DNA from: Eledone cirrhosa
Lineage: Eukaryota
Reading direction: 5' to 3'
Assembly: GCA_964016885.1 (NCBI GenBank)
Contig: OZ024759.1
Coordinates: 2,790,001 to 2,854,000 of the forward strand
Length of the DNA stretch: 64,000 nucleotides
How positions within the stretch are numbered: the first letter of the stretch is position 1; every line of letters starts with the position of its first letter. Made by a program: the position numbers and the translations under genes. Below, one piece after another: positions 1 through 64,000 of this stretch. Below the pieces are notes generated by a model. That model was not told the DNA's origin. It ran no database searches and saw only the letters and a list, made by a program, of their open reading frames with translations.

Positions 1-1620
1 AATGTTACTCCCAGTAATGTGACACCCAGTAATGTGACTGCCAGTAATGTGACTCCCAGAATATGACTCCCTGTAATGTGACACTAACTAATGTGACTTC
101 CAGTATGTGTCCTCCCAGTAATCTGACTGCCAGTAATGTGACTCCCAGTACGTTGACTCCCAGTAACGTGACTCCAACTAATTAGACACCCAGTAATTTG
201 ATTGCCAGCAATGTCACTGCCAGTAATTTGACTGCCAGTAATTTGACTGCCAGTAATTTGACTGCCAGTAATTTGACTGCCAGTAATTTGACTGCCAGTA
301 ATGTGACTCCCAATAATTTGACTGCCAGTAATTTGACTCCCAGTAATGTGAATCCCAGTAATGTGACTGCCAGTAATGTGACTTCCTGTAATGTTACTCC
401 CAGTAATATGACCCCCAGTAATTTCACTGCTAGTAATTTGACTGCCAGTATCCTGACTCCCAATAATGTGACTCCCAGTAATCTGACTCCCAGTAATGTG
501 ATTCCCAGTAATGTGACTCCGAATAATCTAACTCCGAGTAATATGACTCCCAGTAATGTGACTGCCAGTAATGTGACTGCTCGTAATGTGACTTCGAGTA
601 ATATGACTCCCAGTATTATGAGCTCCAGTAATATGAGCCCCAGTAATGTGACTGCCAGTAACGTGATTGTCAGTAATGTGACTGCCAGTATGTCTACTCC
701 CAGTAATGTGACTCACAGTAATTTGACTCCCATAATATGAATCCCTGTAATGTGACACCCACTAATGTGACTGCCAGTATGTGTACTCCCAGTAATGTGA
801 CTCCCTGTAACGTGACTCCCAGTAATTTGAATGTCATTCATTTGACTCCCAGTAAATTGACTGCTCGTAAAGTGACTCCCAGTAATTTGATTTCCAGTAA
901 TGTGACTCCGTGTAATGTGACTCCCAATAATTTGACTGCCAGTAATTTGACTGCCAGTAATGTGACTCCCAGTAATTTGATTTCCAGTAATGTGAGTCCC
1001 TGTAACGTGACTCCCACTAATTTGACTGCCATTAATATGACTCCCAATAATTTGACTGCAATTTTTGTGACTCCCAGTAATTTGACTCCCGGTATTGTGA
1101 CTACAAGTAATTTGACTCCCATTAATGTGACTACCAGTAATATGACTCCCAGTAATGTGACTGCCAGTAATGTGACTCCCAGTAATTGGACTCCAAGTAA
1201 AGTGACTCCCGATAATGTGACTTCCAGTAATTTGACTCCCAGTAATTTGCTTGACTACAATGTGACTGCCTGTAATTTGACTGCCACTAATTTGACTGCC
1301 ACTAATTTGACTGCCAGTATTGTGACTTCCATTAAGTTGACTCCCAGTAATTTGACTCCCAGTAATTTGACTCCCAGTAATTTGACTGCCAGTAATTTGA
1401 CTGCTAGTAATGTGACTGCTGGTAATTTGACTGCCAGTAATTTGACTGCCAGTAATGTGACTGCTGGTAATTTGACTGCCAGTAATTTGACTGCTAGTAA
1501 TGTGACTGCTGGTAATTTGACTGCCAGTAATTTGACTGCTAGTAATGTGACTGCTGGTAATTTGACTGCCAGTAATGTGACTTCCATTAAGTTGACTCCC
1601 AGTAATTTGACTCTCAGTAA
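1..1620 (+). repeat. 15-bp minisatellite, consensus ACT(C/G)CCAGTAAT(T/G)TG, about 108 units, runs off the left edge
   Basis: Direct 15-nt periodicity. The NLTAS/NVTPS ORFs are translations of the repeat. Confidence 0.97.
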
Positions 1621-2187
1621 AAAAAAACCCAAAAAACTATATGTATAAAAAAGAAACAAGGAAAAATTCACTAATGATGGTTGGAGACTTCCGAGGGTCA
1701 CTCATGACGAAAGCCTACAAAAACCCCACGGTTACCCTAATTGTTACGGCAAGTGCCCTCTTCCAATTCTCCTCGTATGTTACTACAGGCACATACTCAG
1801 GCAGGCCCATTCACACAGGCCATTCTTGCCTCTCTCACCCAGCTTTCAACAAACCGGCTGGAATGCAGCACTTCCCACTCCACCCTGATTTTCCTTTTCA
1901 GGTGAAACCTCAAAAAGTTAATGAGGGCGTCACTGAAGAGGAAAGTGCCGTTTTCATCCCTTTCAGAGGCGTGTACCATACAACCTCTTTTACCCTAGCC
2001 AGCAAGCAGATAAAAACTGCCTGCCCCTCCTGGTTAAAGGAGGGCAGCGGAGTGTTCTTCACGATGGATTCAGCTGATAGCCGGATACGTCCTACACATG
2101 ACAGTAGATGTTCAACATAAACCCACAAGTCAGCGATGCTCAGACACTGGACGAGTGCATGCAGGGCAGTTTCGTCACTCTGCACAC
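1621..2187 (-). mobile_element. Tx1/L1-like LINE 3' fragment (ORF2 C-terminus and part of the 3' UTR), degraded
   Basis: ORF 1910-2185 (DETALHALVQCLSIADLWVYVE...KEVVW) matches the ORF2 C-terminus of the element at 54.5-60 kb (DETVAHAFVHCPGIADLWGYVE...KEVVW). Confidence 0.85.
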
Positions 2188-2314
2188 ATAATAATAATAA
2201 TAGTTTCTGATTTAGTCACAAGGCCAACATATTTGGGGGCGGGGAAAGTCGATTAAATCAAGCCCAGTGCATTACTGGTACTTCATTTTACCGACCCGGT
2301 AAAAATGAAAGGCT
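2188..2314 (-). mobile_element. Partial SINE (3' half with ATT tail)
   Basis: Shares CACAAGGCC...ACTGGTACT...ATGAAAGGC with the SINE copies at 38.5-39.9 kb. Confidence 0.75.
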
Positions 2315-2449
2315 TTAAGTAATATTTGTTTCCCTTTTCATAAATTTACTTGTTTTTTTTTTACAAATACTGTATTGGTTTTATGTTTTGAACTGATAAT
2401 ATATAATAATAATAATTATGAATTTCAATATTTTATTCTTTTTCTAATA

Positions 2450-3790
2450 TTGGGAGTCAAATTACTGGGAGTCGCATTACTGGGAGTCTTATTACCGACA
2501 GTGAAATTACTGGCAGTCAAATTACTGGGAGTCGCATTACTGACAGTGAAATTACTGGCAGTCAAATTACTGGGAGTCGCATTACTGACAGTGAAATTAC
2601 TGGCAGTCAAATTACTGGGAGTCGCATTACTGACAGTGAAATTACTGGCAGTCAAATTACAGGGAGTCAAATTAGTGGGAGTCAAATTACTGGCAGTCAA
2701 ATTACTGGCAGTCAAATTACTGGGAGTCAAATTACTGGGGGTCAAATTACTGGGAGTCAAATTACTGGGGGTCAAATTACTGGCAGTCAAATTACTGGCA
2801 GTCAAATTACTGGGGGTCAAATTACTGGGAGTCAAATTACTGGGGGTCAAATTACTGGCAGTCAAATTACTGGCAGTCAAATTACTGGCAGTCAAATTAC
2901 TGGGAGTCAAATTACTGGCGGTCAAATTACTGGCAGTCAAATTACTGGCTGTCAAATGACTGGCAATCAAATTACAGGGAGTCAAATTACTGGGTGTCAA
3001 ATTACTGAGAGTCAAATTACTGGCAGTCAAATTACTGGGAGTCAAATTACTAGCAGTCAAATTACTGGCAGTCAAATTATTGGGAGTCAAATTACTGGGT
3101 GTCAAATTACTGGGAGTCAAATTACTGACAATCAAATTAATGGGAGTCAAATTACTGGGAGTCAAATTACTAGCAGTCAAATTACTGGCAGTCAAATTAC
3201 TGGGAGTCAAATTACTGGGAGTCAAATTACTGGAAGTCAAATTACTGGGAGTCAAATTACTGACAGTCAAATTAATGGGAGTCAAATTACTGGGAGTCAA
3301 ATTACTGGCAGTCAAATTACTGGCAGTCAAATTACTGGGAGTCAAATGACTGGCAATCAAATTACTGGGAGTCAAATTACTGGCTGTCAAATTACTCGCA
3401 GTCAAATTACTGGGAGTCAAATTACTCGCAGTCAAATTACTGGGAGTCAAATTACTGGCAGTCAAATTACTGGGAGTCAAATTACTGGCAGTCAAATTAC
3501 TGGGAGTCAAATTACTGGCAGTTAAATTACTGGCAGTCACATTGCTGACAATCAAATTACTGGCAGTCAAATTACTAGCAGTCACATTACTGGGAGTCAC
3601 ATTACTGGAAATCAAATTACTGGGAGTCACATTACTGGGAGTCACATTACTGGGAGTCACATTACCGGAAGTCAAATTACTGGCAGTCAAATTACTGGCA
3701 GTCAAATTACTGGGAGTCAAATTACTAGGAGTCAAATTACTGGGAGTCATATTACTAGGAGTCAAATTACTGGGAGTCAAATTACCTAGA
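2450..3790 (-). repeat. Same 15-bp minisatellite in inverted orientation (CAAATTACTGG(G/C)AGT), about 89 units, more homogeneous
   Basis: The unit is the reverse complement of the unit at 1-1620. Confidence 0.97.
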
Positions 3791-3809
3791 ACCATGCAGT
3801 ATATATATA

Positions 3810-5510
3810 AATCGTGAAGCTTAGCTTATCTGTAGGAAGTAGACAGGTGACAATTATATCTACCTATGCACCACAGGTAGGACTGGGTAAAGAACAAAAA
3901 GACAGGTTCTATGAGGATCTTTTACTGACAACTTCAGGTATTGATGAAAGAGACGTCATCATCTTGGCAGGTGACTTCAATGGACATGTGAGACAGTACC
4001 AAGATGGATTCAGTGGAGTTCATGGTAGCTATGGTTATGGCTCAAGGAATGAGGAGGGGCTGAGACTCCTGGAATTCTGGGATGCAAATAAACTAACGAT
4101 TTGCAACACAAATTTCAGGAAACTACTCAACCACCTGATTTCATATTGATTACTTGTATCGATTTCATAACACACAAGCCAAATCGATTACTGTAATAAA
4201 TACTAAAGTCCTTCCCTGGGGAAGACTGCACCACCCAGCACAACTTAGGTACTACTGACATCAAAATAAACAAAAGACAGAACAAGATATGCAGGAAAAT
4301 ATGGAGACGGAACATGTGGAAGTTAAAGGACCTCTCAGTTAAATATAGGTTTAGAAAGGCCCTATGGGATACACTTAATGAGAGGGTTGATGTCTAGATA
4401 CATATAACGTAGAGGGCAGCTGGAGTAGAGCACCAGCCAGACATAGGGTGACCTGGTAGTGGAACAACACAATAGATACAGCCAAGAAACAGGCATGTAA
4501 ATGGGGGAAATGGGGGTAACATAGACCAGTAGCAAGTAACTGAGGAAGAAACTAGGCAACAGGTATACACAGCTTGGAGAGAGGCTTAAGAAAGGAAATT
4601 TGTCAATGTGTTAGACACGGGTGTATTTAGTATGACTGATGTTCCAAAGAAAGAGGCCTGGAAATATTACTATGAGAGATTGATGAATGGGAGGAAAAGA
4701 AACCTCCTCTAACTTACCCAAAGGAAGGACCAGCTATTGAAGTTGATAGTTTTAGGGTCAAATATGTAACAAGGAGGGCAAAGGTGATGCTCCAGAAAGG
4801 AGCAACTATAGAGGAATAAAACTAACGGACCAAGTTATGAAAGTAATAGAAAGAGTTATAGCACAACTGATTAGGGAAAGAGTCACAACAGATGGGATGC
4901 AGTTTGGTTTCATGCCTGGGAAAAGTACTACAAATGCACTTTTTTTAGTGAAGCAACTACAATAGAAGTTCCTAGCTAAAAATAAACCACTATATTTAGC
5001 TTTTGTTGACCCAGAGAAGGCCTTTGACAGTGTACCCCGATCTGGTGGTCCTTAAGGAAATTAGGTGCAGAAGAATGACTTGTGAGAGTAGAAAATGAGT
5101 TTGGTGAGGAATTTGAGATACAGGTAGGAGTTCATCAAGGTTGAGCTCTTAGCCCACTGCTGTCCATCATAGATCTTCAGACGAGTTGAAAATAGGCTGC
5201 CCATGGGAAGAGGGTGTGCCGAAAATATAATAGCTAGAATAAGAATAGGATGGAAGAAGTTTAGAGAACAACTCCCACTGTTGACAAAAGGTTTCTCCTT
5301 ACTTACAGAAGGAAGACTGTGTGCAATGCTGCATGGTAGTGAAACATGGGCCCTGACTGATGAGGACTTGCATAGACTGGAGAGAAATGAAGCAACAATG
5401 CTCCATTGGAGATGTGCTAGTGTTGAAAGGAGCGATTATAAAGGAATAAAGATTATGGATCAAGTTATAAAAGTGACAGCTAATTAGGGAAACAGTCTAT
5501 ATTGATGAAA
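3810..5510 (+). mobile_element. Degraded RTE-clade LINE with internal deletions and rearrangement
   Basis: APE motifs YAPQVG, GDFNGH and RNEEG; RT remnants (NYRGIKL, AFVDxEKAFD, GVHQG, MLHGSETWAL); stops and frameshifts. The RT segment at about 4797-4885 recurs at about 5425-5500. Confidence 0.9.
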
Positions 5511-8500
5511 GACACAGTCTATGTCATTAACCCTTTCAGTACCATATTTCTAATGAAAGACACTGTCTATGTCTTTAACCTTTCCATTACCATATTTCTA
5601 ATGAAAGACACTGTCTATGTCATTAACCCTTTCATTACCATATTTCTAATGAAAGACACTGTCTATGTCTTTAACCTTTCCATTACCATATTTCTAATGA
5701 AAGACACTGTCTATGTCATTAACCCTTCCATTACCATATTTCTAATAAAAGACACTGTCTATGTCATTAACCCTTTCATTGCCATATATGAAATGAAAAA
5801 TACTGTCTATGTCATTAACCCTTTCATTAACACATTTCTAAAAAAAAGACACAGTCTATGCGTTAACCCTTTCACTACCATATTTCTAACGAGAGATATT
5901 GTCTATGTCATTAACCCTTTCATTACCATATTTCTAATGAAAGACACTGTCTATGTCATTAACCCTTTCATTACCATATATCTAATGAAAGATACTGTCT
6001 ATGTCATTAACCCTTTCATTACCATATTTCTAACGAAAGACACTGTCTATGTCATTAACCCTTTCATTACCATATATCTAATGAAAGACACTGTCTATGT
6101 CATTAACCCTTTCATTACCATATTTCTAATGAAAGACACTGTCTATTTCATTAACCCTTTGATTACCATATTTCTAATGAAAGACACTGTCTATTTCATT
6201 ATCCCATCCATTACCATATTTCTAATGAAAGACACTGTCTATGTCATTAACCCTTACATTACCATATTACTAATGAAAGACACTGTCTATTGTGTTACCA
6301 TATTTCTAATGAAAGACACTGTCTATGTCATTAACCCTTTCATTAACATATTTCTAATGAAAGACACTGTCTATGACATTAACCCTTCCATTACCATATA
6401 TATAATGAAAGACACTGCTATGTTATTAACCCTTTCATTAACATATTTCTAATGAAAGAAACTGTCTATGTCATTACCCTTTTCATTACCATATTTCTAA
6501 TGGAAGACACTGTGTATGTCATTAACCCTTTCATTACGATATTCCTAATGAAAGACACTGTGTATGTCATTAACCCGTTCATTACTATATTTCTAAAAAA
6601 GACACTGTCTATGTTATTAACCCTTTCATTACTATATTTCTAATGAAAGACACTGTCTATGTCCTTAACTCTTTCATTACCATATCTCTAATGAAAGTCA
6701 CTGTCTATGTCATTAACCCTTTCATGATCATATTTCTAATTAAAGACACTACTTATGTCATTAAAGCTTTCATTACCATATTTCTAATGAAAGACACTAT
6801 CTATGTCATTACCCCTTTCATTACCATATATCTAATGAAAGACACTGTCTATGTCATTAACCGTTTAATTGCCATATATCAAATGAAAAATACTGTCTAT
6901 GTCATTAACCCTTTCATTACCACATTTCTAATAAACAGACACAGTCTATGTTATTAACCCTTTCATTACCATATTTCCAACGAAAGACAGTCTAGGTCAT
7001 TAACCCTTTCATGATCTTATTTTTAATGAAAGACACTGTCTATGTCATTAACCCTTTCATTACCATATTTCTAATGAAAGACACTGTCTATTTCATTAAC
7101 CTGTTCATAATTATATTTCTAAAAAAGACACTGCCTATGTCATTAACCCTTTCATTACCATATTTCTAATGAAATCCACTGTCTAAGTCTTTAACCTTTC
7201 CATTACCATATTTCTAATGAAAGAAACTGTCTATGTCATTAACCATTTCCTTACCATATTTCTAATGAAAGACACTGTCTATGTCATTAACCCTTTCATT
7301 ACCATATTTCTAATGAAATCCACTGTCTACGTCTTTAACCTTTCCATTACCATATTTCTAATGAAAGAAACTGTCTATGTCATTAACCATTTCCTTACCA
7401 TATTTCTAATGAAAGAAACTGTCTATGTCATTACCCTTTTCATTACCATATTTCTAATGAAAGACTCTGTGTATGTCATTAACCTGTTCATTACTATATT
7501 TCTAATAAAGACACTGTCTATGTTATTAACCCTTTCATTACTATATTTCTAATGAAAGACACTGTCTATGTCATTAACCCTTTCATTACCATATTTCTAA
7601 TGAAAGACACTGTCTATGTCATTAACCCTTTCATTAACATATTTCTAATGAAAGAAACTGTCTATGTCATTACCCTTTTCATTACCATATTTCTAATGAA
7701 AGACTCTGTGTATGTCATTAACCCGTTCATTACTATATTTCTAAAAAAGACACTGTCTATGTTATTAACCCTTTCATTACTATATTTCTAATGAAAGACA
7801 CTGTCTATGTCCTTAACTCTTTCATTACCATATCTCTAATGAAAGACACTGTCTATGTGATTAACCCTTTCATTACCATATTTCTAACGAAAGACACTGT
7901 CTATGTCATTAACCCTTTCATTACCATATTTCTAATGAAATCCACTGTCTATGTCATTAACCCTTTCATTACCATATTTCTAACGAAAGACACTGTCTAT
8001 GTCATTAACCCTTGCATTACCATATTTCTAATGAAAGACACTGTCTATGTCTGTAACCTTTCCATTGCCATATTTCTAATGAAAGAAACTGTCTATGTCA
8101 TTAACCCTTCCATTACCATATTTCTAATGAAAGACACTGTCTATGACATTAACCCTTTCATGATCATATTTCTAATTAAAGACACTACTTATATCATTAA
8201 ACCTTTCATTACCATATTTCTAATGAAAGACACTATCTATGTCATTACCCCTTTCATTACCATATATCAAATGAAAAATACTGTCTATGTCATTAACCCT
8301 TTCATTACCACATTTCTAATAAACAGACACAGTCTATGCATTAACCCTTTCACTACCATATTTCTAACGAGAGAGATTGTCTATGTCATTAACCCTTTCA
8401 TTACCATATTTCTAATGAAAGACACTGTCTATGTCATTACCCCTTTCATTACCATATATCTAATGAAAGACACTGTCTATGTCATTAACCCTTTCATTAC

Positions 8501-11500
8501 CATATTTCTAATGAAAGACACTGTCTATTTCATTAACCCTTTGATTACCATATTTCTAATGAAAGACACTGTCTATTTCATTAACCCTTCCATTACCATA
8601 TATATAATGAAAGACACTGCTATGTTATTAACCCTTTCATTAACATATTTCTAATGAAAGAAACTGTCTATGTCATTACCCTTTTCATTACCATATTTCT
8701 AATGAAAGACACTGTGTATGTCATTAACCCTTTCATTACGATATTCCTAATGAAAGACACTGTGTATGTCATTAATCCGTTCATTACTATATTTCTAAAA
8801 AAGACACTGTCTATGTTATTAACCCTTTCATTACCATATTTCTAATGAAAGACACTGTCTATGTCCTTAACTCTTTCATTACCATATCTCTAATGAAAGA
8901 CACTGTCTATGTCATTAACCCTTTCATTACCATATTTCTAATGAAAGACACTGTCTATGTCATTAACCCTTTCATTACCATATTTCTAATGAAATCCACT
9001 GTCTATGTCTTTAACCTTTCCATTGCCATATTTCTAATGAAAGAAACTGTCTATGTCATTAACCATTTCATGATCATATTTCTAATTAAAGACACTACTT
9101 ATGTCATTAAACCTTTCATTACCATATTTCTAATGAAAGACACTATCTATGTCATTACCCCTTACATTACCATATATCTAATGAAAGACACTGTCTATGT
9201 CATTAACCCTATCATTGCCATATATCAAATGAAAAATACTGTCTATGTCATTAACCCTTTCATTACCACGTTTCTAATAAACAGACACAGTCTATGCATT
9301 AACCCTTTCACTACCATATTTCTAACGAGAGAGATTGTCTATGTCATTAACCCTTTCATTACCATATTTCTAGTGAAAGACAATGTCTATGTCAGTAACC
9401 CTTTCATTACCTTATTTCTAATGAAAGACACTGTCTATGTCATTAACCCTTTCATTACCATATTTCTAATGAAAGACACTGTCTATTTCATTAACCCATC
9501 CATTACCATATTACTAATGAAAGACACTGTCTATTATTTCTAATGAAAGACACTGTCTATGTCATTAACCCTTTCATTACCATATTTCTAATGAAATCCA
9601 CTGTCTATGTCTTTTATCTTTCCATTACCATATTTCTAATGAAAGAAACTGTCTATGTCATTAACCCTTCCATTACCATATTTCTAATGAAAGGCACTGT
9701 CTATGTCATTAACCCTTTCATTACCATATTTCTAATGAAAGACACTATCTATGTCATTACCCCTTTCATTACCATATATCTAATGAAAGACACTGTCTAT
9801 TTCATTAACCCTTTCATTACCACATTTCTAATAAACAGACACAGTCTATGCATTAACCCTTTCACTACCATATTTCTAACGAGAGAGATTGTCTATGTCA
9901 TTAACCCTTTCATTACCATATTTCTAATGAAAGACACTGTCTATGTCATTACCCCTTTCATTACCATATATCTAATGAAAGACACTGTCTATGTCATTAA
10001 CCCTTTCATTACCATATTTCTAATGAAAGACACTGTCTATTTCATTAACCCTTTGATTACCATATTTCTAATGAAAGACACTGTCTATGTCATTAACCCT
10101 TTCATTACCATATTTCTAATGAAAGACACTGTCTATTTCATTATCCCATCCATTACCATATTTCTAATGAAAGACACTGTCTATGTCATTAACCCTTTCA
10201 TTAACATATTTCTAATGAAAGACACTGTCTATGTCTTTAACCCATTCATTACCATATTTCTAATGAAAGACACTGTCTATGTCATTAACCCTTCCATTAC
10301 CATATTTCTATTGAAAGACACTGTCTATGTCATTAATCCTTTCATTACCAGATTTCTAATGAAAGACACAGTCTATGTCATTGACCCTTTCATTACCATA
10401 TTTCTAATGAAAGACACTGTCTATGTCATTAACCCTTCCATTACCATATTTCTATTGAATGACACTGTGTATGTCATTAATCCTTTCATTACCAGATTTC
10501 TAATGAAGGACACTGTCTATGTCATTAACCCTTTCATTAAGATATTTTTAATGATATACATTGTCTACGTCATTAACCCTTTTATTACCATATATCTAAT
10601 GAAAGACACTATTCATGTCATTAACCCTTACATTACCATATTTCTAATGAAAGACACAGTCTATGTCATTAACCCTTTCATTACTATATTTCTAATTAAA
10701 GACACAGTCTATGTCATTAACATCTTTCTTTACCATATTTCTAACAAAAGACACTGTCTACGTCATTAACCCTTTCATTACCATATTTCTAATGAAAGAC
10801 ATTGTCTATGTCATTAACCCTTTTATTACCATATTTCTAATGAAAGACACTGTCTACGTCATTAACCCTTTCATTACCATATTTCTAATGAAAGACACTG
10901 TCTATGTCATTGACCCTTTCATTACCATATTTCTAATAAAAGACACTGTCTGTGTCATTAACCCTTTCCTTAACATATTTTTATGAAAGACACTGTCTAT
11001 GTCATTAACCCTTTCATTACCATATTTCTAACAAAAGACACTCTCTATGTCATTAACCCTTTCATTACCATATTTCTAATGAAAGGCACTGTCTATGTCA
11101 TTAATCCTTTCATTACCATATTTCTAATTAAATACACTGTCAACGTCATTAACCCTTTCATTACCATATTTCTAATGAAAGACACAGTCCATGTCATTAA
11201 CCCTTCCATTACAATATTTCTAACAAAAGAGACTGTCTATGTCCTTAACCCTTTCATTACCATATTTCTAGTGAAAGACACTGTCTATGTCATTAACCCT
11301 TCCATTACCATATTTCTAATGAAAGACACTGTCATGTCATTAACTCTTCCATTACCATATTTCTAATGAAAGACACTGTCTATGTCATTAACCCTTTCAT
11401 TACCATATTTCTAATGAAAGACACTGTCTATGTCATTAACCCTTTCATTACCATATTTCTAATGAAAGACACAGTCTATGTCATTAATCTTTTCATTACC

Positions 11501-14500
11501 ATATTTCTAATGAAAGTCACTGTCTATGTCATTAACCCTTTCGTTACCATATTTCTAATGAAAGACACTGTCTATGTCATTAACCCTTTCATTACCCTAT
11601 TTCTGATGAAAGACACTGTCTATGTCATTAATCATTTCCTTATCATATTTCTAATGAAAGACATTGTCTGTGTCAATTACCCTTTCATTACCATATTTCT
11701 AATGAAAGACACTGTCTATGTCATTAACCCTTTCATTACCATATTTCTAATGAAAGACACTGTCTACGTCATTAACACTTTCATTACCATATTTCTAATG
11801 AAGACACTGTCTATGTCATTAACCCTTTCATTACCATATTTCTATTGAAAGACACTGTCTATGTCATTAACCCTTTCATTACCATATTTCTAATGAAAGA
11901 CACTGTCTATGTCATTAACCCTTTCATTACCATATTTCTATTGAAAGACACTGTATATGTCATTAACCCTTTCATTACCATATTTCTAATGAAAGTCACT
12001 ACCTATATCATTAACCCCTTCATTACCATATTTCTATTGAAAGACACTGTCTATGTCATTAACCCTTTCATTACCATATTTCTAATGAAAGGCACTGTCT
12101 ATGTCATTAACCCTTTCATTACCATATTTCTAATGAAAGACACTGTCTATGTCATTAACCCTTTCATTATCATATTTCTAACGAAAGACACTGTCTATGT
12201 CATTAACCCTTTCATTACCATATTTCTAATGAAAGGCACTGTCTATGTCATTAACCCTTTCATTACCATATTTCTAATGAAAGACACTGTTTATGTCATT
12301 AACCCTTTCATTACCATATTTCTAATGAAAGGCACTGTCTATGTCATTAACCCTTTCATTACCATATTTCTAATGAAAGGCACTGTCTATGTCATTAACC
12401 CTTTCATTACCATATTTCTAATGAAAGACACTGTTTATGTCATTAACCCTTTCATTACCATATTTCTAATGAAAGGCACTGTCTATGTCATTAACCCTTT
12501 CATTACCATATTTCTAATGAAAGACACTGTTTATGTCATTAACCCTATCATTATCATATTTCTAACGAAAGACACTGTCTATGTCATTAACCCGTTCATT
12601 AACATATTTCTAATGAAAGGCACTGTCTATGTCATTAACCCTATCATTATCATATTTCTAACGAAAGACACTGTCTATGTCATTAACCCTTTCATTACCA
12701 TATTTCTAATGAAATCCACTGTCTATTTCATTAACCCTTTGATTACCATATTTCTAATGAAAGACACTGTCTATGTCATTAACCCTTTCATTACCATATT
12801 TCTAATGAAAGACACTGTCTATGACATTAACCCTTTCATGATCATATTTCTAATTAAAGACACTACTTATGTCATTAAACCTTTCATTACCATATTTCTA
12901 ATGAAAGACACTATCTATGTCATAACCCCTTTCATTACCATATATCAAATGAAAAATACTGTCTATGTCATTAACCCTTTCATTACCACATTTCTAATAA
13001 ACAGACACAGTCTATGCATTAACCCTTTCACTACCATATTTCTAACGAGAGAGATTGTCTATGTCATTAACCCTTTCATTACCATATTTCTAATGAAAGA
13101 CACTGTCTATGTCATTACCCCTTTCATTACCATATATCTAATGAAAGACACTGTCTATGTCATTAACCCTTTCATTACCATATTTCTAATGATAGACACT
13201 GTCTATTTCATTAACCCTTTGATTACCATATTTATAATGAAAGACACTGTCTATGTCATTAACCCTTTCATTACCATATTTCTAATGAAAGACACTGTCT
13301 ATTTCATTATCCCATCCATTACCATATTTCTAATGAAAGACACTGTCTATGTCATTAACCCTTTCATTAACATATTTCTAATGAAAGACACTGTCTATGT
13401 CTTTAACCCATTCATTACCATATTTCTAATGAAAGACACTGTCTATGTCATTAACCCTTCCATTACCATATTTCTATTGAAAGACACTGTCTATGTCATT
13501 AATCCTTTCATTACCAGATTTCTAATGAAAGACACAGTCTATGTCATTGACCCTTTCATTACCATATTTCTAATGAAAGACACTGTCTATGTCATTAACC
13601 CTTCCATTACCATATTTCTATTGAAAGACACTGTCTATGTCATTAATCCTTTCATTACCAGATTTCTAATGAAAGACACAGTCTATGTCATTGACCCTTT
13701 CATTACCATATTTCTAATGAAAGACACTGTCTATGTCATTAACCCTTCCATTACCATATTTCTATTGAAAGACACTGTCTATGTCATTAATCCTTTCATT
13801 ACCAGATTTCTAATGAAAGACACTGTCTATGTCATTAACCCTTTCATTAAGATATTTTTAATGATATACATTGTCTACGTCATTAACCCTTTTATTACCA
13901 TATATCTAATGAAAGACACTATTCATGTCATTAACGCTTACATTACCATATTTCTAATGAAAGACACAGTCTACGTCATTAACCCTTTCATTACTATATT
14001 TCTAATTAAAGACACAGTCTATGTCATTAACCCTTTTATTACCATATTTCTAACAAAAGACACTGTCTACGTCATTAACCCTTTTATTACCATATTTCTA
14101 ATGAAAGACACTGTCTATGTCATTGACCCTTTCATTACCATATTTCTAATAAAAGACACTGTCTGTGTCATTAACCCTTTCTTTAACATATTTTTATGAA
14201 AGACACTGTCTATGTCATTAACCCTTTCATTACCATATTTCTAACAAAAGACACTCTCTATGTCATTAACCCTTTCATTACCATATTTCTAATGAAAGGC
14301 ACTGTCTATGTCATTAATCCTTTCATTACCATATTTCTAATTAAATACACTGTCAACGTTATTAACCCTTTCATTACCATATTTCTAATGAAAGACACAG
14401 TCAATGTCATTAACCCTTCCATTACAATATTTCTAACAAAAGAGACTGTCTATGTCCTTAACCCTTTCATTACCATATTTCTAGTGAAAGACACTGTCTA

Positions 14501-17500
14501 TGTCATTAACCCTTCCATTACCATATTTCTAATGAAAGACACTGTCTATGTCATTAACCCTTTCATTACCATATTTCTAATGAAAGACACTGTCTATGTC
14601 ATTAACCCTTTCATTACCATATTTCTAAGGAAAGACACTGTCTATGTCATTAACCCTTTCATTACCATATTTCTAATGAAAGACACAGTCTATGTCATTA
14701 ATCTTTTCATTACCATATTTCTAATGAAAGTCACTGTCTATGTCATTAACCCTTTCGTTACCATATTTCTAATGAAAGACACTGTCTATGTCATTAACCC
14801 TTTCATTACCCTATTTCTAATGAAAGACACTGTCTATGTCATTAATCATTTCCTTATCATATTTCTAATGAAAGACATTGTCTATGTCAATTACCCTTTC
14901 ATTACCATATTTCTAATGAAAGACACTGTCTATGTCATTAACACTTTCATTACCATATTTCTAATGAAGACACTGTCTATGTCATTAACGCTTTCATTAC
15001 CATATTTCTATTGAAAGACACTGTCTACGTCATTAACTCTTTCATTACTATATTTCTAATGAAAGACACTGTCTATGTCATTAACCCTTTCATTACCATA
15101 TTTCTATTGAAAGACACTGTCAAACGTCATTAACCCTTTCATTACCATATTTCTAATGAAAGTCACTACCTATGAACTTAACCCCTTCATTACCATATTT
15201 CTATTGAAAGACACTGTCTATGTCATTAACCCTTTCATTACCATATTTCTAATAAAAGACACTGTCCATGTCATTAAGCCTTTTATTACCATATTTCTAA
15301 CAAAAGACACTGTCTATGTCCTTAACCCTTTCATTACCATATTTTTATTGAAAGACACTGTCTATGTCATTAACCCTTTCATTACCATATTTCTAATGAA
15401 AGTCACTATTAATGTCATTAACCCTTATATTACCATATTTCTGATGAAAGACACTGTCTATGTCATTACCCCTTTCATTACCATATTTCTTATGAAAGAC
15501 TGTCTATGTCATTAATCATTTCATTACAATATTTCTAATGAAAGAGACTGTCTATGTCATTAACCCTACCATTACCATAGTTTTAATGAATGACACTGCC
15601 TATGTCATTAACCCTTTCATTACCATATATCTAATGAAAAACACTGTCTATTTCATTAACCCTTTCATTACCATATTTCTAATGAAAGACACTGACTATG
15701 TCATTAACCCTTTCATTTCAATATTTCTAATGAAAGACACTGTATATCTCATTAACCGGTTCATTACCATATTTCTAATGAAAGACACGGTCTATGTCAT
15801 TAATCTTTAAATTACCATATTTCTAATGAAAGACACTGTCTATGTCCTTAATCCATTCATTACCTTATTTCTAATGAAAGACACTATCTATGTCATTAAC
15901 CCTTTCATTACCATATTTCTAATGAAAGACACTGTATATCTCATTAACCGGTTCATTACCATATTTCTAATGAAAGACACTGTCTGTGTCATTAAACCTT
16001 TCATTATCATATTTCTAATGAAAGACACTGTCTATGTCCTTAATCCATTCATTACCTTATTTCTAATGAAAGACACTGTCTATATCATTAACTCTTCCAT
16101 TACCATAATTCTAATGAAAGACACTGTCTATGTCATTAAACATTTCATTACCATATTTCTAATGAAAGACACTGTTTATGTCATTAACCCTTCCATTACC
16201 ATATTTCTAATGAAAGACACTGTCTATGTCATTAAACCTTTCATTACCATATTTCTAATGAAAGACACTGTCTATGCCATTAGCCCTTTCATTACCATAC
16301 ATCTAATGAAAGACACTGTTTATGTCATTAACCCTTCCATTACCATATTTCTAATGAAAGACACTGTCTATGTTATTAAACATTTCATTACCATATTTCT
16401 CACAAAAGAGACTGTCTATTTCATTAACCCTACCATTACCATATTTCTAATGAAAAACACTCTCTCTGTGCTTAACCCTTTCATTAACATATTTGTAATA
16501 AAAGACCCTATCTATGTCATTACCCATTTCATTACCATATTTCTTATGAAAGACACTGTCTATGTCATTAACCATTTCCTTACCATATTTTTAATGAAAG
16601 ACACTGCCTATGTCATTACCCCTTTCATTACCATATATCTAATGAAAGACACTGTCTATGACATTAACCCTTTCATTACTATATTTATGATGAACGACAC
16701 TGTCTATGTCATTAACCCTTTCATTACCATATTTCTAATGAAAGACACTGTTTATGTCATTAACCCTTCCATTACCATATTTCTAATGAAAGACACTGTC
16801 TATGTCATTAAACCTTTCATTACCATATTTCTAATGAAAGACACTGTCTATGTCATTAACCCTTTCATTACCATACATTTAATGAAAGACACTGTTTATG
16901 TCATTAACCCTTCCATTACCATATTTCTAATGAAAGACACTGTCTATGTCATTAAACCTTTCATTACCATATTTCTAATGAAAGACACTGTATATGTCAT
17001 TAACCCTTTCATTACCATACATCTAATGAAAGACACTGTCTATGTCATTAACCCTTTCATTGCCATATTTCTAATAAAAGACACAGTCCATGTCATTAAC
17101 CCTTCCATTACAATATTTCTAACAAAAGAGACTGTCTATTTCATTAACCCTTTCATTATCATATTTGTAATGAAAGACACTGTCTATGTCATTAACCCTT
17201 TCATTACCATATTTCTAATGAAAGACACTGTCTATGTCATTAACCCTTTCATTACCATATTTCTAATGAAAGACACTATTAATGTCATTAACCCTTATAT
17301 TACGATAGTTCTAATGAAAGACACTGTCTATGTCATTAACCCTTTCATTACCATATTTCTAATGAAAGACACTGTCTATGTCATTAACCCTTCCATTACC
17401 ATATTTCTAATGAAAGACACTGTCTATGTCATTAACACTTTCATTACCATATTTCTAATGAAGACACTGTCTACGTCATTAACCCTTTCATTACTATAAT

Positions 17501-20500
17501 TATAATGAAAGACACTGTCTATGTCATTAACCCTTTCATTACCATATTTCTATTGAAAGACACTGTCTACGTCATTAACCCTTTCATTGCCATATTTCTA
17601 ATGAAAGTCACTACCTATGTCATTAACCCCTTCATTACCATATTTCTATTGAAAGACACTGTCCTTGTCATTAACCCTTTTATTACCATATTTCTAACAA
17701 AAGACACTGTCTATGTCCTTAACCCTTTCATTACCATATTTCTATTGAAAGACACTGTCTATGTCATTAACCCTTTCATTACCATATTTCTAATGAAAGA
17801 CACTATTAATGTCATTAACCCTTATATTACCATATTTCTAATGAAAGACATTGTCTATGTCATTAACCTTTCCATTACGATATTTCTAATGAAAGACACT
17901 GTCTATGTCCTTAATCCTTTCATTACCATATTTCTAATTAAATACACCATCAACGTCATTAACCCTTTCATTACCATATTTCTAATGAAAGACACTACCT
18001 ATGTCATTAACCCTTTCATTAGCATATTTCTAATAAAAGACACAGTCCGTGTCATTAACCCTTTCATTACAATATTTTTAACAAAAGAGACTGTCTATGT
18101 CATTAACCCTTTCATTATCATATTTGTAATGAAAGACACTGTCTATGTCATTAACCCTTTCATTACCATATATCTAACGAAAGACACTATCTATGTCATT
18201 AACCCTTTCATTATCATATTTCTAATGAAAGACACTGTCTATGTCATTAACCCTTTCATTACCATATTCCTAATGAAAGACACTGTCTATGTTATTAACC
18301 CTTTCTTTTCCTTATTTCTAATGAAAGACACTGTCTATGTCTTTAACCCTTTCTTTTCCTTATTTCTAATGAAAGACACTGTCTATGTCATTAACCCTTT
18401 CTTTTCCTTATTTCTAATGAAAGACACTGTCTATGTCATTAACCCTTTCATTACCATATTTCTATTGAAAGACACTGTCTACGTCATTAACCCTTTCATT
18501 TCTATAATTATAATGAAAGACACTGTCTATGTCATTAACCCTTTCATTACCATATTTCTATTGAAAGACACTGTCTACGTCATTAACCCTTTCATTACCA
18601 TATTTCTAATGAAAGTCACTACTTATGTCATTAACCCCTTCATTACCATATTTCTATTGAAAGACACTGTCCATGTCATTAACCCTTAACAAAAGACACT
18701 GTCTATGTTCTTAACCCTTTCATTACCATATTTCTATTGAAAGACACTATTAATGTCATTAACCCTTATATTACCATATTTCTAATGAAAGACACTGTCT
18801 ATGTCATTAACCTTTCCATTACGATATTTCTAATGAAAGACACTGTCTATGTCCTTAATCCTTTCATTACCATATTTCTAATTAAATACACCATCAACGT
18901 CATTAACCCTTTCATTACCATATTTCTAATGAAAGACACTACCTATGTCATTAACCCTTTCATTAGCATATTTCTAATAAAAGACACAGTCCATGTCATT
19001 AACCCTTTCATTACAATATTTTTAACAAAACAGACTGTCTATGTCATTAACCCTTTCATTACCATATATCTAATGAAAGACACTGTCTATGTCATTAACC
19101 CTTTCATTATCATATTTCTAATGAAAGACACTGTCTATGTCATTAACCCTTTCATTACCATATTCCTAATGAAAGACACTGTCTATGTCATTAACCCTTT
19201 CATTACCATATTTTTAATGAAAGACACTGTCTCTGTCATTAACCATTCCATTACAATATTTCTAATGAAAGACACTGTCTATGTCATTAACCATTTCCTT
19301 ACCATATTTTAATGAAAGACACTGTCTATGTCATTAACCCTACCATTACCATATTTTTAATGAAAGACACTGCCTATGTCATTAACCCATTCATTACCAT
19401 ATATCTAATGAAAGATACTGTCTATGTCATTAACCCTTTCATTACTATATTTCTAATGAAAGACACTGTCTATGTCATTAACCCTTTCATTGCCATATTT
19501 CTAATGAAAGACACTGTCTATGTCATTAACCCTTTCATTACCATATTTCTAATGAAAGACACTGTATATCTCATTAACCGGTTCATTACCATATTTCTAA
19601 TGAAAGACACAGTCTATGTCATTAATCTTTTCATTACCATATTTCAAATGAAAGACACTGTCTATGTCATTAACCCTTTCGTTACGATATTTCTGATGAA
19701 AGACACTATGTCATTACTCCATTCATTACCATATTTCTAATGAAAGACACTGTCTATGTCATTAACCCTTCCATTACCATAATTCTAATGAAAGACACTG
19801 TCTATGTCATTAAACATTTCATTACTATATTTCTAATGAAAGACACTGTCTATGTCATTAACCCTTCCATTACCATATTTCTAATGAAAGACACTGTCTA
19901 TGTCATTAACCATTTCCTTACCATATTTCTAATGAAAGACATTGTCTATGTTAATTACCCTTCCATTACCATATCTCTAAAGAAAGACACTGCCTATGTC
20001 ATTAACCCTTTCATTACCCTATTTCTAATGAAAGACACTGTCTATGTCATTAACACTTTCATTACCATATTTCTAATGAAGACACAGTCTATGTCATTAA
20101 CCCTTTCATTACCATATTTCTATTGAAAGACACTGGCTATGTCATTAACCCTTTCATTACTATATTTCTAATGAAAGTCACTACCTATGTCATTAACCCC
20201 TTCATTACCATATTTCTATTGAAAGACACTGTCTATGTGATTATCCCTTTCATTACCATATTTCTAATAAAAGACACTGACCATGTCATTAACCCTTTTA
20301 TTACCATATTTCTAACAAAAGACACTGTCTATGTCCTTAACCCTTTCATTACCATATTTCTATTGAAAGACACTGTCTATGTCATTAATCCTTTCATTAC
20401 CATATTTCTAATGAAAGACACTATTAATGTCATTAACCCTTATATTACCATATTTCTAATGAAAGACACTGTCTATGTCCTTAATCCTTTCATTACCATA

Positions 20501-23500
20501 TTTCTAATTAAATACACCATCAACGTCATTAACCCATTCATTATCATATTTCTAATGAAAGACACTACCTATGTCATTAACCCTTTCATTACCATATTTC
20601 TAATAAAAGACACAGTCCATGTCATTAACCCTTTCATTACAATATTTCTAACAAAAGAGACTGTCTATGTCATTACCCCTTTCATTATCATATTTGTAAT
20701 GAAAGACACTGTCTATGTCATTAACCCTTTCATTACCATATATCTAATGAAAGACACTGTCTATGTCATTAACCCTTTCATTATCATATTTCTAATGAAA
20801 GACACTGTCTATGTCATTAACCCTTTCAGTACCATATTCCTAATGAAAGACACTGTCTATGTCATTAACCCTTTCATTACCATATTTTTAATGAAAGACA
20901 CTGTCTATGTCATTAACCCTTTCATTACCATAATTCTAATGAAAGACACTGTCTATGTCATTAACCATTTCATTACAATATTTCTAATGAAAGACACTGT
21001 CTATGTCATTAACCATTTCCTTACCATATTTTAATGAAAGACACTGTCTATGTCATTAACACAACCATTACCATATTTTTAATGAAAGACACTGCCTATG
21101 TCATTAACCCTTTCATTACCATATGTCTAATGAAAGACACTGTCTATGTCATTAACCCTTTCATTACTATATTTCTAATGAAAGACACTGTCTATGTCTT
21201 TAACCCTTTCATTACCATATTTCTAATGAAAGACACTGTCTATGTCATTAATCCTTTCATTACCATATTTCTAATGAAAGACATTGTATATCTCATTAAC
21301 CGGTTCATTACCATATTTCTAATGAAAGACACAGTCTATGTCATTAATCTTTTCATTACCATATTTCAAATGAAAGACAAAGTCTATGTCATTAACCCTT
21401 TCGTTACGATATTTCTAATGAAATACACTATCTATGTCATTACCCCTTTCATTATCATATTTCTAATGAAAGACACTGTCTATGTCATTAACCCTTCCAT
21501 TACCATAATTCTAATGAAAGACACTGTCTATGTCATTAAACATTTCATTACTATATTTCTAATGAAAGACACTGTCTATGTCATTAACCCTTCCATTACC
21601 ATATTTCTTATGAAAGACACTGTCTATGTAATTAACCATTTCCTTACCATATTTCTAATGAAAGACATTGTCTATGTTAATTACCCTTTCATTACCATAT
21701 CTCTAATGAAAGACACTGCCTATGTCATTAACCCTTTCATTACCCTATTTCTAATGAAAGACACTGTCTATGTCATTAATACTTTCATTACCATATTTCT
21801 AATGAAGACACTGTCTATGTCATTAACCCTTTCATTACCATATTTCTAATGAAAGTCACTACCTATGTCATTAACCCCTTCATTACCATATTTCTATTGA
21901 AAGACACTGTCTATGTGATTATCCCTTTCATTACCATATTTCTAATAAAAGACACTGACCATGTCATTAACCCTTTTATTACCATATTTCTAACAAAAGA
22001 CACTGTCTATGTCCTTAACCCTTTCATTACCTTATTTCTATTGAAAGACACTGTCTGTGTCATTAACCCTTTCATTACCATATTTCTAATGAAAGACACT
22101 ATTAATGTCGTTTACCCTTATATTACCATATTTCTAATGAAAGACACTGTCTATGTCCTTAATCCTTTCAGTACCATATTTCTAATTAAATACACCATCA
22201 ACGTCATTAACCCATTCATTATCATATTTCTAATGAAAGACACTACCTATGTCATTAACCCTTTCATTACCATATTTCTAATAAAAGACACAGTCCATGT
22301 CATTAACCCTTTCATTATCATATTTGTAATGAAAGACACTGTCTATGTCATTAACCCTTTCATTACCATATATCTAATGAAAGACACTGTCTATGTCATT
22401 AACCCTTTCATTATCATATTTCTAATGAAAGACACTGTCTATGTCATTAACCCTTTCATTACCATATTCCTAATGAAAGACACTGTCTATGTCATTAACC
22501 CTTTCATTACCATATTTTTAATGAAAGACACTGTCTATGTCATTAACCATTTCATTACAATATTTCTAATGAAAGACACTGTCTATGTCATTAACCATTT
22601 CCTTACCATTTTTTAATGAAAGACACTGTCTATGTCATTAACACTACAATTACCATATTTTTAATGAAAGACACTGCCTATGTCATTAACCCTTTCATTA
22701 CCATATGTCTAATGAAAGACACTGTCTATGTCATTAACCCTTTCATTACTATATTTCTAATGAAAGACACTGTCTATGTCTTTAACCCTTTCATTACCAT
22801 ATTTCTAATGAAAGACACTGTCTATGTCATTAACTCTTTCATTACCATATTTTTAATGAAAGACACTGTCTATGTCATTAACCATTTCATTACAATATTT
22901 CTAATGAAAGACACTGTCTATGTCATTAACCATTTCCTTACCATATTTTAATGAAAGACACTGCCTATGTCATTAACCCTACCATTACCATATTTTTAAT
23001 GAAAGACACTGCCTATGTCATTAACCCTTTCATTTACATATTTCTAATGAAATACACTGTCTATGTCATTAACCCTTTCATTACCATATTTCTAATGAAA
23101 GACACTGTCTATGTCATTACCCCTTTCATTACCATATTTTTACTGAAAGACACTGCCTATGTCATTAACCCTTTCATTACCATATTTCTAATGAAAGACA
23201 CTGTCTATGTCATTAACCCTTTCTTTTCCTTATTTCTAATGAAAGACATTGTCTATGTCTTTAACCCTTTCTTTTCCTTATTTCTAATAAAAGACAATGT
23301 CTATGTCATTAACCCTTTCATTACCATATTTCTAATGAAAGACACTGTCTATGTCATTAACACTTTCATTACCAAATTTCTAATGAAGACACTGTCTATG
23401 TCATTAACCCTTTCATTACCATATTTCTATTGAAAGACACTGTCTACGTCATTAACTCTTTCATTACTATAATTATAATGAAAGACACTGTCTATGTCAT

Positions 23501-26500
23501 TAACCCTTTCATTACCATATTTCTATTGAAAGACAGTGTCTACGTCATTAACCCTTTCATTACCATATTTCTAATGAAAGTCACTACCTATGTCATTAAC
23601 CCCTTCATTACCATATTTCTATTGAAAGACACTGTCCATGTCATTAACCCGTAACAAAAGACACTGTCTATGTCCTTAACCCTTTCATTACCATATTTCT
23701 ATTGAAAGACACAGTCCATGTCATTAACCCTTTCATTACAATATTTTTAACAAAAGAGACTGTCTATGTCATTAACCCTTTCATTATCATATTTGTAATG
23801 AAAGACACTGTCTATGTCATTAACCCTTTCATTACCATATATCTAATGAAAGACACTGTCTATGTCATTAACCCTTTCATTATCATATTTCTAATGAAAG
23901 ACACTGTCTATGTCATTAACCCTTTCATTACCATATTCCTAATGAAAGACACTGTCTATGTCATTAACCCTTTCATTACCATATTTTTAATGAAAGACAC
24001 TGTCTCTGTCATTAACCATTTCATTACAATATTTCTAATGAAAGACACTGTCTATGTCATTAACCATTTCCTTACCATATTTTAATGAAAGACACTGTCT
24101 AAGTTATTAACCCTACCATTACCATATTTTTAATGAAAGACACTGCCTATGTCATTAACCCTTTCATTACCATATATCTAATGAAAGACACTGTCTATGT
24201 CATTAACCCTTTCATTACTATATTTCTAATGAAAGACACTGTCTATGTCATTAACCCTTTCATTACCATATTTCTAATGAAAGACACTGTCTATTTCATT
24301 AACCCTTTGATTACCATATTTCTAATGAAAGACACTGTCTATTTCATTAACCCTTCCATTACCATATATATAATGAAAGACACTGCTATGTTATTAACCC
24401 TTTCATTAACATATTTCTAATGAAAGAAACTGTCTATGTCATTACCCTTTTCATTACCATATTTCTAATGAAAGACACTGTGTATGTCATTAACCCTTTC
24501 ATTACGATATTCCTAATGAAAGACACTGTGTATGTCATTAATCCGTTCATTACTATATTTCTAATGAAAGACACTGTCTATGTCATTAACCCTTCCATTA
24601 CCAGATTTCTAATGAAAGACACTGTCTATGTCTTTAACCCTTTCATTTCCTTATTTCTAATGAAAGACACTGCCTATGTCATTAACCCTTTCATTACCAT
24701 ATTTCTAATGAAAGACACAGTCTATGTCATTAACCCTTTCATTACCATATTTCTAATGAAAGACACTGTCTATGTCATTAACCCTTTCATTACCATATTT
24801 TTAATGAAGGACACTGTCTCTGTCATTAACCATTTCATTACAATATTTCTAATGAACGACACTGTCTATGTCATTAACCATTTCCTTACCATATTTTAAT
24901 GAAAGACACCGTCCATGTCATTAACCCTACCATTACCTTATTTTTAATGAAAGACACTGCCTATGTCATTAACCCTTTCATTACCATATATCTAATGAAA
25001 GACACAGTCTATGTCATTAACCCTTTCATTACTATATTTCTAATGAAAGACACTGTCTATGTCATTAATCCTTTCATTACCATATTTCTAATGAAAGACA
25101 CTGTCTATGTCATTAACCCTTTCATTACCATATTTCTATTGAAAGACACAGTCCATGTCATTAACCCTTTCATTACAATATTTTTAACAAAAGAGACTGT
25201 CTATGTCATTAACCCTTTCATTATCATATTTGTAATGAAAGACACTGTCTATGTCATTAACCCTTTCATTACCATATATCTAATGAAAGACACTGTCTAT
25301 GTCATTAACCCTTTCATTATCATATTTCTAATGAAAGACACTGTCTATGTCATTAACCCTTTCATTACCATATTCCTAATGAAAGACACTGTCTATGTCA
25401 TTAACCCTTTCATTACCATATTTTTAATGAAAGACACTGTCTCTGTCATTAACCATTTCATTACAATATTTCTAATGAAAGACACTGTCTATGTCATTAA
25501 CCATTTCCTTACCATATTTTAATGAAAGACACTGTCTAAGTTATTAACCCTACCATTACCATATTTTTAATGAAAGACACTGCCTATGTCATTAACCCTT
25601 TCATTACCATATATCTAATGAAAGACACTGTCTATGTCATTAACCCTTTCATTACTATATTTCTAATGAAAGACACTGTCTATGTCATTAACCCTTTCAT
25701 TGCCATATTTCTAATGAAAGACACTGTCTATTTCATTAACCCTTTGATTACCATATTTCTAATGAAAGACACTGTCTATTTCATTAACCCTTCCATTACC
25801 ATATATATAATGAAAGACACTGCTATGTTATTAACCCTTTCATTAACATATTTCTAATGAAAGAAACTGTCTATGTCATTACCCTTTTCATTACCATATT
25901 TCTAATGAAAGACACTGTGTATGTCATTAACCCTTTCATTACGATATTCCTAATGAAAGACACTGTGTATGTCATTAATCCGTTCATTACTATATTTCTA
26001 ATGAAAGACACTGTCTATGTCATTAACCCTTCCATTACCAGATTTCTAATGAAAGACACTGTCTATGTCTTTAACCCTTTCATTTCCTTATTTCTAATGA
26101 AAGACACTGCCTATGTCATTAACCCTTTCATTACCATATTTCTAATGAAAGACACAGTCTATGTCATTAACCCTTTCATTACCATATTTCTAATGAAAGA
26201 CACTGTCTATGTCATTAACCCTTTCATTACCATATTTTTAATGAAGGACACTGTCTCTGTCATTAACCATTTCATTACAATATTTCTAATGAACGACACT
26301 GTCTATGTCATTAACCATTTCCTTACCATATTTTAATGAAAGACACCGTCCATGTCATTAACCCTACCATTACCTTATTTTTAATGAAAGACACTGCCTA
26401 TGTCATTAACCCTTTCATTACCATATATCTAATGAAAGACACTGTCTATGTCATTAACCCTTTCATTACTATATTTCTAATGAAAGACACTGTCTATGTC

Positions 26501-29500
26501 ATTAATCCTTTCATTACCATATTTCTAATGAAAGACACTGTCTATGTCATTAACCCTTTCATTACCATATTTCTATTGAAAGACACTGTCTATGTCATTA
26601 ACCCTTTCATTACTATATTTCTAATGAAAGACACTGTCTATGTCATTAACTCTTTCATTACCATATTTCTATTGAAAGACACTGTCTACGTCATTAACCC
26701 TTTCATTACCATATTTCTAATGAAAGTCACTACCTATGTCATTAACCCCTTCATTACCATATTTCTATTGAAAGACACTGTCTATGTCCTTAACCCTTTT
26801 ATTACCATATTTCTAACAAAAGACACTGTCTATGTCCTTAACCCTTTCATTACCATATTTCTATTGAAAGACACTGTCTATGTCATTAACCCTTTCATTA
26901 CCAGATTTCTAATGAAAGACACTATTAACGTCATTAACCCTTATATTACCATATTTCTAATGAAAGACACTGTCTATGTGATTAACCCTTTCATTACCAT
27001 ATTTCTAATAAAAGACACTGACCATGTCATTAACCCTTTCATTACCATATTTCTAATGAAAGACACTATTAATGTCATTAACCCTTATATTATGATATTT
27101 CTAATGAAAGACACTGTCTATATCCTTAATCCTTTCATTACCATATTTCTAAGTAAATACACCATCAACGTCATTAACCCATTCGTTATCATATTTCTAA
27201 TGAAAGACACTACCTATGACATTAACCCTTTCATTACCATATTTCTAATAAAAGACACAGTCCATGTCATTAACCCTTTCATTACAATATTTCTAACAAA
27301 AGAGACTGTCTATGTCATTAACCCTTTCATTATCATATTTGTAATGAAAGACACTGTCTATGTCATTAACCCTTTCATTACCATATATCTAATGAAAGAC
27401 ACTGTCTATGTCATTAACCCTTTCATTATCATATTTCTAATGAAAGACACTGTCTATGTCATTAACCCTTTCATTACCATATTCCTAATGAAAGACACTG
27501 TCTATGTCATTAACCCTTTCATTACCATATTTTTATTGAAAGACACTGTCTCTGTCATTAACCATTTCATTACAATATTCCTAATGAAAGACACTGTCTA
27601 TGTCATTAACCATTTCCTTACCATATTTTAATGAAAGACACTGCCTATGTCATTAACCCTACCATTACCATATTTTTAATGAAAGACACTGCCTATGTCA
27701 TTAACCCTTTCATTACCATATATCTAATGAAAGACACTGTCTATGTCATTAACCCTTCCATTACTATATTTCTAATGAAAGACACTGTCTATGTCATTAA
27801 CCCTTTCATTACCATATTTCTAATGAAAGACACTGTCTATGTCATTAACCCTTTCATTACCATATTTGTAATGAAAGACACTGTCTATGTCATTAACCGG
27901 TTCATTACCATATTTCTAATGAAAGACACAGTCTATATCAATAATCTTTTCATTACCATATTTCTAAGGCGCCTCCTCTCTATTGAGGATTTTGTTAAAA
28001 ATTTTATTTTTTGTGTAATCTTATTTTATTTTTATATTTTGTTATTGCCTCCTCCTTATTGAGGACGCCTTTTTGTGTAAACTCCCCCCTTTGTACTTGT
28101 CCCACTTTTGATGCCCTGGTGGCAAATAAAAGAAATCCATATTTCTAATGAAAGACACTGTCTATGTCATTAACCCTTTCGTTACCATATTTCTAATGAA
28201 AGAGACTATCTATGTCATTACCCCTTTCATTACCATATTTCTAATGAAAGACACTGTCTATGTCATTAACCCTTCCATTACCATAATTCTAATGAAAGAC
28301 ACTGTCTATGTCTTTAATCCTTTCATTTCCTTATTTCTAATGAAAGACACTGTCTATGTCATTAACCCTTTCATTACCATATTTCTAATGAAAGACACTG
28401 TCTATGTCATTAACCCTTTCAATACCCGATTTCTAATGAAAGACACTGTCTATGTCATTAACCATTTCCTTACCATATTTCTAATGAAAGACATTGTCTA
28501 TGTCAATTACCCTTTCATTACCATATCTCTAATGAAAGACACTGCCTATGTCATTAACCCTTTCATTACCCTATTTCTAATGAAAGACACTGTCTATGTC
28601 ATTAACCCTTTCATTACCCTATCTCTAATGAAAGACACTGTCTATGTCCTTAATCCTTTCATTACCATATTTCTAATTAAATACACTGTCAACGTCATTA
28701 ACCCTTTTATTACCATATTTCTAATGAAAGACACTACCTATGTCATTAACCCTTTCATTACCATATTTCTAATAAAAGACACAGTCCATGTCATTAACCC
28801 TTCCATTACAATATTTCTAACAAAAGAGACTGTCAATGTCATTAACCCTTTCATTATCATATTTCTAATGAAAGACACTGTCTATGTCTTTAACCCTTTC
28901 ATTACCATATTCCTAATGATAGACACTGTCTATGTCATTAACCCTTTCATTACCATATTTTTAATGAAAGACACTGTCCCTGTCATTAACCCTTTCATTA
29001 CCATATTTCTAATGAAAGACACTGTTTATGTCATTAACCCTTTCATTAACATATATCTAATGAAATACACTGTCTATGTCATTAACCCTTTCATTACCAT
29101 ATTTCTAATGAAAGACACTGTCTATGTCATTAACCATTTCCTTACCATATTTTTAATGAAAGACACTGCCTATGTCATTAACCCTTTCATTACCATATAT
29201 CTAATGAAAGACACTGTCTATGTCATTAACTCTTTCATTACTATATTTCTAATGAAAGACACTGTATATCTCATTAACCGGTTCATTACCATATTTCTAA
29301 TGAAAGACACAGTCTATGTCATTAATCTTTTCATTACCATATTTCTAGTGAAAGACACTGTCTATGTCATTAACCCTTTCGTTACCATATTTCTAATGAA
29401 AGACCCTGTCTATGTCATTAACCCTTTCATTACCATATTTCAAATGAAAGACACTGTTTATGTCATTAACCCTTTCATTAACATATATCTAATGAAATAC

Positions 29501-29996
29501 ACTGTCTATGTCATTAACCCTTTCATTACCATATTTCTAATGAAAGACACTGTCTATGTCATTAACCATTTCCTTACCATATTTTTAATGAAAGACACTG
29601 CCTATGTCATTAACCCTTTCATTACCATATATCTAATGAAAGACACTGTCTATGTCATTAACTCTTTCATTACTATATTTCTAATGAAAGACACTGTATA
29701 TCTCATTAACCGGTTCATTACCATATTTCTAATGAAAGACACAGTCTATGTCATTAATCTTTTCATTACCATATTTCTAATGAAAGACACTGTCTATGTC
29801 ATTAACCCTTTCGTTACCATATTTCTAATGAAAGACACTGTCTATGTCATTAACCCTTTCATTACCATATTTCAAATGAAAGACACTGTCTATGTCATTA
29901 ACCCTTTCATTACTATATTTCTAATGAAAGACACTGTCTATGTCATTAACCATTTCCTTACCATATTTCTAATGAAAGACAGTACCTATGTTTAAC
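5492..29996. repeat. About 24.5-kb satellite of 48-bp units (TTAACCCTTTCATTACCATATTTCTAATGAAAGACACTGTCTATGTCA), about 510 copies, with higher-order duplications
   Basis: Direct 48-nt periodicity throughout. It produces the 16-aa MKDTVYVINPFITIFL pseudo-ORFs. Confidence 0.99.
27968..28136 (+). mobile_element. 169-bp 5'-truncated Tx1-like LINE 3' end inserted in the satellite, with a 12-bp target-site duplication
   Basis: Ends GCCCTGGTGGCAAATAAAAGAAAT, like the 3' end of the element at 54480 (- strand). CCATATTTCTAA is duplicated at 27956-27967 and 28137-28148. Confidence 0.9.
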
Positions 29997-30015
29997 CTGG
30001 AATTTACATTTTCAG

Positions 30016-30160
30016 ACGATGATGACGAGAGATGACAATGTGATATTAATAAGTGAACCAAGTGGTAAAACAACTGTTGAACACCAAGATGGCACAAGAA
30101 TCACGTCCTATTTTGAGAAGGTTTATATGTCGGAATTTCGCAAAATTAGCTGCCCAAACT
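30016..30160 (+). CDS. SPAG17: Internal coding exon of a SPAG17/PF6-like axonemal central-pair protein gene
   Basis: Acceptor ttttcAG ends at 30015 and donor GTAAGT starts at 30161. The peptide TMMTRDDNVILISEPSGKTTVEHQDGTRITSYFE resembles the SPAG17 TREDKV...VDHADGTRIT segment as I recall it. Ends in phase 1. Confidence 0.82.
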
Positions 30161-30313
30161 GTAAGTCTAATTATATATATATACATAATCATTATTTAAT
30201 GGCCAAAAGTAGAAACAATTATTTAATGACCATTTTCCCTTTTACATACAAATGTACATATATATATATATCCATCCATACATATATATTTATATACACA
30301 CATATCTATATGT

Positions 30314-30370
<57 letters not shown>

Positions 30371-30411
30371 GAGAGTAAAACAAAGAAGCCTTCAATACAT
30401 CAAAAGTCTTT

Positions 30412-30457
30412 ATTAGCCGACAATGTTTCGTCCTATTAAGGACTCATCAGGGCAATT
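30412..30457 (-). ncRNA. Minimal type I hammerhead ribozyme, predicted cleavage after GUC (between 30419 and 30418)
   Basis: Minus strand reads aattGCC-CTGATGA-GTCCT taat AGGAC-GAAA-Catt G-TC-GGCtaat: intact core, 5-bp stem II and a very short quasi-palindromic stem III. Confidence 0.9.
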
Positions 30458-30874
30458 AAAACAACAAGAAATAATATCGGCAGATACAAGCCGGAAGCTC
30501 CGAAGAATATGGAGTGTACATACACTAAAGTATTGCAAAAATATATAATAAAAATATATGATAAAAATTACTAAGGATGTATATAACATTAAGAACCATA
30601 TTACAAATATAGTCCAAAGCAAAAAAAAACACTAGAGCTAAACAAAGGTGGTTATATAGAGCAGGAATTATATATAATACAATATATAATATACCTTTAC
30701 CAACATTAAAATTACAATAAAAATCAAAAGATACAATATGCATATGTATATATGTGCGCACACGTACACACACATACACATACAACAATACACACATCCA
30801 TCTTCAACTGCACAAATTAAACCTTATTAAGAATTTGAATATAAAAATAAGCATGATAGGAATGAAAATAATAA

Positions 30875-33180
30875 TCATCATCATCATCATCATCATCAGC
30901 GTTTAACGTCCGTGTTCCACGCTTGCATGGGTTTGGACGGGGGTAGTCCCACTTGAGGCAAGAGTGATTGTCTTGCTCGCATAGGACTGTCTGGCAGGTT
31001 TTCTACAGTTGGATGCCCTTCCTAACACCAACCACATTTACAGTGTGGGTCTGGGAGGTTTTTACCGTGTTGCCTACACGGCCACATTACAGCGTGGACT
31101 GTGTGTTTTTTTGTCGTGACACCTACACGATCTCATTTGTTTCGGCCTCGAAGGCGCGGCACCAACATAACTTTACATAGAACGGGGTGGTGTGGATCGG
31201 GTGGGGGTGGTGGGACGGGGTGTATTTGTTAGAGATGCCTACTGGCTGGAGTAGGTTTTACTATATATTTAGGTAAGGCGGGTCTTCTCTGTTACTGAGT
31301 ACCGCCAAAGGTCTCGGTCCAGTGACATTGTCTTGGAGAGGTGTAAGTGTGTGATGTCGGAGTTTATCAGCTCGTCCCAGGTTTTTCTAGGTCTGCCTAT
31401 TCCGTGACTACCGTCTATCTTTATTGCCCTGCACTTTGTTATACAGCTATCGACTTTCATGCGCATCACGTGTCCATACCAACGTAGCCTTCTCTCGAGT
31501 AAACAACATCTGATCCCTCTTATCTCTAATTTATTCCTTAGTTCGTTTATGCTTTGCCGTTCACGTATATTACTGTTACACATCCAGCGGAGCATGCAAG
31601 CTTCGTTCCTCTCTAGTCTGCGTATATCCTCTGCACACAATGCCCAGGTCTCACTGCCATGCAGCATTGCTGTTCGTATGCAGGCATCGTACAACCTGCC
31701 TTTCATTTTTAGTGAGAACCCTTTAGCAGCTAATAGTGGTATAAGCTCTCTGAACTTTTTCCAACCAGTTCTGACTCTAGCTACAGTACTTTCAGAGCAC
31801 CCTCCCCCACTGCTGATTTTATCGCCCAGGTAACGGAAGCTGTCTACTATTTCTATAGAACCCTCTGCGCAATTGAAAGAGCTAGTATTTTGTGGGCACT
31901 TGCTGCTACTTATTGCACCAGAGCACCGGCCACATGTAAAATCTATGTTCTTAGTTAGCCTACCTGTGATCCCACTACATCTTTTATGCACCCATACTTT
32001 GCATTTAGGACATAAAATGGAGTTTCTACCTACGCCTTTCCTACACACCGAGCACGACCATTTCCCAGAAGGGACCGCCGCCTTGTTTTCTTTCCTACAA
32101 ACTAGTACTTTGGTCTTAGCCAGGTTAATTTTAAGTCCTTTTGACTCTAGGCCGTGCTTCCATGTTTGGAATTTCTTCTCTAGCTCGGCCATTGATTCCG
32201 CTATGAGTGTCAGGTCGTCTGCGTATAGGAGTTCCCATGGGCAGCCTGTCTTGAACTCCTCTGTTATGGCCTGAAGGGCAATAATAAATAGTAGTGGACT
32301 GAGAACAGAGCCCTGATGGACGCCGACTTTTACGCTAAACTCTTCACTATATTCGTTGTTAATTCTAACCTTGCTGACTGTTTCTTTATACATGGCTTGT
32401 ATAGCCCTCACAAGCCATTCGTCAACGCCTAGTTTTCTAAGAGCCCACCAGATAATGGAGCGGGGGACTCTGTCGAAGGCTTTCTCCAAGTCGACAAAAG
32501 CTAAGTAGAGGGGTTTACCTTTAGCTAGGTACTTCTCTTGTAGTTGTCGTACTATGAAAAGAGCGTCTGTGGTACTTTTGCCTGACACAAACCCGAACTG
32601 CATTTCATCTAGGTCAATTCTCTCTCTGATTAGTTGCGCTATTACTCTTTCCGTGACCTTCATGACCTGGTCGATTAATTTAATGCCTCTATAGTTACTC
32701 CTATCTAGGGCGTCTCCTTTACCCTTATAACAGTTAACGATGATGCTGCTATGCCAGTCCTTCGGAACAACCCCGTTTTGTACGACTTGGTTAACTATGC
32801 GGGTGACCATGGTGTGTCCCACCGTGCCAGATGCCTTCAGCATCTCAGCAACTATTTCCGAAGGCCCAGCCGCCTTACCAGTCTTCATATCCTTGATTGC
32901 CTTACTTATTATACTCCCCTCGACTAACACTGCTGGTCCCTCTATTGGGTCGATATGGGGGAGACTGCCTTTCTCCCAATTATTCTCCTCATTTAGAAGC
33001 CTTTCATAGTGACACTTCCAAGCTACCTTCTTATCAGCGTCGGTGATGGCAAGTGTGCCATCGTCGTTTAGTACACACTTCTCCCCGACAATATCACGGT
33101 TTTCCTTGACGCATTGCCTAGCAATCCTGAACACCTCACGTTTTTGGTCATCGCGTTGTAGAACATGCTTGAACTTTCTT
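30875..33180 (-). mobile_element. RTE-clade LINE, 5'-truncated, young, nested in the PLE 3' region
   Basis: Uninterrupted RT ORF, 3' UTR and (GAT)n tail at 30875-30897. Possible AATAATAAT target-site duplication. Confidence 0.93.
31269..33179 (-). CDS. RTE reverse transcriptase, N-terminally truncated (no endonuclease), with an inserted PHD finger
   Basis: Motifs YKGKGD, NYRGIKL, FVDLEKAFDRVP, GVHQGSVLSPLLF, LLYADD and FRYLG; C4HC3 pattern CSVC..CPKC.xxxxH.xxC..CGRC. The frame is open upstream of the GTG to 33179. Confidence 0.9.
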   Translation of the reverse strand, partial: RKFKHVLQRDDQKREVFRIARQCVKENRDIVGEKCVLNDDGTLAITDADKKVAWKCHYERLLNEENNWEKGSLPHIDPIEGPAVLVEGSIISKAIKDMKTGKAAGPSEIVAEMLKASGTVGHTMVTRIVNQVVQNGVVPKDWHSSIIVNCYKGKGDALDRSNYRGIKLIDQVMKVTERVIAQLIRERIDLDEMQFGFVSGKSTTDALFIVRQLQEKYLAKGKPLYLAFVDLEKAFDRVPRSIIWWALRKLGVDEWLVRAIQAMYKETVSKVRINNEYSEEFSVKVGVHQGSVLSPLLFIIALQAITEEFKTGCPWELLYADDLTLIAESMAELEKKFQTWKHGLESKGLKINLAKTKVLVCRKENKAAVPSGKWSCSVCRKGVGRNSILCPKCKVWVHKRCSGITGRLTKNIDFTCGRCSGAISSSKCPQNTSSFNCAEGSIEIVDSFRYLGDKISSGGGCSESTVARVRTGWKKFRELIPLLAAKGFSLKMKGRLYDACIRTAMLHGSETWALCAEDIRRLERNEACMLRWMCNSNIRERQSINELRNKLEIRGIRCCLLERRLRWYGHVMRMKVDSCITKCRAIKIDGSHGIGRPRKTWDELINSDITHLHLSKTMSLDRDLWRYSVTEKTRLT

Positions 33181-34558
33181 TATAATAATAATAATATTAC
33201 TAATACGTCTACCCAATATACATGAGGTAATAATATGATATAATTATAAGTAGCACATATAATATATAATAAATAATACAGTTATATACTATATAATACA
33301 ATATAATAGGATAGATAATCTCCGGTTAATTTACACAAACAATATAGATGTCACAATAATAATACAATAATAATATATTAACATTTACAATATACAATAT
33401 ACTAACATTTATCATAAACAATATAAATGTACTCAAGTTAACAAATCAGTTCATATTGGGTTACAGAGTAGGTGAGGAAAAATAAATTGTACAATACCTC
33501 AAACAAATTTTGATGGTACAGAAGTACAAACATCTTACATGATATATAAAGTTTAACATATCATAAAGTTACATATAATTAACAGTAAGTAATAAGGATC
33601 AATATTACAATAAAAAATACAATATAATATAATATATTATATAAAATAAATTAATACAATATAATATATAATTACTTATAATTACAAGGTTGGTAGACAG
33701 ACATGTATATGGATGAGTGAGTAAGTGCCAGACAGTAAATATAATGCACAGTAGTATTACAAATAAAATATAAAATATAAAATATAAAATATAGAATAAA
33801 ATAAATAAATAGAATCAACCGGAAATTAAAAAACAAAAACAAACGTATACATTTAGGTCTCACATGCAGTTAAGTAGTTAAGTAAAAGCTAAGGAAACAA
33901 CCCCTGTAAATGACTCGAAAAGCCTATTTGATAAATTAATATTAAAAATATTTAAACTATCCAATAAGGCAGTATAATATTAGCTATAGTTTAAGTCATT
34001 AAAGTTTATAAACGTTAATATTTCGTTCCAAATGTTTACAAAAAGGAATGAAATTTTTTTATTATCATATACATAACGATATCCAAAGAACTGACTTAAG
34101 CAGAATCAAGGTAGGCTAATAGGGACAGAAATGAAGAAATGTATGGAGGATGCAAAGGGGCATAAAATATAGTCGATATACTATATTACATAATAGAAAG
34201 GAGCGTAAAGGAGGGGGGGTTAAATATAATATAATCATAGTCAATTTGGAGGGGTTGACAATAAGTTTATGTGCGTATGGGGGTGGTGGAAGAGGGAGGG
34301 GGTTCCAAAGAAGAATCCAAATAAAAATAAAAATAAGAATAAAATAAAATGAATAGCGTAAAATATATAATCTTATATACATTCATAAGGTGTAACAGTG
34401 AAAATTTAATGCGTAAGAAGATAGATATGGTACAGTAGCCAAAAGATTATGAGAGCTAGAATGAAGAGTCATCAAAAACCAATGATAATAATGATGTTAA
34501 CAATAATGTTGGCAAACAAAAAGACCTAAACTAAAAAATAAATAATGGAATATATCAG

Positions 34559-37126
34559 CTAATGGGTACAATTTATACTACTAGAACGTTTAGGTTTATA
34601 ATAAAAGTATGAATTAGAAATAGCATGGGGGCAAGAAGAGAATATCTCAGACTTTCTATTAAGTAAAGATGCGCTAGAGAAGATTATAGAGTGTGTCTCG
34701 AGGATACAGAGATTACAAAACTTAGTATGTGTAGAAAGGTGGTTAGAGCGTGCTACTAAACGCCAGTTAAGGCTATATGGTATATTAGCTATCTTAAGAT
34801 CCCAGATATAATGTGCTAAAGAAGTAGAATTCTTAAACTTAACATGCTTGAAATTAGAGATATGAGAGTTAAACCTAGTCTTAAAAGTGTTAGATGTAGA
34901 GCCTATATAAGTTCTATTAGAGGAATTAGTTATAACTTCGCAAGCATAGACAATGTTCTTAGAAAGGCAGTTACCGTTTAAAGGGCAGTTAGCACTCACT
35001 CTACAATTGCACTTCTGGGTGTTATTGGTTGACTCAAGTGGTGATGCATTACACGTAGGATTGCTATTAGATAAGGACTGTTCTGGTGGTAATGCATTGC
35101 CAGATCTGTTTGGACTAGTAGTATGTAGAGAGGAGAATCCATCCCTAATTTTCTTATTGTTAGTGCTAGCTAAATGAGAACTAATATTAGGGGTGGTAGA
35201 GAATGAAAGTTTAATAACATTTTTATTAAAAATACTATGGTATTTATGAGAAGGGGGGAAATTTTTCTCTAAGATAGAGAAGAAAGACCTAGGGATATTA
35301 GTTGATACATCCTGATTATATGGCGGGTTAAAATAAGTATTTAATCGCCTTCTATTTTTATTCTTACCGACTCTACCATTATCAAATATCCCACCATCGA
35401 GACTAGGGTTACTACAAGGATTAGTTAAAGCCGCATTCATAGAATCAGCCAAAATTTCATTAAGTCTATTACAGTTTCTACCTCCAGTAGATCTGCTGCT
35501 GTCCGGAATCCCATCATAAGGATCAGGGCCAATGATAGGATCAGTAGGAGCAACATTATCAGAATAAGATCCAGCTAAATTATCACCAATGTGTGAGCGC
35601 TCAGGGGGTTCAACTTGTTTCCTAGAGGTATTATATTCACTATTGCGGGTTCGGTGGGTTAACTTATGGGTGGGTTCAGATACACCTATATAATTTTTAC
35701 GGTTACTATGTTTGCTACTCACATTCATGGCCATGTTATGTGATATTATGTTATTATTACTAAAAGCAGACGGAGACTTTCTAAGGTTACTATTATTATA
35801 GTGTATTTTACTAGAGTAACCTGAATTTGCTAGGGCATTATTATAGTACTCCGCATGTTCATTAAATGTTCCTACATCCTTAGAGAGTGTGGAAATCCTA
35901 TTAGATACACCCTTAATTATAGAGCTTATCATAGACTTGGGGTGGTTTGAATTGGGACTAACATAAGAAAGTATTTCATTAGGCTTATGGAAGGGTTTAA
36001 AACTATTAGTGACCAAGTCTAAAGTCACATCTAAAAAGTTAACCGCTCTATCATTTCTATCTATCGTGATCGAAAGGTTATAGCTTTTAAAAAACTTATA
36101 AAGCTTCTTCTTATTATGTTCTACATTGTTGGTGCTAGAGTTAATTACAAACAATGCATCATCACGATATAGTCCGCCTATAAGGTGCGGGAAGGTAGCA
36201 TATATTTCATTAAGGAGGAACAACCCAACAAGATCAGTAACCTGGGCCGAATCACTCGAACCCATTATAACGTCGAAATTGTTGGGCGTGTTTTTACGGA
36301 TCCAAAATGTGTCCTCAAATTTAATAATAGTTTTACGGGCTGCTAGTATAATATCTACCTGTGATCGTGTAAGGCTGGACACTCTCATGGCCAACATTAA
36401 AGCTTTATTGAGGAGGATGGGTGAAATTGATGTGTAGTAGGCATCAATATCGAATTGGATAAACTTATTAGATTCAAGTCTATTAATCCCGGAGAACCAA
36501 TCTATAACTTCCTTAGTGTTCCCCCATAGGTTAAAATTAACCTTATCCCTAACATCTGGTATAATAAGGTCAAGGATGTTTTTACTGATAATGGCTATAT
36601 CAGACTTAGAAGGACAGATGAGTCTAACAGAGGGGTTACTAATAAAATCAACCTTATGATCCTTAAGAGTGAATCTCGGTTCTCGAGGGTAATATGGCTG
36701 GGTATACTTATCGAGGCCGAGGTCAGAGACAATTCTAAGGCCATCACTATTGATGTGGTTCAAATTTTCAAGTGTAGTTTTTTTATAGTTTCTATGCAGC
36801 TCCTTATAAATAAAGTCGCGGTAAGCACTATAATCCATGGAGTATAGATTTTTAGTCTTATCCGCCGGGACAAGAATGGACTTATTCTCACCGAAACCCT
36901 TAACAATATTTTTAAGTCTAGACTGGAACTTATCAAAATTATTATAATTTCTATGTCTATTATTTGGCCTATACCTAATATTTTTGACAAGAGAGAGTAA
37001 GTCACTTTCAAAACTATCTAACAGAATATTGTGTGGTGGGCTCTTATAAGTTTTGAAGCCATAGTTATTAAAAATAGTTCTATTCCTGGGGTCCTTCCTA
37101 TTCTTATTATTATCATAGTGGAAAGC
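34559..37126 (-). CDS. Penelope-like RT-GIY-YIG protein, about 855 open codons, N-terminus missing
   Basis: The frame stays open upstream of the 36838 ATG (AFHY..YGFKT..PP..FESDL..ILVPADK). RT motifs FIQFDIDAYYTSI, MGSSDSAQ, GLYRDD and NFLDVTL; linker CNC-x5-CPLNGNC; endonuclease NIVY..TYIGST..FKTRFNSH..CNLCILE..LLNRKSE. Confidence 0.92.
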   Translation of the reverse strand, partial: AFHYDNNKNRKDPRNRTIFNNYGFKTYKSPPHNILLDSFESDLLSLVKNIRYRPNNRHRNYNNFDKFQSRLKNIVKGFGENKSILVPADKTKNLYSMDYSAYRDFIYKELHRNYKKTTLENLNHINSDGLRIVSDLGLDKYTQPYYPREPRFTLKDHKVDFISNPSVRLICPSKSDIAIISKNILDLIIPDVRDKVNFNLWGNTKEVIDWFSGINRLESNKFIQFDIDAYYTSISPILLNKALMLAMRVSSLTRSQVDIILAARKTIIKFEDTFWIRKNTPNNFDVIMGSSDSAQVTDLVGLFLLNEIYATFPHLIGGLYRDDALFVINSSTNNVEHNKKKLYKFFKSYNLSITIDRNDRAVNFLDVTLDLVTNSFKPFHKPNEILSYVSPNSNHPKSMISSIIKGVSNRISTLSKDVGTFNEHAEYYNNALANSGYSSKIHYNNSNLRKSPSAFSNNNIISHNMAMNVSSKHSNRKNYIGVSEPTHKLTHRTRNSEYNTSRKQVEPPERSHIGDNLAGSYSDNVAPTDPIIGPDPYDGIPDSSRSTGGRNCNRLNEILADSMNAALTNPCSNPSLDGGIFDNGRVGKNKNRRRLNTYFNPPYNQDVSTNIPRSFFSILEKNFPPSHKYHSIFNKNVIKLSFSTTPNISSHLASTNNKKIRDGFSSLHTTSPNRSGNALPPEQSLSNSNPTCNASPLESTNNTQKCNCRVSANCPLNGNCLSKNIVYACEVITNSSNRTYIGSTSNTFKTRFNSHISNFKHVKFKNSTSLAHYIWDLKIANIPYSLNWRLVARSNHLSTHTKFCNLCILETHSIIFSSASLLNRKSEIFSSCPHAISNSYFYYKPKRSSSINCTH

Positions 37127-37132
37127 ACTATA

Positions 37133-37170
37133 TATTACATAACTATATATATATATATAGTTATGTAATA
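37133..37170. repeat. Perfect 38-bp palindrome centred on (TA)n at the PLE 5' junction
   Basis: TATTACATAAC-(TA)8-GTTATGTAATA. Confidence 0.9.
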
Positions 37171-37188
37171 AACAACATAAGATAATTA

Positions 37189-37248
37189 TTTCTTTTACCA
37201 GTGGTTTCTTGAAAGCAAATAAATCTGCTTTAAGTCGTCAGAATGAAA
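37189..37248 (-). ncRNA. Degenerate type I hammerhead ribozyme motif
   Basis: Minus strand reads tttcatt-CTGACGA-cttAAAGCA gatttatt TGCTTTcaa-GAAA-CC act GG-TA-aaagaaa. The core is intact, but the base of stem II and one stem I pair are mismatched. Confidence 0.6.
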
Positions 37249-37574
37249 AAAACATGGTGTTTTTATTAAATTTGGATTTGAAAACAAAAATATAAGAAAT
37301 ATGAAAGTGAGGCTGGGGAAGCAACGAGTGAAGAAGAAATAAGCTGTCACATAGGCGTATATGTATCAACCAGCATAGACAAATACATACATATACATGA
37401 AGTCATAATAAATAAATGGGTCTATATAGTCTAACTCAGTACTGAAGTGGGGCTACTGACCTCCCAGACAAACCAAGGGGTCTGCATCCTGCTTATGTAC
37501 AGTCTTTTATATATATATGTGTGTGAGTGCATGTGTGTAGTGTGTGTGAGTGCATATATGTGTATAAATGTAAA

Positions 37575-37968
37575 CAAGATTATTAACCATCTTTCCAAAA
37601 ACCCTGAGCACCTTTTTTATTCCATGTGTCTAACACACGTGAACATGCCTACAAAGTCAGAAAACAGCACAGCTCCCATGACTTTCGGAAACATTTTATC
37701 AAGATTAGTGTTGGTGAAGCATGGAACAAACTACCTGCATCAGTTGTTAGCTGCTGAGACACTGCATCCTTTAAAACCTCCATGCTTCCTGAGATTCGCC
37801 AACACTACACCTAATATACCCCCTCTGTACACATGCACACATGTATAACATGACTCATACACTGTTCACTTTCCTGACATTTGTACATTATTCTATGTAC
37901 TATACATGCAGCTTTGATGGGTTGTAGTGCACCTGAGCAGTGTACATAATAACTTTCATTATTATTAT
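37575..37968 (+). mobile_element. CR1-type LINE 3' end fragment
   Basis: Translates to TREHAYKVRKQHSSHDFRKHF..EAWNKLPASVV..SFK, the typical CR1/L2 C-terminus, followed by a 3' UTR and an ATT tail. Confidence 0.75.
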
Positions 37969-37971
37969 ATA

Positions 37972-38898
37972 TGGTGGTGGATTGGCAGTATCGGTAGAGG
38001 GTCAGATGCCATGCTTTGCAGCACAGTTACGTCTCTTTACGAACTGAGTTCAAATCCCGCCAAGGTTAACTTTGCCTTTCATCCTTACGGGGTCAATAAA
38101 ATAAAGTTCCAGTAATGTACTGGGTAATTGCTGGCCTTGTGCCAAAAGTAGAAACAATTATTATTATATATATAGGGCGGTGGATTGGCAGTAGAGGGTC
38201 GGACGCCATGCTTTGACGTATAGAGTTACAGCCCTTGACATTCTGAGTTCAAATCCTGCCGAGGTTAACTTTGCCTTTCATCCTTACGGGGTCGATAAAA
38301 TAAAGTACCAGTAATGCACTGGGTAATTGCTGGCCTTGTGCCAAACGTAGAAACAATTATTATTATATATATATAATAACCAGGTTAATAGTTGCCAGAC
38401 AGCGACCTTTGAATTACATATGATCTCCACGAGATATCTTTGTTCAAGGAAAAATGTTACACAGATCTTCCAAGCTTTCATCAAATAGCAGAATTATAGT
38501 TTTACCTATCACTGAAAAAATAAAACAATATAAATAATAATTGTTTCTACTTTTGGCACAAGGCCAGCAATTATCCCAATGTATTACTGGTACTTTATTT
38601 TATCAACCCCGTAAGGGTGAAATGCAAAGTTAACCTCGGTGGGGTTTGAACTTAGACTGTAAAGGGCCGTAACTCTATGCTGCAAAGCATGGCGTCCGAC
38701 CCTCTACCAATACTGCCAATCCACCGACCGCCCTTGAAATAATAATAATAATTGTTTCTACTTTAGGCACAAGGCCAGCAATTATCCCAGTGTATTACTG
38801 GTACTTTATTTTATCACCCCCGTAAGGATGAAAGGCAAAGTTAAATAATTGTTTCTACTCTAGCCACAAGGCCAGCAATTACCCAGTACATTACTGGT
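37972..38898. mobile_element. Cluster of tRNA-derived SINEs: two + copies (about 37972-38165 and 38176-38365) and three - copies or fragments (about 38535-38735, 38740-38845 and 38846-38898)
   Basis: A-box-like TGGCAGTATCGG, B-box GAGTTCAAATCC, central GCCTTTCATCCTTACGGGGTCGATAAAATAAAGTACC (resembles the Meta/MESC SINE domain, from memory), and an ATT tail. Confidence 0.85.
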
Positions 38899-38914
38899 AA
38901 TGGTTTCTAACATA

Positions 38915-39604
38915 AGCACAAAAAGTTCAGAGAGCTTATACCGCTGTTGGCCACCAAAGGTTTCTCCCTAAAAATGAAAGGCAGATTGTATGATGCTTGT
39001 ATACGAACAGCAATGTTACATGGCAGTGAGACCTGGGCATTGTGTACAGAGGACCTGTACAGATTGGAAAGAAATGAAGCATGCATGCTCTGATGGATGT
39101 GTAATAGTAATATACATGAACAGCAATGTGTAAATGAACTGAGAGAGAAACTAGGTATAAGAGGGATCAGATGCAATATTCTAGAGAGGAGATTGAGTTG
39201 GTATAGTCATGTGATGTGTATGAAGGATGACAGCTGTATAAAAAGGTGCAGGGCGATCAAAGTTGATGGAAGTCTTGGAGTAGGTAGAACCAGGAAGACC
39301 TGGGACGAGTTGATAAAAGGTGACCTTGCAAATCTGAACCTCTCAAAGTCTCAAACATACACCCAGTAGGCATCTCTTAATCCACTATACCCCCTTTCCA
39401 CTTCTGCCCACACCACCCTCACTCTGTAAAGTTACGTTGGCACCCAGCACACACTGTAAAATGGTTGTCATTAGGAAGTGCATCCAGCTGTAGAGATCTA
39501 GCCAGATATATGAGCAAGACACAGTCACCCGACCCAACTTGCCTCTAATGGGACAAACCCATCTAACCCATACTTGCATGGAAAATTGACGTTAAATGAT
39601 GATT
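38915..39604 (+). mobile_element. RTE LINE 3' fragment with the long 3' UTR
   Basis: KFRELIPLL..GRLYDACIRTAMLHGSETWAL..RKTWDELI, with an internal stop; ends GACGTTAAATGATGAT. Confidence 0.88.
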
Positions 39605-39905
39605 CACAAGGCCAGCAATTTTGGGGGAGGGGAAAGTCAATTAAATTGACCTCAGTATGTGACTGGTACTTTATTTTATCAACCCTGTAAGGGTGAAAGG
39701 TAAAGCCAACCTTGGTGGGATTTGAACTCAGACCGTAAAAGGCCGTAACCCTATGCTACAAAGCATGGTGTCCAACACTCTACCGATTCTGCCAATCAAT
39801 AATAATGATGATGGGTTCTGATTTAGGCACAAGGCCAGCAATTTGGGTTGGGGGTCGATTACATTGATCCCAGTACTTAATTGGTAGTTTATTTTATCAA
39901 CCTCG
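39605..39905 (-). mobile_element. Two further SINE copies or fragments of the same family
   Basis: Same motifs as at 38535-38735. Confidence 0.75.
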
Positions 39906-40411
39906 AAAAGACAGAGAATATAAAGAACCAAAATAAATACCACAAGGCACCCAACACCCTAACATTTTCCAATACAATGCAAATACAGATTATAACAATT
40001 TATGATAATACAAAACATACTACATTTTATAGATCACATTTAGAGCTTAACAAAGATTTTGGGAGGTGGGCTGGATTAGAAATATTTTTATACCTTGTGG
40101 GCCAAGATGAATAAAAGGAAACCAGGATCATACAAGGCTGTGAGTAAAAGTTTTTTAAAAAAATTACTTTAAAGTTTTTCCTCATGAGTAATACAGGTTA
40201 AAAAGATAGAGAATGGAGGACTATATATCATCATCATCGTTTAAGGTTCATCTTCCACGTTAGCATGGGTTAGACAGTTTTGTTCCATATGATGTGGGAA
40301 TGGTCGGCAGATCGTGTCTCACTCATACAGAAGTGTCTCATATATATATGGCTTAAGAGGGTGTTTGCATAATTGCAAACAAATCGAATATTATTATTAA
40401 TATTCGAAAAA

Positions 40412-40598
40412 GGGCGGTGGATTGGCAGTATTGGTAGAGGATCGAATGCCATGCTTTGACACATAGAGTTACGGCCCTTGCCATTCTGAGTTAAAATCCC
40501 GCTGAGGTTAACTTTGCCTTTCATCCTTACGGGGTCGATAAAATAAAGTACCAGTAATGTACTGGGTAATTGCTGGCCTTGTGCCAAAAGTAGAAACA
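40412..40598 (+). mobile_element. Full-length SINE with a 19-bp target-site duplication
   Basis: ATTATTAATATTCGAAAAA at 40393-40411 and 40599-40617 flanks a complete copy. Confidence 0.9.
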
Positions 40599-40617
40599 AT
40601 TATTAATATTCGAAAAA

Positions 40618-40849
40618 CTCAGATTTAGCCATGTAGTGATAAAACTATTTGTGATGACCGCTGGGTAAAGAAGTGCCAAGAAATACCAGTTGAAGGAAGA
40701 AGCATTGACAGAGGTGGTAAGAGCAGACCTCAGATTACTGAAACTCACCGAGGAGATGACGAAGGACTGTGGCGAATGGAGATATGCTGTGTAGAAAAGG
40801 ACCCATCCCACCCTTGAAGCAAGGAAAACCAGACGTAAAATAATGATGA

Positions 40850-40852
<3 letters not shown>
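40618..40852 (+). mobile_element. Short RTE 3' terminal fragment (short-UTR subfamily)
   Basis: ..EVVRADLRLLKLTEEMTKDCGEWRYAV, then ACCCATCCCACCCTTG..TGATGA, as at 51488-51640. Confidence 0.7.
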
Positions 40853-40888
<36 letters not shown>

Positions 40889-40892
<4 letters not shown>

Positions 40893-43800
40893 TGCTGTGC
40901 AGTACCAGGTTCCAAAACTATGGTTCTACTGTGAGACGGGTCCGGTGTGGCCAACTGGCCTGTCTCTCCTCATAACAGAGCCATCCAGTTCCACACTGTA
41001 AATGTGGTTGGTGTTAGGAAGGGCATCTGGCTGTAAAATCCTCGGCAAAATTTATAGTCCTTGTTGGAGCAATGTACAGCATGGACAACTCTGGCTAGAC
41101 TTGCCTCCTCTCAGTGTGGACAACTCTGGCTAGACTTGCCTCCTCTCAGCATGGACAACTCTGGCTAGACTTGCCCTCCTCCCAGTGTGGACAACTCTGG
41201 CTAGACTTGCCTCCTCTCAGTGTGGACAACTCTGGCTAGACTTGTCTCCTCCCAGTGTGGACAACTCTGGCTAGACTTGCCTCCTCTCAGTGTGGACAAC
41301 TCTGGCTAGACTTGCCTCCTCCCAGTGTGGACAACTCTGGCTAGACTTGCCCTGCTCTCAGTGTGGACAACTCTGGCTAGACTTGCCTCCTCCCAGTGTG
41401 GACAACTCTGGCTAGACTTGCCTCCTCTCAGTGTGGACAACTCTGGCTAGACTTGCCTCCTCTCAGTGTGGACAACTCTGGCTAGACTTGCCTCCTCTCA
41501 GTGTGGACAACTCTGGCTAGACTTGCCTCCTCCCAGTGTGGACAACTCTGGCTAGACTTGCCTCCTCCCAGTGTGGACAACTCTGGCTAGACTTGCCTCC
41601 TCTCAGTGTGGACAACTCTGGCTAGACTTGCCTCCTCCCAGTGTGGACAACTCTGGCTAGACTTGCCTCCTCCCAGTGTGGACAACTCTGGCTAGACTTG
41701 CCCTCCTCCCAGTGTGGACAACTCTGGCTAGACTTGCCTCCTCCCAGTGTGGACAACTCTGGCTAGACTTGCCTCCTCCCAGTGTGGACAACTCTGGCTA
41801 GACTTGCCTCCTCTCAGTGTGGACAACTCTGGCTAGACTTGCCTCCTCCCAGTGTGGACAACTCTGGCTAGACTTGCCTCCTCCCAGTGTGGACAACTCT
41901 GGCTAGACTTGCCTCCTCTCAGTGTGGACAACTCTGGCTAGACTTGCCTCCTCCCAGTGTGGACAACTCTGGCTAGACTTGCCTCCTCCCAGTGTGGACA
42001 ACTCTGGCTAGACTTGCCTCCTCTCAGTGTGGACAACTCTGGCTAGACTTGCCTCCTCCCAGTGTGGACAACTCTGGCTAGACTTGCCTCCTCTCAGTGT
42101 GGACAACTCTGGCTAGACTTGCCCTCCTTCCAGTGTGGACAACTCTGGCTAGACTTGTCTCCTCCCAGTGTGGACAACTCTGGCTAGACTTGCCTCCTCT
42201 CAGTGTGGACAACTCTGGCTAGACTTGCCTCCTCCCAGTGTGGACAACTCTGGCTAGACTTGCCTCCTCCCAGTGTGGACAACTCTGGCTAGACTTGCCT
42301 CCTCCCAGTGTGGACAACTCTGGCTAGACTTGCCTCCTCCCAGTGTGGGCAACTCTGGCTAGACTTGCCTCCTCCCAGTGTGGACAACTCTGGCTAGACT
42401 TGCCTCCTCTCAGTGTGGACAACTCTGGCTAGACTTGCCTCCTCCCAGTGTGGACAACTCTGGCTAGACTTGCCTCCTCTCAGTGTGGACAACTCTGGCT
42501 AGACTTGCCTCCTCCCAGTGTGGACAACTCTGGCTAGACTTGCCTCCTCCCAGTGTGGACAACTCTGGCTAGACTTGCCTCCTCTCAGTGTGGACAACTC
42601 TGGCTAGACTTGCCTCCTCCCAGTGTGGACAACTCTGGCTAGACTTGCCTCCTCCCAGTGTGGACAACTCTGGCTAGACTTGCCCTCCTCCCAGTGTGGA
42701 CAACTCTGGCTAGACTTGCCTCCTCTCAGTGTGGACAGCTCTGGCTAGACTTGCCTCCTCTCAGTGTGGACAACTCTGGCTAGACTTGCCTCCTCTCAGT
42801 GTGGACAACTCTGGCTAGACTTGCCTCCTCTGAGTGTGGACAACTCTGGCTAGACTTGCCTCCTCCCAGTGTGGACAACTCTGGCTAGACTTGCCCTCCT
42901 CCCAGTGTGGACAACTCTGGCTAGACTTGCCTCCTCTCAGTGTGGACAACTCTGGCTAGACTTGCCTCCTCTCAGTGTGGACAACTCTGGCTAGACTTGC
43001 CTCCTCTCAGTGTGGACAACTCTGGCTAGACTTGTCTCCTCCCAGTGTGGACAACTCTGGCTAGACTTGCCTCCTCTCAGTGTGGACAACTCTGGCTAGA
43101 CTTGCCTCCTCCCAGTGTGGACAACTCTGGCTAGACTTGCCTCCTCTCAGTGTGGACAACTCTGGCTAGACTTGCCTCCTCCCAGTGTGGACAACTCTGG
43201 CTAGACTTGCCTCCTCTCAGTGTGGACAACTCTGGCTAGACTTGCCTCCTCCCAGTGTGGACAACTCTGGCTAGACTTGCCTCCTCCCAGTGTGGACAAC
43301 TCTGGCTAGACTTGCCTCCTCCCAGTGTGGACAACTCTGGCTAGACTTGCCTCCTCCCAGTGTGGACAACTCTGGCTAGACTTGCCTCCTCTCAGTGTGG
43401 ACAACTCTGGCTTGACTTGCCTCCTTCCAGTGTGGACAACTCTGGCTAGACTTGCCTCCTCTCAGTGTGGACAACTCTGGCTAGACTTGCCTCCTCCCAG
43501 TGTGGACAACTCTGGCTAGACTTGCCTCCTCTCAGTGTGGACAACTCTGGCTAGACTTGCCCTCCTCCCAGTGTGGACAACTCTGGCTAGACTTGCCTCC
43601 TTCCAGTGTGGACAACTCTGGCTAGACTTGCCTCCTTCCAGTGTGGACAACTCTGGCTAGACTTGCCTCCTCTCAGTGTGGACAACTCTGGCTAGACTTG
43701 CCTCCTCCCAGTGTGGACAACTCTGGCTAGACTTGCCTCCTCTCAGTGTGGACAACTCTGGCTAGACTTGCCCTCCTCCCAGTGTGGACAACTCTGGCTA

Positions 43801-45787
43801 GACTTGCCTCCTTCCAGTGTGGACAACTCTGGCTAGACTTGCCTCCTCTCAGTGTGGACAACTCTGGCTAGACTTGCCTCCTCTCAGTGTGGACAACTCT
43901 GGCTAGACTTGTCTCCTCCCAGTGTGGACAACTCTGGCTAGACTTGCCTCCTCTCAGTGTGGACAACTCTGGCTAGACTTGCCTCCTCTCAGTGTGGACA
44001 ACTCTGGCTAGACTTGCCTCCTGACGTGGATGACTCTGGCTAGACTTGCCTCCTAGCCTGGACAACTCTGGCTAGACTTGCCTCCTTCCAGTGTGGACAA
44101 CTCTGGCTAGACTTGCCCTCCTCTCAGTGTGGACAACTCTGGCTAGACTTGCCTCCTCTCAGTGTGGACAACTCTGGCTAGACTTGCCTCCTCTCAGTGT
44201 GGACAACTCTGGCTAGACTTGCCTCCTGACGTGGATGACTCTGGCTAGACTTGCCTCCTAGCCTGGACAACTCTGGCTAGACTTGCCTCCTCCCAGTGTG
44301 GACAACTCTGGCTAGACTTGCCTCCTCCCAGTGTGGACAACTCTGGCTAGACTTGCCTCCTCCCAGTGTGGACAACTCTGGCTAGACTTGCCTCCTTCCA
44401 GTGTGGACAACTCTGGCTAGACTTGCCTCCTCTCAGTGTGGACAACTCTGGCTAGACTTGCCTCCTCTCAGTGTGGACAACTCTGGCTAGACTTGCCTCC
44501 TCTCAGTGTGGACAACTCTGGCTAGACTTGCCTCCTCTCAGTGTGGACAACTCTGGCTAGACTTGCCTCCTTCCAGTGTGGACAACTCTGGCTAGACTTG
44601 CCTCCTTCCAGTGTGGACAACTCTGGCTAGACTTGCCTCCTTCCAGTGTGGACAACTCTGGCTAGACTTGCCTCCTCTCAGTGTGGACAACTCTGGCTAG
44701 ACTTGCCTCCTCTCAGTGTGGACAACTCTGGCTAGACTTGCCTCCTCTCAGTGTGGACAACTCTGGCTAGACTTGCCTCCTCTCAGTGTGGACAACTCTG
44801 GCTAGACTTGCCTCCTTCCAGTGTGGACAACTCTGGCTAGACTTGCCTCCTTCCAGTGTGGACAACTCTGGCTAGACTTGCCTCCTCTCAGTGTGGACAA
44901 CTCTGGCTAGACTTGCCTCCTCTCAGTGTGGACAACTCTGGCTAGACTTGCCTCCTCTCAGTGTGGACAACTCTGGCTAGACTTGCCTCCTCTCAGTGTG
45001 GACAACTCTGGCTAGACTTGCCTCCTCCCAGTGTGGACAACTCTGGCTAGACTTGCCTCCTTCCAGTGTGGACAACTCTGGCTAGACTTGCCTCCTCTCA
45101 GTGTGGACAACTCTGGCTAGACTTGCCTCCTCTCAGTGTGGACAACTCTGGCTAGACTTGCCTCCTCTCAGTGTGGACAACTCTGGCTAGACTTGCCTCC
45201 TCTCAGTGTGGACAACTCTGGCTAGACTTGCCTCCTTCCAGTGTGGACAACTCTGGCTAGACTTGCCTCCTCTCAGTGTGGACAACTCTGGCTAGACTTG
45301 CCTCCTCTCAGTGTGGACAACTCTGGCTAGACTTGCCTCCTTCCAGTGTGGACAACTCTGGCTAGACTTGCCTCCTTCCAGTGTGGACAACTCTGGCTAG
45401 ACTTGCCTCCTCCCAGTGTGGACAACTCTGGCTAGACTTGCCTCCTTCCAGTGTGGACAACTCTGGCTAGACTTGCCTCCTCCCAGTGTGGACAACTCTG
45501 GCTAGACTTGCCTCCTCTCAGTGTGGACAACTCTGGCTAGACTTGCCTCCTCTCAGTGTGGACAACTCTGGCTAGACTTGCCTCCTCTCAGTGTGGACAA
45601 CTCTGGCTAGACTTGCCTCCTCTCAGTGTGGACAACTCTGGCTAGACTTGCCTCCTTCCAGTGTGGACAACTCTGGCTAGACTTGCCTCCTCTCAGTGTG
45701 GACAACTCTGGCTAGACTTGCCTCCTGGCATGGACGACCCATCTAACCCATGCAAGCATGGAAAAATGCATGCTAAATGATGATGAT
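40889..45787 (+). mobile_element. RTE-related non-autonomous element (bipartite SINE-like) split by the 35-bp array
   Basis: The left part has GTGGTTGGTGTTAGGAAGGGCATC. The right part has the RTE tail CCATCTAACCCATGCAAGCATGGAAAA..TGATGATGAT. Confidence 0.7.
41079..45735. repeat. 35-bp minisatellite AGTGTGGACAACTCTGGCTAGACTTGCCTCCT(CT/CC/TC)C, about 133 highly homogeneous copies
   Basis: Direct 35-nt periodicity. Variation is almost confined to the TCTC/TCCC/TTCC positions. Confidence 0.99.
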
Positions 45788-46297
45788 ATATGAAAAGCAT
45801 TGTTGTTCCTGATCAAGATGAAGTGTGTCTGTGTGTGAGAGTGTGATCTAAGTAGAAAAATGGCTTTGAAGTTTCAGCATGGTCCTTTTCTAGTCTCTTC
45901 TGAGAAATCCTCCACCAATTTCATTAAACTCCTTGAGGCCATCTTGTTTCATTGACTAGCTTGACAAGCTCAGTCAGGTTTAGAATTTCTACATATTTCA
46001 ACCATGGATTCCGAAATCTTCTGGTTGGTTTAGCAAACAATAATTTCTTTGTGTATAATGTATTTTCTTTTCAACATACATGTTTGATATATTTGAGGTG
46101 TTGTGTATAGATGAAGTTTGATAAGTGTGTGTGTGGGTGTGTGTGTATGTGTGTGTGTGTGTGGGGGGGGGGGGGGGCTTGACAATATTTTGAATCTCTG
46201 TTCTATACAAAACTGTATTCTCCTTTATCCCAATTCACTCTTCTCAAACCCCCTTTAACCATGCTTCTTTGAAACTGAAGCACTACCATATCGTGTA

Positions 46298-46381
46298 CAG
46301 GGTGTCCCAAAAATGTATACACACAGGCAATATTTATTAGAATGCTGTTGAAGTGTGTATACATTTTTGGGGGACACCCTG
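46298..46381. mobile_element. 84-bp Tc1/mariner-type MITE
   Basis: TIRs CAGGGTGTCCCAAAAATGTATACACAC and GTGTGTATACATTTTTGGGGGACACCCTG. TA on the left flank; the right flank reads TC. Confidence 0.8.
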
Positions 46382-46544
46382 TCTTTCACTCTTTAGTCTC
46401 ATCAATCCCCTCACCTATCCCACATACCCAAACATTTCTTCTCATAAAACCAATCAAAATGAAGTAACATTGACCACCATTAATGACTGACAACTGATAT
46501 CTACTTTCTCAAAGATGTAGCAAATCATTCTATCATTACCATAA

Positions 46545-46637
46545 CAGAAGTCTGATGAGCTTGTGATTCCAGAGTCAGGCCCGATTCATACAGATCCAGC
46601 CTTGAGCTGATCAATCGTGAAATGCGCGTCACATCTG
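46545..46637 (+). ncRNA. Type I hammerhead ribozyme motif with a long stem II, on the sense strand of the SPAG17-like intron; predicted cleavage after 46630
   Basis: CAGAAGT-CTGATGA-(60-nt imperfect hairpin)-GAAA-TGCGC-GTC-ACATCTG. Stem I pairs at 6 of 7 positions and loop III is near-palindromic. Followed by (TG)n. Confidence 0.72.
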
Positions 46638-46641
46638 AATA

Positions 46642-46687
<46 letters not shown>

Positions 46688-46744
46688 GTGTATATATACA
46701 GATAAACTTGGTTCTAAATCTTTCCCTTCTCTCTTCCATTCTAG

Positions 46745-47534
46745 ATGACAATATCACAATGGCTATGTTTGCTATGGTGGAGTGTCCTAGTTACGCCACA
46801 ATGAAATTCAATATCAAAACCCAGGAGAACCACACAACAATTGCCAACGGATCGGTCCTCAACGTCTTACCTAGTGGAATTTTCTTCATGTCAATAGGAG
46901 AGTCAGCAGGAGAGATCCTGAAACTGAGCCAAGATGGCACCCTTTGTTATACAAACATCAATGACCAGAAGCAAAGTAACTTCTTTGATCCGATCGAGAC
47001 TACCTATTTCTTCAAACATAACTCCTACACAATCTGTGAGACTACAGACATCAACAACAATAATTTCTACGTGAACTTCTTGGGGGAGAAAGAAATTGTT
47101 CAGGAGAACGTCTCCCCTCAAGACGCAGACACCCCTCCTCCAAATGACAGATTCAAAAGTGGGGCTCAGCACAGTCCAAAATTTTTCATTCTTCACAATG
47201 ATGGCTGCGTTGATGAAATATTCAAGAAAGAATTGGTTGAGTATTTTATCGAAGAAGCTGAACAGCAGCCGAATTCTGTGGTTTTAAGAGATGATTACCA
47301 GGACAATTCAGGAATGACAGGGATTACACTTCTGAAGCCAATCCTCAAGAGTGCTTCCGATAATTGGTTCCTCGACTATGAAACCAATAGCATCATTCCA
47401 CCAGGTTTCCTGGAGCCCGGTGAAATTTTACGCAATTATAATGCAAGCACAAAACAGCTAACGAAGTGTCCAAGCATACTGGAAACAAGACAGTTTACAC
47501 AGTATCCACATATGGACAAAATTATGCATAACAA
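46745..47534 (+). CDS. SPAG17: 790-bp internal coding exon of the SPAG17/PF6-like gene
   Basis: Pyrimidine tract plus ctAG ends at 46744; donor aa|GTAAGA at 47535. The phase-1 start joins exon 30016-30160 in frame (T+AT = Tyr). Motifs VECPSYAT, ICETTD..NNFYV, HSPKFFILHNDG, VVLRD, ITLLKP, IIPP and CPSILETRQF resemble the SPAG17 C-terminal region as I recall it. Confidence 0.87.
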
Positions 47535-47589
47535 GTAAGACTGCCTCTTTAAATGTAAACAATGATATATGCATTCACATACATTATAT

Positions 47590-50052
47590 CATCATCTTTA
47601 TCATTGATTAACGTCCATGTTCCACACTAGCATGGGTTAGACGGGTCCTATTTTAAGGCAAGTTGTGTCGGGTGACCATGTCTCGCTCAAATAGGGGTGT
47701 TTCTGGCTGGTTTTCTACAGCTGGAGCCTTTTCCTAATGCCAACCACATTTACAGTGTGGGCTGGGTGCTTTTGTCGTGTCTTTTACATGTCCACTTTAC
47801 AGTGTGAGCTGCAGGGTGTACACATGCTTCAGTTTGTGCTCGTGGGAAGTCAGGTCTTCTGTATTACTGCATATCACCAGAGATCCCTGTCATGTGTCAT
47901 CTCCTCTGAGAGGGGCAATTGGGCAAGGTCGGCTTTTATCACCTCATCCCAGGTCTTCCTGGGTCTCCCCACTCCAAGGCTTCCATCAACTTTTAGTGCT
48001 CTGCACCTTTTTATGCAGCTGTCATCCTTCATACACAACACATGTCCATACCAACGCAACCTCCTTTCCTACAGACAGCATTTGATTCCTCTTACGCCTA
48101 GTTTCTCTCTCAATTCATTTATGCTTCGCCATTTTCGCATATTACTATTACACATCCATCAGAACATGCAGGCTTCATTTCTTTCTAATCTACGTAAGTC
48201 TTCTACCTTCAGCGCCCAGGTCTCACTACCATGCAACATTGCTGTTCATATGCACGCATCATACAGTCTGCCTTTCATTTTGAGGGAAAAGCATTTTGCA
48301 ACTAGCAGTGGCAGTAACTCCCTGAACTTCTTCCATCCCGTTTTTACCCTAGTTATTGTACTTTCTGAACACCCACCTCTGCTGCTAATTCGGTCACCTA
48401 AGTAGCAGAAGCTATCTACTGTTTCTACAGAGCCCTCTGAGAATTTGGTAGCGCTTGTTTCCTGTGGCCGTTTGCTGCTTACTGTTCCAGTGCAGCTGCT
48501 ACACGTAAAGCCTACATTCTTAACTAAGCTTTCTGAGATTCCACTACATCTCTTGTGTATCCACATTTTACATATGGGGCAGAGGATGGAATTTCTACCT
48601 ACACCTTTGCTACATACTGGACAAGGTCATTTCCCTGAGGGGATCTGGGTTCTGTTTTCTCGTCTACTACGAGTACTTAGTCTTTGTCAGATTGACTTTA
48701 AGACCCCTTCTTTCTAGGCCATGCTTCTATGTTTGGAATTTCTTCTCTATTTCTACCATAGATTCAGCTATGTGTGTAAGATCATCTGCATATAGAAGTT
48801 TCCATGGGCAGTCGGTCTTAAATTCCTTTGTTATAGCCTGCAAAACGATAATAAACAGAAGCGGGCTAAGGACAGAGCCCTGGTGGATGCCAACTTGTAT
48901 GCTAAATTCCTCACTATAGTCATTATTAATCCTAACTTTGCTGACTGCTCCCCTATGCATGGTTTGTACAGTTTTCACAAGCCATTCATCCACTCATAGT
49001 TTTCTAAGAGCCCACCAAATTATATCATGGGGCACTCTGTCAAAAGCTTTCTCCAGATCAACAAATGCCAGGTTGAACAGCTTACTTTTAGCTAAGTACT
49101 TTTCCTGTAACTGTCTCACAAGGAAGAGGTCATCAGTGGTGCTTTTGCCTGGCACAAATCAGAACTGTATCTCATCTAAATTTATCCAGTCCCTAATCAA
49201 CTGTGCTATAACTCTTTCTGTTACTTTCATGACCTGGTCCATCAGCTTTATACCTCTATAGTTTCCTCTATCTAGTACATTCCCTTTACCTTTGTAGCAA
49301 TTGACAATGATGCTGCTGCACCAATCATTTGGTATGACACCTTCTAGTATTACCTGGTTTAACAATACGTGTGGTTATAGTGTGACCTACTGACCCAGAT
49401 GCCTTCAGCATCTCGGCAGCTATACCCAATGGACCGGTTGCCTTTCCTAGTCTTCATATCCTTAATTGCCTTACTAACTACACTGCTACTGACTTGTACT
49501 GCTGGGCCTTCAATAGAGTCTGCTTGGGGTAGGGTCTCTTTCTCCCATACATTCTCCTCATTCAGTACTCTTTCATAATGGCTCTTCCACGCTTTTTTCT
49601 TCTCAGCATCTGTGAGGGCAAGCTCACCTTTATCATTCTGGAGACACTTCTCTCCAATGACATTACAATTCTCTCTGACACACTGCCTCGCAATCCTGAA
49701 CACCTCCTGTTTCTGGTCCTCATGCTGCAAAACATGATTGAATTTTTTATCCTCCACTTCCCTTCTAGTTAAGTATACTTGTAGCCTAGCTTCCCTCCTG
49801 GTCCCTATTCTTCCATTCTTTCCATGCCTGTCTCTTAGCTTTAACTGCCTCATCTAACTTATTGTTCCACCACCAAGTCACTCCCCCCCCCTGTACTCTT
49901 ACTCCAACCACAGATCTCGTAGTCGCCTTTAGTAAGTTATTTTTTAGGAATTCCCAGTGCTCTTCTACATTGGATATCTCTATCTGTTCGTCTCTACTGT
50001 CATAGGTGTCGAGTAAAATGTCTCTGAATTTGTTACCGGCTAAGGGAACTTT
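47590..50052 (-). mobile_element. RTE LINE, 5'-truncated, with several frameshifts and stops
   Basis: Fragmented ORFs collinear with 31269-33179, including YADD and the PHD finger; long 3' UTR and GAT tail. Confidence 0.92.
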
Positions 50053-50081
50053 CATTATATATATTATATATATATATATAT

Positions 50082-50513
50082 AAAAGAAATAGGATTTCAC
50101 TTCAAGCATAGCTTTATACAATATGTATAAATATTGCGTATCTCCAAAGAAATACGGTTTTAGGAAGCCGTAGCTATGCAAACACTGGGGGGGGGGGGGC
50201 TAATGCACTCTGGTGATGTCCAGCAGAAGCAATGGGGACAACCGTCTATGCATTTCAGGCTTAACTGGCCTTCGTCAGGACGGTCCCTCCCACCGCTTAC
50301 GACTGCTGGCCAAGAAGACAGGGGAGAATATATACTTTTCTCGTCTGTGTAAATGAGGTGATTAATCTCATTTGCATATGAAGCTGCATAAGTTGGCTCA
50401 ACTTATAATAGAAAAGAAATAGGATTTCGCTTCAAGCATAGCTTTATACAATATGTATAAATATTTTGTATCTCCAAAGAAATACGATTTTAGGAAGCCG
50501 TAGCTATGCAAAC

Positions 50514-50514
<1 letters not shown>
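50082..50514 (-). mobile_element. Non-coding hammerhead-bearing retroelement (non-LTR retrozyme or pseudo-LTR-like): 330-nt monomer plus 103-nt terminal redundancy, inserted in (TA)n
   Basis: Direct repeats at 50082-50184 and 50412-50514 (4 mismatches, offset 330). TA tracts on both sides. Internal hammerhead. Confidence 0.82.
50241..50284 (-). ncRNA. Minimal type I hammerhead ribozyme, predicted cleavage after AUA (between 50247 and 50246)
   Basis: Minus strand reads ACCGTC-CTGACGA-AGGC cagttaa GCCT-GAAA-TGCA-TA-GACGGT: perfect 6-bp stem I, 4-bp stem II, and palindromic ATGCAT in place of stem III. Confidence 0.9.
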
Positions 50515-50562
<48 letters not shown>

Positions 50563-50563
<1 letters not shown>

Positions 50564-50898
50564 CATCATCATCATCATCATTTTTACGTCCACTTTTCCC
50601 TGCTTGCAAGAGTGGGACGGGAACTGATTCTGGCTTAATTTCTACAGCTGGATGCCCTTCCTAACACCAACCTCATTTACAGTGAGTGCTGGGTGCTTTT
50701 TTGCCGTGGCACCTCCACAACCACTTTGCAGTGGAATGATATGGACCCCAGTCCCTATCATCTCATTTCTACAGCTGAGTAAACTGGAGCAATGTGAAAT
50801 AAAGTGTCTTGCTCAAGGAAACAACACATCACCCGGTTTGAACTCACAACCTTTCGATTGCAAGGCCAATGCTCTAACCACTAAGCCATGTGCCTCCA
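50563..50898 (-). mobile_element. tRNA-derived SINE with an RTE-type tail
   Basis: Minus strand has A box TGGCTTAGTGG, B box GAGTTCAAACC, body CCTTGAGCAAGACACTT, the AGGAAGGGCATCCAGC motif and a (GAT)n tail. Confidence 0.8.
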
Positions 50899-51487
50899 TA
50901 TATATATATATATATACACATAAATATTCCTACATGCATACATCACCATCATCATCACTGTTTAACACCCATTTTTCCATGCTAGCATGAGTAAGATGGG
51001 TTTTCTTGTGAGACAAGCCAGCTCAGATGGCTGTGTCTTACTCATACAGAATATATAGACATAATCACCAAAATAAAATGATGATATATATGTATACACA
51101 CACACATATATATTCAAAAGTATTTGAAGAAAATTAACCAACTTTCATTAAAAACTGTTTAATCACTTACAATTGTTTCAAGTGTCACGTGAAATGGATT
51201 TGTTTGTTTGTCAATCAGCAATTTCATAGGACTTTAAGGCTTCGGACTTGGTCATTGAATCCTTTAAAACCCGTAAAAAAGTTTATTTCAGATATTTTTA
51301 TTGTTAAATTAACCCTTTAGCATTTAAACTGGCTATATCCGGCCAGATTTCTCTCACCTCTTTCTGTCCAAACCGGCCATAACTGGCCCCTCATACTTAT
51401 GTTAAGGTATTGTTCTCAAAATCAATAATATCAAAATCTCATAGATTCGATATTATGTGAAATAATTATGTGAAATAAAGCCTTTAC

Positions 51488-54230
51488 CATCATTATCATC
51501 ATCATTTTATGTCCACTTTTCCCCGCTTGCAAGGGTGGGATGGGTCCTATTCAGCACAGTATCTCTCCACTTGTCACGGTCCTTTGTCATCTCCTCCGTG
51601 AGCTTAATCAATCTGAGATCTGCTCTCACCATCTCCGCCCATGTTTTTGTGGTCTTCCTCGACTGTTTCTTCCTTCTACTGGCTTTTCTTGGTACTTCTT
51701 TACCCAGAGGTCATCCTCCATGCGTATCACATGTCCATACCAATGCAGTCTTCTCTCCCGTACACTACAGCCTATCCCTCTTATACACAGTTTCTCTCTC
51801 AACTCGTCTATGCTTTGTTGTTCACGCACATTGACATTACACATCCAACGGAGCATGCTTGCTTCATTTCTCTCCAGCCGTCACATATCCTCCACAGTTG
51901 CTGCCCATGCAGCATCGCGCATCTCACACAGGCATCATATAACCAGCCTTTCATACGCAGGGAGAAACCCTTCTTTGTCAACAGAGGAAGCAGCTCCCTA
52001 AACTTCTTCCAATCCATCCTTATTCTAGATACTATGGCCTCGGAGCACCCTCCCCCCTTACTAATCTGATCACCTAGGTATCAAAAACTATCAACCACCT
52101 CTATAGATCCTACCTGCATTTGAAAAATGTGTCTATCACTGCGACTTCTACTCTCAAATTTCCTTGTACATCTACTGCATACATAGTTTTCCCTACTTGT
52201 TAGTTTGCCTGCTATCTCACTACATCTCTTGTGTACCCAGGATCTGTATTGTTTACATTTTATAGAATTTATGCCAACTCCTTTCCTACTTATTGAACAT
52301 GGCCATTTCTCTGATGGAATCAGAGTTTTGTCCTTTTTCCTACTTATCAACCCTTTAGTCTTAGCTAGGGTCACTCTCAGTCCTCTTGATTCCAACTGCT
52401 GTTTCCATAGCAGAATTTCTTCTCTAGTTCCTCTACTGATTCTGCTATAAGAACCAGATTGTCAACACAGAGAAGTTCCCATGGGCAGCCAGTCATAAAC
52501 TCCTTTGTTATGGCTTGGAGGACTATAATGAACAAGAGTGGGATGAGGACCAAACCCTGATGTACTCCTACTTGTATCTGGAATTCCTCACTAAACTCCA
52601 TTTCTACTCTCACTTTACTGACAGCACCTCTGTACATAGCTTGCAATGTCCTCATAAGCCATTCCTCTACACCTAGTTTCCGTAGGGACCACCAGATGAC
52701 AGATCAGGGTACCCTATCAAAGGCCTTCTCTAGGTCAACAAAAGCTAAGTATAGTGGCTTATTCTTCTCTAAGGACCTCGCTTGTAGTTGTCTCACTAAG
52801 AAGAGGGCATCTGTTGTACTTTTCCCAGGCACAAAACCAGGGTACGCCTTGGTATTTGACACCATTTGTCTGTCTCGTTGCCTAACTAGCAAGAAGTCAA
52901 TCTGGCTTATGTGCTCGCCTGATTTGTAGGTTATTAGGTGGTTGGTAGGCTTCTTGAAGTTAGTGTTGCAAAGGATTAGTTCACTTGCATCACAAAACTC
53001 AAGAAGCCTCACTCCTTCTTTGTTCCTTGAGCTAGAACTATGCCCACCATGTACCTCAGTGTATTCATCCTGGAGCTGTCCAACATGACCATTGAAGTCT
53101 CCTGCTAGCATAATGATGTCTCCGTCCTCTGTCATTGTGGCTGTTTCTAAAAGTTGCTCATAAAAGCAGTCTTTCTCTTCTTTACCTAGGCCTGCTTGGG
53201 GAGCATAGGCAGAGATGATTGTCAGTATTCTCCTGCCTACAACTAATCTAATCTTAATTATTCTATTACTGAGTCTAACTACTTCTATTGTCTTATTGAT
53301 CCACCTCTCAGCCAGTAAAATGCGCACCCCACCTAACCCATCATCCTTACCTACCCAGAAAAGCTTATAACTAAGATGTTTGCCTATGATTAGTCTCGCA
53401 GAGGCACCTCTCCATCTCACCTCTTGCACGCAGCACACATCCACATGTCTTCTCTCCAGCATCTTCACTATCTCACCAGATCTACCTGTGAGAGTGCCAA
53501 CATTAAGTGTAACAACCCTGAGATGTGACACATCCACCTGTCTTCTCTCCAGCATCTCCACTATCTCACCAGATCTACCTGTAAGAGTGCCAACATTAAG
53601 TGTGACAACTCTGAGATGTGACACATCCACCTGTCTTCTCTCCAGCATCTCCACTATCTCACCAGATCTACCTGTGAGAGTGCCAACATTAAGTGTGGCA
53701 ACTCTGAGATGCGACGTCTTCATATTCTTGTTCTTGTTCCTGTTGTGCAATTGCTTGAAGACAGTCGGAGAGTTCTTGCACATGGCCGCACCAGCCACCC
53801 CACTACCGTGCTCAGCCCTAACATGGTTAGTGTTATTGCTGTTTACGCAGTTATTGCGATATTTATTTGTTGTTGTCCTCATAATTGTTATGGCATTGAT
53901 ACACTGGTTGGATGCCCTTCCTAACACCAGCTCCACTTTACAGCATGGACCGGGTGCTTTTATTTGTGCCACCAGCACTCGGGAAGTCATCTTACTGGAC
54001 TTAGCGGGCTTCTCAACCTCACACCAATTTATTCGGAGCGGTAGCTCTCCTAGACAGGTTGCCTACACTATGGCTTACGGAGCTTCTGACTGCCCCTGTG
54101 TCTGCTCTGAGCGGAACTGGGTTTAAGGTGCTATATGCACGAGGGAGTTGTTAGTGTACAGTGTCAGGCAAGTAAACCGGATGTGGTGGAGGTGGGGTGG
54201 GAAAGGAAATGGCAATCTCCTAACACAGCT
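51488..54230 (-). mobile_element. RTE LINE with 5' UTR and endonuclease, a large in-frame internal deletion, a 3 x 93-bp duplication and a degenerate RT
   Basis: ORF 52704-53990 has TLNVGTL, CVQEVRW, AYAPQ, GDFNGH and QIDFLL, then jumps to FVPGKSTTDALF. YADD has decayed to CVDN. GAT tail at about 51488-51505. Confidence 0.9.
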
Positions 54231-54356
54231 TTTTATCATATAAAAATATACATTGCCACCCTATACAAGAAATTACGTATATATACACGCACACACATAC
54301 ATACTTATAGATACACCTATATACAGCTATATATAATCATACGCATCACCATATAT

Positions 54357-54478
54357 ATATGTGAGGTAAAGCCTTTACTGTGAAAATACAATAGTATATA
54401 TAGAGTAATGTAAATGTTATGTGAGGTATTATGTGAAGTAAAGCCTTTACTGTGAAAATACAATAGTATATATAGAGT
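54357..54478. repeat. 72-bp tandem repeat, left part (about 1.7 units)
   Basis: Same unit as at 60062-60989. Confidence 0.9.
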
Positions 54479-54658
54479 GATTTCTTTATTTGCCACCAGG
54501 GCACAAAAGGTAGGGACAGATACAAGGGGTGAAGTTTACATATAATTAACGAGTACAAAAATATAACAATGAAATAACAACAACAAACGAAGTCCTCAAT
54601 AGGGAGGGGGCATTAACATGGGTCGCACACACACCCCGGAAAAAATGTGCAACCCTTC

Positions 54659-57600
54659 TCAGGAGCACAAAGAGTAGGTGCTTCCCTCGTCTCCTCTTTT
54701 TCCTCTTCTTTCACCTACAGGCTGATATAGAGAGAAGACCCATTCACTCTGGCCATTCTCCCTACTTTCACCCACCATCTCATAAAACTTGCTGGGGTAG
54801 AGCACCTCTCTCTCCATTCTGATCCTTCTTTTAAAATGGTATTTGAAAAAGGGGACCAGTTGTTGGCCGGAGAGAAAGGTGTCTGACCTCAGCCCTTTCA
54901 GCCTCGTCCACCATACAACTTCTTTAGCCATGGCTATCACACAGAGAAAAACCGCCTCTCCTTCGTTTTAAAAGGGGGGGGGGGGCGGTTTGATCGTGAC
55001 AATGGACTCGGTGGTCAACCGGATTGGTGCTACCCTCGACAGTAGTCATTCCACATAGCCCCACAGGTCAGCAATGCCTGGGCAGTGTACGAATGCGTGC
55101 GCAACGGTTTCGTCGTCATGCACGCATCTCGGACAGATCTTATTCAAAGGATCCCTACCCAGGCTCCCATGCATGTGGAGCTTGTCTCGAACGGGTAGAG
55201 CCCCTCGGTAGCACTGCCAAGCCAGGGACTTTTGGAAGTTGTCCATCGGTCCAGGGCCAAACGTCCTACCGAACAGACTGGCCAGTTCATCTTCCTCCAT
55301 GCCTAGTGCTTCTCCGAGAGCATTGTCGCACCTGCTGCGTACCAACCCTCTATAGAATGTCGAGGTGGAGTCTCCACTGATTGCCGGGTGCGCTTTCCAG
55401 AGGGCCGTGAGCGCCTGGGCACATTCAATGTGCCAGTCGCCCACTTTTCTCGGTCTTTGCTTGACCCAGGATTGCAGCTCGGTGAGCGAGACGAGTCTGG
55501 GAAAGGCTCACCTCACAAACGGGGCCCACACCGGTTGACCGGTGAGGAATACCTGGAGGTGCCGTAGCCTTAATGCGTGTTTACGCATCTGTAGCCACGG
55601 CATCCCCAGCCCTCCTTTCGAAGGGTGTTGACAGCAGATGGATCTCCTCACCAAAGGGGTCCGCTTGTTCCAAAGAAATTGGAACAGCGCGCACTCCATT
55701 TTGGCGAGTCTTTTCACTGGGCAAGGCACGACGGTCAAGCGGTAGTAGATGACGGATGCTATATAAGTATTCGCCACCTCCGCTCGACCTTTCAGGGATA
55801 GTTTGCACTGGGCCCACTTCTGGGTGAGTGCAAACACCCTGGCCGTTACCTCGTTCCAGTTTTTCTCTACCTGGAGGTCTGGTCCGAACCAGACCCCAAG
55901 CAGCTTCACCGGGCCCTCCGTCCAGCGTCCGACGACGTCGTTGGAGGGCATCGGTTTGCCTCTCCATGTTCCGAGTTGCAAACCGACGGACTTATCCCGG
56001 TTCAGCTTGGCTCCTGTAAACCTTTCATATTCCTCCAGTAAGGTGCCGATCTCACCGATTTGCGAGATTTTCGACACCATTACTGTCACGTCATCGGCGT
56101 AGGCCGACGCCGCTTTCTGCAATCCCGGTTCCAAAGGGATTCCCTGCAACCGCTCCAACTTCTGTAGTAGTGGCTCAAGACCCAGCACATACAGAAGGGA
56201 GGAGAGAGGGCATCCCTGTCGGATGGATCGCATGATTTGGAACGGCTCCGAGAGGTGGCCGTTCACCTTGACCCTTGAGCAATCCAACCCCTGAAAACGG
56301 GTCCGAAGCCTGCCGCCGCGAGCACCGCATCCAGGTAACGATGGTCAACCCTATCGAAAGCTTTAGATTGATCCAAGTTGATCAGGGCCCCACCAAAGCC
56401 GGGTTCATTCCCTACCCTCTCTATGATGTATCGCATAAGATTGTCGTGAATGGACCTGGATGGGATTGCGCATGTCTGCGCTTCTCCCACCAGGTTTCCG
56501 ACGACAAGCGCCAACCTCTTCGCTAACACCTTGGCCAAAATCTTTAACTCTGTATTTAGCAGAGTTATGGGCCTGAAGTTACTTATGTCATCCCCCTTGT
56601 TCTCATCCTTCCTCACCAGCGTAACTACGCCCTTGGTCACAGAACTGGGAATTCTCTCATTCTGCTACCAGTTGCAGTAGACCGCTTCGAGGATATCAGA
56701 AAACAAGTCCGGCATCGCTACATATAGCTCGTAGGGTAGACCATCGAGACCCGGGATTTGCGTTTGCCGCATTGGCTCAGCGCCGCCCCTATCTCAGCAG
56801 CTGAAATCGGCCTTTCGCAGGACTTAGCCTCCGCGTCCGAGAGGCGCGGCAGACCGTCGAGGTATGGATTGAAATTCATAGTCTCACCCAGCGCGCCGCC
56901 CCTCTCGAACAGTCGTGCAAAGTGCCGCTGAAAGGCCGCACACATCTGCCCAGGTTCAAGGATCACACGCCCATCCTGGTCCTTCAAAGACCGAATCGTG
57001 GACTTGTTCCCACTTTTTGCCTCTGTCACTCGGGCCCAGCTAACAGCTTTGGCTCCCTCATTACCCAGATCACGTATTTTACTCCTGACAACGCAGCCTT
57101 CATGCTTCACCTCAAAGAACTGGTCTAAGGCCATTCTTGATGCCAGCACGCTGGCTACATTGCCACGCCTAATCGCCTCTTCTACTCTATCTACGAATTC
57201 CCTTTCCGTCTTGTTCCTATCCCTTGCTAATTCCTGACTAAAACCTATCGATTCTATTCTAATTGCTCTCTTAAGAGAGCTCCACCACCTGTTGTAAACA
57301 ATTGCCCCTGTCAAACTCTGCTTAACTAACGTGCTAATCCGTTTACTGTAAGCTTTGCTTGTCGGTAAGGACAAGTTCAGCTTCCAATAACTGGGTCCCT
57401 GTCTATGGGTTCTATCAAGGTTGGCTATGCAGGTCACTAACTTGTGATCCGAATAGTCAACTATGAACATTTTTGGACAGCTAAATGTGTCCCTATCCTT
57501 CTCTCTAACTAGGACCCTATCTAGGTACGACCTAGATGTTCCACTGCGATTGGTCCACGTCCATAGTGGTACAGTCGGAAAATCTAGTCGATATCTATCG

Positions 57601-58123
57601 GCCAGGTCAAATCGGCCGATTAACCTTTTGAGGCTTTTACACCCCCCTCTATTGGCACATGCCCCTACATAGTCCCAACGTGCATCCAGGATACCATTCC
57701 AGTCCCCCACTAAAAGCAAGGAGCGGGACGTTCCCAGAAAAGTTTCCAGACGGAAGTATTTCGGCCGCGCTGCCCAAAAAGGGGCGTACACAGCAATTAG
57801 TCTAAGGGCTCCACTTTCACTACTGCCGACGTCTAAAACCACCAGTCGACCCTCCGGGTCCAGGTGCACCTTCTGTATGGCGAGGCCCAGGTGTTTTCGC
57901 AGCAGAACGACAACCCCCCCCCCCCCCCCCCCGGTTGACAGAGAGATGCGAAGATCTCAAAGTCGTCGAAGAGGGGCGCCAGTTGGTGCTCGCTGCTGAT
58001 CCTGGACTCGCAAATAGCCATTACATCCATTCTATGCGACCTGAGATCGTTTAAAAGTTTGCCTTGTTTCCAAGACAGTCCCAGGCCGCGTACATTCAGA
58101 CACCCAACTCTTATATCAGCCAT
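54659..58123 (-). pseudogene. Tx1-like ORF2 (APE endonuclease, RT, C-terminal CCHC), frameshifted
   Basis: MADIRVGCLNVRGL, VYAP, GDWN, SYLDR, YSDHK, WKLN, NFRPITLLN, DQSKAFDRVDH, RQGCPLS, AYADD, LLGVWF, GGLGMP and CPRC..ETVAHAFVHC, spread over several frames. Confidence 0.9.
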
Positions 58124-58144
58124 GTTGGTTAAAAGAGGAAGGAC

Positions 58145-59909
58145 CTACCTGTTCGGCTCCTGAGGAGCAGGTTGCACAATATCCATGGGTGTATTGGAGG
58201 GGTTGTTTGGTGGGGTGGGGGTGTTTGGTGAGGTGTGGGCGGGGAAACGTTTCAAGAGGACGCGGTTATAGGGTCGAGTACATGTTTTCCCCACGTCCTC
58301 AGGAAAGTTCTCTCTTAGTTTTGCATAGGTGTCCATTGGGAGTCTTATCATTTTTAAATGCGGTTTGTTGGCCGCGCTTGCAAAGAATTGCCCTTCAGTT
58401 TCCACCGAAGGGTCTTTGTGTATTGTTTTTACTAGTTCTTTGTTATTTGTGTTAATGTATGTATACTGTTTTATTTGTGTTGTGTTTGTTTGTTGTTCTT
58501 GTGTGTGCTTACGTTTTGTTGTATGTGTTATGTTTTGGGGTGGGGAGGATTTTGTTTGTTCTGTTTGTTTTGTTTTTGTTGGTTGTTGTGTGTTTGTTTC
58601 GTTTATGTTCGAGTGGTGCTTTCTTTTTTTCCTTTTTACAGGTTGGAAGGGTCCCCCCTCTTCGTCACTAGGTGTCGTTTCAGCTGGGTCCTCGTCCGTG
58701 CTGTCGGGTAGTGGTGTATTTTGGGGTTTTGTTGTGTTTGTGTGTGTTTTTGGAGTTGTTTTGGGTGGGGCCGTGTCTTGTGTTATTTTTCCGTGTTGTT
58801 TTTGTTGTTGTTGTGGTGGTGGTAGTGGTGGTGGTGGCGGTGGTGGTGTGTGGGGTGTAGGCAAAAGAGCCTTTTTTTTGCCAATTGAGGACAGGCAGCC
58901 CTTAGATGACCCCTGCTTGAACAGTAGTAACATATGGGCCTCCTACCCTCGGCTGAAATGTATATAAATGTTTCTCCATCGAGGGACACCCTCTGTGGTA
59001 TTCTAGCTATTCGTTCTGGTCTCATTTGGACCAGAACCTCCACGCTCAAACCGCCGAAAACGTCTGTGGTGACTTCTCCTACTGAGAGGATTCCGTCCTC
59101 GTCTTCTAAAAATCCTATTAGTACCCAGGAAATGCATGCATTTGGCCGGATTCCGGAGACTCTTATTTTCTGCGTTCTTTTCCCTAAATATGTGTGGAAA
59201 AATGTGTATAGCTTGGAAACAATTGGCGCCACAGAGTATTTCCTGGCCGTCAATTGATTCTTCATTAGCACCGTTATATTCCCATAGAGTGGCCCTTTTT
59301 GTATGAACGATATATCACTCCACACATTTTTCAGGACCAGCTCAATTTCTTTTTGGGATAATTGAGCTGGTTTCCTTGTTATGTTGGAAATTGTTCTGAA
59401 AGATATCGTTCTTAGTGTCGTGTCTCTTTTGATTTCTTGTGGGGAGGTGATTGTGAAGTCTCCTCCTTCTTTGAAAGTTACATACTGTTTTGCTTGCTTC
59501 ATCTTTTCTCTCAGAGTTGTAATGTCCAGTTGCTTGCAGGTTTGTGTTTTCCGGACCGCCTGTGCAAAGGAGGCACCAGTAGTGGGTTCGCTTTGTTTGG
59601 TGTCATCGTTAATTTTTCCTTGGTTGGTGTTGTGACTCTTGCTGTTATTGTCATTGTTGTTTTTGTCGGCGTTTATGTGACTTTCTGGGTTTCACCCATT
59701 TTTACAAATTTTTCTTTTAATTCCGTGTTCCATGTTTCTTTTGCAGAAATGAGGAGGGAAGACTTGGAGCCTTGTGCTTCTAGCTTCTCTGTATCACCTT
59801 TCTTAGGGGACGTGGCTTTCTCGTTAGGATGAGATGTGAAAATTCCGTCCATTTCTATCAGTTTGCCGTATAAATTTTTAACTGGAAAATTCGCCCCAAA
59901 AAGGGGCAA
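58145..59909 (-). pseudogene. Tx1-like ORF1 (gag-like, CCHC knuckle, P/T/Q/K-rich tail), frameshifted
   Basis: CYYCSSRGHLRAAC. Split into ORFs 59673-59909, 58783-59502 and 58145-58933. Homologous to 62537-63663. Confidence 0.82.
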
Positions 59910-60061
59910 AAATAAATAAACTCAAAGTTTGACGACCAAGGCAAGGGGTTAACGTATATTACAGTATAAAAAAATTAATCAAAACTCACTTTTGAGTAAG
60001 TAAATCCAACTCGGTAGCCGAACTTGTTCACACACACGTCAACACACGTCTCTCATATACG

Positions 60062-60989
60062 AGATGTTATGTGAGATATTATGTGAGGTAAAGCCTTTAC
60101 TGTGAAAATACAATAGTATATATAGAGTAATGTAAATGTTATGTGAGATATTATGTGAGGTAAAACCTTTACTGTGAAAATACAATAGTATATATAGAGT
60201 AATGTAAATGTTATGTGAGATATTATGTGAGGTAAAGCCTTTACTGTGAAAATACAATAGTATATATAGAGTAATGTAAATGTTATGTGAGGTATTATGT
60301 GAAGCAAAGCCTTTACTGTGAAAATACAATAGTATATATATAGTAATGTAAATGTTATGTGAGGCATTATGTGAGGTAAAGCCTTTACTGTGAAAATACA
60401 ATAGTATATATAGAGTAATGTAAATGATATGTGAGGTATTATGTGAGGTTAAGCCTTTACTGTGAAAATACAATAGTATATATAGAGTAATGTAAATGAT
60501 ATGTGAGGTATTATGTGAGGTAAAGCCTTTACTGTGAAAATACAATAGTATATATAGAGTAATGTAAATGATATGTGAGGTATTATGTGAGGTAAAGCCT
60601 TTACTGTGAAAATACAATAATATATATAGAGTAATGTAAATGATATGTGAGGTATTATGTGAGGTTAAGCCTTTACTGTGAAAATACAATAATATATATA
60701 GAGTAATGTAAATGTTATGTGAGGTATTATGTGAGGTAAAGCCTTTACTGTGAAAATACAATAGTATATATAGAGTAATGTAAATGATATGTGAGGTATT
60801 ATGTGAGGTAAAGCCTTTACTGTGAAAATACAATAATATATAGAGAGTAATGTAAATGTTATGTGAGATATTATGTGAGGTAAAGACTTTACTGTGAAAT
60901 ACAATAGTATATATAGAGTAATGTGAATGCTTTGTGAGGTAAAGCCTTTACTGTGAAAATACAATAGTATATATAGAGTAATGTAAATG
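60062..60989. repeat. 72-bp tandem repeat, about 13 units, running directly into the right TIR of the piggyBac-like MITE
   Basis: Unit GTGAGGTATTATGTGAGGTAAAGCCTTTACTGTGAAAATACAATAGTATATATAGAGTAATGTAAATGTTAT. Confidence 0.97.
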
Positions 60990-61252
60990 CTAAGGGGTTA
61001 AACAGTTTTTAATGAAAGTTGATTAATTTTCTTCAAATACTTTTGAATAAACATGCTCTGCTTATTTCCTTGATGCCTCACTAACTTTTTCCCAGCTCTA
61101 ACCTAACTCTTCTCACAACATTTGTTTTGTATGATATAAACTTTGAGTTATCACCTCGGTCTGTGGCTGGCAATTACAATCTATAAGTCAGACTATACTC
61201 TCCTTTGAGATTTCATTGTATAGTTCAACTTTTCATATATATATATATATAA

Positions 61253-61318
61253 CACCATTTCCGAAAACAATTTGTTTCACCTCAAATGGATCATCAGCTG
61301 GTTTAAATGGAAATGGTG
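61253..61318 (-). ncRNA. Type I hammerhead motif inside a roughly 157-bp island (61251-61407) between two (TA)n tracts
   Basis: Minus strand reads CACCATTTCC-atttaaacc-AG-CTGATGA-tCC atttga GGt-GAAA-CAA a TTG-TT-TTc-GGAAATGGTG: intact core, 10-bp distal stem I, weak stem II. Confidence 0.68.
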
Positions 61319-61510
61319 AACTTACTGTTGTAGAACTACTTCTACCAAACTCGTCCCATGGACTGAGTCCTCTACTACTATGGATATAACCCTCCAGTGT
61401 TCTACTATTATATATATATATATATACATAACTTAGATATACACAGCCATACAACAGCCTTATTCTTATATATATAACCTAGATGTACACAGCCTTATTC
61501 TTATATTATA

Positions 61511-62315
61511 CTAGCAGCAGTACCCAGCGTTGCCTGGGTAGGTAAAATAATATCTGCTTTGATGAAAAGGTGTTGATCTTAGCGATGCTTCTCGATGACT
61601 CATCTATGGCCACACACAGGCCATGTGGGAGAGAGTGGTGATGACCTCTATCACTGGCAGATGCAGGTGAATGACGAATGGGCATGCTGGGGAAGGGAGT
61701 TTCGAATTTGAACGAAATCGGTTGAAAAATGTGGGAGCTAGAGTCGAAAAGGCAGAAATTTGAGTAAAAAGGTGGTATTTTCGAATATTTAAGCGGCTGC
61801 CATGTCGTTCCTGAACAAAAAATCTAAAATCTAAAGCCACTTTAAGACGTGCAATAATCAGATCTAGCGTAGTGTAAAATTTGAACAAAGTAGGTTGATT
61901 AATGTGGGAGATAGAGCCGGAAAAATGGAAATTTGGTCTAAAAGTGGTATTTTTGAATATTTAAGCGGCTGCCACGCCGTCCTTGAACAACAAATACAAA
62001 ATATAAAGCCATTACAGGATGTGCAATGATAAATTCTATTTTGCTTTAAAATTTGAACGAAATCAGTGGCAAAATGTGGGAGCTAGAGGCAAAAATCTTA
62101 TTTTTCAATACCTAAAGAAAGGTGACCCCTCTATCGATTTTTATCTGCAGAATGACCCCGGAATAAAAAAAAAAACGATACGCTGATATATAGCAAACAC
62201 TCCCCGATGACTAATCTATGAGCCTGTAAAGTTTCATGAAAATCGGTTGTAAGATGTAGGCCCCTATAGGTAATACACAGACACACACACACACTTAATT
62301 TTATATATATACAGA
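61511..62315 (-). mobile_element. Non-autonomous Helitron with internal 172-173-bp tandem repeats (about 2.3 units)
   Basis: The minus strand starts A|TC at 62315, has the hairpin TACCCAG-GCAACG-CTGGGTA (61521-61540) and ends CTAG|T at 61511. AATTTGAAC recurs at 61705, 61878 and 62050. Confidence 0.85.
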
Positions 62316-62417
62316 TATAAATTCCACTTTATACAACATATTCAGTGTTAGGTTTCTCTCTCTGTCTCTATGGATTAATTACATCTAGCACCATCTCTCT
62401 CTTGATCTCTCTATTGT

Positions 62418-62423
62418 TCTCTT

Positions 62424-62482
<59 letters not shown>
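62418..62482. repeat. (CT)n microsatellite
   Basis: Seen directly in the sequence. Confidence 0.95.
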
Positions 62483-62493
<11 letters not shown>

Positions 62494-62536
62494 GCCTGTG
62501 TGTGTGTATATATTGCTCCCTCTCTATCTGTCTATC

Positions 62537-64000
62537 TCATGAAGGACAGGGACACAGCAGTGAAACTGTCCATAAAACCAATTACATCCACCGCATACAC
62601 CTTCTACCCTACGTACATCGGTAGAAGGACACAAAAAATAAAAATTCATACCATCCTGCCGATTATGGACATATGGTGGGTATTGACAGGTTTCCTGGAC
62701 CTGGAGGATGACATGCTGGTGTCCATGGGAAAGGCATCAGGTGATGCGTTCAGTGGAACGGGCCTTGAACTTGTAGTTCAAATGAGGCCCGAAAGGATCG
62801 CCCAGATCCCTGAACGCGTCATACTGGATGATCAAACTTTTATCAACATTACCGTTGAGGGTAGGCGGCCCTCGTGTTACCTCTGTGGAGCCAGAGGTCA
62901 CCTGAGGGCTGTCTGTCCTCAACTTAATAAGAAAACCCCAATCCTGCCTACACCACCAACAACTGCACAACCAACACAATCACCACAACTACCACTACAA
63001 AAACAACAACCACAGTTCAAACCAAAACAAAACAATGTCCAACCCCACTAAAAAAAAAACAATTTCCAAAACACCCGCACCGCAAACACAACCTGAAAAT
63101 CTACCCCTCCCCTCCAACGCGGAAGATGACCCTCGTTCGTCGTCAGACGAGGAGGAGCACTTCCATACAATCAAAAGAAAAAAAAGAAAATACACAAATG
63201 AAAACACACAAATGAAAACAACCCCTCCCCAAAACATAACACTGACACCAACACAAAAGAGCCCACAACAACAGCAAACAAAAAACACCACACAAAAACA
63301 AAAACATGCATACACATACATAAACACAAGAAATAAAAAACTGATAAACATTGTGTACAACAACAATTTAGTAAAAGCCCAAGGGCCTAACTTCACCCAG
63401 GCAGGGGATTTCCCCCACCTCAAAATGATTAAGGCCCCAGAGGACACATATAAAACACTAAAAAACAACTTTAAAGAGGACGTGCCCCCCCCCGCGTCGG
63501 GCCCATTAACCGCGTCCTCCTAAAAACTTCCCCACCCCCTCCCCAAACACCCACACAACACACTGATGCCCGTACACTTCCACAAACCACCACCCCACCC
63601 AACAACCCATTCCCCACCCTAATGGAAATTGTGCAGCCCGATACCCTGGACGCAGAGAGGTAAGTGCCTTTTCTCTTCACCACCAACATGGCTATGCTAA
63701 GAGTAGGCTGTTTAAATGCGCGTGGCCTGGGCTCAACTTGGAAGCAAGCAATGCTTCTAAATGACCTCAGGTCACAACGTATAGATGTGATGGTTATTTG
63801 CGAGGCCCGGATCAGCAACGTGCGACAGCTGGCCCCCACCTTTGATGACTTTGAGATGCACGCATCTCTCTGTCAGCCCGGAGGTGGGGGTGGGGTTGTC
63901 ATTCTGCTGCAAAAACATCTGGGTCTCGCAACACAGACGGTACATTTGGACCCGGAGGGTCGACTAGTGGTTCTGGACCTTGGCAGTGGTGAAGGCGGAG
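62537..64000 (+). mobile_element. Second, diverged Tx1-like LINE: 5'-truncated ORF1 with frameshifts, and the ORF2 start at 63688; runs off the right edge
   Basis: YIGRRTQKI..VQMRPERIAQIP..EGRRPSCYLCGARGHLRAVCPQL. ORF2 begins MAMLRVGCLNARGLG..HLDPEGRLVVLD. Confidence 0.9.

What the first reader, a model, noticed from the sequence alone, without database searches (positions are those of the whole stretch)
30412..61318. Five different hammerhead motifs in 31 kb, all next to microsatellites
Seen: CUGANGA...GAAA...UH cores with complementary stems at 30412-30457 (-), 37189-37248 (-), 46545-46637 (+), 50241-50284 (-) and 61253-61318 (-). Their stems are unrelated, yet each has a palindromic or near-palindromic stem/loop III (ACATTGT, ACCACTGGT, ATGCGCGT, ATGCAT, ACAAATTGT), and each lies near (TA)n or (TG)n. 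Inference: several distinct PLE or retrozyme families target microsatellites in this genome, and the genome-wide ribozyme count could be very large and unannotated.
Basis: partly seen in the sequence, partly recalled or inferred. Interest (0 to 1): 0.75.

Follow-up and report, generated by a model that had tools for sequence, protein, structure and literature searches.

The report
Hammerhead ribozymes of Penelope-type jumping genes
Five hammerhead-ribozyme motifs, predicted but not shown to cut, sit in introns of a sperm-tail gene as the ends of five repeat families beside TA repeats; two end Hydra-type Penelope jumping genes and three are likely non-coding relatives, a known arrangement that this animal genome carries an estimated 100,000-200,000 times.

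Summary
All five motifs are at the stated places, and each ends a dispersed repeat family. H1 is the 3' end of a 4.76-kb Hydra-clade Penelope-like element (PLE) whose RT-endonuclease ORF lies in the window. H5 is the tip of a second Hydra family. H4 is a 330-nt non-coding tandem unit (retrozyme-like). For H2 and H3 no ORF was found.

Only H1 and H4 are intact in the window. H2 and H5 are damaged copies. H3's canonical core likely arose by CpG decay of a family core CCGACGA, and it belongs to a covarying type I fold with a ~60-nt helix II.

In 590 kb of evenly spaced genome, a descriptor found 22-42 motifs against 0-0.2 in shuffles. 26 of 27 independent events lay within 250 nt of (TA)n, against 48% background. 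A genome-wide core pattern gave 149,490 matches against 10,783 for its control. This window's density is ordinary for the genome.

Hydra PLEs with hammerheads and (TA)n targeting are published, including one from Octopus bimaculoides. This scan noted the same system before, in this genome and others. Cleavage and expression are untested.

The parts
30016..30120 (+). Coding exon of the host gene, SPAG17/PF6-like; the motifs lie in its introns (inferred)
   Evidence: phmmer to SPAG17 residues 1449-1481, E 1.3e-4
46696..47535 (+). Next SPAG17-like coding segment, starting about 60 nt after H3
   Evidence: phmmer to SPAG17 residues 1510-1733, E 4e-10
30258..30367 (.). (AT)55 tract at the 3' end of the H1 element
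   Evidence: sequence
30366..37127 (-). 5'-truncated copy of a Hydra-clade PLE (full unit about 4.76 kb, hammerhead to hammerhead), split by a LINE insertion
   Evidence: 37127-33182 is 95.9% and 30884-30366 is 93% identical to the unit in L031; tandem units in L031, L032, L034
34562..37127 (-). Open RT + C-terminal GIY-YIG frame of the H1 element; lacks the first ~107 codons of the full frame
   Evidence: weak GIY-YIG hit E 0.0035, no Pfam RT hit
30412..30457 (-). H1: intact minimal type I hammerhead about 45 nt before the element's 3' end
   Evidence: 36 of 36 fetched copies with the anchor pass the relaxed descriptor
30885..33181 (-). LINE fragment (RTE-like; label recalled) inserted into the H1 3' UTR
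   Evidence: 636-aa frame with RVT_1, E 2e-32; gap in the H1 map
37128..37159 (.). Junction: H1 5' break, a 10-nt inverted copy of the H2 3' end, and (TA)8
   Evidence: sequence
37160..37418 (-). H2 element; hammerhead 37189-37248 has two stem mismatches against its family (C.A at the helix II base, 10-bp helix II); no ORF found
46420..46641 (+). H3 element, an old family (77-85% identity); hammerhead-type fold 46545-46637 with ~60-nt helix II; family core CCGACGA; 3'-truncated against (TG)23
50082..50513 (-). H4: 1.3 units of a 330-nt non-coding tandem repeat between (AT)25 and (TA)14; intact hammerhead at 50241-50284
   Evidence: unit 322-332 nt in 7 overlapping or separate loci; 358 exact 38-mer copies, control 0
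61253..61409 (-). H5: 3' tip of a second Hydra-clade family; inverted arm with a 67-nt tail (61308-61409), then a damaged hammerhead (core at 61297), with TA on both sides
   Evidence: endonuclease frame ends 181-187 nt before the core in 6 places of a related subfamily

Best explanation
The five motifs are the 3'-terminal type I hammerheads of five repeat families, two of them Hydra-clade Penelope-like retrotransposons and three likely non-coding or truncated relatives, which were likely pasted into TA microsatellites of a SPAG17-like gene's introns by Penelope RT and GIY-YIG endonuclease. Shown: family membership; the ORF link for H1 and H5; the tandem 330-nt unit of H4; two fixed 3' ends per family (a main end, and a second end with a tail of 102, 67, 39-41 and 67 nt in H1, H2, H4 and H5); TA at the ends. 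Inferred: a tandem transcript is cut at successive hammerheads, which pair through their palindromic stem III, giving a unit-length and possibly circular RNA. The endonuclease would nick (TA)n, and target-primed reverse transcription would yield 5'-truncated, tandem and inverted copies, so most genomic copies are just the hammerhead-bearing tip. Copies then decay neutrally, as window H2, H3 and H5 have.
For: H1 flanks a 963-aa RT-EN frame in tandem units, with the Hydra motifs DKT, RWR, CxCX5C, CxxC and CxH and no CCHH (definition PMC8557442 section 11). An EN frame with the same motifs ends about 185 nt before H5 cores. H2, H4 and H5 folds match the Hydra hammerhead table in that paper's supplement: extra or mismatched bases at the helix II foot, palindromic stem III, U or A at position 17. 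Family ends read either TA or the fixed tail: H1 24 of 25, H2 25 of 27, H4 34 of 36, H5 24 of 27. In the sample, 26 of 27 independent events lie within 250 nt of (TA)4+ against 48% matched background, p 8e-8, and 41 of 42 stems III are near-palindromic. Stems covary across families and across H3 subfamilies.
Against: No cleavage, transcript, circle or empty site was observed. No ORF was found for H2 (25 loci) or H3 (45 short and 5 long loci), so their clade is inferred from end structure. For H3 the two-end pattern rests on few copies. No tree against reference PLE clades was built. The H1 unit (4.76 kb) and most tails are longer than the published <3 kb and 30-40 bp. As monomers the hammerhead fold is above the MFE for all five window copies and for the H4 and H5 family majorities; only the H2 majority folds as a hammerhead at MFE. 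Published tests show low activity of PLE min-HHRs (PMC4209133) and no cleavage in 8 of 9 Xenopus dimers. The H1 and H2 search queries contained TA, which biases their end counts.
Confidence: 0.87

Rival explanations
1. Chance core matches that lie near microsatellites only because this genome is full of them.
For: 32% of sampled positions (48% in regions with hits) are within 250 nt of (TA)4+. H3's canonical core is a mutational accident in this copy. Three of five window copies fail the strict descriptor.
Against: 0 strict hits in 20 shuffles of 590 kb against 22 observed, and 4 relaxed hits in 20 shuffles against 42. The reversed-sequence control gives 0. The genome pattern gives 149,490 against 10,783. 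Each motif is family-conserved at a fixed distance from a fixed end.
Confidence: 0.01
2. The TA tracts are mostly made or lengthened by the insertion itself (telomerase-like addition or slippage by the PLE RT), not chosen as targets.
For: Tracts at ends can be very long (over 1 kb in L033), and no target-site duplication can be read inside TA.
Against: TA lies on both sides of complete insertions (H4, H5). Unrelated families pile into the same tracts. Published Hydra families are listed as inserting into (TA)n.
Confidence: 0.12
3. The elements are PLE-mobilised, but their hammerheads no longer cut and act only as a structural or dimerisation handle for the RT.
For: Weak monomer folds; the H3 family spread with C at core position 4, a change reported to lower activity considerably in vitro (PMC3088659 passage); Naiads thrive without canonical hammerheads.
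Against: The catalytic core and NUH site are kept across up to 29 sequence clusters with unrelated stems (some singletons may be false). The same passage says the U4C viroid variant stays active enough in vivo.
Confidence: 0.15

Closest known systems
Hydra-clade PLEs, including Hydra-1_Obim of Octopus bimaculoides (Craig et al. 2021, PMC8557442; read: abstract, sections 3, 6, 11, 12, 15, passages, supplement part 2 of 59)
   Same: C-terminal GIY-YIG, DKT, RW[K/R], CxCX5C, CxxC/CxH, no CCHH; 3' type I hammerhead with palindromic stem III; (TA)n insertion; tandem and inverted copies with a tail.
   Different: The H1 unit is 4.76 kb (about 150 aa extra linker, 1.8-kb 3' UTR) against generally <3 kb. 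Tails are 39-102 nt against 30-40. None of the five hammerheads matches the listed Hydra-1_Obim motif (compared by eye). No listed Hydra hammerhead has H3's ~60-nt helix II or C4 core.
Minimal PLE hammerheads (Cervera and De la Pena 2014, PMC4209133; read parts 1-2 of 4)
   Same: Type I, palindromic loop 3 read as a dimer device, extra base at the foot of helix II, mostly solo copies from truncated PLEs, pairs on opposite strands 100-700 bp apart.
   Different: Counts given there are about 2,000-9,000 per genome; here the estimate is 1-2 x 10^5. Helix II there is 7-8 bp.
Metazoan non-LTR retrozymes (Cervera and De la Pena 2020, PMC7229834, passages and part 2 of 6; Li, Clavereau and Pollet 2026, bioRxiv 10.64898/2026.07.22.740005, parts 1-3 of 5)
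   Same: H4 is a ~330-nt non-coding tandem unit with one type I hammerhead; a 482-nt seven-copy array of another family turned up in the sample (L181).
   Different: H4 copies are dispersed 1-2-mers with PLE-type inverted arms in TA. Circular RNA is not shown. No cephalopod is named in the parts read.
Natural core-variant hammerheads (Perreault et al. 2011, PMC3088659; passages only)
   Same: U4C is mentioned as a viroid variant with low in vitro but sufficient in vivo activity.
   Different: Here C4 is the majority state of a whole animal retroelement family and comes with an extended helix II.

Membership tests
Hydra-clade PLE (H1) | Single ORF, RT with C-terminal GIY-YIG endonuclease | tested here: met
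   963-aa frame in L035 and open frame in the window; YRDD and YIG motifs; weak Pfam GIY-YIG only
Hydra-clade PLE (H1) | DKT in place of DKG; RWK-type motif; GxKF/Y not conserved | tested here: met
   ADKT at 196, RIRWR at 103, no G.[KR][FY] match
Hydra-clade PLE (H1) | CxCX5C linker, CxxC and CxH around E and N, CCHH absent | tested here: met
   CNCRVSANC, CNLC, CPH in the window frame (CxH lost by a frameshift in L035); one Cys between the GIY and YIG parts
Hydra-clade PLE (H1) | Canonical hammerhead near the 3' end; pLTR tandem or inverted structure with tail; (TA)n insertion | tested here: met
Hydra-clade PLE (H1) | Generally short (<3 kb; a tendency, not a diagnostic) | tested here: not met
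   4.76-4.80 kb between hammerheads in L031, L032, L034
Hydra-clade PLE (H1, H5) | RT phylogeny groups with Hydra references | not tested
   Reference PLE proteins were not available as usable sequences
Hydra-clade PLE (H5) | EN with CxCX5C, CxxC and CxH ending shortly before the hammerhead | tested here: met
   Profile hits to E 2.5e-76 in L238-L251; stop 181-187 nt before the core; RT pieces 41% identical to H1. Related subfamily, 80-90% identical to the window copy
Hydra-clade PLE (H2, H3) | Linked RT-EN ORF | tested here: inconclusive
   None colinear in 25 H2 loci, or in 45 short plus 5 long H3 loci; most copies are truncated
Non-LTR retrozyme (H4) | Non-coding tandem unit of a few hundred nt with one type I hammerhead | tested here: met
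   322-332 nt spacing; window copy 1.3 units
Non-LTR retrozyme (H4) | Self-cleavage and circular RNA in vivo | not testable with these tools
   Needs RNA data or an assay
Type I hammerhead (H3 family) | Core C3 U4 G5 A6 N7 G8 A9 | tested here: not met
   C4 in 71 of the 100 listed of 743 pattern matches (hand count); this CpG decays like the other CpGs. Sister subfamilies have U4
Type I hammerhead (H3 family) | Helices I-III around the core, with covariation | tested here: met
   15 of 27 pairs with changes on both sides, 88% paired, 0 of 500 shuffles as high. RNAalifold recovers helix II only. Helix I is only 2 firm pairs in H3 proper
Type I hammerhead (all five) | Site-specific self-cleavage | not testable with these tools
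   Bench assay needed

The most novel reading that the evidence does not exclude
H3 and its sister subfamilies form an undescribed, active type I hammerhead variant. Its helix II is a ~60-nt irregular, covarying hairpin with conserved internal loops, which let a C4 core spread to thousands of copies and may act as a tertiary stabiliser or RT handle. It would sit in the most hammerhead-rich genome among those whose counts I read.
Probability: 0.35. Interest if true: 0.55.

Novelty: new member of a known kind. Interest (0 to 1): 0.36.

Why it matters
PLE retrotransposition has no in vitro system (PMC8557442 section 15), and the role of PLE hammerheads is open. This genome offers a young, near-intact Hydra element (H1; top copies 98-100% identical) together with a small non-coding unit showing the same end pattern (H4). 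That is a compact pair for testing cleavage, circularisation, TA targeting and mobilisation in trans. The estimated 1-2 x 10^5 motifs exceed by about tenfold the per-genome counts in the papers read (2,000-14,255, by other methods). The long-helix-II C4 family is a natural test of core tolerance. The basic association is known, so this extends the picture rather than changing it.

Tried and rejected
Rfam: only H1, below the gathering score; the other hits are microsatellite artefacts. Reading the 892-aa frame as starting in H2: rejected, because the frame runs by chance through the H2/TA junction and the ORF is H1's. Assigning the Hydra ORFs near H2 in L053 and L062 to H2: rejected for L062, which has its own hammerhead; unresolved for L053. 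My recalled label Naiad/Nematis for H1: wrong, since Naiads have an N-terminal EN. Walks upstream of H3 and of its sister family found no colinear ORF. Sequencing runs: no RNA holder listed; no reads were laid. Lunse et al. 2017 is not held, so nothing is taken from it and it may already describe such variants. Literature searches for a cephalopod hammerhead census or a long-helix-II form returned only Craig 2021 as relevant to octopus. A 2026 O. vulgaris repeat annotation (PMC13282606, passages) has 0 occurrences of hammerhead or ribozyme. Supplementary alignments of PMC4209133 and PMC7229834, and the closed bioRxiv supplements, were not seen and could hold matching families. Look-ups of earlier scan notes by H3 or H4 sequence, by U4C words, and near this window returned nothing.
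Full report
Setting. The window is G000:C20:2790001-2854000 of a 3.0-Gb genome. I infer an octopus-like mollusc, without having determined it: named relatives of the PLE protein include Solemya velum and Argonauta hians, and earlier scan notes use that label. Two coding segments on the + strand match SPAG17 in order, so the motifs are read as intronic. H1, H2, H4 and H5 are antisense to that gene; the one sense copy, H3, is the most decayed.

Observation. All five motifs are present as described. A strict type I descriptor of my own, written after seeing them, finds H1 and H4 in the window and nothing in 400 shuffles of the 34-kb region. A relaxed version adds H5. H2 fails through two stem mismatches, and H3 through its long helix II. 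Each motif region retrieves its own dispersed family. Among fetched copies with the exact GAAA anchor, the relaxed descriptor passes 36 of 36 H1, 27 of 32 H2, 33 of 42 H4 and 9 of 23 H5. These loci are the best-scoring matches, not a random draw.

H1. Pairs of H1 motifs 4.76-4.80 kb apart enclose an RT plus GIY-YIG frame of up to 963 aa, about 97% identical to the frame at window 34562-37127. The window copy runs from 37127 to 30366 and is split by a 2.3-kb LINE fragment. The ORF beside H2 is therefore H1's. Its motifs (DKT, RWR, CxCX5C, CxxC, CxH, no CCHH) are those that define the Hydra clade (PMC8557442 section 11). That paper's supplement lists Hydra-1_Obim from Octopus bimaculoides with (TA)n preference, and tabulates Hydra hammerheads with the same build as H2, H4 and H5. 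No tree was built.

H5, H4 and H2. Walking upstream from a longer H5-type copy reached an endonuclease frame with Hydra motifs that ends 181-187 nt before the core. The window copy is an inverted arm plus a damaged tip. H4 is a 322-332-nt non-coding unit in partial tandems and inverted arms, with 358 exact 38-mer copies and 0 for the control; the window holds 1.3 units. H2 has the same end pattern, but no ORF was found in 25 loci. In H1, H2, H4 and H5 the end is followed either by TA or by a fixed tail of 102, 67, 39-41 and 67 nt. This is the PLE tandem/inverted/tail pattern described in section 6 of the same paper.

H3. This is an old family (77-85% identity) with more than 900 nt of non-coding upstream sequence and no ORF found. 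A 27-nt pattern allowing C or T at core positions 4 and 7 has 743 matches against 0 for the control. Of the 100 listed I counted by hand 59 CCGACGA, 12 CCGATGA, 11 CTGACGA and 18 CTGATGA. The position-4 CpG decays both ways like the family's other CpGs (12 CG, 8 TG, 4 CA of 27). C4 is therefore likely ancestral, and the window's canonical core a decay product. Profile searches showed sister subfamilies with U4, different stems I and III, and the same long insert. On 14 hand-picked rows of the 50 or more seen, a structure I drew by eye from them has 88% of cells paired and 15 of 27 pairs changed on both sides; 0 of 500 shuffles reach that, and slid controls give 25-38%. Both controls lean in favour of a structure derived this way. 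RNAalifold on its own recovers the long helix II (17 pairs, 7 with double changes) but not helices I and III.

Genome-wide. I took 59 evenly spaced 10-kb stretches (60 asked). The strict descriptor gave 22 hits in 12 regions against 0 in 20 shuffles. The relaxed one gave 42 in 22 regions against 4 in 20 shuffles and 0 on reversed sequence. Independently, a core pattern with six bases between GAAA and UH has 149,490 matches against 10,783 for the reversed control. It does not test pairing, leaves out H1, H2, H3 and H4 types, and may include other wirings. After merging hits within 1.2 kb, 26 of 27 events lie within 250 nt of (TA)4+ against 48% background in the same regions. The window's own density, 2 strict hits in 64 kb, is ordinary.

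Mechanism. Shown: anatomy, ORF links for H1 and H5, fixed ends, TA association and covariation. Inferred from the Hydra and min-HHR literature: dimer-dependent cleavage of tandem transcripts, a unit-length or circular template, and nicking of TA with target-primed reverse transcription. Against a simple picture: monomer folds are weak, and published activity is low or absent for many such motifs. Nothing here shows RNA.

Verdict. Real and ordinary in kind: new members of Hydra PLEs and of PLE-type retrozymes. The scan has noted this system before: 24 notes hold all five search words, in at least 3 genomes, one with the same reading in this genome, and 862 notes fit 'hammerhead' in this genome. 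Interest 0.36.

Noticed in passing
L181:1-3500 and L192:9000-10000: Seven-copy tandem array of a ~482-nt unit with one hammerhead and an internal TA tract, a retrozyme-like family not in the window; its stem I covaries between subfamilies.
   Followed up: partly
tails in L011, L040, L051, L219: The 3' tails of H1, H2 and H3-type families begin with a similar GCUCU...GAGC hairpin just past the main end; a candidate RT boundary signal, speculative.
   Followed up: partly
window 37127-37169 and L260 about 1055: A 5'-truncated Hydra copy starts right at the 3' end of a different hammerhead element, seen twice; same-site insertion or a template switch.
   Followed up: no
window 5505-29981: 24.5-kb array of a 48-nt unit (512 copies) ending 35 nt before a SPAG17-like exon.
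   Followed up: no
window 41082-45726, 60064-60941, 1-1620, 2451-3785: Further satellites: 35-nt x 133 (96% matches), 72-nt x 12, and two 15-nt arrays.
   Followed up: no
window 46293-46386: Small hairpin element with long terminal inverted repeats directly upstream of H3; MITE-like by eye.
   Followed up: no
window 52704-54062, 55000-59700, 62389-63900: LINE remnants with endonuclease and RT matches, one holding a 93-nt triplication in frame.
   Followed up: no
L094:2210-2759, L071, L091: Fragments of other PLE-like proteins (Neptune- or Penelope-like by recalled motifs) beside hammerhead elements.
   Followed up: no
L033:3112-3735 (-): Caspase-like frame (QACRG motif, recalled) within a ~7-kb duplication that also repeats an H1 tip.
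   Followed up: no
sample L138-L196: Motif density is about three- to fourfold higher on small chromosomes than on C1-C4 (strict 16 in 240 kb against 6 in 350 kb); small numbers, inflated by one array.
   Followed up: partly
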